Assembly (NCBI RefSeq): GCF_000150275.1
Contig: NW_002060966.1
Coordinates: forward strand, 653,922 to 717,921
Length of the DNA stretch: 64,000 nt
Source: Trichoplax adhaerens
Taxonomy: Eukaryota; Animalia; Placozoa
Direction: 5' to 3'
Shown: positions 1 through 64,000 of the stretch, one piece after another
Position numbering within the stretch: position 1 is the stretch's first letter
How the letters are laid out: the number at the start of each line of letters is the position of its first letter
Program-made: the position numbers and the translations under genes
Notes under the pieces: model-generated
The model's input: only the letters and a program-made list of their open reading frames with translations
What the model was told of the DNA's origin: nothing
The model's database searches: none

Positions 1-1
1 G

Positions 2-1240
2 CGTTGTTTCTGCAATGCCATCCTTAGCATCGGCTATCAATAGACGCCGTGGTCCCGATATTTCGTCTTGAATATTTAAACATTGTTTAAAGTTATCCAT
101 GGCAAGTTTAAACTTCTCTTTTTCTAAATTTGCTTTTCCGATCTTGTAATAAGCTTTACATAATTCAAATTTATCACCATTTTTACGCTTGGCAAATTTA
201 ACAGCTAAATGATAATAACGTCCTGACGCCCTAAAACGATCATATTTGCCTTCTTTGTCTTTTCCAACCTTAGGTTTGACTATTCGGTAGCAAATGTCAC
301 CTAACATGTTATTAATTCTGGCTATATATCCGTGATCTTCGCATTTTGTTTTTTTCTTGATTTTTTGTAAAATAATATATTGCTTTTTGGCATCGTCTAA
401 TTGATCAGAAGCAAAGAAAGCATAGCCCAAAGATTCTCTTGAGTTCACAATATGCCAACTGTTTTTCTTAAAAGCTCTCTCTTTAATTTTGTGAGACTTT
501 TTCAAGCTCTTTGTGGCTAAACGAAAACTCCCCTGCAAAGATAAAATATAACCAATAGTATCGTAAAGCAAAGCCATTTCGACGGACTTTTTCACTTTCG
601 TTGATAAAGAATTTTCCAGTTTATTGACTAGGGACTCTAAATAACTTCCATTTTGAAGTTGTTGAAGATCAAACGTGTTTAGAGGGGAGGAATTTTGAGT
701 AATTTCCGTCAAGCTATTTTGCATGTTTCCTATTTGTTGATTTAACGACTCCAAATAAGCAGATAGAGCATCTTCATATTTAAATTGCAATGTATAAACG
801 TTAGCAATGCCATTCTTAAGGAGAGTTAATAAATTATGTGGCTGGTCACAATCTAAATGTTCAATCGCATCTTTAAATTCTCTTATAGCTTCATTATGCT
901 GTTCCTTTTTTAAGAAAACATTACCCATTATATAAGAGGATTCAGCACGTAGAGACCGCGAAAGATTGGTATTTGGAGGCAATATATCTCTCAAATCTTT
1001 GAAAAGGTTTATGACTTCATGAAGTTTATGCAGCTGAAATTTAGACTTCATTAAACCAATTAGACTTCTGTATGTAAGAGTCATGAATTTGTCAATATTC
1101 CTAACTTCCAATCTACCCTTGATACACTCGCCTACATCATCATAATTCTTTATGGCATGATCATAGCTTCCATTGTCATAGAATTTGTCTCCTTCGTCAA
1201 GTTTTTTTATCAATTCTTCGTGTAGTAAATTATCCGCCAT
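2..1240 (-). CDS. TPR-repeat protein/exon of the TPR-ROCO family (runs off the window start)
   Basis: Not in the ORF track. Manual translation from the ATG at 1240 (an in-frame ATG also lies at 1261) gives MADNLLHEELIKKLDEGDKFYDNGSYDHAIK...LIGLMKSKFQLH...MALLYDTIG...AFFASDQLDDAKK...RRLLIADAKDGIAE, open to the window edge. It is a clear paralogue of the TPR ORFs at 18721 and 58738. Confidence 0.85.
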   Translation of the reverse strand, partial: MADNLLHEELIKKLDEGDKFYDNGSYDHAIKNYDDVGECIKGRLEVRNIDKFMTLTYRSLIGLMKSKFQLHKLHEVINLFKDLRDILPPNTNLSRSLRAESSYIMGNVFLKKEQHNEAIREFKDAIEHLDCDQPHNLLTLLKNGIANVYTLQFKYEDALSAYLESLNQQIGNMQNSLTEITQNSSPLNTFDLQQLQNGSYLESLVNKLENSLSTKVKKSVEMALLYDTIGYILSLQGSFRLATKSLKKSHKIKERAFKKNSWHIVNSRESLGYAFFASDQLDDAKKQYIILQKIKKKTKCEDHGYIARINNMLGDICYRIVKPKVGKDKEGKYDRFRASGRYYHLAVKFAKRKNGDKFELCKAYYKIGKANLEKEKFKLAMDNFKQCLNIQDEISGPRRLLIADAKDGIAETT

Positions 1241-1754
1241 TTTGGCTGTTTTATCTTGCATAAATTAAAACAATTTCTTAATTTAGCAAGAAGAATATGC
1301 GATAGTACTGTATGTATGATAGGATTCCTTACCAAACATACTAAATCATTCAATCATAATTTAGTCCTAGCACCCCCCCCCCTTTCAATTTGGCTGTATA
1401 CGCTAAGAGCAATGTAGACATACTCGCTACAGGATAACGGAAATCAATTTTTTCCTTTAACTATAAGCATGCTTCCCGCCTTTTATTTATTTAATTAATT
1501 AATAACGGAAGAGCCCACAACAGCACAATCTACGCGTGCGTCACCCTTTTGTGTTAAGGTTTGGATCGAAATTGAACTTTGTATTGTAGCAATGTAATTT
1601 TCTAACTCAATTTTAACTCTCAATTCACTTTTTTAATGATTTTGATTGCAATATTTCAATTCTAATTCATCTAAGGCATCGATTGATAGCGAATTGATAT
1701 CTCATCAAGTTGAAAAGTTAGGTTTTGATATCTTATTTTCAAATGCCAGGAAAT

Positions 1755-1862
1755 ACAGTACTGTACTTTCAGTATTCACATTACAGTGGAATACTGTATA
1801 CCGTACGCTACAATATACTGTACTGTACTGTACTGTACTCAGTGTACAGTACTGTACTGTAT
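1755..1862. repeat. (TACTG/CAGTA)n pentanucleotide simple repeat
   Basis: Sequence reads tactgtactgtactgtactgtact...cagtactgtactgt. It explains the spurious ORFs 1646..1996 and 1725..1913. Confidence 0.8.
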
Positions 1863-3952
1863 ATCGTCAAACAAGAAACCTTGTCAGATGGACGGACGTT
1901 TCTTACCAACTGAGGCCATCTAGAGCGATAAATGTCTACTTACAAAGTTGCAGTAGTATGGATATTCTGTGCCTGTCCTTTAAATCACGGCACTAATTGA
2001 AATCACATCGAATAATCTTATATAACTGTTTCCAAGCGGAAATTGGTGACGAATAATGAGATTCAACGTAGTATTACTTAATTTAGTAAAAAATTAGTCA
2101 ATTTAAAATCGACAGTGCATAACCAAAGAACTTTCATAACGAAATTGTTCAGTCGGGTGTTCTTCTAGTAGTCCATGACTATATATACTATAAAATGGCA
2201 TGGATTACTAGATACTATACCTACAGTGGTGGTCTTTGACCGAGGTTAGTTCTAGTGCATGGTAGATCACTTTATTAAATATGCATGCGAAAATAATATG
2301 GCGGCGTATTTACTTCTTTAGTATAGCGTTTATAGATTTTCATGGAATAAGTTGTTAATATCAAGACTTTCGCACGTCTAAAGGCGATGATGACCTTATA
2401 AATTTACTGCTTGCGCTAAGTAATTCTTTTTGTCCGATATACCGTATGACATACAATTTTACACGTTTTAGAGAAGCTACTCGTTTGAATTCGATAGACG
2501 ACGGCCAGAACGATTTATGTTAAATTATATTTGATTATTCTGCTCGCGTACATGCAAGTGTAAAAAAACAAGTGTAATTTGCAATAGAGGACGCAGCAAT
2601 AGTTCTTATGCAATCAAAAAATCACTGGATGTTACTTAGTGACATGTGAGGACTAAAAATATAATTTCTAGATGTCAGAGAGGTTTATTCGCTACTTTTT
2701 ATCTAGCATTATAAGAATACAGTATGTGTCGAATCAAATGCATCATTTGCTAACATCGTACCTCATAAATAGCTAGTTATATTTAACAACTCTAACTGAA
2801 TCACCAAACTGTACAACTTCATAAAATAATTGGTCATGCCATCCATCACTTCAGTACTAAATCCTAAGGTGCTATAGAGTAAGCAATAATTAAAACATTT
2901 CCACTAATTGCACTAATTCAGATCGATTCTACCTTATTATTCACTTTGGTTAACAAAAATTTATCTGATTATTTATGTCACTATTAAGATGATATCCAGT
3001 AATATCATATTAACCGAATATTTAAAAGAATGTGTACATTAAGTATGTGAGACATGTATAATTGCACCGTATGTGCCGAAAACAAAGATCAAGTAACATT
3101 ATTAAATCCATACTCGGATATGGTGGTATTGCGATCTAAATTTGTTACGTGAGAAAAAATTACTACGGCAAACTAACACTACAACTTTACCATCAGGCTT
3201 GTCTTTCCCGACATCTACGTATATTATGATTCTAAATGACGACGATAGCTGATTTTTAGGAGGCACAGTAGCGCCTTTATTCTCTTTAGGCAAAACGGAA
3301 TCGAACTTTATCGATAAAACAGTCAATTTTAAGTTCAATTTCATCAATTTACGTATCTATGCACTTATCTATTAAAAACACGCAAGACGTCATAGATAAA
3401 TTAATGCCAACATAATCCTAGATGAGCAACCTTATCGAAAATATATTACAGAAGCCATGATCAAGTTACTTCGTAACAGGTTATCGAGTTCACTTTACGC
3501 ATCCATTTAATTATAAGTTATTTTCCTCCGTAATCAAGAAAAAAAACAGACTATGGCTGCAATTATTACACAAATCCAAAGTTATTAACTTCATCATGGC
3601 ATCATTCAAGTAACGTAGATGAAATTTTCTGCTACGTAACTTATGTAGATGAATTCTAAGAGCTAACCTTCATTAAGCTACATAGGTACTGTTGTGTATT
3701 ACTATCTAGAGTTAATACTAACAACCGTATTGAATGTTCGTACTACTCTCAATAAGCATCGAAGACAAGAGGTTGTACAGTGTACATGTAGTTGAAGTTA
3801 TTGTAAAATTAACAACTAACTCCTATTCTCTCTTTATTGTACTGAAAAGCGACGACTTATATACCTACGCCGTTCACACTTACAAGGCATTATAATTACA
3901 GGTTTGAATAAGCAGGTAATATTATTTCAACACTTGAATTCTTCGAACTTAC

Positions 3953-4252
3953 GTTTCATTCTTTTTCCTAAAGTGTTTAATGAACGTGCAGGGGATATTT
4001 CTAATGCGTCACAAACTACTAAAAAATCGTAATCGTCACGAGTTAAAAGGATTTCCATTAAAGCTACAGATCGATCAGCTGGATTTTGCATTCCATTTAT
4101 ATTCTCAATTTTTGCCGATGTTAAGACACTCTCGCGTCGTAAAATTTGCTTGATTTCGTCATATGGATTTTTTCTCTCAAAATCTTTACGACAATACTCT
4201 AGTGCAAGCCGAGTTGCGCCGCAAAAAGAGTGTGGACTATAAGGATTTTCAT
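3953..4252 (-). CDS. CARD (death-fold) exon, phase 1-1, unit 1
   Basis: ttctag|AT GAA...ATG AAA C|gtaagt, 300 nt open: ENPYSPHSFCGATRLALEYCRKDFERKNPYDEIKQILRRESVLTSAKIENINGMQNPADRSVALMEILLTRDDYDFLVVCDALEISPARSLNTLGKRMK. Helical CARD-like pattern, homologous to 50301..50684. Read-through would stop at 3927. Missed by the ORF track. Confidence 0.75.
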
Positions 4253-4451
4253 CTAGAAATATTACAGTAGACTAGTAAGATGAATTTTATACATGCCTTG
4301 TGAGAATTTAGCTAGTAACTTTAGCTATCAGCTCAACTATAAAAATGTAACTATTGCTAATCGTAATTTTTTAAGACTTGGAGAAAGAGAATGACCGCAC
4401 CAGCTAGTTTGCTTATAAAGGTGTGAATAAATGTCTTACGTCATTATATAC

Positions 4452-4899
4452 TGTGTCACAAATCCCACTTGTGATTTGGTTAGGTCAGGTGCTATAGTAA
4501 TTGTGTATGTCTTCCACTAACTTGGAAGTCTTCTTCTCAGGGAAAACTAACTCTTTCCTCACAGTCACACAACTACTCAGGTTTCTTTCAGACCACTAGC
4601 ACTTTTTATTCACCAGTCATTTGGTTCCTAGTCTCTACTAGTTCGTCCTAGCCCGGAGCGACTACTGCCGGCAGATGGCAATTCGCTCGGCCTTTTATAC
4701 AATCCCCACTCGTTTGTGGGGCATACTAGTAAATTGCTCCTTCCACAAATTGTATAAGTTACTATAGGGAATTATTCCCAGACAATTAACATGACTTAGT
4801 AGGAGCTTGGATAGTAAACAACACTAATGAAAAACAGCCAATTAGCGAGCCTGAGCTCAGCACCAATACAAGTAATTAATTATTGGAGCAGTTATAACA
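4452..4899. mobile_element. Inserted repeat (possible LTR fragment)
   Basis: Absent from the duplicated flank at about 5660-5690. Shares the motifs gtaaacaacactaatga and ctcagcac with the element at 41510-42130. No clear TSD. Confidence 0.4.
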
Positions 4900-5197
4900 A
4901 CTACCATAACGATCGAAAAGAAAAAAAAGCTCTGATCTTGATTTAGTCTATAACAATCGCTGTAACTAATCTATAACTATCACATATAGAATTATTGAAA
5001 TAAAGGCAATGTACTATCTAAACTAAAAAATTAATGTCGTAAAGTTCTGGACTGATATCAATAAGATGCATATTTAATTTCCGTTGTAATTCAGAATATT
5101 GGATATGGAATAACAACAGAAATTAAACTCATTTTTTTAGCACTAAAACGTATCCTAGCTTTTACGGACTGCGATCAAAACGTTTGTAGCAACTGCA

Positions 5198-5464
5198 CTA
5201 ACCATTCGTGGAATCTAATCGTTCAAGAGATGGCTTGGAATCCTTTAGAAATCTCCAACAATCCTCCCTTAAAGCCTCAGATCGATAAGTTGTATTTTGT
5301 TTTCCATTTATATTCTCAGCTTCTGCCGGAATTAAGACAAACTCGCGTCGCAAAGTTTGCCTTGTTTCGTCATATGAATTTTTTCTTTCAAATTCTGCAC
5401 GACAATACTCTAATGCAAGAGGTGTTACGTTGCTTATAAGAGGGTGGGCTATCTCAATTTTCAT
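5198..5464 (-). pseudogene. Degenerate chimeric CARD/linker exon
   Basis: 5' part duplicates the 3953..4252 CARD exon (LALEYCRAEFERKNSYDE). 3' part matches the end of linker exon 5996..6172 (DSKPSLERLDSTN G|gttagt). Phase-1 reading hits TGA at codon 4 and a +1 frameshift. Confidence 0.65.
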
Positions 5465-5995
5465 CTAGAAATATTACAGTAGACGGATAAGATATATCTT
5501 ATACATGCCCTATGAGAATTTAGCTTGCAATTTTAGCTATCAGCTTCATCTACAAAAATGTGACTATTGCAAATCATAATTCTTTAAGACTTGTAGAAAG
5601 AGAATGACAGTACCAGCTAGTTCGCTCAAAAAAAAGTATAAACAAATGTCTTACGTTAATATACACCGATAAAATACTTCTTTATAACAACTACCATAAC
5701 GATCGAAAAAAAAAACACAAAGCGGTAATCTTGACTTAGTCTATAACAATCGCTGTAAAATATGTAGGACCACCACATATAAAATTATGGAAATGAAGGC
5801 AATGTACTATCTAAATTGAAAAATTAAAGTCGTAAATTTCGCTATTTATATCAATAAGATGCTTTTTTAATTTCTGTTGTAATTCATAATGTTGGACATG
5901 GAATAACAACAGAAATTAAACTCATTTTTTTAGCACTAAAACGTATCCTAACTATTATGGGCCGCGATCAAAACGTTTGTGGTAACTGTACTAAC

Positions 5996-6172
5996 CATTC
6001 GTGGAGTCTAATCGTCCACGAGCTGCCTTGGAATCCTCTGATGAAGAATCAAGCTGATTTCGCTTCCTTTTAGTACCACAAAATGGTGATGTTGATTTTA
6101 AATTTTCGCCGCTATTTTGCTGTAAAGAGCTGTCAGCGATGGAATCGTAATCAGACTGATTTTCGTCTTCTC
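5996..6172 (-). CDS. Acidic/basic linker exon (type c), phase 1-1
   Basis: ttacag|GA GAA GAC GAA AAT...GTKRKRNQ...TCC ACG AAT G|gttagt, 177 nt open. Homologues at 51105..51254 (-) and 40968..41159 (+). Confidence 0.65.
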
Positions 6173-6694
6173 CTGTAATACAGGTTCATTTAGATATTAT
6201 TATATTATCATTATCCCCGTAATTATTAAATAAAATTAAAGACGAAAGAATAGTTGAAACGAACATACGTCTATGAAAGCAAACAATAAATAGTATTTGT
6301 TACGGAGTTAGACTCATACGAATATAGAATATATGACTTTCACTTTCATATATTTGGCTCTCTAGCAATTAGGCGTTTATTATGATGTATTCAGTAAATA
6401 TTTAATTCATAAATGAATTAGATATTATTTTAATGATCTATGGAGTATTAGATAATGATACTTTATAAAGAAAAGGTTGAGAGATTGAAACATGTAGTAG
6501 AAAATAGCTAGAAATTTCTTCCGATTTTTATCCAAACAAAAATAACTCTTTGTTGAATGAAATTACCGATTCATATCAAATTGCGACCAATTATTAGAAA
6601 GCGTTTAATTACAGTTATGACATACGCGTATGTGTAAATTTGTAATAATTGGTGAGAGTTGTGACGTATAAGTGAACTTGCAAATAATTGTAAC

Positions 6695-7175
6695 TGTAGT
6701 GCAGCCCCAAATGTAACTTAGATACTATTATAAGACTGTACGAGAATAACTTAACTTGTAAGCTAGAGTGTAAGATTGTGTAATAGTCTATTTGTAGAAG
6801 ATGTTTACAGTATGTATTGTAGCGAATCTATTAAGATGTTTATATAAAGATCTGAGATATAAATAGATTTGCGCTAAGTATGTTAGTACTGTAAGTATTG
6901 TATTGTAATGCTTAAAATAGACGCGCGAATTATGAATAGATTGCGCGATAGTAAATTTAGATCTAATCTTGCGACTTAATGGGCAAGATAAGATTTGTTA
7001 CAGTAAAAGCATTCTGCAACTAATCGTATATAAATCGTGAATTTTGCTGTAATAAGTAGATTGTCAGATAGTCAGATAGTCCTTGGTACTTAGACGAACC
7101 TAACTTCTGTAATAAAGTGAAATTTGCAAGAAACTGTAGTTCTTGATTTATTGTTTTGAAGATCACTTTATCACA
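6695..7175. mobile_element. Solo LTR, family A
   Basis: Starts TGT, ends ACA, flanked by the 5-bp TSD GTAAC. Inverted homologues at 35336..35661 and about 37826..38308. Confidence 0.75.
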
Positions 7176-7401
7176 GTAACTGATGAGAGTTATGATATAC
7201 GAGTAAATTTATAAAACTCATAACTGATGAAAGTTATCATGTATGAGTAAATTTGCAATAATTATAACTAACGATATTCATGATATTATCTCAATACTCT
7301 ATATCTGATTGCATGGTTTCAAGAATTAAGCTATGTTCATTCTATTATTGAGGTGCTATTGCTGTTAGAAGAATAATGGATATTGAGTTTTTTGTACATA
7401 C

Positions 7402-7530
7402 TATCAGCCGACGATTTAGCAGTATCTTCTGCATCACATGTTGATAATGTTGATGGATCAGGAGAAGTGCTTTCTTGATTCAATAAAGTTGATTTGATGT
7501 CGTTACAAGGCAAACGCGACGAAAATAATA
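7402..7530 (-). CDS. Ser-rich linker exon (type a), unit 1
   Basis: ctgtag|TA TTA TTT TCG TCG CGT TTG CCT...GCT GAT A|gtatgt, 129 nt. Homologous to 30290..30493 and 52327..52532. Confidence 0.55.
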
Positions 7531-8107
7531 CTACAGAAAGGTATAGAAATTATAATTAGACATTGTAGATTGGATTCTTCTTGAACTATAAAGCGCCAAT
7601 TAGCTTAAATATTAACCTTGCAATAGTATCTCATAAGTATATAGTAGAAACTTTTATATTTAATTTTAGTTGCACGATATTGTTTTTGGCTCTGTCTGTA
7701 ATGTCTAGGTACCAACTGCCTTGATAAAGCATTAGCAATTTGCTAGCTGATACAGGCATTTAATTACAAATAGCACCGAAAACGTACTATTGTCTATGAA
7801 GTTATCACACGGCAGCCTAACATACTGCTATAATACACCTACTTCAATATTATTCGGTATGCAGTTTAAAGTAAGTAATAAATTGCCAATTATATTAATT
7901 CTCTAAACAGCTACAAACTGATCCTGCAACTTTTCAACCTTCAATCATATTTCATAGAGAAATCGTTTTAAGAAAGAACTTATCAAATTTAGTCTTAATC
8001 AAGAACTATAGCACTGCTAGCGATGACCATCTTAATGACTGACAAAAATTTCTTACTATATGAAGGATTTATTATTGAAACCTTCCGTTAACAAAGTTAG
8101 GAAACCA

Positions 8108-10284
8108 TTATACGAAATTACCTGAATTCCAGGCTTTCATATCGGCTAACTTAGGTTTGGCAAGGCATTTAACGTTAGTGCATGTGATTATTTGCTCTTC
8201 AACATAAATAGGAAAAGGGATCAATTGATCACATTTTAGGCAAGGAAAAAAATATCCACAGTCAATTTCTTGTCGTTCAGGGTGAACATCTTTCACAATT
8301 TTCGATAACATTGTTTTAAAATAAACATGTAATTGATCGTTACTTAATAGTTTTGAAATTTCTTCCAGTGTAATCTGGTCATCTTCTTTCGATTCATCTA
8401 CAGTTTCATAGTAATACTGAATTCTAATATGTGATCCGCTCTTTTCCACTATAATAGTATAATTACGATGTTTTGGTAAATACTTAGCACTATGATAATA
8501 TAATTCAACATCCAATTCTGATTGGGATGACAGTAAAAACTGATGAAAGATTTGATCTGTAATATATAGAGGTGAGTTTTTATCGAAACCGAGATAAAGC
8601 CAAGGTGATTGAAATCCGTATCTTAATTCGCTGTCTGCTTCTTTCTTACGTGATGATAACAAATGAGGAAAAAAATACTGTTCATTCATACTAGCTTTTA
8701 TGTCCTCCAGATTTCTTGAAGCTTTGTAAATTAAACGATTTCGTTCCATTACTTGTAGCAGAGAATCAATATCTTCTTCCATTAATGCTTCATGACTTAT
8801 TGCACACTTTACTGAGGCTTTAGTAACGATTCCATAATCCCTAGCCCATTTGCAATATTCCCTGCTCTTGCTACTACTGGCAAGATGACGTTGCTTATAA
8901 TTATCGACCAATGTAGAAATTTTGCGAAAGTTATCGTAAAACCAACTTAATTCTGTAACTATAAGACTATCAGTCTCACAGTATTGACTAAATATTATTT
9001 CTCCTATGCCGTGTAAAAATTTTAGAACGTTTATAATCTCACTCTGCTCCATCCGGTTTCTAGCTTTAGCGTAAACTTGTTCTAGTGTCTGAATATATTG
9101 CATACCGGTGGAATTCTGCTTATCTTGAGAATGGCTAATAATCCTATCAGATACTAGTATAGGATTATCGAATAATTCCGCCATTATGTACCATTTAAGT
9201 TTAATTTTCTGTTTGAAGAACGGAACGTCTAGGATACAATTTTGAATTTTTTCGCATAATTTGTTCCAGCTACTGCTATTGACCGTCTCCTCTAAATCTT
9301 TACTCTGATTTCCACCAACTGTATTGATTATTATTTCCGGAGAATAAAAGTGTGATTTATACTGTGGCATTTTCATATCCAACTCATCCATAAATTGACT
9401 TCGTCTAGTCCACTGCGCTTCTTCTGTTAATTTATCATCGCTATTAGTGGCAACAAATAGAATGATTGGCAATGGAATTTCGTCCTCTTGACTATCAATG
9501 CTAATATATAACTGATTCTCTTTTGTATTCCAATCAATTGCATTAATCAGCCATTCCTGAAATGAAGTCATATAATCATGGCGACCAACACCGTAATCAC
9601 TACTGACAATTTTATCCAGTTTGATGCTGACATCAAAAGGAGCAATGTAAACATTATGCTGAAATTTGAAGGGTTGATAGTAAGCGTGATTGTTAAAATT
9701 CCAAATTTTAGCAAACTGATTATCATGGTAATATTTACGACTCTGATGGAATTTCTGGAAACATCGCGAGAAAGACGGTGAAGATAAACTTTTAGTAGTT
9801 TCATTAAGCAGGCTGATAATATTGTCACTAGCTGTGGTGATTTCGTTATCATTATTATTAACGGGATAGTCTATATCGATGTTGTCAACTATAATTTTAT
9901 TACTACTAGAAATGGCAATTCTACTTTTATCACTAGGCTGATTGTTGCCTATTTCAAGAGTAGAAGAAAAAATTCTTTGTAATTCAGGGTTTGGTGATAT
10001 ATTCCCCTGCTTTTCTATGACTGATAATACTTTACTATCGATGAAAGATTGTCTGTCCAAAATAATTTTTTCGTCCGAATTACTTGCTTGTTTTATGGTA
10101 TCCAAGTTGATTAACACCGGAGTAGCATTAGGAGAACTTTCAGGTTGTTTAGTTAGTAATTTATATATAAAAGATTTGTCTTCATGATTTGGTCCAATAA
10201 GCATTATATTCGCAAAGTTATTTGAAAATTCACCACGATCAAGCGCTGTTTCAAAGGCTTCTTTAAATTCTCTTATCGCTGTCC
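8108..10284 (-). CDS. Roc-COR (ROCO family) terminal exon with C-terminal Cys-rich motif, unit 1; degenerate GTPase motifs
   Basis: ORF 8108..10204 extends upstream to the acceptor aatcag|GG ACA at 10284. P-loop-like LIGPNHEDKS, G3-like IWNFNNH, G4-like LFVATNSD. COR motifs LKFLHGIGEIIF, ELSWF and YFFPHLL. C-terminal CxxC...CxxxxC. Confidence 0.8.
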
Positions 10285-10634
10285 CTGATTTGAAATTTCA
10301 ATATTAGTCAAGAAATAAACGGGCTATCAAAATCGAAGCCCAAGTAGTTGTCTATTTTAGATTTTTAATTAGATTAGCAGTTTATCTAATTTCATTTGAA
10401 TAATACTGAATAGTATCGCACTTTATTTGATCAGCTAATCATTTAATTAAACAAACTATCATTATTAATGATATTTCTACCGTATTTAAAATTATAACAA
10501 GCAGGAATGAAGCTATTTCTATATCAGCCACTTGTATGCTGAACAAAAATTTGTTATATCAAATCAACATGTTGCAAGACCCAATAATTAGTCCATGAAC
10601 AAAGTGAAATGCGATGAATTGACTTTGTACTCAC

Positions 10635-11244
10635 TAGCTATGATTAAAATAGAGCTTTTGTCCCTAACTTCCACATTGGCGGATTTCCTTGCAGTAGTTT
10701 TTTGCTCGGATAATTCACTCTGGCTATGATCTATTGATTAGATAATAAAATACTGATTAACTTTCGTCATAAAATTATACAACCTTCATTAAGTAGTATT
10801 AATGAGTTGTATTACCTGATGATGATGAAGTTGCCAATTGTTCAGGTACCTTACTAGGATGGTATTTGCCTTTTGTCTTTAATGATATAAATGTTATACG
10901 ATTTGCCATTTGCTGCGAATAGCCTTTGTCTTCACTTTCCCTATACGCTTGAATTTTTGTACCTAAATTAAATTTCATTATTTCTAGTTAAATCTTTATA
11001 CTCGTCATATAAATGCAGATATTTGGCCGGAACTATGAACGGCCAGTTAATAAACATTAGCTATTCTAAATAGTATTTTGAAGTCTCGGCCTCAAATACG
11101 TCAGCATATATCGGCAATTATGTCTAATGCATTCGATTAAGTAATATCACTTATTAGCCGTACTATTTTTGTTATTCATAGGTAAAATATCAACTGTGGT
11201 ATCTTCTATATTAAAACTTTTATTATTTGTTACACTAGTGCTAC
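10635..11244 (-). CDS. Three linker exons joining TPR to Roc-COR: 11244..11164, 10962..10816, 10730..10635
   Basis: 81, 147 and 96 nt, all phase 1-1 and open, with AG/GT boundaries (gtacgg, gtaata, gtgagt). All three are conserved in unit 3; the 81- and 96-nt exons are conserved in unit 2. Confidence 0.7.
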
Positions 11245-13678
11245 CTTGCAATTAAAATATTGGTGAGTCATTGTTACAGTGTTATACACTGCAATATCGA
11301 GGTAATAGCAGAAACAATTATGTTAGGATAATTTTGTTGATTTACCCTTATATGAAGAGTTTCTAATTTAGATATGTGATATTTAAATGTAGCACTTGCT
11401 TTTATGGTGATATATACAGCCTACTGAAATTATTAGTTTTTAATTAGGGAATCGAGAATAATCTTCTTACAATTCAAATCACTGTGATTTTAATTTACTT
11501 ATGGTAGATTGTAGATTATCGTAGAAATGTTCCGTAATAGGACATTCTGACAATTTTTTATTAGTCATTGGATGTCTACGTTCGCATATACTGTTGTCTT
11601 CATTCGGTAGTAGTAGATAAAATTAACCTTTGATTCATTATCAGGTTTAAACGTCAATATGACTAACTAGGATGTCTTTGCGATTGTAAAAGAGTATATA
11701 AATGCGATAAATCGTATAATAAAGAGAGTTCTTATGATTAGTGTTTAACGTAAGATACGAGGCGTCTAAGTCTTTTTGTAATCTATTAGTATAGTAAAAG
11801 AGTTCATGAAAGAGTAGATACTGCTCCCTGATATGTGGTTCAGGGAATCGACTGATTGATCGTGCATTACGTTATCTTGTAGCAAAGCTGTTTTGTAACA
11901 GTAATGACATTCTTTTGAAACATTTTTTCAATTCAAAGAATAGAAATAAGAGAGTTTCTAAAATAATTATATGGAACAAAAATATCCTACAATTAAGCCA
12001 AAAAATATTTGTAAGAAAGTTCGCTTCTTCGACTGTATATAATTCTTATCTGAAAATGATGCGGAATATACCTCCTTTCATTTAATGATCGTCGTCAATT
12101 TGAGCTACAGAAATTACTGCTAACTCTAGCAGACAAAGTATTCTATTATAGAATTAAACGCTATTTAATTATCTTTGTATATTTATAATCTAGACATCAT
12201 AAACAAGAGAATTTGAATTATTTCTGCTCGTATTACAATCTATAAGACTTGGTATTCATTTGAAAATTCTAATCTTATGTTTCTGCTTGATGGGAAATAT
12301 AGACACTTGCTACATCAATATGTTTTAAACGTAAACTCTATTACTAATATAAATATAATTATTTTAATACGTAATTTTACTATCACAATACATTTGAAAG
12401 CAATTATTAGTGCTGTAATCTATTGCTACAGCTACCCTTGCAGCACATGAAGCAGCACAGTACTTATAATAAATTTTACTTTAATCTGTAATACTAATTC
12501 CTCAGCCTATGGTACAGCAACTAGAATCTTTAGGTTAATACACTAACGAATTGCTAGATATAACGTAACTCTCATACTTTCTATTGTTCACTATCCAAGT
12601 TATACACCTATCAGTGGTTATAAATATATTTGTTACGCTATCAGTATTTCTTTGAAAACAATGATATTATTACGATTAAGTTATCATTTACGGATATCTA
12701 AAGTAATAAATAATCTCATTCATGTGTTTATCTCGATTACGAGCTCTATCAACTTTATAAATTTCCAATACCTACATGAAACAAATTACTATTCCGCCGT
12801 AATATCATAAAGATTTGCTTTATTTTTAACAGAAATGGCTATATAGGCTTTATATTTCTAATAAGTTCGAAGAAAATTTTATCGTAAACTGTAAATTTGT
12901 ACGTGAGTTATTTTCATGAAGGTGACGTCTATTAAGCAGTGTCGTTAACATTTTACGTACCGTTAGCCATGGAATCTTCTATGATTTTTCCGTCATTTGC
13001 ATTATTACTATCTATCGCTCTGTTAGTTAGTCTTGTCGATGATAGTGCTAAAAATAATTATGCAATTAAAAAATAGCAGAAAAAGTGGGTTAGGCTACTA
13101 AATTATTTTAACCTTTCAAATGAGCGTAAAATAACATAATTTAGAAAGATACGAGTACACTTGTAATTAAAATTTTTAGTTAAGATACTTTTTAGCCTCA
13201 GTATATTTATTTAGATCACGATAATAACAATTAAATCTAATCAACTATAGCTTTTATACTGAAATTAGTTACTCATCTATTACTAAATCTCAATTAATAT
13301 ATGTTCATTTAGATTGATCAAAATTTGATATATAATTAGAGTATCTAGCTATTGAATAAGTACCGATTATATTTTATTATTGTAGCCATCTATCATTAAA
13401 CATAATGTTACTGATGATGCAACGTGGGAATTATTATTGTTAACAGATAATTTTTAATTTCTGACTATAGTTTCGTTAAATTGCTATTCTGATATGTATT
13501 GGAAGATCTAAAGGGCAGTTAATTTACTGAGAGCATGACTGACAGATTTTGGTTTAATGTTTTAGTCGTACGAATAATAACCTAAGTAACAAACGTAAAC
13601 TTAGCTCTAACGCTAATTACTAGTGAAAGTCAAATATGCTACAGAATAATGAACTATACCTTTTAGAATAAGTATCAA

Positions 13679-15414
13679 TTATATATTACCTGGTTGATAT
13701 GGCGGGTTCTCTGGCTGTTCATTGCAATGATTAAGGGTCCTGCAATTGTTATTTGCCTCACATTTTAACTTTTCTGCTATTTTATCGATTAGTCTTGTCA
13801 ATCTAGAAACATTTATTTGATTTTTTTCACTTAAACTATTTTGCATATCTAAAGCCTTTTGGTACATTTTCTGTGAACTAAGATAGTCTGAAAATAATCC
13901 TAACATTTTGCCAATTTGTTCGTAAATTCTGGCTTGATCTTGTCGTAAAGAATCTTTTTCTGTCATATACTTTTCTGAGCCTAACATTTTATCATCGCTA
14001 CGTCGATATTTTTCTAGCCTTGTCTCACTATAATAAGAGCTTACAAGGTCTAAATTATTCGATTGGCAAACTCTTTCCCGAAGAATAAAACTCGTCTCGT
14101 ACCATTCTTGAGCTTCTTCTAATTGATTTTGTTTCTCGTATACTTCTGCTATGCTATCCATAGTATCCGCCCCAAGTATACCGCGATGTCCAGAGATGGT
14201 AATTTGAATTTTCAAGGATTTTTCAAACATACTCAAGGCTTGCTTAAATTCCCCTTTTGCTAGATAAACTCTACCAATCCCATACAAAGTTTTACTTAAT
14301 TCAACTTCATGCTCAGATCTATCGGAAGATGAGTAAAATGTTTTGCTATATTCATAATACGATATTGAAGTGTCATATTCACCTTTCTTGAAACATATTT
14401 CCCCTAATACATTTTTTAATTTTGCCTTAAATCTTTCACAGTAATCATTTCTTCCTTTGCAATTTTCTTCAGGTGTTAAGAACTTGTAATGCTTCTCAGC
14501 ATCATCTAATTGATCAGAAGCAAAGTAAGCCTTGCTTAAATATTCGTTGGAGATTAGTAATAAATAATCTTGACTTTTGAGTATCTTCTCTTTTATTCTG
14601 TATGATTTTAGGTATTGGATTATAGCTACTCGATAATTACTCTGCAAATAAAATATATTGCCAGCAGTATCGTACAACAAAGCCAGAAATAGTCTTTTTT
14701 TTTCTTTCTCTCGTAGACAATTTTCCACTTTGTTCAATTGATTACTTAGATTCTTTTCACTTATAAGCTGATCTGAATGGACTAAATCAAGACATTCGCT
14801 ACGCTTAGAGTCTTTCTTCATGAGAGGTGATATGCTTTTTAGCTGGGATTGAAGAGATTGTATATATATATTCCAAGCCTGCTCATATTTATGTTGCAAA
14901 ATAAGTACTTTAGCCGCATCATGTTCGATTATAGTATACAACGTCAATCCCTCTTTTTGATCTAAGTAAGTAATTGCTTTATCACAATAGTTTAAAGCTT
15001 CATCGTACTTTTCTTCTCTTATGCAGATGTTAGCTTTTATATTATAACATTTAGCAATTAAAGATCTTTCACAAATATCTTCAGCATATGACACGGCAGT
15101 AGTAAAATATTTATTCGCCTTATCTAATTCATATAATTGAAAGTGGCACGCCATCATACCAGCTGTAGTCCTGAATTTAACTTCCATCAAGTCGTTTTTA
15201 TCAATAAGGTTTTCCTTTCTGTTATCGATTTGATCCACTTGTGTGTACTCATCTATTGCTTTGATATAACTTCCATTCTCATAGAATTTATCTGCTCTAT
15301 TGAGCATAGCTTCCAATTTCTTAATCTGAAAATCTCTCTTTCCAACTTCAGATGACAATTTCTTATTTCGTGAATTATTAGCCAAGTTGAACTTCTCACG
15401 ATAGTGGCTACTTC
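13679..15414 (-). CDS. TPR-repeat exon (internal cassette 15414..13690, phase 1-1)
   Basis: TPR motifs throughout the ORF (ALLYDTAGNIFY, YGIGRVY...ALSMFEKSL). Acceptor tgtatag|GA at 15414, donor CCA G|gtaata at 13690, 1725 nt. Confidence 0.85.
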
Positions 15415-18400
15415 CTATACAGTCAGATGAAGATATAATTAAGTATGCCATATTATTGTATAATATTGTCACGATATGAACCACCGTGAAGAGTAAATGA
15501 CTAGATATGAACTAAATTTCATGAAGAGTTATGACTCATCCATGATAGCAGCTGCCGTAGGGTATTTAAGCTCGGCAGATAAGTGAATAAAAGATGAGTT
15601 CTATAGTTGTTTAATGTAGAAGCAATGGCGTCTAAATTCTTGTGAGATAGTTAAGAGATACTGAATCCCGGAGACTATGGTAATTTCGAGATTTGTTTTA
15701 CGTTATCTTTATCACGAAGATGGTTGTGACAAATATGTACTTCAGTATCAATCATACCATATGCAATATTTTACAAAAGTTTGAAATTAGAAGTGCAAGT
15801 TCATAACGGATCAAATATAGTATATGACTACCGTTAGTATGCTTACATGAACGTTGTTAGAATTCAACGACATCAAAATAGCATACAACAATTCTCAATC
15901 AATTGTCAAACTCTACGGATCAGAAATACTTTTGTTTATTTACTGCTAGGTAATAATATCAAATTTAACTGCGATTTTGCAATCTCATTGGAAGACTCCG
16001 TAGGATTGCTTTGCTAAAGTGTTGAAAGTTGTACATGTACAACTTGTGGATTCTAGAGATTTTAATCAATGGCTCATACTGTATTATAATTTACGATTTA
16101 TCAAATTAATTTCTCATTAAAACGTATATACGAGCCAGTATAATGCTCAAAGATTATTTTTGAAATCTATTTTAATAAAACCATGAACTTGATTTAATCT
16201 GTAAATTAACGTTTCAAATTATCTCAAAAGACATATTTGGCAAGAGCTTCGATTCCTCATTTTCTCCGCTTCATAAACGAATTGACTATTCTACTGAAGA
16301 GCATAAGTACCTACCTTTGCTGTCATGATTCTGAACTATTTGAAGACCTAATTATCATTATAACTGCGAGTCCTCCAATCACCACTAATAGCCTAAACAT
16401 TTTTTCTAGTAACAGCCCACTATCACTATTACTAACAATTTTCACTTATCTATTGTATATACAAGATGCACTATATTCATTCCTGCTGAGACGAATATTG
16501 GGTGCATCATGTCATTGTGGATCAATGAAGCTATAATAACTTCTTCGTGGCATGTCGATACTACCGGCAGATTAGAATTACTATTTCTTTAAATCTTTAG
16601 AAGAAAACATATTTCCTCTATGTTAATAAAAATGGTAGATGTAATGCTATGAAAAGACATAAAAAAAAACTAATTAATCAATTATTCAGCGTGAAGTAGG
16701 TCATTCTAGAAATAGTAGATGGTTGCAATATAAAATATGATTCATGCCGCACAACACTTATAAACCCATTGCAGAAAATTTTATATTCTGGTTAGAATTT
16801 TACTATCGCCCACTCGGTCTTAGCTATAGAGACTCGGCACGAATTGTTGTGATGAAGTCTTAGACAATTGCTAATTGATATAGGTAATTATCAAATAGTA
16901 TATTGATTAGTGGTGTTACTTCTTAAGACTCTTTGTGACAGTTTCAAAGCAACCTTACCATACTAGTAACGATAGGATGAATTACAAATGTAATGAAAGT
17001 TAATTTTCAGAATTCTTCTAGAAGATTTGCATTCTAATAAAATTATGTAAGCATCGCAATTTTTTTAATTTAACTGATTTAGCTTACTTACAGTACATTT
17101 CATTTGCCTCTTCCTAAATTATGAATCCAATTGTAAGTACTTAATTGGGGTTATTATACATGGATACTAGAGAGTATAAACATTGTAATTATTAATTGTT
17201 AAAAAAACTGTAATTTAGCCAAATTAATTCGGTTTTTATTAATAACACATTTCCTCTAATGTGATATTTCGCGTACTCGATTTACTGAGTATGTTGTTTC
17301 AGTCTATACTGTGCAGTGTATGCCAGTGTAATTCAATGTTCTATAGATCATGTTTTAAACTATGATAAAGTCTTAAACTTGTATAGCCCAAAAAAAAATT
17401 TCAAAAAACTATATTACTTCATCATCAATTACGACGGGAATCCGAATATTTCGATCTGAGCTCTACTTTAAGCATGGAAACCTGTGTTAGTGATATTTAG
17501 TTAAGTGGTGTATACTGTCGAACGGTAAGGAATTGATATGATCTGTAGAATGTTAATTATATCACGAGAGAATCACTTTTTGACGGCGTGATTGACTTAA
17601 AGAGTTTCTCTACCCTTTTAGTAATTCTTTTAGTTGATTTGCAAGTGTGCTGTTAAAGTTATAATATGTCGCGACTGCGAGATAACTGCTGACAGATAAT
17701 ATTGTTGTTAAAGATTGATACCTACAGAAATGCTCAAGTTCGTTTAGCAAGTTATCTTGAAAGTACGATAACGTATCAATGATGTTACTGGAAAGTTTAT
17801 AAGGTAGTTATAAGAGGTATTCGTGATACGGTATTGCAAGAATGTTACAATTGTTAAAGGTTAAAATAAAGGTATCGGTATTGGTACCAATGGTTTTTAG
17901 TATTTAAGGAGAGTTTTTTCTCAACGAGATTATGAGAGAAACATAGTAGATAGATTCTTGCGCTCGTTGTGAGTTGAAGGAAAATAAAGAAAACATTTGC
18001 TCGCATACCCCGTGAAGAAATTAATCTGTCGCTGACTCAGGATATCCCTCCGCACGCTTCCCTCCATAATCAGGACTGAATCAGCACATAATAAACTATC
18101 ATCTTTTCTATGTTTTAGCTCAAGTTGAATTCAAAGCAGTGATTAGTTACAAAAAATACTCATTCATTACAGTAATTATTACTCCTATGCAAAAATTTAT
18201 TCTATTACCAATAAAATGCGAATGAAAGTTTAAAAATTGGATTGATTGAATCACGAATGATTTATACTATATTATCAATGAATAGATTTATGTGGATTTG
18301 GCTCTGATGAATTGACATAATATTTCGTATTAAAATCTTACATCCTGTACTTCGATAATACTTTTAGAAGTATCCTTCTACTAATAACTATCGTAGTGCT

Positions 18401-18720
18401 TATTCTTGGATTTTTCTGAAATTTTGTATGATCCTGAAATCGCTCTTCTAAACATTTTGTAATTCGTATTGAAATATCCATAATATACGATACAGTAGAC
18501 TCTTGATTTTCAAAGATATTCCTCATAAAAGCTTTATACACTACAATCACTGATTTTCTCATAACTAAAATACGATTGTTCTAAAATATGATTCGTTCTT
18601 TTACTATCGTACGTCTTCATCTCTTAATATTCGTTATTAATCTGTGATAATTATTTTTTCGAAGTTAAAAATTTTAAATCTAGTTTCTGATTGATGTCAT
18701 AAATCATTAGGCTAATCTTA

Positions 18721-20415
18721 TTAATACGAATAACTCGCACCTGGTTGGTCATATGAATTATTTGACGGAATATAGGTATTTATATTTGTAATATTCGCGT
18801 TATCATTACCTAATGATCTTTTCTTAGCTGCGTCTATCTTATCAATTTCGTCATTCAGCCATTTAAAATTTTCCATATTTTGTCCTTTTAAACATTTTTG
18901 GTGATGTGCAGCGGTTTGGTGATTCTCAAATGATTTTGTATGATTGGAAAATAAGTTATACATCTTGTTAAGTTTAGCATAAACTTCATCTATTTCATTG
19001 CATAGCTTTTTCTTGTTTAAGTCTATTAAAATTCTATCATTCCTGGATATATATTTTTCCCATCTTGTCTCACTGTAATAGGATCTCACGAAATCGATAT
19101 CATATTCATCACAGATATCTTTCCTAAACTGTAAACTTTCCTTGTACTCCTTTATAGAGGTATCAATTTCTTGACGAAGCCAATACAACTCTGCAATTTG
19201 ATCTCGAATATCTGCAATCAACAGGCGGTGATGGCTTGATATTCCCTTTAGAATTTTCATGGACGCTTCCAAATGTTTCTTTGCTGCTTCAAATTGCGAA
19301 CTTCCTAATTTTGCTTTTCCAATCCCGTAATAGGCTTTACTCAATTCAATTTTATCTCCTTTCTTATCTTTGGCAAATTTGACAGCTTCTTCGAAATATT
19401 TTATTGACTCCTTTAAAGGATCTTTCTTGTCATTTCTAAGCGTAGTTTTTCTAGTTCTGAAACAAATTTCACCCAAAATGTTGTTAATTTTCGCTTGTAA
19501 TTGATAATCTACGAATCCTGTATTCTTTATGATTTTTTGTATTATTTTGAAATATTTCTTAGCATTATCTAATTGATCTGAAGCAAAGTATGCATTTCCT
19601 AAATATTCCACCGAATCTGCTCTATGCCAACTGTTTTCTTTGAATCTATTCTTTTTGATATTATATGACTTCATGAAGTAGTTTATAGCTCCTAGATAAT
19701 CACCCTGCATATAAAATACCTTGCCAATGGTATCGTAAAGTAAAGCAAACTTAACAGTCTTTTTCATTTTTGCAGATAACGAAGAATTGAGTTTTTGCAA
19801 AATGCGATTGGCATAACTTTCACTTAGTAGTAATTCATTATCGGACAAGTCTAGAAGTGTAACACGTTTAGCCGTTTTCTCAATACTATTTTGTATGATT
19901 CGTAATTGTTTTGCTAACAACTTCAGAAAAACAGATCGAGCATTTTCAAATTCTTTCCGCAACATATAGATACTAGCTTTACCATATTGAGCCAAAGTTA
20001 ACAAATCATCTTCTTCATTTGAATTTAAAAATTGAATTGCAGCTTTAAAATGATCGAAAGCACTATTATACTCTCCATTTTTTATATAAACATTGCCCAT
20101 TATATAATAAGCTTCAGCTAGTAGAGAACTTGGAGATTTATTTAGGAAATGTGATATTTTTTCAGAAAAATCTTTCTTAGCTTCATCAAGTAGATGCAGC
20201 TGAAATTTAGACTTCATTAAACCAATCCAACTTCTGCAAGTAAGTCTGATATAATCTTTGTCATCTAGGTAATCGTACATGAATTTTTCCTGAATCTGCT
20301 TGTTCGCCTGATCATAACTAGTTATTGCATCATTATAGCTCCCATTATCATAGCAAAGCTCAGCTTGATCAAGTTTAGATGTTAGTAATTGTTCATTTGA
20401 TAGCATATCGTCCAT
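18721..20415 (-). CDS. TPR-repeat exon, probable first coding exon of TPR-TPR-ROCO gene unit 1
   Basis: 567-aa ORF with TPR motifs. First ATG at 20415, donor CCA G|gtgcga at 18741. Confidence 0.85.
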   Translation of the reverse strand: MDDMLSNEQLLTSKLDQAELCYDNGSYNDAITSYDQANKQIQEKFMYDYLDDKDYIRLTCRSWIGLMKSKFQLHLLDEAKKDFSEKISHFLNKSPSSLLAEAYYIMGNVYIKNGEYNSAFDHFKAAIQFLNSNEEDDLLTLAQYGKASIYMLRKEFENARSVFLKLLAKQLRIIQNSIEKTAKRVTLLDLSDNELLLSESYANRILQKLNSSLSAKMKKTVKFALLYDTIGKVFYMQGDYLGAINYFMKSYNIKKNRFKENSWHRADSVEYLGNAYFASDQLDNAKKYFKIIQKIIKNTGFVDYQLQAKINNILGEICFRTRKTTLRNDKKDPLKESIKYFEEAVKFAKDKKGDKIELSKAYYGIGKAKLGSSQFEAAKKHLEASMKILKGISSHHRLLIADIRDQIAELYWLRQEIDTSIKEYKESLQFRKDICDEYDIDFVRSYYSETRWEKYISRNDRILIDLNKKKLCNEIDEVYAKLNKMYNLFSNHTKSFENHQTAAHHQKCLKGQNMENFKWLNDEIDKIDAAKKRSLGNDNANITNINTYIPSNNSYDQPGASYSY

Positions 20416-23329
20416 GTTTACCAAATCTCCTCAAGGTAGTGTGTCTTCTTCTTGTATCAATTAGTGAAAATTAATTATAAGTGTGATTGTAAAGCAATAT
20501 CTAACGTATTTATCGAACAAAATAGATTGAAATTCAGTATAACCTCTGCCAATTTGCTTTTACAGAAATAATAATTTTGTCTAGGAAGGGCCTTGCTATG
20601 ACGAAAAATTCAACTGCACTAGTATAAGCTTAGTAACAGTCTATAAAATTAAAATTAGAAAAGCAGCCATTAATTCATTTTGGTAATAAAGCGGTAAACA
20701 AAGACATGCAAAATTTTAAATTTAAGACTTTTAAGCATAGAAAAAAGTCGTTGAGTTTAAAATTCCTCCTACTATTGTACAGCGTAGTATCGAAAACTGA
20801 CGGGAAATATATTTGTACTGCAGTAAACCAAAATAGACGTAACAATTTTTATCGTAATATAAGTGCATATTCCTATAGCATATCTTAAATTCAGTTAATC
20901 TATCAACATAATGCAGTGTTTTTATTTGAAATAGTGACGATAATTTTGTTTATAATTTTGTTATTATATGATTGTATATGCTGTATATGCAGAATGGCTT
21001 ATGTTCCTTACCACTTCATTGACCTATTATCATCTGCTACTTAGCACGGCAAGCAAAACACCATATTCACTGCACTTATAAAAAAGCCTTATTTACATCT
21101 AACAGTTGCTAAACTTGTATGGATTAGACAGCCATTCTTGCACTTAATCTTGTGTTAACGCAGGTTATCGAACCCAGCTCACTGCGAAGAAATAATCTAC
21201 ATGCATCTAGACTTTTAAATTAATATACTAACCATGAACTAACGCTTATCGAACTCAGCCCACTACGGAAAAAAGCTTTTATTTTATATCTTAATCAACA
21301 ATATGTAAAATAAGTAATTGTAGTTAACAGTAGGAGGATTAATCACAAGATAATATTCTTGTATTAGGTACTTTCGGTGATAAAGAGTAAATAGCGTACT
21401 ACACATTGTGCCGTTGCTTAGCAACGGATATTGTATTATGTATTTAAAAAGAATCTGCATAGGCCATTATTAACGGTAATTATTAGACGCGGAAGTTATA
21501 CAAAGCGTTATCATTTTAAAAATTTGCTATACTGTGAGTCACAAAATCAGATTTAAATTTATTATCGCGTTCTGTCCACAATTTATTCTATCATTTGAAG
21601 CGTCAAAATACAGATCTCTTATTATTCTTACACTCAGCGAAATCTATTGACTATACAGTATATTCGAAATCTTAATATAAATGTCTCAATAGAATTTTTA
21701 TAATACGTACCACAATCGTCTTCTACAAAAAGACACTTACACAATCTTAATCTTAGCTTATTTAGAGTTGCTTCACAGAAACCAATTTAATACTAGTATT
21801 AACATGATTCAAACTTACAGTAACAGTATCTTCACTTTGAAGACTACTGAAATCGTTACCAATGAATTGAATACTCCAGGACTTACCATTAGGCACATAA
21901 GTGCTCGATTTGGCGCAATTATATTTAGTGTGTCTCTCTAAGATTATAATTCATCATAAATTATTGCAAGCAGCAGCAAAAGAGATGTAATAAAGAATTA
22001 TTTCTTTAAGAAATTATCATCGTTTGAAAAATAAACTTTGCTAACTTACTGCATACTGCATGGTTCTTGCATAATACGACGGTATCCATAAATCAGCCGA
22101 ACTAGAGTCAAAAATGACTTTAAATTCCTGAAGTGGCTTACCAATGAAAATTTTACCATAGTATTGCTTCTAATAGTTGATGCCAACAATTTAGCAGGAC
22201 TATCCTTATGTTGTAAATCCTATTAAATGTGGGCGTGCAACATTACTCTGTTCTCTATGTAGATACTAACAAATTTAAATTTATTAATATTACCAGAAAA
22301 TAATATGAGCAAAAAATATTTGTATTTAAATTAGAAAGTTAACAGGACAGTTTCGATAAAATCGACAAATCTTCTACCTAATCTTCAGTTATAAGCCTTT
22401 TGACGCATTTCCTGTCGGATAATAAAATATGACGGATGCTTTTCATCTATTATAACTTGATCCTACAAATTTAAAAGCAGTAATTAAAACTGCATGTTTC
22501 ATATCAATGGTAGCATAGCCTACTGCTGTTGCAATGTCATTTGTATAACTATATATTAGTGATCCTAGCTAGTTATAAAGCTGCTGCTATTCACTTTACA
22601 GAATATTATGGTTGACTAAATTTTTTAGCAAGATTAATTTGCTTAAATTAAGTATTAATAATATCAGAAACTCCTTATCAAAATATTACCAAGTAACAAC
22701 ATAAAATTATTACAGTCTCTCAAACATGGTTCTCTCTTTTTTAGACTTTATTCGAAGTAATTTTTGATACCTTCGTATTCTACCGATATATTAATAAAAT
22801 TTACTGGGAAAATACTAAAATATATTCATCTAAGTACTCTACATAAATTATTCTATTCTTCAATAACCGTACATATATATCATAGCTGCTTATTCCCATC
22901 GCTAGATACCGCAGGGATGCATAGATGTAAGAGTAGCATAGCTATTATAAAGATAAAAGACAAATCTTTTTTTGAATTTTTTTGAATTTTTTTGAATTTT
23001 CGGATCAGATTTGGAGTTGGAATATGCGTTTCACAGAACTTAAAACTATAGCATGAAAGCCTCAGAGGAAAAGTTTATCGAGAACTAGACTTCCTTTGTT
23101 CGTCAACATCGATTTGCATTGAAGACTCGTAACAGCATGTATTAGCGTAGCTTTTGCTCCGATGTAATTTCAATTATATGCTATCATAAAATTAGGATAT
23201 TTCAAGAAAGTCTGTATACCAATTTCGTCTATTAATAGGTATCAGGCAAACTGTCATGGCAATTTGATAGCTACAAGTCATGATATCACATGAATGAATT
23301 GTACTCTGCTTTAATGTTGAGATACCTTA

Positions 23330-23935
23330 TGTAACGAAACTTGGTATTGTGATTGTAAGCTTTTAGCTATATTTAGTAAGATGTACGGAAGCGCAACTTT
23401 CTATATTTATCTTAAGACGTATTTGGTAGCTTGCTACTATGGACTGTAATGGCAAATTCTATACTACAGTACCGGTGACTATATATAGTAAGGTGTTGAG
23501 TTATGACTATATATAATAAGGTGTTGAGTTACTATTAAGGCTGAAGGTAAAAATAGAACTGTAATTCATAAATTAGGATATGCTTAGTTTACCGAACTTT
23601 GACTGCTAAGAATAATATCTACAGAAATACTGCAGTCGTTTCCATATCGAATTAATGATGGATGATCCTCCTTAAAATGTTGTTACTAATAATAATTTGA
23701 CTATGTGTAATTAAATTAAGGTAGAATGTTGCTATGCTGATTGCGGCTGTGACTGCTACGAAATGTATATACTATATAAGCTGGCAACTTTAGACTATTC
23801 AGTTAGTTATTTCTAGAAGTCTTTCAGTAGTTGCATCCGGCTAGAGTAGAGCTGTGTATAGCTAGTCTTTGTATTAGATCTAATTAACTTCTAATTTTCT
23901 ATAACTTGGAATATTCTTGATCTGACTTTATAACT
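23330..23935. mobile_element. Solo LTR, family B (older copy)
   Basis: Homologous along its length to 30986..31537. Starts TGT, has a degenerate TSD (cctta/cttta) and an internal ~28-bp tandem duplication. Confidence 0.6.
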
Positions 23936-26900
23936 CTTTAGTAAGTGAGCACTGCAAGAATGTGTGGCCGCAAGAACTAGGATTAGTGATAATATTTTGC
24001 TTAGCTTCTTTCTGTAAACTGGTGATAAGTTACTTTTAAAGCAAAAATTGTAATGTGATGCTGTTAAAAAATAGCGATCTTAGGTAAATGTCTACTAAAG
24101 CCTTGGCCAGCGAAAATTAAACTGATAATACAAAATCTATAAGGAAAAGAAATTCGAGTAATCATTGAGCTATTTATAGCATGCAGTGAGAGAAAATGTC
24201 AACGCATGCGTTGGAAATCGTACACGTATACCATAATCACGAATAATTGGTCGCTAAATTAAAGTAGAAGTGGACTATAGCCTTTAAATTATCCTAAATA
24301 TAAGACGGAGTATCATCTGTAACGAAGATACATTGCCGAATCACATTTATATTGTGAGAATCAGTCATAATGTTACCGTACTTGGGCATTTCGCGAATTG
24401 ACTGGATTTCGTACTTGGATGGTAACGATAATACTAGATATAAGTAAAAAAATAATATTTCAATAATTGCAACGCGCAGTTATTTTGCTCTTTTAACCAT
24501 GTTTGACGGATTTAGCTTTTAGTTTTTTAATTAGTTCAATAGGTATAATAGCTTGTTTATAGTCTAGCTCTATTTAGTAATGTTACTTAACTAAACTTGC
24601 CTAATCTAAACTAATTAGATTACCCTAGATAAGTAACAATAACTGAGAAATGCACTTTCGGAATCTTCTAACTATATCTTTATTCTAAAAAATGCAAGTC
24701 TAATTTAATATTCAAAATCAATCATTTATATAGCTTTTCTAGCCATAAAACCGGTTTACGATGTGTGATATATTTCGACCAATAAAACTTCGCGAATATA
24801 TTAAATTATTCCTAGTCTATTCCAACGAATTAGTAATATTACTATAGATTAACTTTATGTTTTCTCTGGCTTATAATTAACAGGATTTATATTGAATTTA
24901 CCATTGACAATTCATATACCATATTTAGTATAATTTAACCTGTATTAGGAACAGGTTTGTATCGGCTATATTAAGTCATAAATAATTCATGCACATATCC
25001 AAATTAATAACTATCTTGACATGATACATATACATGTCTAAATTAAGTAAGTTATCTTCCATCACGGTAGATTCACTACCGTGACAAGTAACAATTAGGT
25101 TAACCTTTTTTCTTTAGTGCTAATCGATAAACCTAGCGATAAGCAACCAGGTACTATTTCCTATCGATCAATTTGTTGGGGCTTCTATAGACAAGATATC
25201 TTAATAAAGTTTACAAGGATACGCATATTGCACCGGTGCAGTATTGCAATGTAACTACTTACTCAAGATATATTTCTGTTTATTACTGAACTTTAATTGC
25301 ATATGCTGATATTAGACGGTAAAAAGTACTGCTATCAGCAACAAATAAACTATTACATTGTATTAGTATGTACATTTTATTTGTAGTGTACATACGAGAA
25401 CCTATTGTCTATGAGTTGACCATGATTCAATGGGATTTTCACCGGTTTTGCAAGTCAAGATTTATTTAAGTCCATTATTAGGTATTACGTGATTAAAATT
25501 TCAATCTTTTCTATATTATTGACACAATACCTCTCTTCTACCTCTGATTGCAACTACCGTAGAAGAAAGATGCACAAAAGGAACCGTGTGTTAAATCATG
25601 CAATCATTCTAATGTCATTCAAGCATATTTTTAGACTAATAGAAATCGGACAAAAAGATCCTCGCAAGTTACTAGTATAGGAATATGTGACAAACAATGT
25701 TTATCTACGTTCAATAAATTGATCGATTATGAATCCATACTTAATAATTCAGATATAGTAATACAACTACTTTTGAAGGACAATCATACGATCCAGCTCT
25801 TCCTTCTCACAATATACTATCTAGCCTATATTGTGAGAGTATTGCAGCTTACTTTAAAATGTTTGATCCGTAATTTATACATGGATTTAATAATTTGCTC
25901 AAGCATAATTTACTTTCATATAGAAATTACTTGATCGATTACCTGGGCTATACAATCATATTTAAAACGGTTTCTATCCAGGCAATTTAAAAATAAATGA
26001 ATCATATACAGTAATTCAAATTTAACCCTTTCATCTAAAAATATGATTATTCCAATACTATATTTAAACTAATGAAGAATCCTTGCTACCTAAACTATCA
26101 GTATATGATATGGGTTTTTTCCTTGAAAAACAGAGAATTATTTTAATATGAAATATAAATTTTGCAAGGTTTTAGTATACAGCAGTTTAACAGCAAATCT
26201 TCGTCTTAATTCTGCAGCTGTCTGAATTAGACAATCATTCTATAGAAATCACCAAAAATCAATTTACCTGGATTATAAGCTATTGATGTTGCCATTCGGC
26301 TAAGAGATTTATAATCAAATGCTATGCTAGTATTTATAAAACCCTGTTCCATATTAATGTACATCCAAGGCAAGGCTATTAGGTAATGATAGACCCTCAC
26401 TTTAAGCTTCGATGATACTAGCATCAATCTTTTATTGAATCAAAGGTCTGATTTTACTTTAATTACCAATAGGTATATTCAATAAATATTACTATAAAAG
26501 CTGATAAAGTAATATCAGAAATGAATTATGACGATGGATCTAGTAAATATAATTTACTAGATCCATTTTCTATCATAATTGAAGTATTATTACAGCAGCT
26601 AATATATACGCTATTGCTTAAATTACAACATGACAAATAGAATTCTTAACAAAAATGTTTTAACGAATATTGTTAAATTCTAAACCGGATAATATAGTTT
26701 TTGTAGTGGTGGACTAAAAGTGGAGTCTTTCATAGCTTTAAGTATGAAACTATTATTGTTTTACTATAGAAAATACCTACAAAATGATAGATTCTTTAAG
26801 TTTTATCCTACCAAATCATGATGTCACCATCTTTACTTCTACGCTATTTTACAAGGTTTTATATAGATTTCTATAGGGATGACCTAAGAAGCAATCGCTT

Positions 26901-27219
26901 GATCCAAAGAGGGGGTGTTTAATAGTCTATTGGGATTGTAAATGAATTAGACTCAGTAACATAGTCCTATGCATAGAGAAAGGGGATTTAAAATATGACA
27001 GTAAAGAACTGTAATGTACGCCACAATCGTACAATTTCCGTACAATTTCGTGCTAAAACTACAACTGTCAAAACTAGCGTCAGAAAGGTAGTTATGGTTG
27101 TCTGTCACAATTTCACTCCAGCGACAAGGTAACGTACAGTAAAAGTCTATAAGTAACTACTGACTTAAACGCCCTTTTACTTAATGTTAAACACACACAA
27201 CAAAATAATGTATAGATGA

Positions 27220-27340
27220 AACTTTATTAGCAAAGATACATCTACAACTTTTTACCACACCGCTCAACTCAAATGTTCCCCTTTATATAGGAACCGTCTA
27301 ATTTGTAAATGGCAACAGTATTATTATTATACCTTACTAG
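27220..27340. repeat. Dispersed repeat shared with about 44820..44945
   Basis: Shared string acatctacaa...aaatgttccc(c)tttatataggaacc...tattattat...acctta. Confidence 0.5.
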
Positions 27341-28591
27341 GAGAAACATCTCGAACTAAGATGTTCCTTACATAGCTTTTCTATCAGAAAATATTTTGAA
27401 TCTCTTACTCATACTTAATCTTAATATAAGCTCGTAGATTGTCTAATTCAACTATCTTCAACTAGAATTTGAATCATCTTACTGCTATCTATCACACAAT
27501 AACAATCAATATCAAAAAAATAATGAACTATCACAAACAATATCCACGTTAAGGCATTACTTATCTTACCTAGCACTATAAATATGGATATTCTCCGTAC
27601 TAGCTACTACCGTACTTATTAAACTATCCTAAAGACAAGGCAACACCGTAACATTGTTATATAAAATTTTTTGATAATTCAGCCTTTGGGCATATATCTA
27701 TTAACAATGTTCGTACTAAAAGCTACTCTATTTACACATCTGTCAGATGTAAGTATTATATTTTGTAGCATTGTTCTTATACGTAAAATTATTCGATTTA
27801 ATCAAAGATTTTCCCACTATTATACCTTCTATAATCTAATTCTTACATAATAAGACTCTCATCAGATGAAATTTAAAGATGGCTTCCAATGCATACTTGG
27901 CAATAGTAGGGCAAATAATTAATTAACTAGAACAAGTTTCTAATCTAAAATATCCTGAGATCAAAAGAACTGAATCCTATTCTGCTCCAAGCTTATTTCT
28001 GTAATTCTTATATATATTTTATACATTATATTTTAATGCATTTACAGCAACATATTTATCTACAATCAGGATTGAATCATCAAAATAAATACTTTACTTA
28101 AATAGTTCATCAAGATGTTTTACAGCACAAATCAACCTTCTAATAATATCGAAACTCATTAATTAATATCTATCATAAGGTGCTGGACATCTTCACAATT
28201 ACAGTGTATGGAGCTACGCAGATCTATTTACCATGTTTAGCTAGCCGCCTAATACTAGTAAGTAGCAATTTCTAACTTAGTAATAAGTAATCATCTAATA
28301 TTAGCATCAAGAAAATATCTATTTTTAAAAGTAAAATCAAATATGGGGTGTATTACTACATCTATATTATCAAAATAAATTTATAATCTGTCAGTTAATT
28401 AATGAAATGCATTAAATTCGACGAAATACGTCAATAAATATTCAAAGATGTTAGTTAACAAATTGAAACAATTTTACAAATTTTAATAGTAGTGGTATGT
28501 TTTGTAAACAAGCTGAGAGTCTCTATCTAAGCAATTTACGTAAAATATCATCCATAGCGGGATAGATCAAGCTAGATGCATATCTTGTATA

Positions 28592-28944
28592 TCAATCAGA
28601 ATTTGGTTTAATAACATTATTCTTACCCATTTTTTCTAAATCTTCTCCAAATTCTACTATAGCTTCAACGTCATGTTCATGTTCTTTTAACATATAGCAA
28701 AACTTAAAAAAATCTTTATCTCTACGTTGGTCTCGAAGAACATTCCATAGCTTATCATTTTGATCTTTTGTGTTTGCTAAAGATTTCCATTTACTAACTG
28801 TGCTTGTGGCTAAGATTCGCTGTGATGTTAAATTTGTCCACAAGTCCTCAATAGGGACAACGTTTATAAATTCTTGGTGATAGAAGTCTAATGCTTTCTG
28901 GATGCCAAAACTAAGTGAACGTTTCTTTGGACTGTTTACTGCAT
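28592..28944 (-). CDS. CARD exon, unit 2
   Basis: taatag|AT GCA..., translating to IQKALDFYHQEFINVVPIEDLWTNLTSQRILATSTVSKWKSLANTKDQNDKLWNVLRDQRRDKDFFKFCYMLKEH. Phase-1 donor ATG G|gtaaga at 28627, or stop at 28592. Confidence 0.75.
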
Positions 28945-29559
28945 CTATTAAATAACCAATGGAACATATTTTTAGCTTTCCGAATATTCTTGTTCAACAC
29001 TTCATGCAAGTATATATAAAGCTACTTATAGAAGAATAAATATTTATTTGATAGTATTCCTAGTATAATTCGATAGAAGATACACGCCTAGAGTAAGAAG
29101 CATCTACGGTAATTTGTCGTGCAATTATCAAACACGATTTTCAGGTAGAAGGATATTATACATGGTGACGCATCCGTACACATCTGGGGTACCATGATAT
29201 AAGTATAAATATCATGTGAGACAATATTTCATTAATAAAAGATATAACCATCTGATATTAATCTATCAATGACTAAATAATTATATATCGAACATATATA
29301 CGTATGTTTATACAGTTTTTCTCAAAATATTCATCGCTCTATAATAATCATGCAATGCACAACTATATTAATGATCTAAGTTATCACTAAGCAAACAATC
29401 GTGCAACTATTAATTGAATACTGTAATAATGTACTCGTATATAGAATGGATCTTAGAGCTAAATGTAGTAAAGAAATGCTATTATATTCCATAAATTACT
29501 ATTTCGCTGATCACATAATAGAAGTACTGTAATTTTATGGTCTTTTATAATTTTGTTAC

Positions 29560-29697
29560 GTTGCTCTCTTTTTCGCTTGCTTCCTATCGAACTTTTTGAT
29601 AAGAATTCTTCTCCATTACTTTTCTCATTGTCCGAATTATTTGAAATTTCCTTAATATCCGTGCACTTTTCTAATTCTCGGCAGCCTTCATGTTCAT
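29560..29697 (-). CDS. Linker exon (type b), phase 1-1
   Basis: atatag|AT GAA CAT...GSKRKREQ C|gtaaca, 138 nt open. Degenerate homologues at about 51525..51665, 49500..49560 and 40570..40704. Confidence 0.55.
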
Positions 29698-30289
29698 CTA
29701 TATTTCCGAAATATAACCAATATTAAACTAGTATTAACTTTAAAGGCAAACGAAACTAGAAGCCAATAAAAAATAAGCTTTTAGTGCTGGAGAAGGATAA
29801 ATTTATATTTTAATTTAATCACTCAGTTGAATTTGTGCAATATTTATTAATGGCTCATATTTAATCTATAACTTGGCCGATTATTATAAAGTATCTCAAA
29901 CAATATAATATCACCTTTGATTTATTACTGTTTTAATTCCATGCACGAATTATCTGTTTAAATAAGAACTATGATATTTGCCTCAATCTTTGCAATGATC
30001 GACTTATATTTTTCCATATTCAAAACGATAATACAACCATCAACTTTTAATTCTCTCTATCCTACCATTATCTTGCAATCAAAAACTGTTGGAAATTATG
30101 ATATTAGTATCTTCAACTATAAAATTGATAAAACCAAATTTATAAGATCACTACATACTGCTACTATATATGTTCCTCGATTATCTAATCGTATTTCTCA
30201 GATTGATGGTATAACGTTATAACAACCAACAGTCACATAGATTATTAGTAATAGCCAGAGAAAATCACATAGCAGTCTATATCACTAAC

Positions 30290-30493
30290 CCATTTCACTT
30301 GTTTTTCGTTTACGGGAGGTGCTATTGCTGTTAGAAAGATAATAGGTATTGAGTTTTTTCTTCACACTATCAGTCGATGATTTAAGAACATCTTTTTCAC
30401 ATGTTGATACTGTTGATAGATCAGGGGAAGTAATAGCTTGATTTGACGGTATTGATTTGATATCCTTACTAGGTAAGGGCGACGAAAACCATG
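30290..30493 (-). CDS. Ser-rich linker exon (type a), unit 2
   Basis: ctatag|CA TGG TTT TCG...SRKRKTSEM G|gttagt, 204 nt open. Confidence 0.6.
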
Positions 30494-30985
30494 CTATAGA
30501 AAGGTATAACAATTATAATTAGACATTGTAAATTGGATTTTTTTCTATCCGGAAAGCATTAATTAGCTTTAATAGTAATCTTGCAATACTACACTATAAA
30601 ATACAGAATGATTACAAAAACTTTCACAGTTCATTTCGGTTGTAAGGTATTATTTTAGGTTCCGCCTGTAATATCTAGGCAGCAATTGCCTTGATAAAGC
30701 ATTCGAAACTTGCTAATCGATAGAGGCACTTAACTATATTATCGAATGATATAGTACAGTAATATAGTATGCGTACTAATGCTTCTTAAGTTATCTCATA
30801 ACAACCTTACATACCGCTATCCGACATCCACTTCATTATTATTCGGTACACAGTCTACAGTAAGTAATTGATAGCCTACTAAATTTATTTACTTTCGAAA
30901 TAGCTATAACTAATCCTGCAACTTTTTCAAATCTTTAATCATGTTTCGTGGCGAAAGTGTTTTATTAAGACAGAACATATCAAAT

Positions 30986-31537
30986 TGTAATGTAACTAGT
31001 ATTGTGATTGTAGACTATTAGCCATGTGTAGTATAATGTACGGTAGATATTTATCCTAAGAGATATTTGGTAGCTATAACTATAGACTGTAGTGGTAGAG
31101 ACTTTATGCTAGAGTACAGATGACTATATACAGTAACGTGTTGAGTTACTAATAAGCTATAGGTAAAAATAGAACTGTAAATCATATATTAGGATATGGT
31201 TAATTTATTGTACTTTGGCTGGTGTGAATAATGTCTACGTAAGTACTGTCTAGTCGTATCCATATTGGATAAATGATGGTCCGCAGTAGAATAGTCTTAC
31301 TAAGAATAATTTAACTATGAGTAAAATAAGGTAAAAGGTTGCCATACGGATTGTAGCTGCGAATGCTACGGAAAGTATAAAAGCATGCAACTTTAGATTA
31401 TTCTGTTAGTTCGTTGTAGAAGTCTTTAGTAGTAGTATTCGGCTAAAGTAGAGCTGTGTGTAGTTGATCTTTGTATAAGATTCAATAAAGCCCTTATTTT
31501 TCTAAAATTTGGAATTTCGTGATTGGTATATATCACA
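30986..31537. mobile_element. Solo LTR, family B
   Basis: TGT...ACA with TSD CAAAT. The empty site is visible in unit 1 (about 7985) and unit 3 (about 53865). Confidence 0.8.
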
Positions 31538-31621
31538 CAAATTTAGCCTTAATCAATAACTATAGCGCCAGTGATGTTCATCGTCATCATTGGCGAAATT
31601 TTCTTCTACATTAAGGTTTTA

Positions 31622-32757
31622 TCATTGAAGATTTCGGTAATCAAAGTTGGGAAACCAATAAACGAAATTACCTGAATTCCAACCTTTCATGTCTGCTAAT
31701 TTATTCTTGGCACGGCATTTAGTGTTGGCGCATTTGATTATTTGCGCTACAGAATTACTAGGCCAAGGTATTAATTGATCACATTTTAGGCAGGGAAAAA
31801 AATATTCGCAGTCAATTTCTTGTTGCTCAGGATGAGCATCTTTCACAATTTTCGATAACAGCGTTTTAAAATGAATGCATAATTGATCATTGCTTGGCAA
31901 TTCTGAAATTTCCTCCGTTGCAATCTGGTCATTTTCTTTCGATTCATCTATATCTTCATAGTAATACTGAATTCTAATGTGTGATCCACTCTTTTCTACT
32001 ATAATATCATAATTCTGTTTTGACGAGTACTTCGCTCTATGATAATGTACAGCACTATAATCATCAATGTCAATTTCATCCTGTTTGAAACTGACATCAA
32101 AAGGTGCAATGTAAACATTATACTGAAATTTGAAGGGTTGATAGTATGAATGATTGTCAAAATTCCAAATTTTAGCAAAACGATTATCATGGTAATATTT
32201 ACTCCTCTGATAGAATTTCTGGAAACATCGCGAGAAAGACGGTGAAGATAAATGTTTAGCAGTTTCCTTAAGTAAGCTGATAATATTATTATCAGTATAG
32301 TTAGTTCTGGTGATTTCGTTATCATTATCATTAAGGTGATAGCCTATATCGATGTTATCAACTGAAACTTTATCACTACTTGGAACGGTTATTCTACTTT
32401 TATCACTAGGCTGATCGTTGCCTTTTTCAAGAGCAGTAAAAAATATCCTTTGCAATTCGGAATTTCTTGATATATTTCCCTGCTTTTCTATGACTGATAG
32501 TACTTTACTATCAATGAAAGATTGTATGTCAAAAATAATTTTTTCGTCCGAATTACTAGCTTGTTTTATACTATCCAAGTTGATTAACACCGGTGCCCCA
32601 TTAGAAGAACTTTCTGGCTGTTTAGTTAGGGATTTATAAATAAAAGATTTCCCATCGTGATTTGGCCCAATGAGCATAATATTAGCAAAGTTATTTAAGC
32701 ATTCACCGCCATCAAATGCTGTTTCATAGGCTTCTTGAAATTCTTTAATAGCTGTCC
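31622..32757 (-). CDS. Internally deleted Roc-COR terminal exon, unit 2 (possible pseudogene)
   Basis: Paralogue of 8108/53951 with an in-frame loss of about 360 codons. P-loop GPNHDGKS. Acceptor at 32757. Confidence 0.75.
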
Positions 32758-33102
32758 CTTATTTTGAAATTTCAGTATTAGTCAAGAAATAAATCTTCTA
32801 TTAAAATCGAAGCCTGAGCAGTTGTCCGTTATAAGTTTTTAATTTAATTAGTAGTTTATCCAATTTCAATTGAATAATACAGTATCATACATTATTTAAT
32901 CAGCCAATTATTTAATTAAGCAATTTATCATTATTCATGGTATTTCTACCCTTTTCAAAATTACAACAAGCAGACACGAAGCTAATTCTATATCAGCTAC
33001 ATATTCGCATAAGAAAAAGTTACCATATCAAATCGATATGTTGCAAGACCTAAAAATTAGTCAATGGAAAGCTGTAATGAGATAGGCTGACTTTGTACTC
33101 AC

Positions 33103-35793
33103 TGGCTATGGTTAAAACAGAGCTTTCGTCCCTATTTTTCATACTAACGAATTTCCTTGCAGTAGTTTTTGGCTCAGATAATTTACTCTGGCTATGACCT
33201 ATTGACCAGATAATAAATTGCTAATTAACTTTCGTAATAAAGTTATACAACCTTGATAAGACAATTTTGTTTACCGTTGTTCGGTAGTAAACTTCTAACA
33301 TTACTACAGTAGAGGAAAACTATTAAACTGATGAATAGGTATCGATACAAACCAGTTTTAATAGAGTTTAAACCGTTGATTTCAGGTTCAGATGCATTTA
33401 AATTCTTGTTACTTGCATTTGGTGGAGCCAATTCGCTCCTACTCTCTGACAGTCTGGCTGTATCTGTTGGTAGTTTTAATAATTTTAATTTAATTCAGCG
33501 AATTCGCAGTTTTTCTTACGTTTCATAATCATCAAATGTAAAGCATAAATAAACATTACTCCTTTCAAAAACTGTAGTCAAGGTTATGATGATCATAATC
33601 CTGCAATTTTTTTATCATAAATTTAAATGCAACTTTGCACCTAACAGCCTAATAAAACGTTAGCCGTAGTCATTGAACTTCAATCACAGCAAAAATGATA
33701 TTTAGACCATTTAAAATCATTTATTTTCCCACCGCTCACATTTTTGAAACTCACTTACCAGTTATTACTTTACTGGTTAATAGCTTCTCATTAGCGATTC
33801 TTTCACCTCTTTCTACAGCTTACCATTTATAGATAGAAAACGATGATTAATAAACAAGTACCGAGCTCTACAGTTGACAATTGACGTACTTAGCAGTTGA
33901 TTCACGAAGCACATTGCTAGTTTGGCGTTCTTGTCTGGAATGAAATAGTTCATCTAAAAGATAAATCGATCAGAAGATGAAAAATTTCTATACATTATTT
34001 GCTAACAACTTCTTATTTCGCCGGAGTTGTACATTAATAATTCTACAATTTTTCTGTAGTTAGGAAACGTAGCCTAGAAACCGTAACTGATATTGCATAG
34101 CGACTGAAATGATTAAGCTAGATCATTGCAACGGATATGAAGAACATACCAGAAGATAAAAACCTGATCTTCGTTGTCATCAAATTCGAAATCTTCAATA
34201 TCAATAATGAGATTAATAAAACTTAGCTTTAAGCTGCCCTTTCATATCAAATTAGGTGAGCTTAAGTAAAATTAACTTATTTCTAGAATTAGGGTTAGGG
34301 TTAAAAATAAAATTTGGTACTACCGCTTATATTTTAATTGCTAATATGCTACAATCATGTAGTCTATCTAAAAATGGTTGCCGGGTTATGATCAGGTCCA
34401 GTTTACGAAAGCATGCACGTATTTCAATTCAAATTCACAACAATTGAATTATATGTCACTCTTAAGCCTGTCTCTTTTTTCCAAAGTGTTCTTGATAAAT
34501 ACCCCGCTTAAAGCCAAAACATTTTCTTAAACACTACACTGTCCAAATTACCTTATGTAACATCTATGCATGATCAAATATTGTAGCTACGTCATAGGTG
34601 CCGTATACTACTCTTATGCTATAGAGATCAGCATTATGATTTGTAACGAATTATGATAGGTAAAACGTAATAATCTAGACAAGTGCAATCAGTTTACCAT
34701 ATCATGATAAAGATAAGACATGCCTATTTCGCGTTAAGCTTGCTATTGCTGTCAGTGAAAATTATATAGAAATATTCGAGGAATATTAAAACGGTTACCA
34801 CTAAATACAATTCTCTTTGACCAATCAATAGGCTAGGTTTCTCTTAACGTACGATATTTTACGCTGTGTAGATCGTAAAACTATTTCAAATGGCATTTAC
34901 CAGACAATAAACGAAAAATTATTAAAATAACATTGGATTAATGACATATTGGATATAAATCCATTGAATAGACTTACGTGAAAAAGAATCTGATAAATCG
35001 ATATAGCTTATACTTCGGTGCATTACATCCTGCTTTTGCGAAATTGGGACAAAAGTTTTGGAAGTCGCCGTCTTCTGGTAATTATCGTCTTAAATTTATA
35101 ATCATTAATTTTTTAAGCTTAAATTGCATAAGTTAGCCGGCAGGTGTAGTTAATGACATAAATTTTTTACTAGTTGACTTCCGCTGAGAATGGTCTTTAT
35201 CGTTACTTTCGTTATACCCTCGAATTCTTTTATCTAAAGTAAATTGTATTATTTCTAGTTGGGTCATAATATTCTTCTAATAAATATGGATATTTGACCA
35301 GAACTGTGAAAAGCCAGTTAATGCTCTTAAGCTATTGTGATTAAGTGTCTTCTCAAAAATATAACAAGAACTACAGTTTCTTGTAAGCTTCACTTTATTA
35401 CAAAAGATTAGGTTCGTCTCACAACTATCAAGGACTATCTAACTGCACTCAGACTATCTCTGGACTATCTAAATTATTACAGCAATATTCACTATTTATA
35501 TACTGTACAATAAGTTACACAATGATTCTCTTTCAAATACAATCACATCTTACCAGTTAAGTTACAAGTCCATATCTATATTTACTATCACGCTATCAAT
35601 TCCTAATTTGCACTTCTAATTAAAGCGTCGTAATACAAATCTCATTTGGGGCTTCACTACAGCTATGTACTTCTAAAGCATTCGATTTAGTATTACTACT
35701 TACTAGTCTTACTATTTCTGTTCTTCACAGGTGAGATATTGGCCGTGGTATCTTTCATATTTGACTTTTTATTGTTTATTCCACTGGTAATAC
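33103..35793 (-). CDS. Unit 2 linker exons: 35793..35713, 33812..33759 (tentative), 33463..33353, 33198..33103
   Basis: All phase 1-1 and open. 35793..35713 (ITSGINNKKSNMKDTTANISPVKNRN, donor gtaaga) and 33198..33103 are homologues of unit 1/3 exons. The other two are unit-specific. Confidence 0.55.
35336..35661. mobile_element. Solo LTR, family A (inverted, internally deleted)
   Basis: TGT...ACA with TSD GCTAT. Reverse-complement homologue of 6695..7175. Confidence 0.75.
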
Positions 35794-36390
35794 CTTTTAA
35801 TTAAAAATCAAGGATATGTTAGATCATAATGAAATTCTTTTCCGGAATTTTTTTCAATTTAAGTGGCAGAAAGGTGATACTTTCTAAATTAATTCTATGG
35901 AAGATAAATATCCTGCAAATAAACTAAATAATATTTGTATGAACGTCTGCTTCCAAGATAGCACGCAATTCTTGTCTACAATAACACGGAATACATCGTA
36001 TTGTACATGTTTGGGTCACAAATAAGAGTTTCAAATCATTTTTGGTTTTATTACAACCTAGAAGACTTGTTATCCAGTACAAAATTCTAATCTTATATTT
36101 CCACTTGATTGTAAATCAAGATTCAAACTACCTGTGTATGATCTAAGCGTATTCTCCGTTACCAACATAAATTAAGTTATTTTAATACGTAACTTCATTG
36201 TCATAACACATTTTTAAGCAATTATCAGAGCTGTAACCTATTGCTACAGATGCCCTTGCGGCATTTAAAACAACACAATACTTATAGAAATTTTGTAGTG
36301 TAGTCAAACACAGCTTATTACTCGTGCATAAACTAACATACAATTTGTAATCGAGTGCGAAAAATTATTTGGTTTATCTTCTTAATACAA

Positions 36391-37490
36391 CTATGTTGTA
36401 CCTGGGTGATCGCTTGAATTATCAGACAGTATCCTGACATTTGTCTCCCCATCGTTACCTTTATTACTACTTAATGGTTCCTCTATGAATTTAGCTATCT
36501 TATCAATTTCGTCCTTCAACCACTGAAAGTCTTCTATATCTTGTTCATTGCAACTATTTCCATTATTTCCACTATTTTCGCGATTTATCAATGAATATGG
36601 ACGGCCTGAAAGTAATTTATATATCTTGCGTAGTTTATGATAAGTTGTCTTCATTTCTTCATATGGCTTTTTTTCTTTATATCTACTAAGCCGCTTCTAT
36701 CTAATGCTAGAATGCTATCGCTACTGCGTATATATTTTTCCCATCTAGTCTCACTATAATAGGATCTCACAAAATCGATTTTATGCTTATCGCAGATTTC
36801 TTTCCGAAATTTTAAACTTTCCATGTACTCTTTCTTAGAGGCGTCTAACTTATTAAGACTCTTATATAATTTTGCAATTTCATCTCGAATATCTGCAATC
36901 AACAGGCGGCGATGGTTTGATATTCCATTTAGAATTTCCTTGGATTTTTCTAAATTTTCCTTTACTGTTTCGAATCTGGATTTTTTAAAATTTTCCTTTG
37001 CTGTTTTGAATCTGGATTTTTCTAAGTGTGCTTTTCCGATCCCATAGAAAGCTTTACTCAATTCAACTTTATTTCTATACGTATCTTCTGGGACATTAAC
37101 AACCCTTTTGTAAAAGCACTTTGACCCTCTAAAAGAATTATAATCACTTTCCCTGTCTTTCTTACGCTTGACTTTTCTAGTTCTGAGAGATATTTCACCC
37201 AAAATGTTATTAATTTTTGCCCAAAATTGATAATCTTTGTATTCTTCATAATCTTTATTTTTTTTTATTACTATTTTGAACCAGTATTTAGCTTCTTTTA
37301 ATTGATCTATAGCAAAGTAAGCTTTTCCTAAATATTCCGCTGAATCTATTCTGTGCCAACTATTATCTTTAAAGTTTTTCTTCTTGATTCTATATGACCG
37401 CCAAAAGCAATCTATAGCTCGAAGATAATCACCCTGCATATAAAATAGATTGCCAATGGTATCATTAAGTAAGGCCAACTTGACTGTTAC
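36391..37490 (-). pseudogene. 5'-truncated, frameshifted copy of TPR exon 58738..60516
   Basis: Near-identical to the C-terminal half of 58738..60516. One base is lost in an A-run at about 36670 and homology stops at about 37487. Donor CCA G|gtacaa at 36402. Confidence 0.8.
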
Positions 37491-37825
37491 CTTATTAAAG
37501 ATTGGTATGTTTTTGTTTAAAGATTATAACTATTTCTGTTAAGTTAGAAGTAATGCTTTACCGATTAGATAGAATTATTAACAATGCGTATCACATCACA
37601 TTGTCGTTGCAGGCATATATAGCTTATTAGATTGTAGTGAATGGGTTCTGTAACCCATAAATATGCAATCTACTAACGTCAATTAAGATATTAGATTTGA
37701 ATAAATCCCTAATGTGGCAAAAATAGTCCGGCATCGCATTTAATTTTTGTGGTATTATTTAACGATAGAACGTCTGGTAGAGAAGAATTTACCTATCTTT
37801 TCTCAAATAGCAATCGAAAGTAATT

Positions 37826-38308
37826 CAAGAATATAACAAGAACTACAGTTTCTTGCAAACTTCACTTTATTACATAAGATTATGTTCGTCTTACTACTAC
37901 CAAGGACTATCGAACTGCAATCAGACTATCTCTGGACTATCTAAATTATCACAGCTATATTCCTGATTTAAATACAATTCGTCACACTATGGTTTTCCTT
38001 CAATCACAATCATATCTTACAAATTAAGTTACAAGATCATATCTAAATTTACTATCGCGCGATCAACTCATATTTTGCACTTCTAATGAAAGTATCACAA
38101 TACAAATCTCACAGTACTCACATACTTAGCGCAACCTATTGTAATCTCAGATCTTTATATAAACATCTCAATATAGCCGCTACAATACGAACTGTAAACG
38201 CCTTCTACAAATAGTCACTAAAGACAATCTTACACTCTAGCGTACAGATCAGCCTATTCTCGTAAATCTTAAATCGTAATCTAAGCTACATTCAGGGCTT
38301 TTTTTACA
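37826..38308. mobile_element. Solo LTR, family A (inverted; left end uncertain)
   Basis: Homologous to 6695..7175 and 35336..35661 (aacaagaactacagtttcttg, gactatc motifs). Confidence 0.65.
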
Positions 38309-38975
38309 GATACTTATTAAGCTATCCTACTAAGATATTTCCTCTAAACTTAGGAATGGTACTTTGAACCTTAACAACCTTGAAAGTGATAGATACAATT
38401 TAGTTTGGCTAGCTGGCAATTACTATTTTAATCTATCTAGTCCTAAACTACTGTAAGGTTATCAACTGTTAAACACTAAAGTTCCAATTCAGGAGACCAT
38501 AATACATTTCTTAAACATAGACATATATAGCACGTAACGTAGAAATAAGGTGCAATTCACGAAGTCTGCTTTCGTGAAATATCTCAGTTGTGCTGCAATT
38601 TGACCAATCTTTCGGATATTAAAACTTACGCTCTTAATATTACAACAAGTTTTAAATTCACTCATATAACTAAATCAATTCAATTCATACAGCACCTATC
38701 TAATACTACAATAGCACAATAAACATAGTTATCTGCAAGATAAAATTTATCCTGTAAGCAATGATATAGTAATCAATTTCAATTCAAAATATTATTGTAA
38801 TGCTATAAAGGACTATAACTGCTGTGCCTGACTAAAACTAAAAGATATCCTTAAATTCAGCATTTTATTTTAGCTATAGCTAATTTCAATCCACAGTCGG
38901 TATATGCTGTATGTACATAAAATATACTTAGATCGCAATCTATCTAAAATTTGATCTTGGATATTTTCCATGTAG

Positions 38976-39308
38976 GAGCAACAACTACATATATAATGGT
39001 TGTAAGCAAATGTATTAAAGAAGTTATTGTTAAACATTATTCAGAGATTGCTAAAGACGTCCCCATAGCAGATATATTATATGATTTACGAGCAACAGCA
39101 ATATTGTCTAATGAAGAAGTCAGCAAATTGAGAGATCACTGTAAATCTGACCAAGATCGCGCCTTTAAATTCCTAAAAGTACTAGAATCAAGAAGCGATA
39201 GGAATTTTTATCAATTTTGTACAATATTACAACACAGCGATATTAAAAATGTGCAAAATCTTGGTAACAAACTGGAAAGAGCAGCTACCGCAGTTGTGCA
39301 GAAACAAA
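38976..39308 (+). CDS. CARD exon on the plus strand (inverted module)
   Basis: catgtag|GA...CAA A|gtaagt, internal ATG at about 38996. Translation IKEVIVKHYSEIAKDVPIADILYDLRATAILSNEEVSKLRDHCKSDQDRAFKFLKVLESRSDRNFYQFCTILQ is a typical CARD pattern. Confidence 0.8.
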
Positions 39309-40967
39309 GTAAGTCCATTGCTTGACAACATAAATATTTTGTCAAGACATTAGAAAATTGCCCTTAAGATTTGATTGAAGATTTATATTGTTAGATTTTT
39401 AAATTTAGATTGAAAAAAAATAGTAATGAGTTTTTAGATAGTTCATCTTGGCGTCTAAAAATAATGAATGGCCCTGAATATTCTTTTGTTATCACTGAAT
39501 GATAACTTATAAAATTCAGTACAATTTTGTCTTTCTTAGGCTAAGGATAACTTGTAGCGTTTTTATAATGTTACATTGGGTAATATTAGTTACCCAAATA
39601 TTATACTGAATGCAGTGCGCTGAAAATTATACTATACCGTGGCTATCAAAGACTGTACGTCTTCGTTATTATTAGTCAAGCAAAATAGAATTTATTGCAC
39701 ATATCTAGAAATTTTTATTACAATTTATTGGTATCAAAATAACAGTATAGAATACATCCACAAGCATTATAATCAGTCTTAATCACTTACTGTTTAATTA
39801 AAAATAATTGATCATTACGTCGAACATTTTTTAAAGAAGTTTATACAATTGAATCGATCATTCAGTAAGCTTTTTATTCCTTATTTACGAAATGTAATCT
39901 TAGTTAGTGATGGGAACTGTCATGTGACTTTCCCTGGCTATCAGCAACGATCTGTACGGCGGATTAATAGTTAGAGCGTTATCATCCATAAGAAGACTTT
40001 AATTAAAATATCTAGAAACATTTATAGTAGCAGTATGATATGATTTAATAAAATTTATCGGCGTCAGTTATGCAGCAAAGCATATCAATATTATAATTTC
40101 AAATAATTTTTGCTTGCGCTACAATGCTGCAGCACGGTGTATTAACAGACAATGGTTTCACTTTCGTTTAGAATATAAAATAGTATAAGTTGATCATTGT
40201 AGATGGAGACATAAATACCATAGCCCCTCGTTAAATTGATAACATATGTATGAGGTCAAGACAGAAAGAAATTAAAAGTTGATGTCACATCATTTGAGAA
40301 ATTTAATGGTAAATAGCAGATGATAGATTAAATTTGGATTAGATCTCATAACCTTAGTGTGAAATAGTAATCATTGCACACGATATTGGATTTATAAATG
40401 TTTTATAATAAGTAGTTCATAAATATTACATAACTTAGACTGAGCCATTAAATCAAAGGATAAATTTATCTTTCTCCTAAATTGAAATTTTTTCTTCAGT
40501 GGCTTTTAGTTCAGGTTACTTTTTTAGTTAGTATTAATTGATATTTACTGTCTTGTTTCGGATATAAATGAGAATGAAAGCTTTCAAAAATCAGAAAATA
40601 GCACTGAAAATAAGGTAATTTCATTTCATCCAGGCAATGAGAAAATTAGTGAAGAACAACTTTTACAACAAAGCAAGATCGGGAACAAGCGAAAAAAGAC
40701 CTAGGTAAAAAAATAATGGATCATTTTAGGATAATTCTTAGCAGCTACAACATCGCATTTGCTGATAAGCTATAGTTTATATCGTTGATCTGATCCTTCA
40801 TCAAATTTATTATATCCTATTTACGAAATGTAATCTTAACTCGAACAGATTTAAATAGAATATAATTTATTATTTGCTTCGGAAATTCTTACATTTTTAA
40901 TTTTATTAAATAATTACTGGCATAATGATAACTAATACAAGGCTGTCCAAATGTACTTTTGTTATAG

Positions 40968-41159
40968 GAAGTGAAGACGAAAATGAGTCTGATCAATTTG
41001 ATTCTGCACCTGGTAGTCCTGAAGAGACGAGTAGTAGCGAAAAATTAGAGTCAACATCATCAGTCTTTGCTGATAGAAATAAAAGGAAGCGATATTCCTC
41101 TTATCATTTATCAGAGGCTTTAAGTCCAGCTCACAAGCGATCAAATGACTCTGATAATG
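40968..41159 (+). CDS. Linker exon (type c) of the inverted CARD module
   Basis: ttatag|GA AGT GAA GAC GAA AAT...NKRKR...GAT AAT G|gtaagt, 192 nt, phase 1-1. Confidence 0.65.
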
Positions 41160-41509
41160 GTAAGTGAGTTTGCTAAATACTTTTTTAATGATAGCCCTTA
41201 AAAGTTAGGATATATTTTAGTGTCAAAAATAAATTTAATTTCCATGTTATTTCCATATCTAAATTTATTATATGGAAATAACAAACAATATTTAACGTGC
41301 ACTCTATTAATAGAATAATGGTAGCTCACCGCATTCATTTTTAATTTGGATTAGTATTTTACGTTTATGTCATGGATTATTACTGCAGTTGTAATATAGA
41401 AGCCTTTCTACTGCTGTATGATAAGTGAAGAAATTTACTTTTTCTTTTGTGAGGAAACTAGCTGGTGCTGTCGTTCTCGTACTAAATGTTGCAAATTATG
41501 ATTTGTGAC

Positions 41510-42130
41510 TGTCGTAGTCAGCCCACGACAGGGAGACCTGGGCCTTTGAAGTTGTATGAATGCTAGAGCTACAACAGCCAAGTATGCCCCAACGGGCTAA
41601 GCATATACTAGTCTTAGACTTTTAAAATAGTTTTATTGAGTGAAGGTAGTCTTGCCATCCAAGACTACTCTGACCCCACGGTCAACCGACAACTGAACTC
41701 ACGGTCAATCGACAACTGTCCTGCTAGTGAGAGCGCTGGGCTTTATATACCCTAGCTCGGTTGCACTCGGTGCACAGCTTAGGTAAACAACTCTAAAACA
41801 TACAGCTTTTGTATAGCCGACTGTCTATATAGTTTAGTATGGCAGACGGCGTAAACAACACTAATGAGTTATGAACTAATTAAGGGCCAATTAACAACCA
41901 AAGGCTCAGCACAAAGTAACAGAAATTACTATTGTGTGAATATTACTTATCACCTCTGTAAATACATTGCTCTGCACAGTCTACAACAAGTATAACTAGA
42001 CTACTAATAATGTTACAATTATCCCATAGCTAATAAATAAATGTTATTAACAATTAATAAAATCTTAATTACTAATTACTAATTACTAAGGCTAATGCCA
42101 CAATTAATTGACGGAGTCTATACTCCGTCA
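41510..42130. mobile_element. LTR-like insertion
   Basis: Higher GC than the flanks. Begins TGTCGTAGT and ends ACTCCGTCA (imperfect terminal inverted repeats). Interrupts intron homology with unit 1 and has an internal tandem repeat. No clear TSD. Confidence 0.5.
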
Positions 42131-45097
42131 TAGTCAGTGATTTAACCTCTTTGATTATTCAATTGATCTAACGTTTTAATTCCGACTTCCTGTGTCTATA
42201 GGTAGAATATACTTATGAAATGGGCAAGAATTGCGTCAAATTTTGATAACGTTAATAGCAATGCATAAACCTAACATCCTTACAAAGAAATCTAAATTTA
42301 TGAACTAAATTGTATTAAAAGTAGCTGGAATCAAATAATAGCGTAAACCAAAATGATTGATCAAACCTCCATCGCTATATCAGACATTCTTCTTGAGCAG
42401 TCGAAGGACTAAATAGAAATATAAAATACAGGAAATGATTACATAATTTGACTAAAAATAATTTAGATCAAAATAATAAATCTTAACAATTTATTTATTT
42501 TGCAACTGAAGAAGATAGTGTAAATTAAAGATAGAGCTAAACAGTGTCAGAAAAGCCTTTGTACAGATAAGCTTGCCTACACTCTTTGCTATTGCATATC
42601 TGAAATCAGCAATTTATTCAACATTATAAAATATTATTATTCAAAATATTGGCGATAAGTTTATTTGAATTTGTTATTATATAAATGTACATGTGTTACG
42701 GTTCATCATTACCGTAAATAAAAAAAAAGATATTTATTCATATTTTTTCTAATGTAGAGTTGTGATATGTTAAGTTGTTAATGGATTTTCATTAATGAAT
42801 GTGTGATAAAGATTGTCACACTTGATTAGTGAGTTGTTAAGTAACAAGTCTAGTTGATTTGTTAATTGGAGTAAGAGTGGCAAACACTCAATATTAATTT
42901 ACATATATTTATTCTATACTGACTATCATAAATACTTATATGTTATACAAAATCAAGTATATTGTAAATAGAATTATGCCGATAGAAACTGGCACAGGTA
43001 TATAAGAGCGTGCCTTTAATCATAGAAGGAGTTCTTATATTACATTGCCTAGTAGTATATTCTATCGTTCGAATAAAGAGGATTTATGAAGTTATCTGGA
43101 TATTCTTACTGCTAAATAAGGTCTTATACTGAGCTGGTCGAGTTAGTGAAGCTTATTGGCAACGGTATATTACGGTAGAGCGGTTACGCTAGAAATAATT
43201 AGTTACTTAAGCCACAAATGACGTTAAGACAGCATGTAAAAACACAATAACTGACTGCCCTTATGAAAACACCTAATAAATTACTAACAGTTGCGAAACT
43301 TATGCGTATCCTACTACCATTTCTATACCTTCAGTACTATAGCTACCCCCATCATCATGGTGGTGCATCACACGAACATGCATCACTCTGATCCTTGTAC
43401 TAACGCTTGCTGAAAGCAGCTCACAACGAAGAAATGTTCTATTTATATCTTGATCTAAGATATCTAAATAAGTAATCGGAGTTAACCATAGGAGAGTTCA
43501 TCACAAAGTAAGATGCTGGATAAAGTGCTTTCAATGGTAAAGAGCAAATTGTTAATGGAGCAAGCTACATAGCTAAGAAATTTAATCATATTCTACGAAT
43601 CACCTCTTTAGCTGATCATATAACAGATTTTCAGGTGATTTTACTGTCTTCGACATTATTATTACTTCATTCTCTTTTTCGCTTGTTGCCTTTCCTACTT
43701 TATCGTAACTGTTATTCCCTTTCCCTTTTTCCATTGCCCTAATCACGCATAATATCCCTATTATCAATGCTATTTTCTGATTTCTGGGAGATTCCATGTT
43801 CACCTACGAGTACATATCCGATATAATACAGCAAATATTAAATTAATACTGGCTTCTAAACAAACTTAATTAGGAGGCGTTGAAGAAAAGGGTTTTAATT
43901 TAGAAGAAGGATTAATTTATGCTTTAGTTTAATCGCACAGCCATTACAGAATTATATAAGACCCATTTGTGAGAAAATGTGTTCTTTATTGCGTAGCATA
44001 AATCCTATAAGATTAAAATTAATTATTGGTACTTTAGATCAGCGTGTAAGCTGTTACAAAGGACATTAGCTAAGAAAGTGGAAGAAATAAATAATATAGC
44101 TGCAAAAATAGTCAAAATGCGAAGTTTTTATTAAAATTCAACATTAAAAATTTTATGGAGGTATTTAGGGCACAATAAAACTGTTTGCAAATATCTCTAG
44201 GCAAATAACTTTTGCGCCAAGTTTTGTCTAAGTATAGCCACATAAAGATATTACTTATGTCGCTTTTACAAAGCAGCTCCATTATATACCGTGCATTATC
44301 TTTTTTAAATGCTAAAGCTACTTATTAATCCACAAAAAATAACCGAATAAATTTCAATTTACTGAAAAGAAGAATAAAGCTTGGATTAAGGATGAGTTAT
44401 TTCCTCAAGCTTTCTTGTCAAATTACGTTAACAAAATTAACTGGCGTAACCTGTTAAAGCCTAAATCTAAAAGGCAATTTCGACTGGACATTGCAATCAT
44501 GAACAAAATTAATTACTTACTGTATAAGCCCGTATTCTTGAAACTTTAATGAATTCGTTCGAAATTTTGTCATAAAATCTACTTGCTACTGGTTACAAAA
44601 AATAAAATCTTGAAACTTGCCACAATGTATATTCCGTACACTGAATCCCCTCTGATAATATATTTTCAAAAAATAATTATCATAAAATAATTATGCTTTG
44701 GCATAATTTAAACTTTGTAATAAAAATACGTAAAGTAAACAGACTTTTAAGTAGGTACTGATTTAAACCCTCTATTACTGAAAGTCAAATATACTCAGGT
44801 AGGTACCTTGCAGATAGAATTCTTGTTATCACAGAAACATCTACAAATTCACACAGCTCAACTTAAGTCAACTCTAAATGTTCCCTTTATATAGGAACCA
44901 TTTACCTTGCAAACAACATTGATATTATTATTCTACCTTAATTTCAAGGTAACACGATAACATGTCTGTACCGCTAAGCATTATTACGAGGGCTAGTAAA
45001 TTTGACTTCACTATTCTTTAATTTGGGATTGTTTTAAAATAGTGCTTAAGTGCAGCTCCAAATAAGTTTAAGACTAAGATTAAAAGAAAGCATATAA

Positions 45098-46414
45098 TCA
45101 ACTGCAGTGAACTATAACATCTACGTTATCTTCGCCCTGAATTTTTAGGTCGATCTCTGGAGCTAGATTATACAACTTTATAGCATAATCATATCTTTTC
45201 AGTAAGTGATAGATGTTCCCTATGTCATAGTATGTTCTAGAAATATGAAGATTATTAGGATTTAATATGGCTAACCGAGTTCGTAAGTAGTTCTGATCCA
45301 TAGAAAGGGCTTCAAAATACAGGCTCTGTTTTCAGCACACGTATCCAAGTCAGGCATAGAAAAATGACACATCTAGGCTTTCCTCTCCTAGAGCTTACTG
45401 GCGAATTATTAAGGATTTCTAGTATAGAACTGTTGCTTTCTGATTGCATTGTTAAAAAGCATAAATTTCTGCCATATTGTAATAAGATCAGAAAGAATCA
45501 ACAAAATTCACTCCAACTACAAGCAAGCGGATTTTCTGGGATTTCATAAACATAAATAGGGCTGCATCTAAGCGACATTGAGCCTTATAGACAATACCGA
45601 TATTGTCTAAGCAGTATGCAACATCTGTACTACTTTGGCCAAAGTTGATCAGAGGAATTTGAAGCGATTTTTGATACTTAACAAGAGCTTTGTCAAATTG
45701 ACCTTCCATCTAATGCGAGTACGGTAAGCAATGTAATACTAAGATCTTTCTGCATATAAACTATACTCTTTTAGTAATTTCAACCGCATATCTAATGATT
45801 TTGCAAAGATCTTTCTATCTAGTTTGTATCTTCTTGTAATACTAAGATCTTTCTGCATATAAACTATACTCTTTTAGTAATTTCAACCGCATATCTAATG
45901 ATTTTGCAAAGATCTTTCTATCTAGTTTGTATCTTCTTTGATATGCGATTACTAATCCAATATCATCGTGAGACATGGAAACTAATAAGTTAGTTACTTC
46001 TACTAATTTAAACCAAAAATTAAGCAGTTTTCGCAGCATTTGCAAGGAATGATCATATTCCTTATTTCTCCGATACATAATGCCTAAGTTACGGTAAGCT
46101 TCTACCGTATCCAAGTGATACTCGCCTAAAATCTGAATCAGCATAAAATATGCACTATTACTTATAGTAGTAGATTGATACCAAAGACATTTCAAACCGA
46201 ATAATGGAGCTAAATGACCTAAGCATCTAGCCGTTCGTAAGTCATTCTGTAGTTCTTCAGATAAAATTTTAGTTTGCATACAATAATGCATGGCTTCTTG
46301 GTATTTTCCTAGTTGTGGAGAGATTTTCGATATATCGAGATATATATCGCATGCTAGCAGATGATTTGGATTTGTATTTGATGGACAATCTAAATAGCCA
46401 ATTGTTGCTACCAC
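45098..46414 (-). pseudogene. Kinesin-light-chain/nephrocystin-3-like TPR pseudogene
   Basis: Fragments LGEYHLDTVEAYRNLGIMY, FGQSSTDVAYCLDNIGIVY and HISRTYYDIGNIY in separate ORFs broken by stops and frameshifts. May extend to about 46830. Confidence 0.75.
45732..45937. repeat. Perfect 103-bp tandem duplication
   Basis: tgtaatactaagatctttctgc...tgtatcttct occurs at 45732 and again at 45835. Confidence 0.85.
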
Positions 46415-48067
46415 TTAGAGATATGTCGATAACGCGCCTTGAAAATTTCCTAGACAATCTCTAGCCAAGCTAGCGGATCGAAGCTTTTTCATTCAAGTCA
46501 GATTATTCAAAAAGAAGCAGGATTTTTGCTCGTAGTAATTACCCCTAAGATCAACCGAACTATTCATCTGCATGTTAATTCGTATACATGGTTTACTTAT
46601 TCGTCAGCTATCCCAATTTAGATTTATATATTATTTTCTTCAACAAAATGCTCAGTAACTGAAATGTACACAAGTTTAGTAAATGTAGGGTATCGTAAAT
46701 TTTCTGAATGGGTTACTTATATAGCCTTTAGTGGTGTAGTGATCAAAACTAATTGCTTTTGCACTACGAACATAGCAGTACTATACTTGAATGGCATCAT
46801 CGAATTTTCAATTATGCCTAAAGTAATTGCTCTAGAACTTTAAATTTACTAATGAATTATATAATATAATATAAACACTTACTACAGCAATTAAGTTTTA
46901 AAAGTATCAGTAAACTGGCAGTAACAATCACAGCAGGTGATACGATAATGAATTTCTGTGATGAGAAAATTTGGCAAAATGAGTTAGCATGCACTCTACC
47001 AACTTAAAATCGTACTATATTCCGTGGAATTTCCATGTGTTTCGCTAATTATTGATTAATAAGGCTAAATTAATATGAAGCTTTAATTGCTTAGAAAGAG
47101 ATTTCAGCGCCGTAATAATCAAATAAAGTGCAAAATAAGAAAGTAATTCCATCGTATCGTCTAATGAAAAGCTTATTACCAGCATTATCATTATTCTTTT
47201 CCCCTGCACAAAGGTAACGTCTCTAGTTACATAATGACGCATCCCAATAAAAGTAATGTTTCGTTATAAGAATTCTATGACCAACCTTACTTGCAAAGGG
47301 ATCAAACCACAAATTTTTTAGCTTGTAATGGATTTCAAAAGCCAATATATGATAAATACATAGGCGTAATACCGGTACATAAATGACATACTACACTAAG
47401 GACTAAAAAGTTCAACATCTTACATAGCGTAATGTAGAGTTCGATAAGTCAACGGTGGTAGATTTAATTGCTACGTAGAGAATAACACTAAGATCTTAGT
47501 AGAAGAAAATACTTCATTGTAGACTATAATTGCGTATAATGTGTAGACATGATGAAGCAGCACGTAAACTGCTCGCGAAATAATATGAGAAAATAATAGC
47601 AGTGTGACTATTACAACTAACAAAATCTGTAGTATTATAGCTTAGAGACAGTAGGAGATAAAACACGTACAGAGAACTAAAATTCAGGACTAGACGCAGC
47701 TTTTACTATAAAAGATTACGTAACGATAAATACTTGCAGAAAATAGCAAAGACGGTAAGTGCTATAAATAATAAAATGCAGCAAGCTATATTTGAATATA
47801 TCTGGTAGCTAATAGACTGCAAAGATATCGATATTCAACAATACAGAGCACAAAATGTCTATAAATAAGAGAATACGACAGCTTTAGTACGACCTAAATA
47901 CATAGACATAGAACACCGTAAAGTAGAATGAATTATTACTTTCCAGTTATTTTTAATTTTAGCGTTCACTGTAATACCTATATATTACAGTAGTTTAGCG
48001 CATCAATCATATATTCTCATTGGTCGATGTATTCATAGCATGAGATATTTTTTATATAGACTTTCAA

Positions 48068-48350
48068 TTAATTTTCATCACCAGCAGTAAACTTTTTTTC
48101 CAATTTTTCTATTATATTTCCAAGTTGGCAACTACTTAAGATTTTGATTAAACGATCCAACTTCGCTTTTTTAGGATATCTACCATACCATTCGTCTAAT
48201 AATTTCATGCAATTTGAGAATCTTCCATCCATGCTGTCAATAATATCTTCAACATCTGCTGAATGAAATTCCTACTTATAAGCAAATTGTTTCAACTTCT
48301 TTCTGGTGATAATTCGGCAATAATCTCAAAGCATTCTCTTCTCTTTTCAT
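48068..48350 (-). pseudogene. Death-domain terminal exon, disrupted
   Basis: tttcag|AT GAA..., translating to EKRRECFEIIAE/(frameshift)ITRKKLKQFAYK*EFHSADVEDIIDSMDGRFSNCMKLLDEWYGRYPKKAKLDRLIKILSSCQLGNIIEKLEKKF, which fits the Death-domain pattern. Not in the ORF track. Confidence 0.65.
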
Positions 48351-50300
48351 CTGAAATGCAAATGGGATAGCATTAAGTTATGGAGCGTAACAGTGTTAGA
48401 GTATGAAGTACTACTAAACTGAAATAGCTAGCACACCACATTAGCTATTCTTCTAGATCTCATATCGCAGTTATTGTTATATCAAAATCTATTCTGGGAA
48501 CACACATACTCTGAAATCTAAGCTGGAATAGCATCTGAAATTTTTTTCTTATTTTCCGCACTAAGTCGCTATTTCAAGCTGTGGTGTGCTTTAGAAACTA
48601 CGCGTAATTGAGACGAATTGACTATTATTGCTAATTTACCATCTTATAATGCCATCTTAGTAGCTATTTCTCCTTGCCGAAAAGTATTAGATTCTTGTAT
48701 AATAGGTTCAGTATCTATCAGTTTGTGTTAATAGAAACAGGTCATATACATATGTCGATATGCAATTATAGCAGATATTATAGCATTGTTCTAGTTATAA
48801 CAGAGCTCTAAATTTAATTTTGCGTAAATAAAAGAGAATGAAATCGTACAGATTAAATTACTTCCACAGATTCTATCAATCTGCTGAATTTAAGCAACTT
48901 TGCTTTATCATAACACTATTCTTAATGCATAAATGAGATCTACGTTTAAGCTCTTATCACTACTTGATCAATAGCGACGGTATTAACGAAATGATATAGT
49001 ATAATTACGATAGTCCGTTAACTATTTTAAATTATATTTTTTTAGTATTGTCATGCAATTGTAAGTCACAAATTATAGAAATCTAGTAAGAATTCGGTAT
49101 AGGACATAATACGTATCTGATAAATGAATTACAAGAGAGTACTTTTCTAAGAATTTAGTAACATTAGTTAAAAGCCATCAACGACGAATCAAAGACCATA
49201 CCAATTTTTCCGTAAGACTCTACCTACAAATTAATCACCTTGTTTGTCAGATTCTTTTCTTATCTTATATTCTAGATTTACTTGTAGTGATTGAACTAAA
49301 TAATCAATATTTTATCAAACGGAATTCTTTAATACAGCTAATCGCGATTTTCCATTAGCGAATGCGGTACATGATATAGTATTAATTTGATAAACGTAAT
49401 TATCCCTTAGATATATGATCGTAGTTCAATAATTACAAGGAATAACATATAAGTCATGAAATTTTTTGTGTAAACCTGACTAAGTCGCCTATTGACCAAA
49501 TAGAACAGAATTTTCTTATTATCAATGTTATTTTGTGATCTTAAAAGCCTCTGTACTCATTTATAGGCGAATAATATAGCAAATATTAAATAAATATAAA
49601 CTTCAAAAGTAAACTGAAAAAGAAGCCTCTGAAAAATGATTTTTAATATTGTAGAAAGATAAATTTATGCTTTAGCTCAGTCGCTCAACTTAAGTTTTAC
49701 GATGTTTACTTGCTCATCATAAAGCATTTATCAGCTAATATCCTATAGAAAGATTATAATTTCGCATTACAGTTATAAGATCTAATCCAAATTTAATCTA
49801 TAGATTGCCATTTATTTTTAAGTATCTCCAATGCTTGACAGCGACTTAGATTTCTTACCGTAGTGTCTTAATCCCTTGTATGAATTATCTATTTCACTAA
49901 GGACTGCAGTATTTGCATCTATCCTTGCGAAGATCAACTTATACTATTTTATATTCTACACGATAGTACAATCATCATTATTAATACTTGAAACAATTAC
50001 GACATAGCGCATACAGATTTGTTTGAAATTGTAATGTTGATATCCTTAAAGGTACTGCAAAAGTAACAAAGCTAATTTTATTAGATAATATAGTACAAGA
50101 TTAACGTAACATATCGTAAAGTTACAGTAAATAGCAGAATAAAAACGGAAATTAAACTTGCTTTTCGTCGAAGTTATGCTATAATAATGCTACAGTATGG
50201 TACTTTCCGGAAACAGGAAATAGTTTTGACGTCACAATTGATATCATTTAAAAATTGTAACGTTCATACTAGGTCATTACAACGAATATGAAGGACTTAC

Positions 50301-50684
50301 TGGGAAGTAAATTTTGATCTTTCTCGACATCAATGTTACATTCTTGGATTTTTCTTGACTTTTCTTTAATTTCATCTGCCATATGTTTCATTTTTTCTCC
50401 CAATTTTTGTAATGAATTCAAAGAATGCCTTGCTAATAGATCGCAAACCTTATAAATATCTCGATCACTACAACCTAAAAGGATATCCAACAAAGCTGCA
50501 GAACGTTCAGCTTTTATTTGTTGTCCATTCATAAAATCAATATCTTCAGGCATTAAGATACCCATTCGTAGCAAAAAATGCTTAATATGATCATATGGCT
50601 CCGCGCTCTTAAAGTCTTGACGATAATGCCATAACACTTTACGTATATTGTCGCTTAAAGCTGGCAGACTTTGTGAATCTAAAG
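50301..50684 (-). CDS. CARD exon, unit 3, phase 1-1
   Basis: ttctag|CT TTA GAT...CTT CCC A|gtaagt, 384 nt. Translation IRKVLWHYRQDFKSAEPYDHIKHFLLRMGILMPEDIDFMNGQQIKAERSAALLDILLGCSDRDIYKVCDLL. Confidence 0.75.
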
Positions 50685-51104
50685 CTAGAAACGTTCAAAT
50701 AGACCCATAAGATAAATCTTGATCATGCTTACTATGCTTATAATATTGTAGATGTAATATATTTGGATTTCACCAACAACATGCTTCTTTTTAGCAACTG
50801 TGGTAATGTTGAAAACGAGAACATAAAACGTGAAACATAATTTAATCTACATGTATAACAATAGCATTAATAAATCCACAAGGTATATAGCTATAGAAAT
50901 AAAGGTAATATCTTATCTAAACAGAAAATTTGATGAAATAAAGTACCGCTATTCTGTTAACAGAATGGATGTTTAATTTCTTTGTTACTTCAACAACATA
51001 AACTAAAATAATGGAATAGCAACGGAAATTAAACTTATTCTCCCGACAATAAAACGTATCCTATTCAGGACGGCAATTAAAACTTATTTAGTAAACTCAC
51101 TAAC

Positions 51105-51254
51105 CATTTGTGTAATCTAATTGCTTGCTAGCTGCCTTGGAACGTTTTCTTTTAATTCCAGAAACTGGTGACATTAGCTCTGAATATTCGCGGCTATTAT
51201 GCATTGAAGGCATATCAGCAACAGTTTCGCAGTCAGACTCATTTTCGTCTTCTT
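51105..51254 (-). CDS. Linker exon (type c), unit 3
   Basis: ttatag|AA GAA GAC GAA AAT...GIKRKRSK...ACA AAT G|gttagt, 150 nt open. Confidence 0.6.
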
Positions 51255-52326
51255 CTATAATACAAGTACATTTGAACTTTATTATATTATCATTACAATC
51301 GTAATTGTTATATAAAATTGAAGATGGAAGAATTCCTAAACTAGAACTTTATTTCTGAAAGCAAACGATAAATAATTAATAAAAGCGTCAGTTTTAAGGT
51401 TACATCGTATGTTGGACATTACAAGGTTGCTGAAAGATCAGATCAACTGTATGAACTTTAGTTTATCAATAAATGCGACACTATAACTACGAAGAATTAT
51501 CCAAAAATGATTCATAATTTTTTACCTCGCTCTCGTTTTCGCCGGTCCTCTATCCGACTTTGTGGTAAGTATTGCTCTCCATTAATTTTTCTCATTGCCT
51601 GAATTGAACAGAAAGATCTAATTATCAATGTTATTTGTTGATTCTCGGAAGATTTTATACTCATCTATATTTGAAATAATATTGCAAATATGAATCAATC
51701 TTAACCTCCGAAACAGACTGAACTAAAAGCTATGAAGAAAAATATTTAAATTTTGGAGTAGAATAAATTTATACTTTACTTTAATAACCCTGTTTACGTT
51801 GTACAATATTTATTAATTGCTCATCGTAAAATATTTATAAATCAATATTGCATGCAAAAGCTACTATTTCACATTAAAGTTATAAAATCTTATAACAAAT
51901 ATAATCTATCAATTATCACTTATTATGAGGTATCTAAAATAATGTAAGAGCTACTCTGATTCCTTTACTATCTTAATTCCATCCATGAATTATTTGTTTA
52001 ATTAAAGACTAAATTATTTATGTCTATCTTTGCAATGATCAACTTATATTATTTAATATTCTAAACGATAGTATAATCATGAACTTTTAATTCTACACAT
52101 TTAACACTATATCGTATTCAAAAACTGTTTAAAATTATAATATTAATATCTTTTACTATGTAACTAATGGTGCTAAATTTTATTAGATCATCTCATACTG
52201 CTACTATAAAAGTTCCTTGATTCTCTAATCGTATTTCTATTGATGAAATAACGTCATGATTACCAATTGTCATATAGTTAGTTACTTATAGCCAGAGAAA
52301 ATCGCTTAACAATCTCAATTACTAAA

Positions 52327-52532
52327 CCATTTCACTTGCATTTCCTTTATGAGAGCTGCTATGCCGTTAGAGCGATAATATACCTTGGAATATGTCTTCG
52401 CATTATCAGCCGACGATGTTAGAGTATCTTCTTTACCACACGTTGATAGTTTTGATGGATTAGAGAAAGTAACAACTTGATCTGATGATGTTGATTTGAT
52501 ACCTTTACAGGGCGAACGCGACGAAAAGAGTA
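52327..52532 (-). pseudogene. Linker exon (type a), unit 3, damaged 3' end
   Basis: Homologue of 30290..30493 with a frameshift near the end and an altered donor. Confidence 0.5.
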
Positions 52533-52584
52533 CTATGGAAAGACATACAAATTATAATTAGAAATTGTAGATTGGATTCCTTTC

Positions 52585-53023
52585 TGTAATATAAAAATTT
52601 TGTATTATACCGAATATAGATAGCTTTGCAGTCTGTTTCTACTATACTCAAATATAGTTTGTTATGTTTAGTTATTTATAGCACCTGCAGTCTTCATTGT
52701 TTCCTACAATCATTTGCTATTACTTTGTCTGTTTATGGCAAATATCATATCCAATTCTACAATCCTGTTCTCTGCGTGAGTTCTATCTCTTAATTTATAA
52801 GTACTGATGATTTATGCCATAGATTCGCCAGTTGAACTAGCCGCAATAGTAGTACTTCCTCACGTTACTTCACGACAGCTCATATGCTGATCTACCGTAA
52901 CTACCGCATTGTATCTCCGCTATTGTCTACAACACAGTATCCACTTTTATTAAAACCCTTTCCATAATTTCTGAGAATAGCTACCAAATCCGCAGCCGCT
53001 GACTCTCCGAACCCTCCATCACA
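52585..53023. mobile_element. Solo-LTR-like insertion
   Basis: TGT...ACA with near-TSD ctttc/ctttt. Absent at the homologous site in unit 1 (about 7580). Confidence 0.6.
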
Positions 53024-53340
53024 CTTTTAAACTATAAAGTGCCAATTAGTTTTAATATCAATCTTGTAATACTGCTCTATAAAGTAAAATTGCAGAAACT
53101 TATATATTTCATTTTGAGTTGTAAGGTATTATTTTTGGCTCTATCTGTAGGATCTAGGTAAAAACTGCCTTGATAAAGTATTAGAAATCTGCTAATTGAT
53201 ACAAGCAATTAATTATTAAAGAGTGCCGTATGCGTGCTAACGCTTCTGAAGATACTTCACTGCAGACTTATATACTGCTATATGGCACCTACTTCATTAT
53301 CATTTGGTGTACAGTTTGCATTAAGTTATCGATTACCTTC

Positions 53341-53759
53341 TGTAAGACAGTATAATATTGTATTCTAAGTTGATGATATATTTAGTAATGTCTACCGTAG
53401 GTGTTGTGTTCAATATGTGATAGATATTCTCGTTAGAGGCTTAAGTATTAAAGATAGCTAGCTTAGTAACTGTAATCCTTTTGAAGAGGAGCGCTACAGT
53501 GCTCACACTAGAGCTTCACATGAAAGGTGTAAACTATCCTGTATTTGAGATGCTAATACTAAAGTGTGTAGTAAGTAAGGTGCTAAGACTGTAAACGCGG
53601 AAAGGTATATAAGCAAGTAGTTTACTATAGTAAGATAGTTCTTTCTTGTTAATAGAAGACCTCAGCTAATCGATTACGTTGTATCTTCGTAAAGGAGGTT
53701 TTGTTCGATAAATCTTAATTTTGTAAAGTTTTGAAGATTCTTGATCTATCAACCTCACA
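53341..53759. mobile_element. Solo LTR, family C
   Basis: TGT...ACA with TSD CCTTC. Absent at the homologous sites in units 1 and 2. Confidence 0.75.
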
Positions 53760-53950
53760 CCTTCTAAATTCAAGTATTCTCTAAATAGCTATAAGCTGAT
53801 CTTGCAACTCTTTCGAGCTATTAATCACATTCATGGAGAAAGTATTTTAAGAAAGAACATATCAAAATCAGTCTTAATCAAGAACTATGGCGCTACTAAC
53901 TATGATCATCGTAATCGGTGACAAAATTTTCATACTATATGGAGGATTTA

Positions 53951-56160
53951 TTATTGAAACCTTCCGTTAACAGCGTTAGAAAACCAATACACGAAATTAC
54001 CTGAATCCCAACCTTTCATGTTTGCTAGCTTATGCTTGGTACGGCATTTAGCGTTAGTGCATTTGATTATTCGTGCTGCAACATGACTAGAATAAGCCAT
54101 TAATTGATCACATTTTAGGCAAGGAAAAAAATATCCGCAGTCAAATTCTTGTCGCTCAGGGTAAACATCCTTCACGATTTTCGATAGCATTGTTTTAAAA
54201 TAAACATATAATTGATCGTTGCTTAATGCTGAAATTGCTTTCGTTTTAATCTGATAATCTTCTTTCGGTTCGCCTATAATTTCGTAGCAATACTGAATTC
54301 TAATATGTGATGCACTCTTTCCAACTATTATAGTATAATTACCATGTTTTGGTAAGTATTTAGCGCTATGATAATATAATTCAACATCCAATTCTGATTG
54401 GGATGACAGTAAAAACTGATGAAAGATTTGATCTGTAATATATAGAGGTGAGTGTTTGTCGTAACCTAGATAAAGCCAAGACGATTGAAATCCGCATTTT
54501 AATTCGTTGCCTGTTTCTTTCTTACGTAAAGATAATAAATACGGGAGAAAATACTGTTCATATGTACTAGCTTTTATATCCTCCAGATTTCTTGAAGCTT
54601 TGTAAATTAAACGATTTTGTTCCATTACTTGTAGCAGAGAATCAATATCTTCTTCCAATAATGCTTCATGACTTATTGCACACTTTACGGAGGCTTTAGT
54701 AACGATTCCATAGTCCCTAGCCCATTTGCAATATTCTCTGCTCTTGCTACTGCTGGCAAGACGACGTTGCTTATAATTATCGACCAATGTAGAAATTTTG
54801 CGAAAGTTATCGTAAAACCAACTTAATTCTGTAACTATAAGACTATCAGTCTCACTGTATTGACTAAATATTATTTCTCCTATGCCGTGTAAAAATTTTA
54901 GAACGTTTATAATCTCACTCTGCTCCATTCTGTTTGTAGCTTTAGTGTAAACTTGTTCTAGTGTCTGAATATATTGCATACCGGTGGAATTCTGCTTATC
55001 TAGAGTATGGCTAATATTCCTATCAGATACTAGTATAGGATTATCGAATAATTCCGCCATTATGTACCATTTAAGTTTAATTTTCTGTTTGAAGAACGGA
55101 ACGTCTAGGATACAATTTTGAATTTTTTCGCATAATTTGTTCCAGCTACTGCTATTGACCGTCTCCTCTAAATCTTTACTCTGATTTCCATCAACTGTAT
55201 TGATTATTATTTCCGGAGAATAAAAGTGTGATTTATACTGTGGCATTTTCATATCCAACTCATCCATAAATTGACTTCGTCTAGTCCATTGCGCTTCTTC
55301 TGTTAATTTATCATCGCTATTAGTGGCAACAAATAGAATGATTGGCAATGGAATTTCGTCCTCTTGACTATCAATGCTAATATATGACTGATTCTCTTTT
55401 GTATTCCAATCAATTGCATTAATCAGCCATTCCTGAAATGAAGTCATATAATCATGGCGACCAACACCGTAATCACTACTGACAATTTTATCCAGTTTGA
55501 CACTGACATCAAAAGGAGCAATGTAAACATTATGCTGAAATTTGAAGGGTTGATAGTAAGCGTGATTGTTAAAATTCCAAATTTTAGCAAACTGATTAGC
55601 ATGGTAATATTTACGCCTCTGATGGAATTTCTGGAAACATCGCGAGAAAGACGGTGAAGATAAACTTTTAGTAGTTTCATTAAGCAGGCTGATAATATTG
55701 TCACTAGCTGTGGTGATTTCGTTATCATTATTATTAACGGGATAGTCTATATCGATTTTGTCATCTATAATTTTATCACTACTCGAAATGGCAATTCTAC
55801 TTTTATCACTAGACTGATTGTTGCCTATTTCAAGAGCAGCGGAAAAAATTCTTTGTAACTCAGGGTTTGGTGATATATTCCCCTGCTTTTCTATGACTGA
55901 TAATACTTTATTATCGATGAAAGATTGTCTATCAAAAATAATTTTTTCGTCCGAATTACTTGCTTGTTTTATGGTATCCAAGTTGATTAACACCGTTGTA
56001 GCATTAGGAGAACTTTCAGGTTGTTTGGTTAGTAATTTATATATAAAAGATTTGTCTTCATGATTTGGTCCAATAAGCATTATATTTGCAAAGTTATTTG
56101 AAAATTCACCACGAACAAGCGCTGTTTCAAAGGCTTCTTTAAATTCTCTTATAGCTGTCC
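53951..56160 (-). CDS. Roc-COR (ROCO family) terminal exon, unit 3; degenerate GTPase motifs
   Basis: 709-aa ORF extended to the acceptor at 56160. Same motifs as 8108..10284. Confidence 0.8.
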
Positions 56161-56510
56161 CTGATTTGAAATTTCAATATTAGTCAAGAAATAAACGGTC
56201 TATCAAAATCGAAGCCTAAGCAGCTGTCTATTTGAGATTTTTATTTCAATTAGTAGTTTATCTAATTTCATTTGAATAATACTGTATAGCATCGCACGTT
56301 ATTTGATCAGCTAATCATTTAATTAAGCAAACTATCATTATTAATGATCTTTCTACCGTATTTAAAATTATAACAAGTAGGAATGAAGCTATTTCTATAT
56401 CAGCTACTTATATGCTGAAGAAATAATTGCTATATCAAATCAACATGTTGCAAGACCCAATAATTATTCCATGAACAAAGTGAAGTGCGATAAATTGACT
56501 TTGTACTCAC

Positions 56511-57120
56511 TAGCTATGGTTAAAATAGAGCTTTTGTCCCTAACTTTTACACTAACAGATTTCCTTGCAGTAGTTTTTTGCTCGGATAATTCACTCTCGC
56601 TATAATCTATTAATAAGATAATAAAATACTGATTAACTTTCGTCATAAAATTATACAATCTTCATTAAGTAGTATTAATGAGCTGTACTACCTGATGATG
56701 ATGAAGTTAGCAATAGTCCAGTCACCGCACATTGACGGTATTTGCGTTTTGTCTTTGATGATATAAATATTTTACGACTTGCCATTTGCTGCGAATAGCC
56801 TTCATCGTCACTTTCGCTATACGCTCGAATTCTTATACCTAAATTAAATTTCAATATTTCTAGTTAAATCTTTATACTCGTCATATAAATACGGATATTT
56901 GACCGGAACTATGAACGGCCAGTTAATAAACATTAGCTATTTTAAATAGTATTCGGAAGTCTCGGTCTCAAATACGTCAGCAAATATCGACAATTATGTC
57001 TAATGCATTCGATTAAGCAATACCACTTATTAGTCGTACTATTTTTGCTATTCATAGGTAAAATATCAACTGTAGTATCCTCTATATTAAAACTCTTATT
57101 ATTTGTTACACTAGTGCTAC
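56511..57120 (-). CDS. Three linker exons: 57120..57040, 56838..56692, 56606..56511
   Basis: 81, 147 and 96 nt, phase 1-1, open, homologous to unit 1. Confidence 0.7.
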
Positions 57121-58737
57121 CTGGCAATTAAAAATTAAGAAAATATTGGTACGTCATTGTTACAGAGTTATACACTTTAGTATCGAGGTAATAGCAGAAA
57201 CAATTATGTTAGGATAATTTTGTTGATTTACCCCTATATGAAGAGTTTCTGATTTAGTTATGTAATATTTAAATGTAACTCTAGCTTTTATGGTGATACA
57301 TACAGCCTACTGAAATTATTAGCTTAATTAGGGAATCGAGAATAATCTTCTTACAATTCAAATCACTGTGATTTTAATTTACTTATGGTAGATTGTAGAT
57401 TATCGTAGAAATGTTCCGTGATAGACGATTTTGTAATCTGACGATTTTTGATTAGTCAATGGATATCTATGTTCGTAAATACTGTTATCTTAATTAGGTA
57501 GCAGTAGATAAAATTAGCGTTTGATTCATTATCAGGTTTAAACGTCAATATCACTAACTAGGGTGTCTTTGCGATTGTAAAAGAGTCTATAAATACGATA
57601 AATCGTATAATAAAGTGAGTTCTTATGATTAGTGTTTAAGATAAGATACGAGGCGTCTAAGTCTTTTTGTAGTCTGCTAGTATAGGAAAACAGTTCATGA
57701 AAGAGTAGATACTGCTCCCTGATATGTGCTTCAGGGAATCGACTGATTGATCGTGCATTACGTTATCTTGTAGCAAAGCTGTTTTGTAACAGTAATGACA
57801 TTCTTTTGAAATATTTTTTCAATTAAAAGAATAGAAATGAGAGTTTCTAAAAGGATTATATGGAACAAAAATATCCTGCAATTAAGCCAAAAAATATTCG
57901 TAAGAAAGTTCGCTTCTTTGACTGTACATAATTCTTATCTCTAATGATGCGGAATATACCACGTTTCATTTAATAATCGTCATCAATTTGAGCTACAGAA
58001 ATTACTGCTAACTCTAGCAAACAAAGTATTCTATTATAGAATTAAAGGCTATTTAATTACCTTTATATATTAATAATCTAGACATCATAAACAAGAGAAT
58101 TTGAATTATTTCTGCTCGTATTACAATCTATAAGACTTGATATTCATTTGAAAATTCTCATCTTATGTTTCTACTTGATGGAAAATCTAGATACTTACTA
58201 CATCAGTATGGTTTAAACGTAAACTCTGTTACTAATATAAATATAAATATTTTAATACGTAATTTTACTGTCACAATATATTTGAAAGCAATTATTAGTG
58301 CTGTAATCTATTGCTACAGCTACCCTTACGGTACATGAAGCAGCACAGTACTTGTAATAAATTTTACTTTAACCTGTAAGATTAATTCCTCAGCCTATGG
58401 TACAGCAACTAGAATCTTTAGGTTAATGCACTAACGAATGGCTCGATATAACGTAACTCTCATACTTTTTATTGTTCATTATCCAAGTTATGCAATCTAT
58501 CAGTCGTTATAAATATATTTGTTACGCTATCAGTATTTCTTTGAAAACAATGATATAACACATTTGTAAGCAATTATCAGAGCTGAAATCTATTGCTACA
58601 AGTACCCTTGCGACATATAAAACAACACAATACTTATAGAAATTTTGTAGTATAGTCAAACACAGCTTATTACTCGTGCATAAACTAACATACAAAATCG
58701 AGTGCGAAAAATTATTTGGTTTATCTTCTTAATACAA

Positions 58738-60516
58738 CTATTTTGTACCTGGGTGATCGCTTGAATTATCAGACAGTATCCTGACATTTGTCTCCCCATC
58801 GTTACCTTCATTACTACTTAATGGTTCCTCTATGAATTTAGCTATCTTATCAATTTCGTCCTTCAACCACTGAAAGTCTTCTATATCTTGTTCATTGCAA
58901 CTATTTCCATTATTTCCATTATTTTCGCGATTTATCAATGAATATGGACGGCCTGAAAGTAATTTATATATCTTGCGTAGTTTATGATAAGCTGTCTTCA
59001 TTTCTTTATATGGCTTTTGTTTCTTTATATCTACTAAGCAGCTTCTATCTAATGCTAGAATGCTATCGCTACTGCGTATATATTTTTCCCATCTAGTCTC
59101 ACTATAATAGGATCTCACAAAATCGATTTTATGCTTATCGCAGATTTCTTTCCGAAATTTTAAACTTTCCATGTACTCTTTTTTAGAGGCGTCTAACATA
59201 TTAAGACTCTTATATAATTTTGCAATTTCATCTCGAATATCTGCAATCAACAGGCGGCGATGGTTTGATATTCCATTTAGAATTTCCTTGGATTTTATTA
59301 AATTTTCCTTTGCTGTTTTGAATCTGGATTTTTCTAAGTGTGCTTTTCCGATCCCATAGAAAGCTTTACTCAATTCAACTTTATTTCTATACGTATCTTC
59401 TGGGACATTAACAACCCTGTTGTAAAAGAGCGTTGACACTTTAAAAGAATTATAATCACTTTCCCTGTCTTTCTTACGCTTGACTTTTCTCATTCTGAGA
59501 GATATTTCACCCAAAATGTTATTAATTTTTGCCCAAAATTGATAATCGTTGTATTCTTCATAATCCTTATTTTTTTTTATTACTATTTTGAACCAGCTAT
59601 TAGCTTCTTTTAATTTATCTATAGCAAAGTAAGCTTTTCCTAAATATTCCGCTGAATCTATTATGTGCCAACTATTATCTTTAAAGTTTTTCTTCTTGAT
59701 TCTATATGACCGCCGAAAGCAATCTATAGCTCGAAGATAATCACCCTGCATATAAAATAGATTGCCAATGGTATCATTAAGTAAAGCCAACTTGACAGTC
59801 ATTTTTATATCCGACGGCAATGAAGATTTTAATTTATCCAAAAGTGTCTTAGATAAATTTGAAGGTGTTGAGTTTACAGTTGTTTCCTCAAAAATTTTTT
59901 GTATGCTTCGTAGTACTGTTATTGACTTCTTGACATTTTGAGGTTTACAGTTTTCAGTCGTTTTCTCAGTTTTCTCGTTTTCAATCATTTTCTCAATGCT
60001 GTTTTGCATGCTTCTTGATTGTTCTCTTACAGACTTCAGAATAACAGATCGAGCCATGTCATATTTATATTGTAACATATAAACACTTGCTTTACCACCT
60101 TGAACCAAAGTTAGTAAATTATTGGGTTCATTCGAATTTAAATTTCGAATAGCAACTTCAAAATTACGTAAAGCTTCATCATACTCTCCATTTTTGATAC
60201 TTACATTGCCCATTATATACTGAGCTTCAGCAAGTAAAGAATTTAGAAATTTTTCTTTGAAATGTGACTTTTTTGCCTCAAAGTCTTTCTTAACTTTATC
60301 AAGTTGATGAAGCTGAAATTTAGACTTCATTAAACCAATCCAACTTCTACAAGTAAATCTGGTATAATCTTTATCATCAATGCACTCCAACTGCTCCGCA
60401 TCCTTGTTCGTCTCATTATAACACTTTATTGCATTGTAATAGCTTCCATTATCGTAGTAATCGTCTGCTTGATCAAGTGTAGATATTAATTTTTCATTTA
60501 ATGGTTTATTATCCAT
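58738..60516 (-). CDS. TPR-repeat exon, first coding exon of TPR-ROCO gene unit 3
   Basis: 592-aa TPR ORF with donor CCA G|gtacaa at 58749. The spliced model to 53951 is 4302 nt (1433 aa + stop). Confidence 0.85.
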   Translation of the reverse strand: MDNKPLNEKLISTLDQADDYYDNGSYYNAIKCYNETNKDAEQLECIDDKDYTRFTCRSWIGLMKSKFQLHQLDKVKKDFEAKKSHFKEKFLNSLLAEAQYIMGNVSIKNGEYDEALRNFEVAIRNLNSNEPNNLLTLVQGGKASVYMLQYKYDMARSVILKSVREQSRSMQNSIEKMIENEKTEKTTENCKPQNVKKSITVLRSIQKIFEETTVNSTPSNLSKTLLDKLKSSLPSDIKMTVKLALLNDTIGNLFYMQGDYLRAIDCFRRSYRIKKKNFKDNSWHIIDSAEYLGKAYFAIDKLKEANSWFKIVIKKNKDYEEYNDYQFWAKINNILGEISLRMRKVKRKKDRESDYNSFKVSTLFYNRVVNVPEDTYRNKVELSKAFYGIGKAHLEKSRFKTAKENLIKSKEILNGISNHRRLLIADIRDEIAKLYKSLNMLDASKKEYMESLKFRKEICDKHKIDFVRSYYSETRWEKYIRSSDSILALDRSCLVDIKKQKPYKEMKTAYHKLRKIYKLLSGRPYSLINRENNGNNGNSCNEQDIEDFQWLKDEIDKIAKFIEEPLSSNEGNDGETNVRILSDNSSDHPGTK

Positions 60517-63500
60517 GTTTACTAAATTTTCTCAAGGCAGTATGTCTTTTTCATGCATCAGGTAGTAAAAATGTGATTACGCGTATAATTAACTATACGA
60601 CAATATCTAACGTACTACTAAAATAAAATATGCCTGGATTGAAATCATTATAACCGCTCCCAATTTGCCTTTACAGCTATAATAACTTTGTGCATTGATG
60701 ATCATGATATGGCGACGAATGCAACTGCATGAGTATTAAAAATAGTCACAGTCTGTAAAACTTGAAATTTAGAAAAACAACCGTCAATTATTCACTTTGA
60801 ATTTAAATTATAGCCTTTGCTGCTTAGTAACGTAACTCGGAAATTCCCGCCATTGGCTCTCCTTTGTTAAGATGGCGAAACTAATTCTAGTTGCCCCACC
60901 TACTGATTAATTTCCATCGCTTATATATATGGCAAATACTAACATAAAAGGTTATTTCACGATACGTCTACAAACGCTCCTGTCAATTTACCGATTATTT
61001 GTTTATTTTATTGATATTAGACACTTATTTCAACTCCTTCACAACAATAAAGTCCTAAAAAAGCCTTAATGGATATAAGCCTGGCAGTATACTTCGTTAG
61101 TATGTCTCATCATAGGAATAGCGTGATAAACAAAGACATACAAAATTTAAAATTCATGGCTATCGAGCATAGAAAGCACCAGAAACTCACGACATACCCA
61201 TACTGTGGGAAACCAAAATGGATATAACAGTTTTTGTCATAATATAAACGCATTTTCCTATTGCGTATCTGAAAACCAGCTAATCATTCAACGTAATTTA
61301 CTGTTCTTATTTTTTAAAGTGACTATAATCTTATTTAAATTTGTTATTATATCATTGTGTATGCAGGACAGAACTACCTACCGTATGAATTCATCGACCC
61401 ATAATCATCTCTTATTTAGTAAGGGTAAAAAACCCATTATTCACAGCTTGTGAAAAAATGCCTAATTTACAACTAACAGTTACCAAACTTATCACTTTCT
61501 ATGTATTTTCTATAGTAAAGTAACAATAAATTCAAACTAAAAGCTATAAAAAACTCCGTTTCAGTCCTTTACTACAAAAAAGTCTGCGAATGCGCGATCG
61601 CGAGCTACCCTAATAAATTCACTAGAGTTCAGCTCAATCTATTCAACTTGTCCAATTCGTATAAGAATATAAAAAATCTGTTTCATAATTGCGTAAAACT
61701 GATTTTAAAATGATAGCGCTTTGTATGACTTCTGGATCTAATAATTACCATTAATCAAGGTCTATGTCAACTCCATTTAAATAGACAATTGAGTGCCCAG
61801 TACCAAGCAAAGTAACACTGTTTACTAGTGAATTTATTCTTTACCTTTGTATTACATATGTTAGTAAGGTAGATAACTAATACATATTTAAAGTTGTTAG
61901 TATGTGTTAAGCATCTATTATATAATATATGTTCTATCATACCTACATAACATAGTTTTCACGTTTGCTGTTACACATGTGCACGCGTTTTATGTTCGCC
62001 TAAAATGTAATTTCACCCAGATAACTTTTGGATAAACATACCTCATTTGTTACTATTTAATGAGATGTTTATTATTAATAGAACAATTTTTTTAATTTAA
62101 AGTTTTGTAGCTCGTTTGAGTAGTTCTTTAGAACTGGTATAATTTTACATTAATCCTTCCCTTACATTCTATCTCCATTCTGTACTCATACGATCTTACC
62201 TTAAGATGACGTACATTGATTTTTGCTTACTGATTTATATTAAGGCAAGTAGTACAACACTTTGGATTATGGAGTTTCTCTTGCAACTGCGATGAGGCGA
62301 ATAATATTGCCTTAGGCAGAAGAAAAATTCTTGCTTAGGTAAGACTAATGATGCCTCCCATTTTGATTTGGCTGGCGCAACAGGATAACATGCATTAAAG
62401 TTAGGGTTAGGGTTTACAGTAATATGAAAATTTATTTTTGTGACTATAGGTATGCTGGTTCGAATAGTAGGTTATCACTTTACATGGTATGTGTAACCTA
62501 CGCACTTGTATAAAGCAGACATCAAGGTAAAAATTTTCACACTACTTCAATAGTAAGTCATACTTTAGGAGCAACATCAAACACATTAACTCAAATTTAG
62601 TTCGATAATGTTATAAATTCAATAAGCATAATGAGGAGGTTTATAGAAAGCATTGGTAATCGCTTTGATCAACATATAGTCTTCCATCATTGGAAGATAG
62701 GCACTAACTACAGCTGATTTTACCGTTTTAGCAACGAAGATTTGAAACATATCTCGGATGTATCCCGTTACTGTTGCGTTAATTAATTTTATACCTAGGG
62801 ATTATATTATGACAACCACTTAGGAAGCGCTACATGAGATCATCATCACATTCAATCAATGTCAAAAAATGTTATGAGTAACAACTGTAGGGATGAGTAA
62901 TTTATAATGTTATACATTTTTATTCAGTCCTGGTAATATAAATTACTGTCCAATTAATTCATAACGATGAAGGTGTGCGTATGACATACCATTACTAAAA
63001 GTATATAAAAGATTTTAATGTCAGTCAAATCGCCTAAAAAAAATCCCCTAAAATAATGCGATGCTGATAGTTACTGTAGTTATGCTTGGGCTACTACACT
63101 TATTTATAAGTGCATAAGGCTGTAAGCCGTATAAAAATGATGGCTATATTAATAAACAAACTGGAATTATTAACTGTGAGTAATATTAATATCAAACAGT
63201 TTGGTTATCTTTTATTGGCATCACATTTAGTTGACTGTGACTTATCTCGTATATATATCTTGCAGTCAGTCATTGAAAAGAAATACATCAGGGTGGCATT
63301 TAGAGGAGCTTTCAATGTTACAGAGTACAAAGTATCATTGATACCCTTTATACGGGCAAAAGCACATGCAATGAAGATATGTGCTCTTATTCTGCATATA
63401 TTCCACAGCAAAGTATACAATCTCATTTATTTGCATAAAATTGCAAAGATCTAAGTCATCTTCGCATCATCTAAAGGTGCATGGTAATATTTTTAAAATA

Positions 63501-64000
63501 TAATATGCTAAATAGATCGTCGTAAGTTGATGTTAAAACATTATGTAAGTGTCAGATAGAGTACAGAAATATAAGTTACTAGATAGTGCATTCATTAATT
63601 ATTATTGTGAGTATATGGAGATAGCAAGCGTTAGGGAAAGCATGAATGTGAAGTAAATTTCACTTCATTCTGTGATACTTTCTTGAATCTATCAAAGCAT
63701 GTATCACTAGCAATAAAAATAAATAAGCGTAGTCAGAAGCTCCTCATTGAATAATTTGTTCATTTAATTAAAACAACTAACGATTTAAGATAAAAATTTC
63801 AACCATTCTGTTGCATCTATATGTTTCTATACAGCTATCTGGGTTTGCGTTAATATTTCAGCCTATGGTACAACAATTATATTTCCTGCAGATTTATTCA
63901 TTCCATTCGATGTACGCGTGTTACAATTTGTAGCCTCATGTTCTGATATCATAGCATAAGGAATGTAGCTCGTGCAGTAGAAATCATATACAATTATTGA

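What the first reader, a model, noticed from the sequence alone, without database searches (positions are those of the whole stretch)
3953..60516. Locus-wide phase-1 modular exon system: variable TPR sensor exons, pseudo-Roc-COR and CARD/Death exons that can be joined combinatorially
Seen in sequence: essentially every intact exon has phase-1 boundaries. This covers the TPR donors (13690, 18741, 36402, 58749), a TPR acceptor (15414), about 15 linker exons, the Roc-COR acceptors (10284, 32757, 56160), four CARD exons and the Death-domain acceptor, almost all on one strand. Any upstream exon can therefore splice in frame to any downstream one. Established: symmetric phase-1 exons are the classic substrate for exon shuffling, and repeat-sensor + NTPase + death-fold is the NLR/Apaf-1 logic. 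Inference: this may be a diversifying intracellular immune-receptor locus that uses a Roc-COR scaffold instead of NACHT/NB-ARC and varies by alternative splicing and unequal recombination.
Basis: partly seen in the sequence, partly recalled or inferred. Interest (0 to 1): 0.9.

Follow-up and report, generated by a model that had tools for sequence, protein, structure and literature searches.

The report
Phase-1 modular ROCO-CARD gene array
This stretch of the placozoan Trichoplax genome holds a tandem array of TPR / dead-GTPase Roc-COR / CARD genes in which each domain is one exon bounded by phase-1 introns; whole exons have demonstrably been swapped between neighbouring genes, but nothing shows that they are mixed by splicing.

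Summary
The window is Trichoplax DNA with three tandem units, plus the start of a fourth, on the minus strand. Each unit is a TPR exon, short linkers, a 2.16-kb Roc-COR-Cys4 exon, more linkers and a CARD exon.

Phase 1 is not special to this locus. Seventeen of 17 junctions I could resolve in distant paralogs elsewhere in the genome are also phase 1, and another locus of this genome was already noted for the same pattern. Trichoplax ROCO proteins with TPR, CARD and death domains were described in 2014.

Evolutionary module exchange is shown. Unit A switches from about 94% identity to unit C to about 97% identity to unit B within 50 nt, inside an intron, and module identities disagree between units.

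Combinatorial splicing is not shown. Public models give one gene per unit, each with its own ATG and stop. Unit B, the unit A death exon and a 10-kb stretch are broken.

Verdict: a birth-and-death ROCO-CARD array with clear exon shuffling, a new variant of a known kind.

The parts
58749..60516 (-). Unit A TPR exon. It is the first coding exon, with ATG at 60516 and a phase-1 donor after 58749.
   Evidence: The frame is open from 60531 to 58741. Pfam TPR_12 scores E 6e-16. The donor CAG|GTACAA was mapped with P0004. The Met aligns with the starts of units C1 and D.
58550..58556 (-). Recombination breakpoint inside the intron, about 195 nt 3' of the unit A TPR donor.
   Evidence: Identity in 50-nt windows switches here. 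Below 58550 unit A is 88-98% identical to unit C and 42-70% to unit B. Above it, unit A is 88-100% identical to B and 44-64% to C. The two blastn matches abut at 58555/58556.
56511..56838 (-). Unit A linker exons 56838-56692 (147 nt) and 56606-56511 (96 nt), both phase 1-1.
   Evidence: Mapped from TrispH2_012052 (P0004).
54001..56160 (-). Unit A pseudo-Roc / COR-A / COR-B / Cys4 exon, 2160 nt, phase 1-1.
   Evidence: AlphaFold2 mean pLDDT is 73. The top 35 Foldseek PDB hits are all ROCO proteins: LRRK2 at 7e-12, C. tepidum Roco, LRRK1 and M. barkeri Roco2. The family profile hits C. tepidum Roco 3dpu at E 2e-10. The GTPase motifs are degenerate. dN/dS against unit C is 0.36.
51105..52502 (-). 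Unit A tail linker exons 52502-52384, 51598-51526 and 51254-51105. The last carries the 'EDENESD...KRKR' acidic/basic motif.
   Evidence: Mapped from TrispH2_011652 (P0002). The model's two further mini-exons, 51002-50947 and 50846-50774, look spurious: they are a phase 1-0 and 0-1 pair whose translation resembles non-coding sequence.
50301..50684 (-). Unit A CARD exon, 384 nt, phase 1-1.
   Evidence: The profile hits RAIDD and Apaf-1 CARD at E 0.01-0.07. AlphaFold2 mean pLDDT is 85. Foldseek's top hits are Apaf-1, RIP2, NOD1, CED-3 and caspase-1 CARDs, with target-normalised TM up to 0.85 and probability 1.0.
48071..49295 (-). Unit A linker exon 49295-49239 and death-domain exon (acceptor 48350, phase 1). 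The death exon is broken.
   Evidence: tblastn to the death domain of paralog P0021 gives 45% identity, E 2e-15. A frameshift near 48300 and an in-frame TAG break the exon, and the reading frame ends at the stop at 48294-48292 after 18 codons.
36402..37523 (-). Unit B TPR exon. It is 5'-truncated and frameshifted, with a phase-1 donor after 36402.
   Evidence: Similarity to unit A covers only 36203-37487, at 93.8%. The TRIADDRAFT_61612 model needs an artificial 149-nt 'intron' to keep the frame. dN/dS against unit A is 0.99.
33103..35793 (-). Unit B linker exons (seven in the TRIADDRAFT_61612 model).
   Evidence: All junctions are phase 1 except 34164|33953, which is phase 0.
31672..32757 (-). 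Unit B Roc-COR exon with an internal deletion of about 1.08 kb.
   Evidence: Self-blastn matches 9586-10789 to 32050-33257 and 7984-8502 to 31538-32049, so the part between is missing. The Trichoplax sp. H2 protein TrispH2_010660 (P0003) carries the missing part, and this genome has no close copy of it.
28595..30493 (-). Unit B tail: linkers 30493-30290 and 29697-29560, then a type-2 CARD exon 28944-28595 ending in a stop codon.
   Evidence: Mapped from P0003; all three junctions are phase 1. The CARD alignment is A2.
18741..20415 (-). Unit C TPR1 exon, with its own ATG at 20415, an intact open frame and a conserved phase-1 donor after 18741. Its downstream partner is unknown.
   Evidence: It is annotated as the stand-alone gene TRIADDRAFT_61610. 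dN/dS against the unit A TPR is 0.64.
13690..15451 (-). Unit C TPR2 exon. The ancestral ATG has become TTG. Either the new ATG at 15451 or the phase-1 acceptor at 15414 is used. The donor follows 13690.
   Evidence: Both public models (TrispH2_010658 and TRIADDRAFT_61609) start at 15451.
10635..13047 (-). Unit C linker exons 13047-12961 (present in only one of the two public models), 10962-10816 and 10730-10635.
   Evidence: all are phase 1-1.
8122..10284 (-). Unit C pseudo-Roc / COR / Cys4 exon, 2163 nt, phase 1-1.
   Evidence: It is 90% identical in amino acids to unit A. Junctions are and motifs.
3930..7530 (-). Unit C tail: linkers 7530-7402 and 6172-5996, a chimeric half-CARD exon 5409-5203 created by a 1.2-kb tandem duplication, and the intact CARD exon 4252-3930 ending in a stop codon.
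   Evidence: The H2 model stops at 5201, whereas the T. adhaerens model splices on to the 4252 exon.
2..1240 (-). TPR exon of the next gene (unit D, P0009), which continues beyond the window.
   Evidence: Its Roc-COR is only 29-30% identical to units A and C, but its CARD is 83% and its linker 71% identical to those of unit C.
38948..46537 (.). Debris between units A and B: a plus-strand orphan CARD exon at 38948-39322, an inverted linker cassette at 39903-41323, and a stop-riddled kinesin-light-chain-like TPR fragment at 46537-44912.

Best explanation
This is a tandem, birth-and-death array of paralogous genes of the placozoan ROCO family. Each gene encodes an N-terminal TPR array, a catalytically degenerate Roc GTPase fused to COR-A/COR-B and a Cys4 mini-domain, an acidic/basic linker, and a C-terminal CARD. 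Unit A also carries a decayed death domain. Each domain lies in a single exon, and nearly every intron is in phase 1, so every internal exon is symmetric. This layout is inherited by the whole family, which has at least 45 Roc-COR exons in this genome, and it is the classic signature of exon shuffling. What is shown: recombination within introns has moved whole modules between neighbouring genes without breaking the frame. Unit A has a unit-B-type TPR on a unit-C-type Roc-COR, unit C has a unit-D-type tail, and an internal duplication has created an extra in-frame exon. What is inferred: each intact unit (A and C) is transcribed as its own gene. The protein would act as an NLR/Apaf-1-like intracellular sensor, with TPR as the ligand or partner-binding part, the Roc-COR as a nucleotide-independent dimerisation or conformational scaffold, and the CARD recruiting CARD-bearing caspases or adaptors. 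Within a gene the symmetric linker exons could be skipped in frame, but nothing shows that this happens or that splicing crosses between units.
For: Organism and gene models: matches of 99.7-100% identity to Trichoplax sp. H2 and T. adhaerens proteins. Phases: 29 of 32 junctions in the window are phase 1, and 17 of 17 resolved junctions in paralogs at 22-30% identity on other contigs are phase 1. Family identity: Pfam finds COR-A in 30 of 34 members, Roc in 23, TPR in about 15 and Death in 7. The family profile hits C. tepidum Roco at E 2e-10. Foldseek places the unit A exon model on LRRK2 and C. tepidum Roco at E 7e-12. Pseudo-GTPase: G1 reads GPNHEDKS against the family GPxNVGK[ST]. G3 reads WNFNN against WDFGG, with a 4-residue deletion. 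G4 reads TNSD against SHGD. Even so, dN/dS is 0.36, so the exon is under constraint. CARD. Module exchange: the identity switch at 58550-58556. Module identities also disagree: Roc-COR is 90% between A and C but 72% between A and B; TPR is 90% between A and B but 53% (A-C1) and 35% (A-C2); CARD is 83% between C and D although their Roc-COR is 29%. One gene per unit: own ATGs and stops. Decay: unit B has a deletion and a frameshift, the death exon is broken, and debris lies between units. Structural difference from H2.
Against: The public models are predictions and they disagree with one another: they differ over the cassette exon 13047-12961, over the tail of unit C, and over a different donor for TPR1. 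TPR1 of unit C has an intact frame, dN/dS below 1 and a conserved donor but no assigned downstream partner, which a strict one-gene-per-unit picture does not explain. The sensor function and the CARD partners are inferred only from domain logic.
Confidence: 0.75

Rival explanations
1. One reading: the whole 57-kb locus is one combinatorial system in which any upstream TPR exon can be spliced to any downstream Roc-COR, CARD or death exon, producing a diversified receptor repertoire from one transcript pool.
For: All module boundaries share phase 1, so every such join would be in frame. Nearly all exons lie on one strand.
Against: Units A, C and D have their own start codon at the homologous position of the TPR exon, and each of units A, B and C has its own terminal exon with a stop codon. 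Joins between units would need introns longer than 10 kb that cross broken and inverted fragments, whereas modelled introns are 71-2727 nt. No public model joins units. Phase 1 is shared by dispersed single-copy paralogs, where no combinatorial choice exists.
Confidence: 0.06
2. Limited isoform diversity within a gene. In unit C, TPR1 and TPR2 would be alternative first exons, as in protocadherin or UGT1A genes, or TPR2 would be a skippable 1725-nt cassette. Symmetric linker exons and the half-CARD exon would be optional.
For: TPR1 keeps an ATG, a 558-codon open frame, dN/dS of 0.64 and the conserved donor. TPR2 has lost the ancestral ATG (now TTG) and has an open frame running up to a good phase-1 acceptor at 15414. 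Two independent annotations of the same DNA differ exactly by in-frame cassette exons.
Against: Both public models start TPR2 at a new ATG at 15451, which has a good context (A at -3, G at +4). TPR1 is annotated as a separate TPR-only gene. The differences between annotations may only reflect predictor choices. There are no RNA data.
Confidence: 0.3
3. The array is mostly dead DNA: relics of a once-active family, with open frames surviving only because the duplications are recent.
For: Unit B is truncated, frameshifted and deleted. The death exon of unit A is broken. One CARD copy in unit C is chimeric. About 10 kb is debris. dN/dS between the TPR exons of A and B is 0.99.
Against: Units A and C keep uninterrupted 1.7-kb and 2.16-kb open frames in 31% GC DNA and intact consensus splice sites. 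dN/dS for Roc-COR between A and C is 0.36 at dS 0.12. The H2 lineage keeps the same genes.
Confidence: 0.08

Closest known systems
Trichoplax adhaerens ROCO gene expansion (Civiero et al. 2014, PMC4104024)
   Same: Same organism and same family. That paper reports at least 17 ROCO genes whose Roc-COR is flanked by TPR, LRR, CARD and death domains. My Pfam scan of the family agrees.
   Different: The passages I searched in that paper give domain cartoons only and say nothing of exon structure, intron phases, tandem mosaic units or a GTPase-dead subfamily. The units here are so divergent that Pfam misses their Roc domain and scores COR-A below its threshold. I could not tell whether they are among the 17 genes.
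Brown-alga LRR-ROCO genes with exon shuffling and alternative splicing (Zambounis 2012; PMC11378527)
   Same: A ROCO scaffold proposed as an immune receptor in place of NB-ARC. The family is expanded, the exons share one phase so shuffling and skipping stay in frame, and alternative splicing is proposed as the source of diversity.
   Different: In the algae each 72-bp phase-2 exon encodes a single LRR, so the repeat array itself can be recombined, and splice variants were observed. Here the whole TPR array is one 1.7-kb exon, the phase is 1, the effector is a CARD, and no splice variants have been observed.
Class 1-1 module shuffling in metazoan multidomain proteins (Patthy; my own knowledge) and intron-recombination mosaics such as KIR genes (as discussed in PMC8998645)
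   Same: Whole domains lie in symmetric phase-1 exons, and recombination in introns swaps them between paralogs.
   Different: The classic 1-1 modules are mostly extracellular. These are cytosolic signalling modules (TPR, Roc-COR, CARD, death domain) in an early-branching animal.
NLR/Apaf-1 STAND receptors, including the exon-modular LRRs of NLRP3 (PMC6642158) and placozoan NB-ARC-TPR/WD40-CARD genes (PMC6321704)
   Same: The same three-part logic of repeat sensor + NTPase-like switch + death-fold effector. Exon modularity is a precondition for in-frame alternative splicing. The genes form lineage-specific clustered expansions.
   Different: The central module is Roc-COR rather than NACHT or NB-ARC, and it appears nucleotide-dead. 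The domain order is reversed, with the sensor N-terminal and the CARD C-terminal.
DAPK1 (Roc-COR + death domain)
   Same: A Roc-COR followed by a C-terminal death-fold domain.
   Different: These genes have no kinase or ankyrin repeats, carry an N-terminal TPR array, use a CARD rather than a death domain, and have degenerate G motifs.

Membership tests
ROCO proteins | A Roc (Ras-like) G domain directly followed by a COR domain in one polypeptide. | tested here: met
   The AlphaFold2 model of the unit A exon aligns over Roc plus COR with LRRK2, LRRK1, C. tepidum Roco and M. barkeri Roco2 (E down to 7e-12, top 35 hits). The family profile hits 3dpu at 2e-10. Pfam finds Roc in 23 of 34 and COR-A in 30 of 34 family members.
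ROCO proteins | Intact GTP-binding motifs: G1 GxxxxGK[ST], G3 DxxG, G4 [NT]KxD-like. | tested here: not met
   Units A and C read GPNHEDKS, WNFNN (with a 4-residue deletion) and TNSD, where most paralogs read GPxNVGK[ST], WDFGG and SHGD. Pfam Roc is not detected in the local proteins. They are therefore structural members but probably pseudo-GTPases.
CARD (death-fold superfamily) | A six-helix bundle with CARD topology and sequence-profile similarity to CARDs. | tested here: met
   Mean pLDDT is 85 and the model is helical throughout. The top Foldseek hits are exclusively CARDs, with target-normalised TM 0.8-0.85 to the Apaf-1 CARD. The profile hits RAIDD and Apaf-1 CARD at E 0.01-0.07. Pfam CARD is not reached at E of 1 or below.
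Death domain | An intact death-domain open reading frame. | tested here: not met
   The exon at 48350-48071 is 45% identical to a paralog's Pfam-positive death domain, but it carries a frameshift and a TAG.
NLR / STAND receptors | A central NACHT or NB-ARC P-loop NTPase. | tested here: not met
   No NACHT or NB-ARC hit in any open frame of the window. The resemblance is functional logic only.
Class 1-1 exon-shuffling modules | Complete domains in exons flanked by phase-1 introns on both sides, with evidence that such exons moved between genes. | tested here: met
   Exon lengths are multiples of 3 and 29 of 32 junctions are phase 1. The intronic breakpoint is at 58550-58556. Module identities are discordant between units.
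Brown-alga-type combinatorial ROCO receptors | One repeat per cassette exon, with observed alternative splicing of the cassettes. | tested here: not met
   The TPR arrays are single 1.7-kb exons. Splicing could not be tested.
Variable-first-exon clusters (protocadherin/UGT1A type) | Several promoter-bearing first exons, each spliced to the same constant exons. | not testable with these tools
   Unit C has two TPR exons, each with an ATG and a phase-1 donor, upstream of one Roc-COR. Testing this needs RNA junction data.

The most novel reading that the evidence does not exclude
Within units, though not across the locus, the phase-1 layout may be used physiologically. In unit C, TPR1 and TPR2 would act as alternative promoter-bearing first exons, or as an optional cassette, on one pseudo-Roc-COR-CARD body. 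Optional linker and half-CARD exons would add further isoforms. That would give a small splice-generated repertoire of GTPase-dead ROCO sensors in an animal without NLR-LRR receptors.
Probability: 0.2. Interest if true: 0.7.

Novelty: new variant of a known kind. Interest (0 to 1): 0.45.

Why it matters
The locus shows exon shuffling caught in the act in an early-branching animal. Cytosolic signalling domains (TPR, Roc-COR, CARD, death domain) each occupy one symmetric phase-1 exon, and a recombination junction is still readable inside an intron. This extends the classic 1-1 module rule, known mainly from extracellular proteins, to death-fold and ROCO signalling genes. It helps explain how placozoans built their unusually varied ROCO, NB-ARC and death-fold architectures. 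It also defines a conserved, selectively constrained subfamily whose Roc domain has lost its GTP-binding motifs. That subfamily is a natural test of the idea that Roc-COR can act as a nucleotide-independent scaffold, which bears on LRRK2 biology. It does not currently provide evidence for a splice-based diversifying immune system.

Tried and rejected
Expression and splice-junction usage remain untested.

2. Pfam on single exons. It found no CARD or Death hit. This was resolved by profile and fold searches instead.

3. Profile of the full-length family alignment (A1) against PDB sequences. TPR hits swamped the output, so I repeated the search with a Roc-COR-only alignment (A3).

4. Relatives outside placozoans. 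phmmer of the Roc-COR exon against 1.84 billion representatives gave only 49 hits. All those whose source I saw are Trichoplax. No non-placozoan relative was identified at the sequence level.

5. Literature search for the gene identifiers (TRIADDRAFT_61609, 61610 and 61612; TrispH2_010658, 010660 and 011652). No paper names them.

6. Junctions my solver could not resolve. Nine junctions in the paralog loci counted here stayed unresolved and are not counted; the poorly fitting mappings on locus L005 were also left out.

7. Joined spliced models. Exons were searched one by one by reference, and full-length comparisons used database proteins only.

8. The idea that phase 1 is specific to this locus was rejected.

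Full report
**What the window is.** The DNA is 31% GC, and all long open frames lie on the minus strand. The 740-residue frame at 56173-53954 matches annotated proteins of Trichoplax sp. H2 at 100% identity. Other exons match T. adhaerens models at up to 100%. The window is contig C1391:653922-717921 of a 105.6-Mb placozoan assembly.

**Anatomy.** Self-comparison, together with public proteins mapped onto the window by my own k-mer and GT-AG junction solver, shows three tandem units and the start of a fourth. They are listed here in gene order, from high to low coordinates.
- Unit A has these exons:
  - TPR exon, ATG 60516 to donor 58749.
  - Linkers 56838-56692 and 56606-56511.
  - Roc-COR exon 56160-54001.
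  - Tail linkers.
  - CARD exon 50684-50301.
  - Linker 49295-49239.
  - Death-domain exon from 48350.
- Unit B has these exons:
  - A 5'-truncated, frameshifted TPR exon (37523-36402).
  - Seven linkers.
  - A Roc-COR exon (32757-31672) lacking about 1.08 kb.
  - Two tail linkers.
  - A CARD exon 28944-28595 that ends in a stop.
- Unit C has these exons:
  - TPR1 (20415-18741) and TPR2 (15451 or 15414 to 13690).
  - Linkers 13047-12961, 10962-10816 and 10730-10635.
  - Roc-COR exon 10284-8122.
  - Linkers 7530-7402 and 6172-5996.
  - A chimeric half-CARD exon 5409-5203.
  - The intact CARD exon 4252-3930.
- Unit D begins with a TPR exon at 1240-2.
- Between units A and B lie a plus-strand orphan CARD exon (38948-39322), an inverted linker cassette (39903-41323) and a stop-riddled TPR fragment (46537-44912).

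**Check of the observation.**
- In the T. adhaerens model of unit C, all 8 introns are phase 1. All seven internal exons are multiples of 3 nt.
- Over all mapped models, 29 of 32 junctions are phase 1, 3 are phase 0 and none is phase 2.
- The phase-0 junctions separate paired 1-0 and 0-1 mini-exons. Unit A's 51002-50947 and 50846-50774 are one such pair, and their translation looks like non-coding sequence.
- The excess is far beyond a typical phase-1 share of 25-30% (my own knowledge), although the units are paralogs and so not independent.

**Domain identities.**
- TPR is strong in Pfam.
- The large exon gives only a sub-threshold COR-A hit, but three further results settle it:
  - A scan of all 1.84 billion representative proteins found 49 relatives, and all whose source I saw are Trichoplax. 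Of the 34 I scanned in Pfam, 30 carry COR-A, 23 Roc, about 15 TPR and 7 Death.
  - A Roc-COR-only profile hits the C. tepidum Roco structure at E 2e-10, and also M. barkeri Roco2 and LRRK2.
  - An AlphaFold2 model of the unit A exon (mean pLDDT 73) retrieves only ROCO proteins among its top 35 PDB matches, with E down to 7e-12.
- The family alignment shows that most paralogs keep GPxNVGK[ST], WDFGG and SHGD. Units A and C instead read GPNHEDKS, WNFNN (with a 4-residue deletion) and TNSD. This supports a pseudo-GTPase.
- Four invariant cysteines follow COR-B.
- The CARD exon gives weak but exclusively CARD profile hits. Its model has mean pLDDT 85 and superposes on the Apaf-1, RIP2, NOD1, CED-3 and caspase-1 CARDs.
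- The death exon of unit A is homologous to a paralog's death domain. It carries a frameshift and a TAG, so the frame stops after 18 codons.

**Phase 1 is a family trait, not a locus trait.** The genome holds at least 45 Roc-COR exons of 700-800 codons on many contigs. I fetched 14 such loci and mapped their proteins. All 17 junctions I could resolve are phase 1. These include TPR|Roc-COR, Roc-COR|death and Roc-COR|CARD boundaries in genes only 22-30% identical to the local ones. Nine further junctions in those loci could not be resolved.

**Evolutionary module exchange is shown.**
- Unit A is 88-98% identical to unit C up to position 58550. From there on it is 88-100% identical to unit B. The switch falls within one 50-nt window, about 195 nt into the intron after the TPR donor.
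- The other end of the A-C block (53776) lies 225 nt into the intron after the Roc-COR donor.
- Module identities disagree with one another:
  - Roc-COR: A-C 90%, A-B 72%, D against the rest 29-30%.
  - TPR: A-B 90%, A-C1 53%, A-C2 35%.
  - CARD: C-D 83%, A-C 42%; unit B carries a different CARD type (23-30%).
- A 1.2-kb tandem duplication in the tail of unit C created an extra symmetric 207-nt exon that fuses half a CARD to a linker end.
- The locus also differs from the H2 annotation. H2 has an undeleted unit B (TrispH2_010660) and a further Roc-COR gene (TrispH2_011654, 61% identical to unit A). Neither has a close copy in this genome.
- dN/dS is 0.32-0.36 for Roc-COR, 0.64 for TPR between A and C1, and 0.99 for TPR between A and the broken unit B. 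The scaffold is therefore constrained and the TPR evolves faster, but there is no signal above 1.

**Combinatorial splicing is not supported.**
- The TPR exons of units A, C1 and D start with an ATG at the homologous position.
- Each unit ends in an exon with a stop codon.
- All public models are one gene per unit.
- Modelled introns are 71-2727 nt, whereas joins between units would span more than 10 kb of debris.
- The one open case is unit C.
  - TPR1 is intact, with a conserved donor, but has no assigned partner.
  - TPR2 has lost the ancestral ATG, which is now TTG. It has both a new upstream ATG at 15451, used by both public models, and a good phase-1 acceptor at 15414.
  - Alternative first exons, a double-TPR transcript, or a stand-alone TPR1 gene all fit the sequence.
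- Two annotations of identical DNA differ by in-frame cassette exons. This shows that such joins are possible, not that they occur.
I built no joined spliced model of my own. Exons were searched singly by reference.

**Comparison with what is known.**
- Civiero et al. 2014 (PMC4104024) already reported at least 17 T. adhaerens ROCO genes with TPR, LRR, CARD and death domains.
- Brown-alga ROCO genes are the published precedent for same-phase exon shuffling plus alternative splicing in ROCO candidate receptors. They use one LRR per 72-bp phase-2 exon (PMC11378527).
- Exon-modular LRRs in NLRP3 are a precondition for its alternative splicing (PMC6642158).
- Death-fold grafting by exon shuffling is described for RIG-I-like receptors (RLRs) (PMC8998645).
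- Kamm et al. 2019 describe placozoan NB-ARC-TPR/WD40-CARD genes but do not mention Roc (PMC6321704).
- To my knowledge three things here are new:
  - the all-phase-1, one-domain-per-exon structure of this family;
  - the readable intronic recombination junctions;
  - a constrained GTPase-dead subfamily.

**Verdict.** This is a new variant of a known kind, of moderate interest.

Noticed in passing
window 54001-54150 and 8122-8270 (C-terminal end of the Roc-COR exons): Four invariant cysteines (CxxC ... CxxxxC) form a small beta-rich mini-domain directly after COR-B in all family members. It has a weak PHD-like hit (PHF8, E 0.04). It may be a family-specific zinc ribbon that I do not know from other ROCO proteins.
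   Followed up: partly
window 45742-45937: There is a perfect tandem duplication of about 93-103 nt (45742-45834 equals 45845-45937 at the protein level, 100%). It lies inside a stop-riddled kinesin-light-chain-like TPR fragment (46537-44912) that belongs to a different TPR subfamily (28% to P0032).
   Followed up: no
window 38948-39322 (+) and 39903-41323: An orphan type-2 CARD exon with an open frame lies on the plus strand. Next to it is an inverted copy of the unit A and unit B tail introns and linker, including an 'EDENESD...KRKR' linker exon at 40910-41164 (+). No plus-strand Roc-COR accompanies them.
   Followed up: partly
Genome contig C1383, about 435-445 kb (locus L010); protein P0033 = TRIADDRAFT_62071: A paralog appears to combine an NB-ARC-type P-loop module (and a death domain, according to its UniRef name) with a canonical Roc-COR in one 1343-residue protein. 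Its H2 cluster-mate is named 'Apaf-1, partial'. The STAND and ROCO families may therefore have exchanged modules. I judged the NB-ARC module from the sequence only and did not test it.
   Followed up: no
Trichoplax sp. H2 proteins P0001 (TrispH2_011654) and P0003 (TrispH2_010660) compared with this genome: H2 annotates a Roc-COR gene that is 61% identical to unit A, and an undeleted unit B. This assembly has no close copy of either (best 61% and 72%). This points to presence/absence and deletion differences between closely related placozoan lineages at this locus, unless the assembly is incomplete.
   Followed up: partly
window 56160-54001 compared with 10284-8122: Synonymous divergence between the Roc-COR exons of units A and C is uneven: dS is 0.054 in the first 330 codons and 0.183 in the rest. 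This suggests a more recent gene-conversion tract over the Roc half.
   Followed up: partly
tail linker exons, e.g. window 51254-51105, 29697-29560, 6172-5996 and 40910-41164 (+): The linker exon before each CARD shares an acidic 'EDENxSD' start and a basic 'KRKR' patch, which looks like a nuclear-localisation signal or a protease-site-like motif. It is conserved although the rest of the exon is low in complexity.
   Followed up: no
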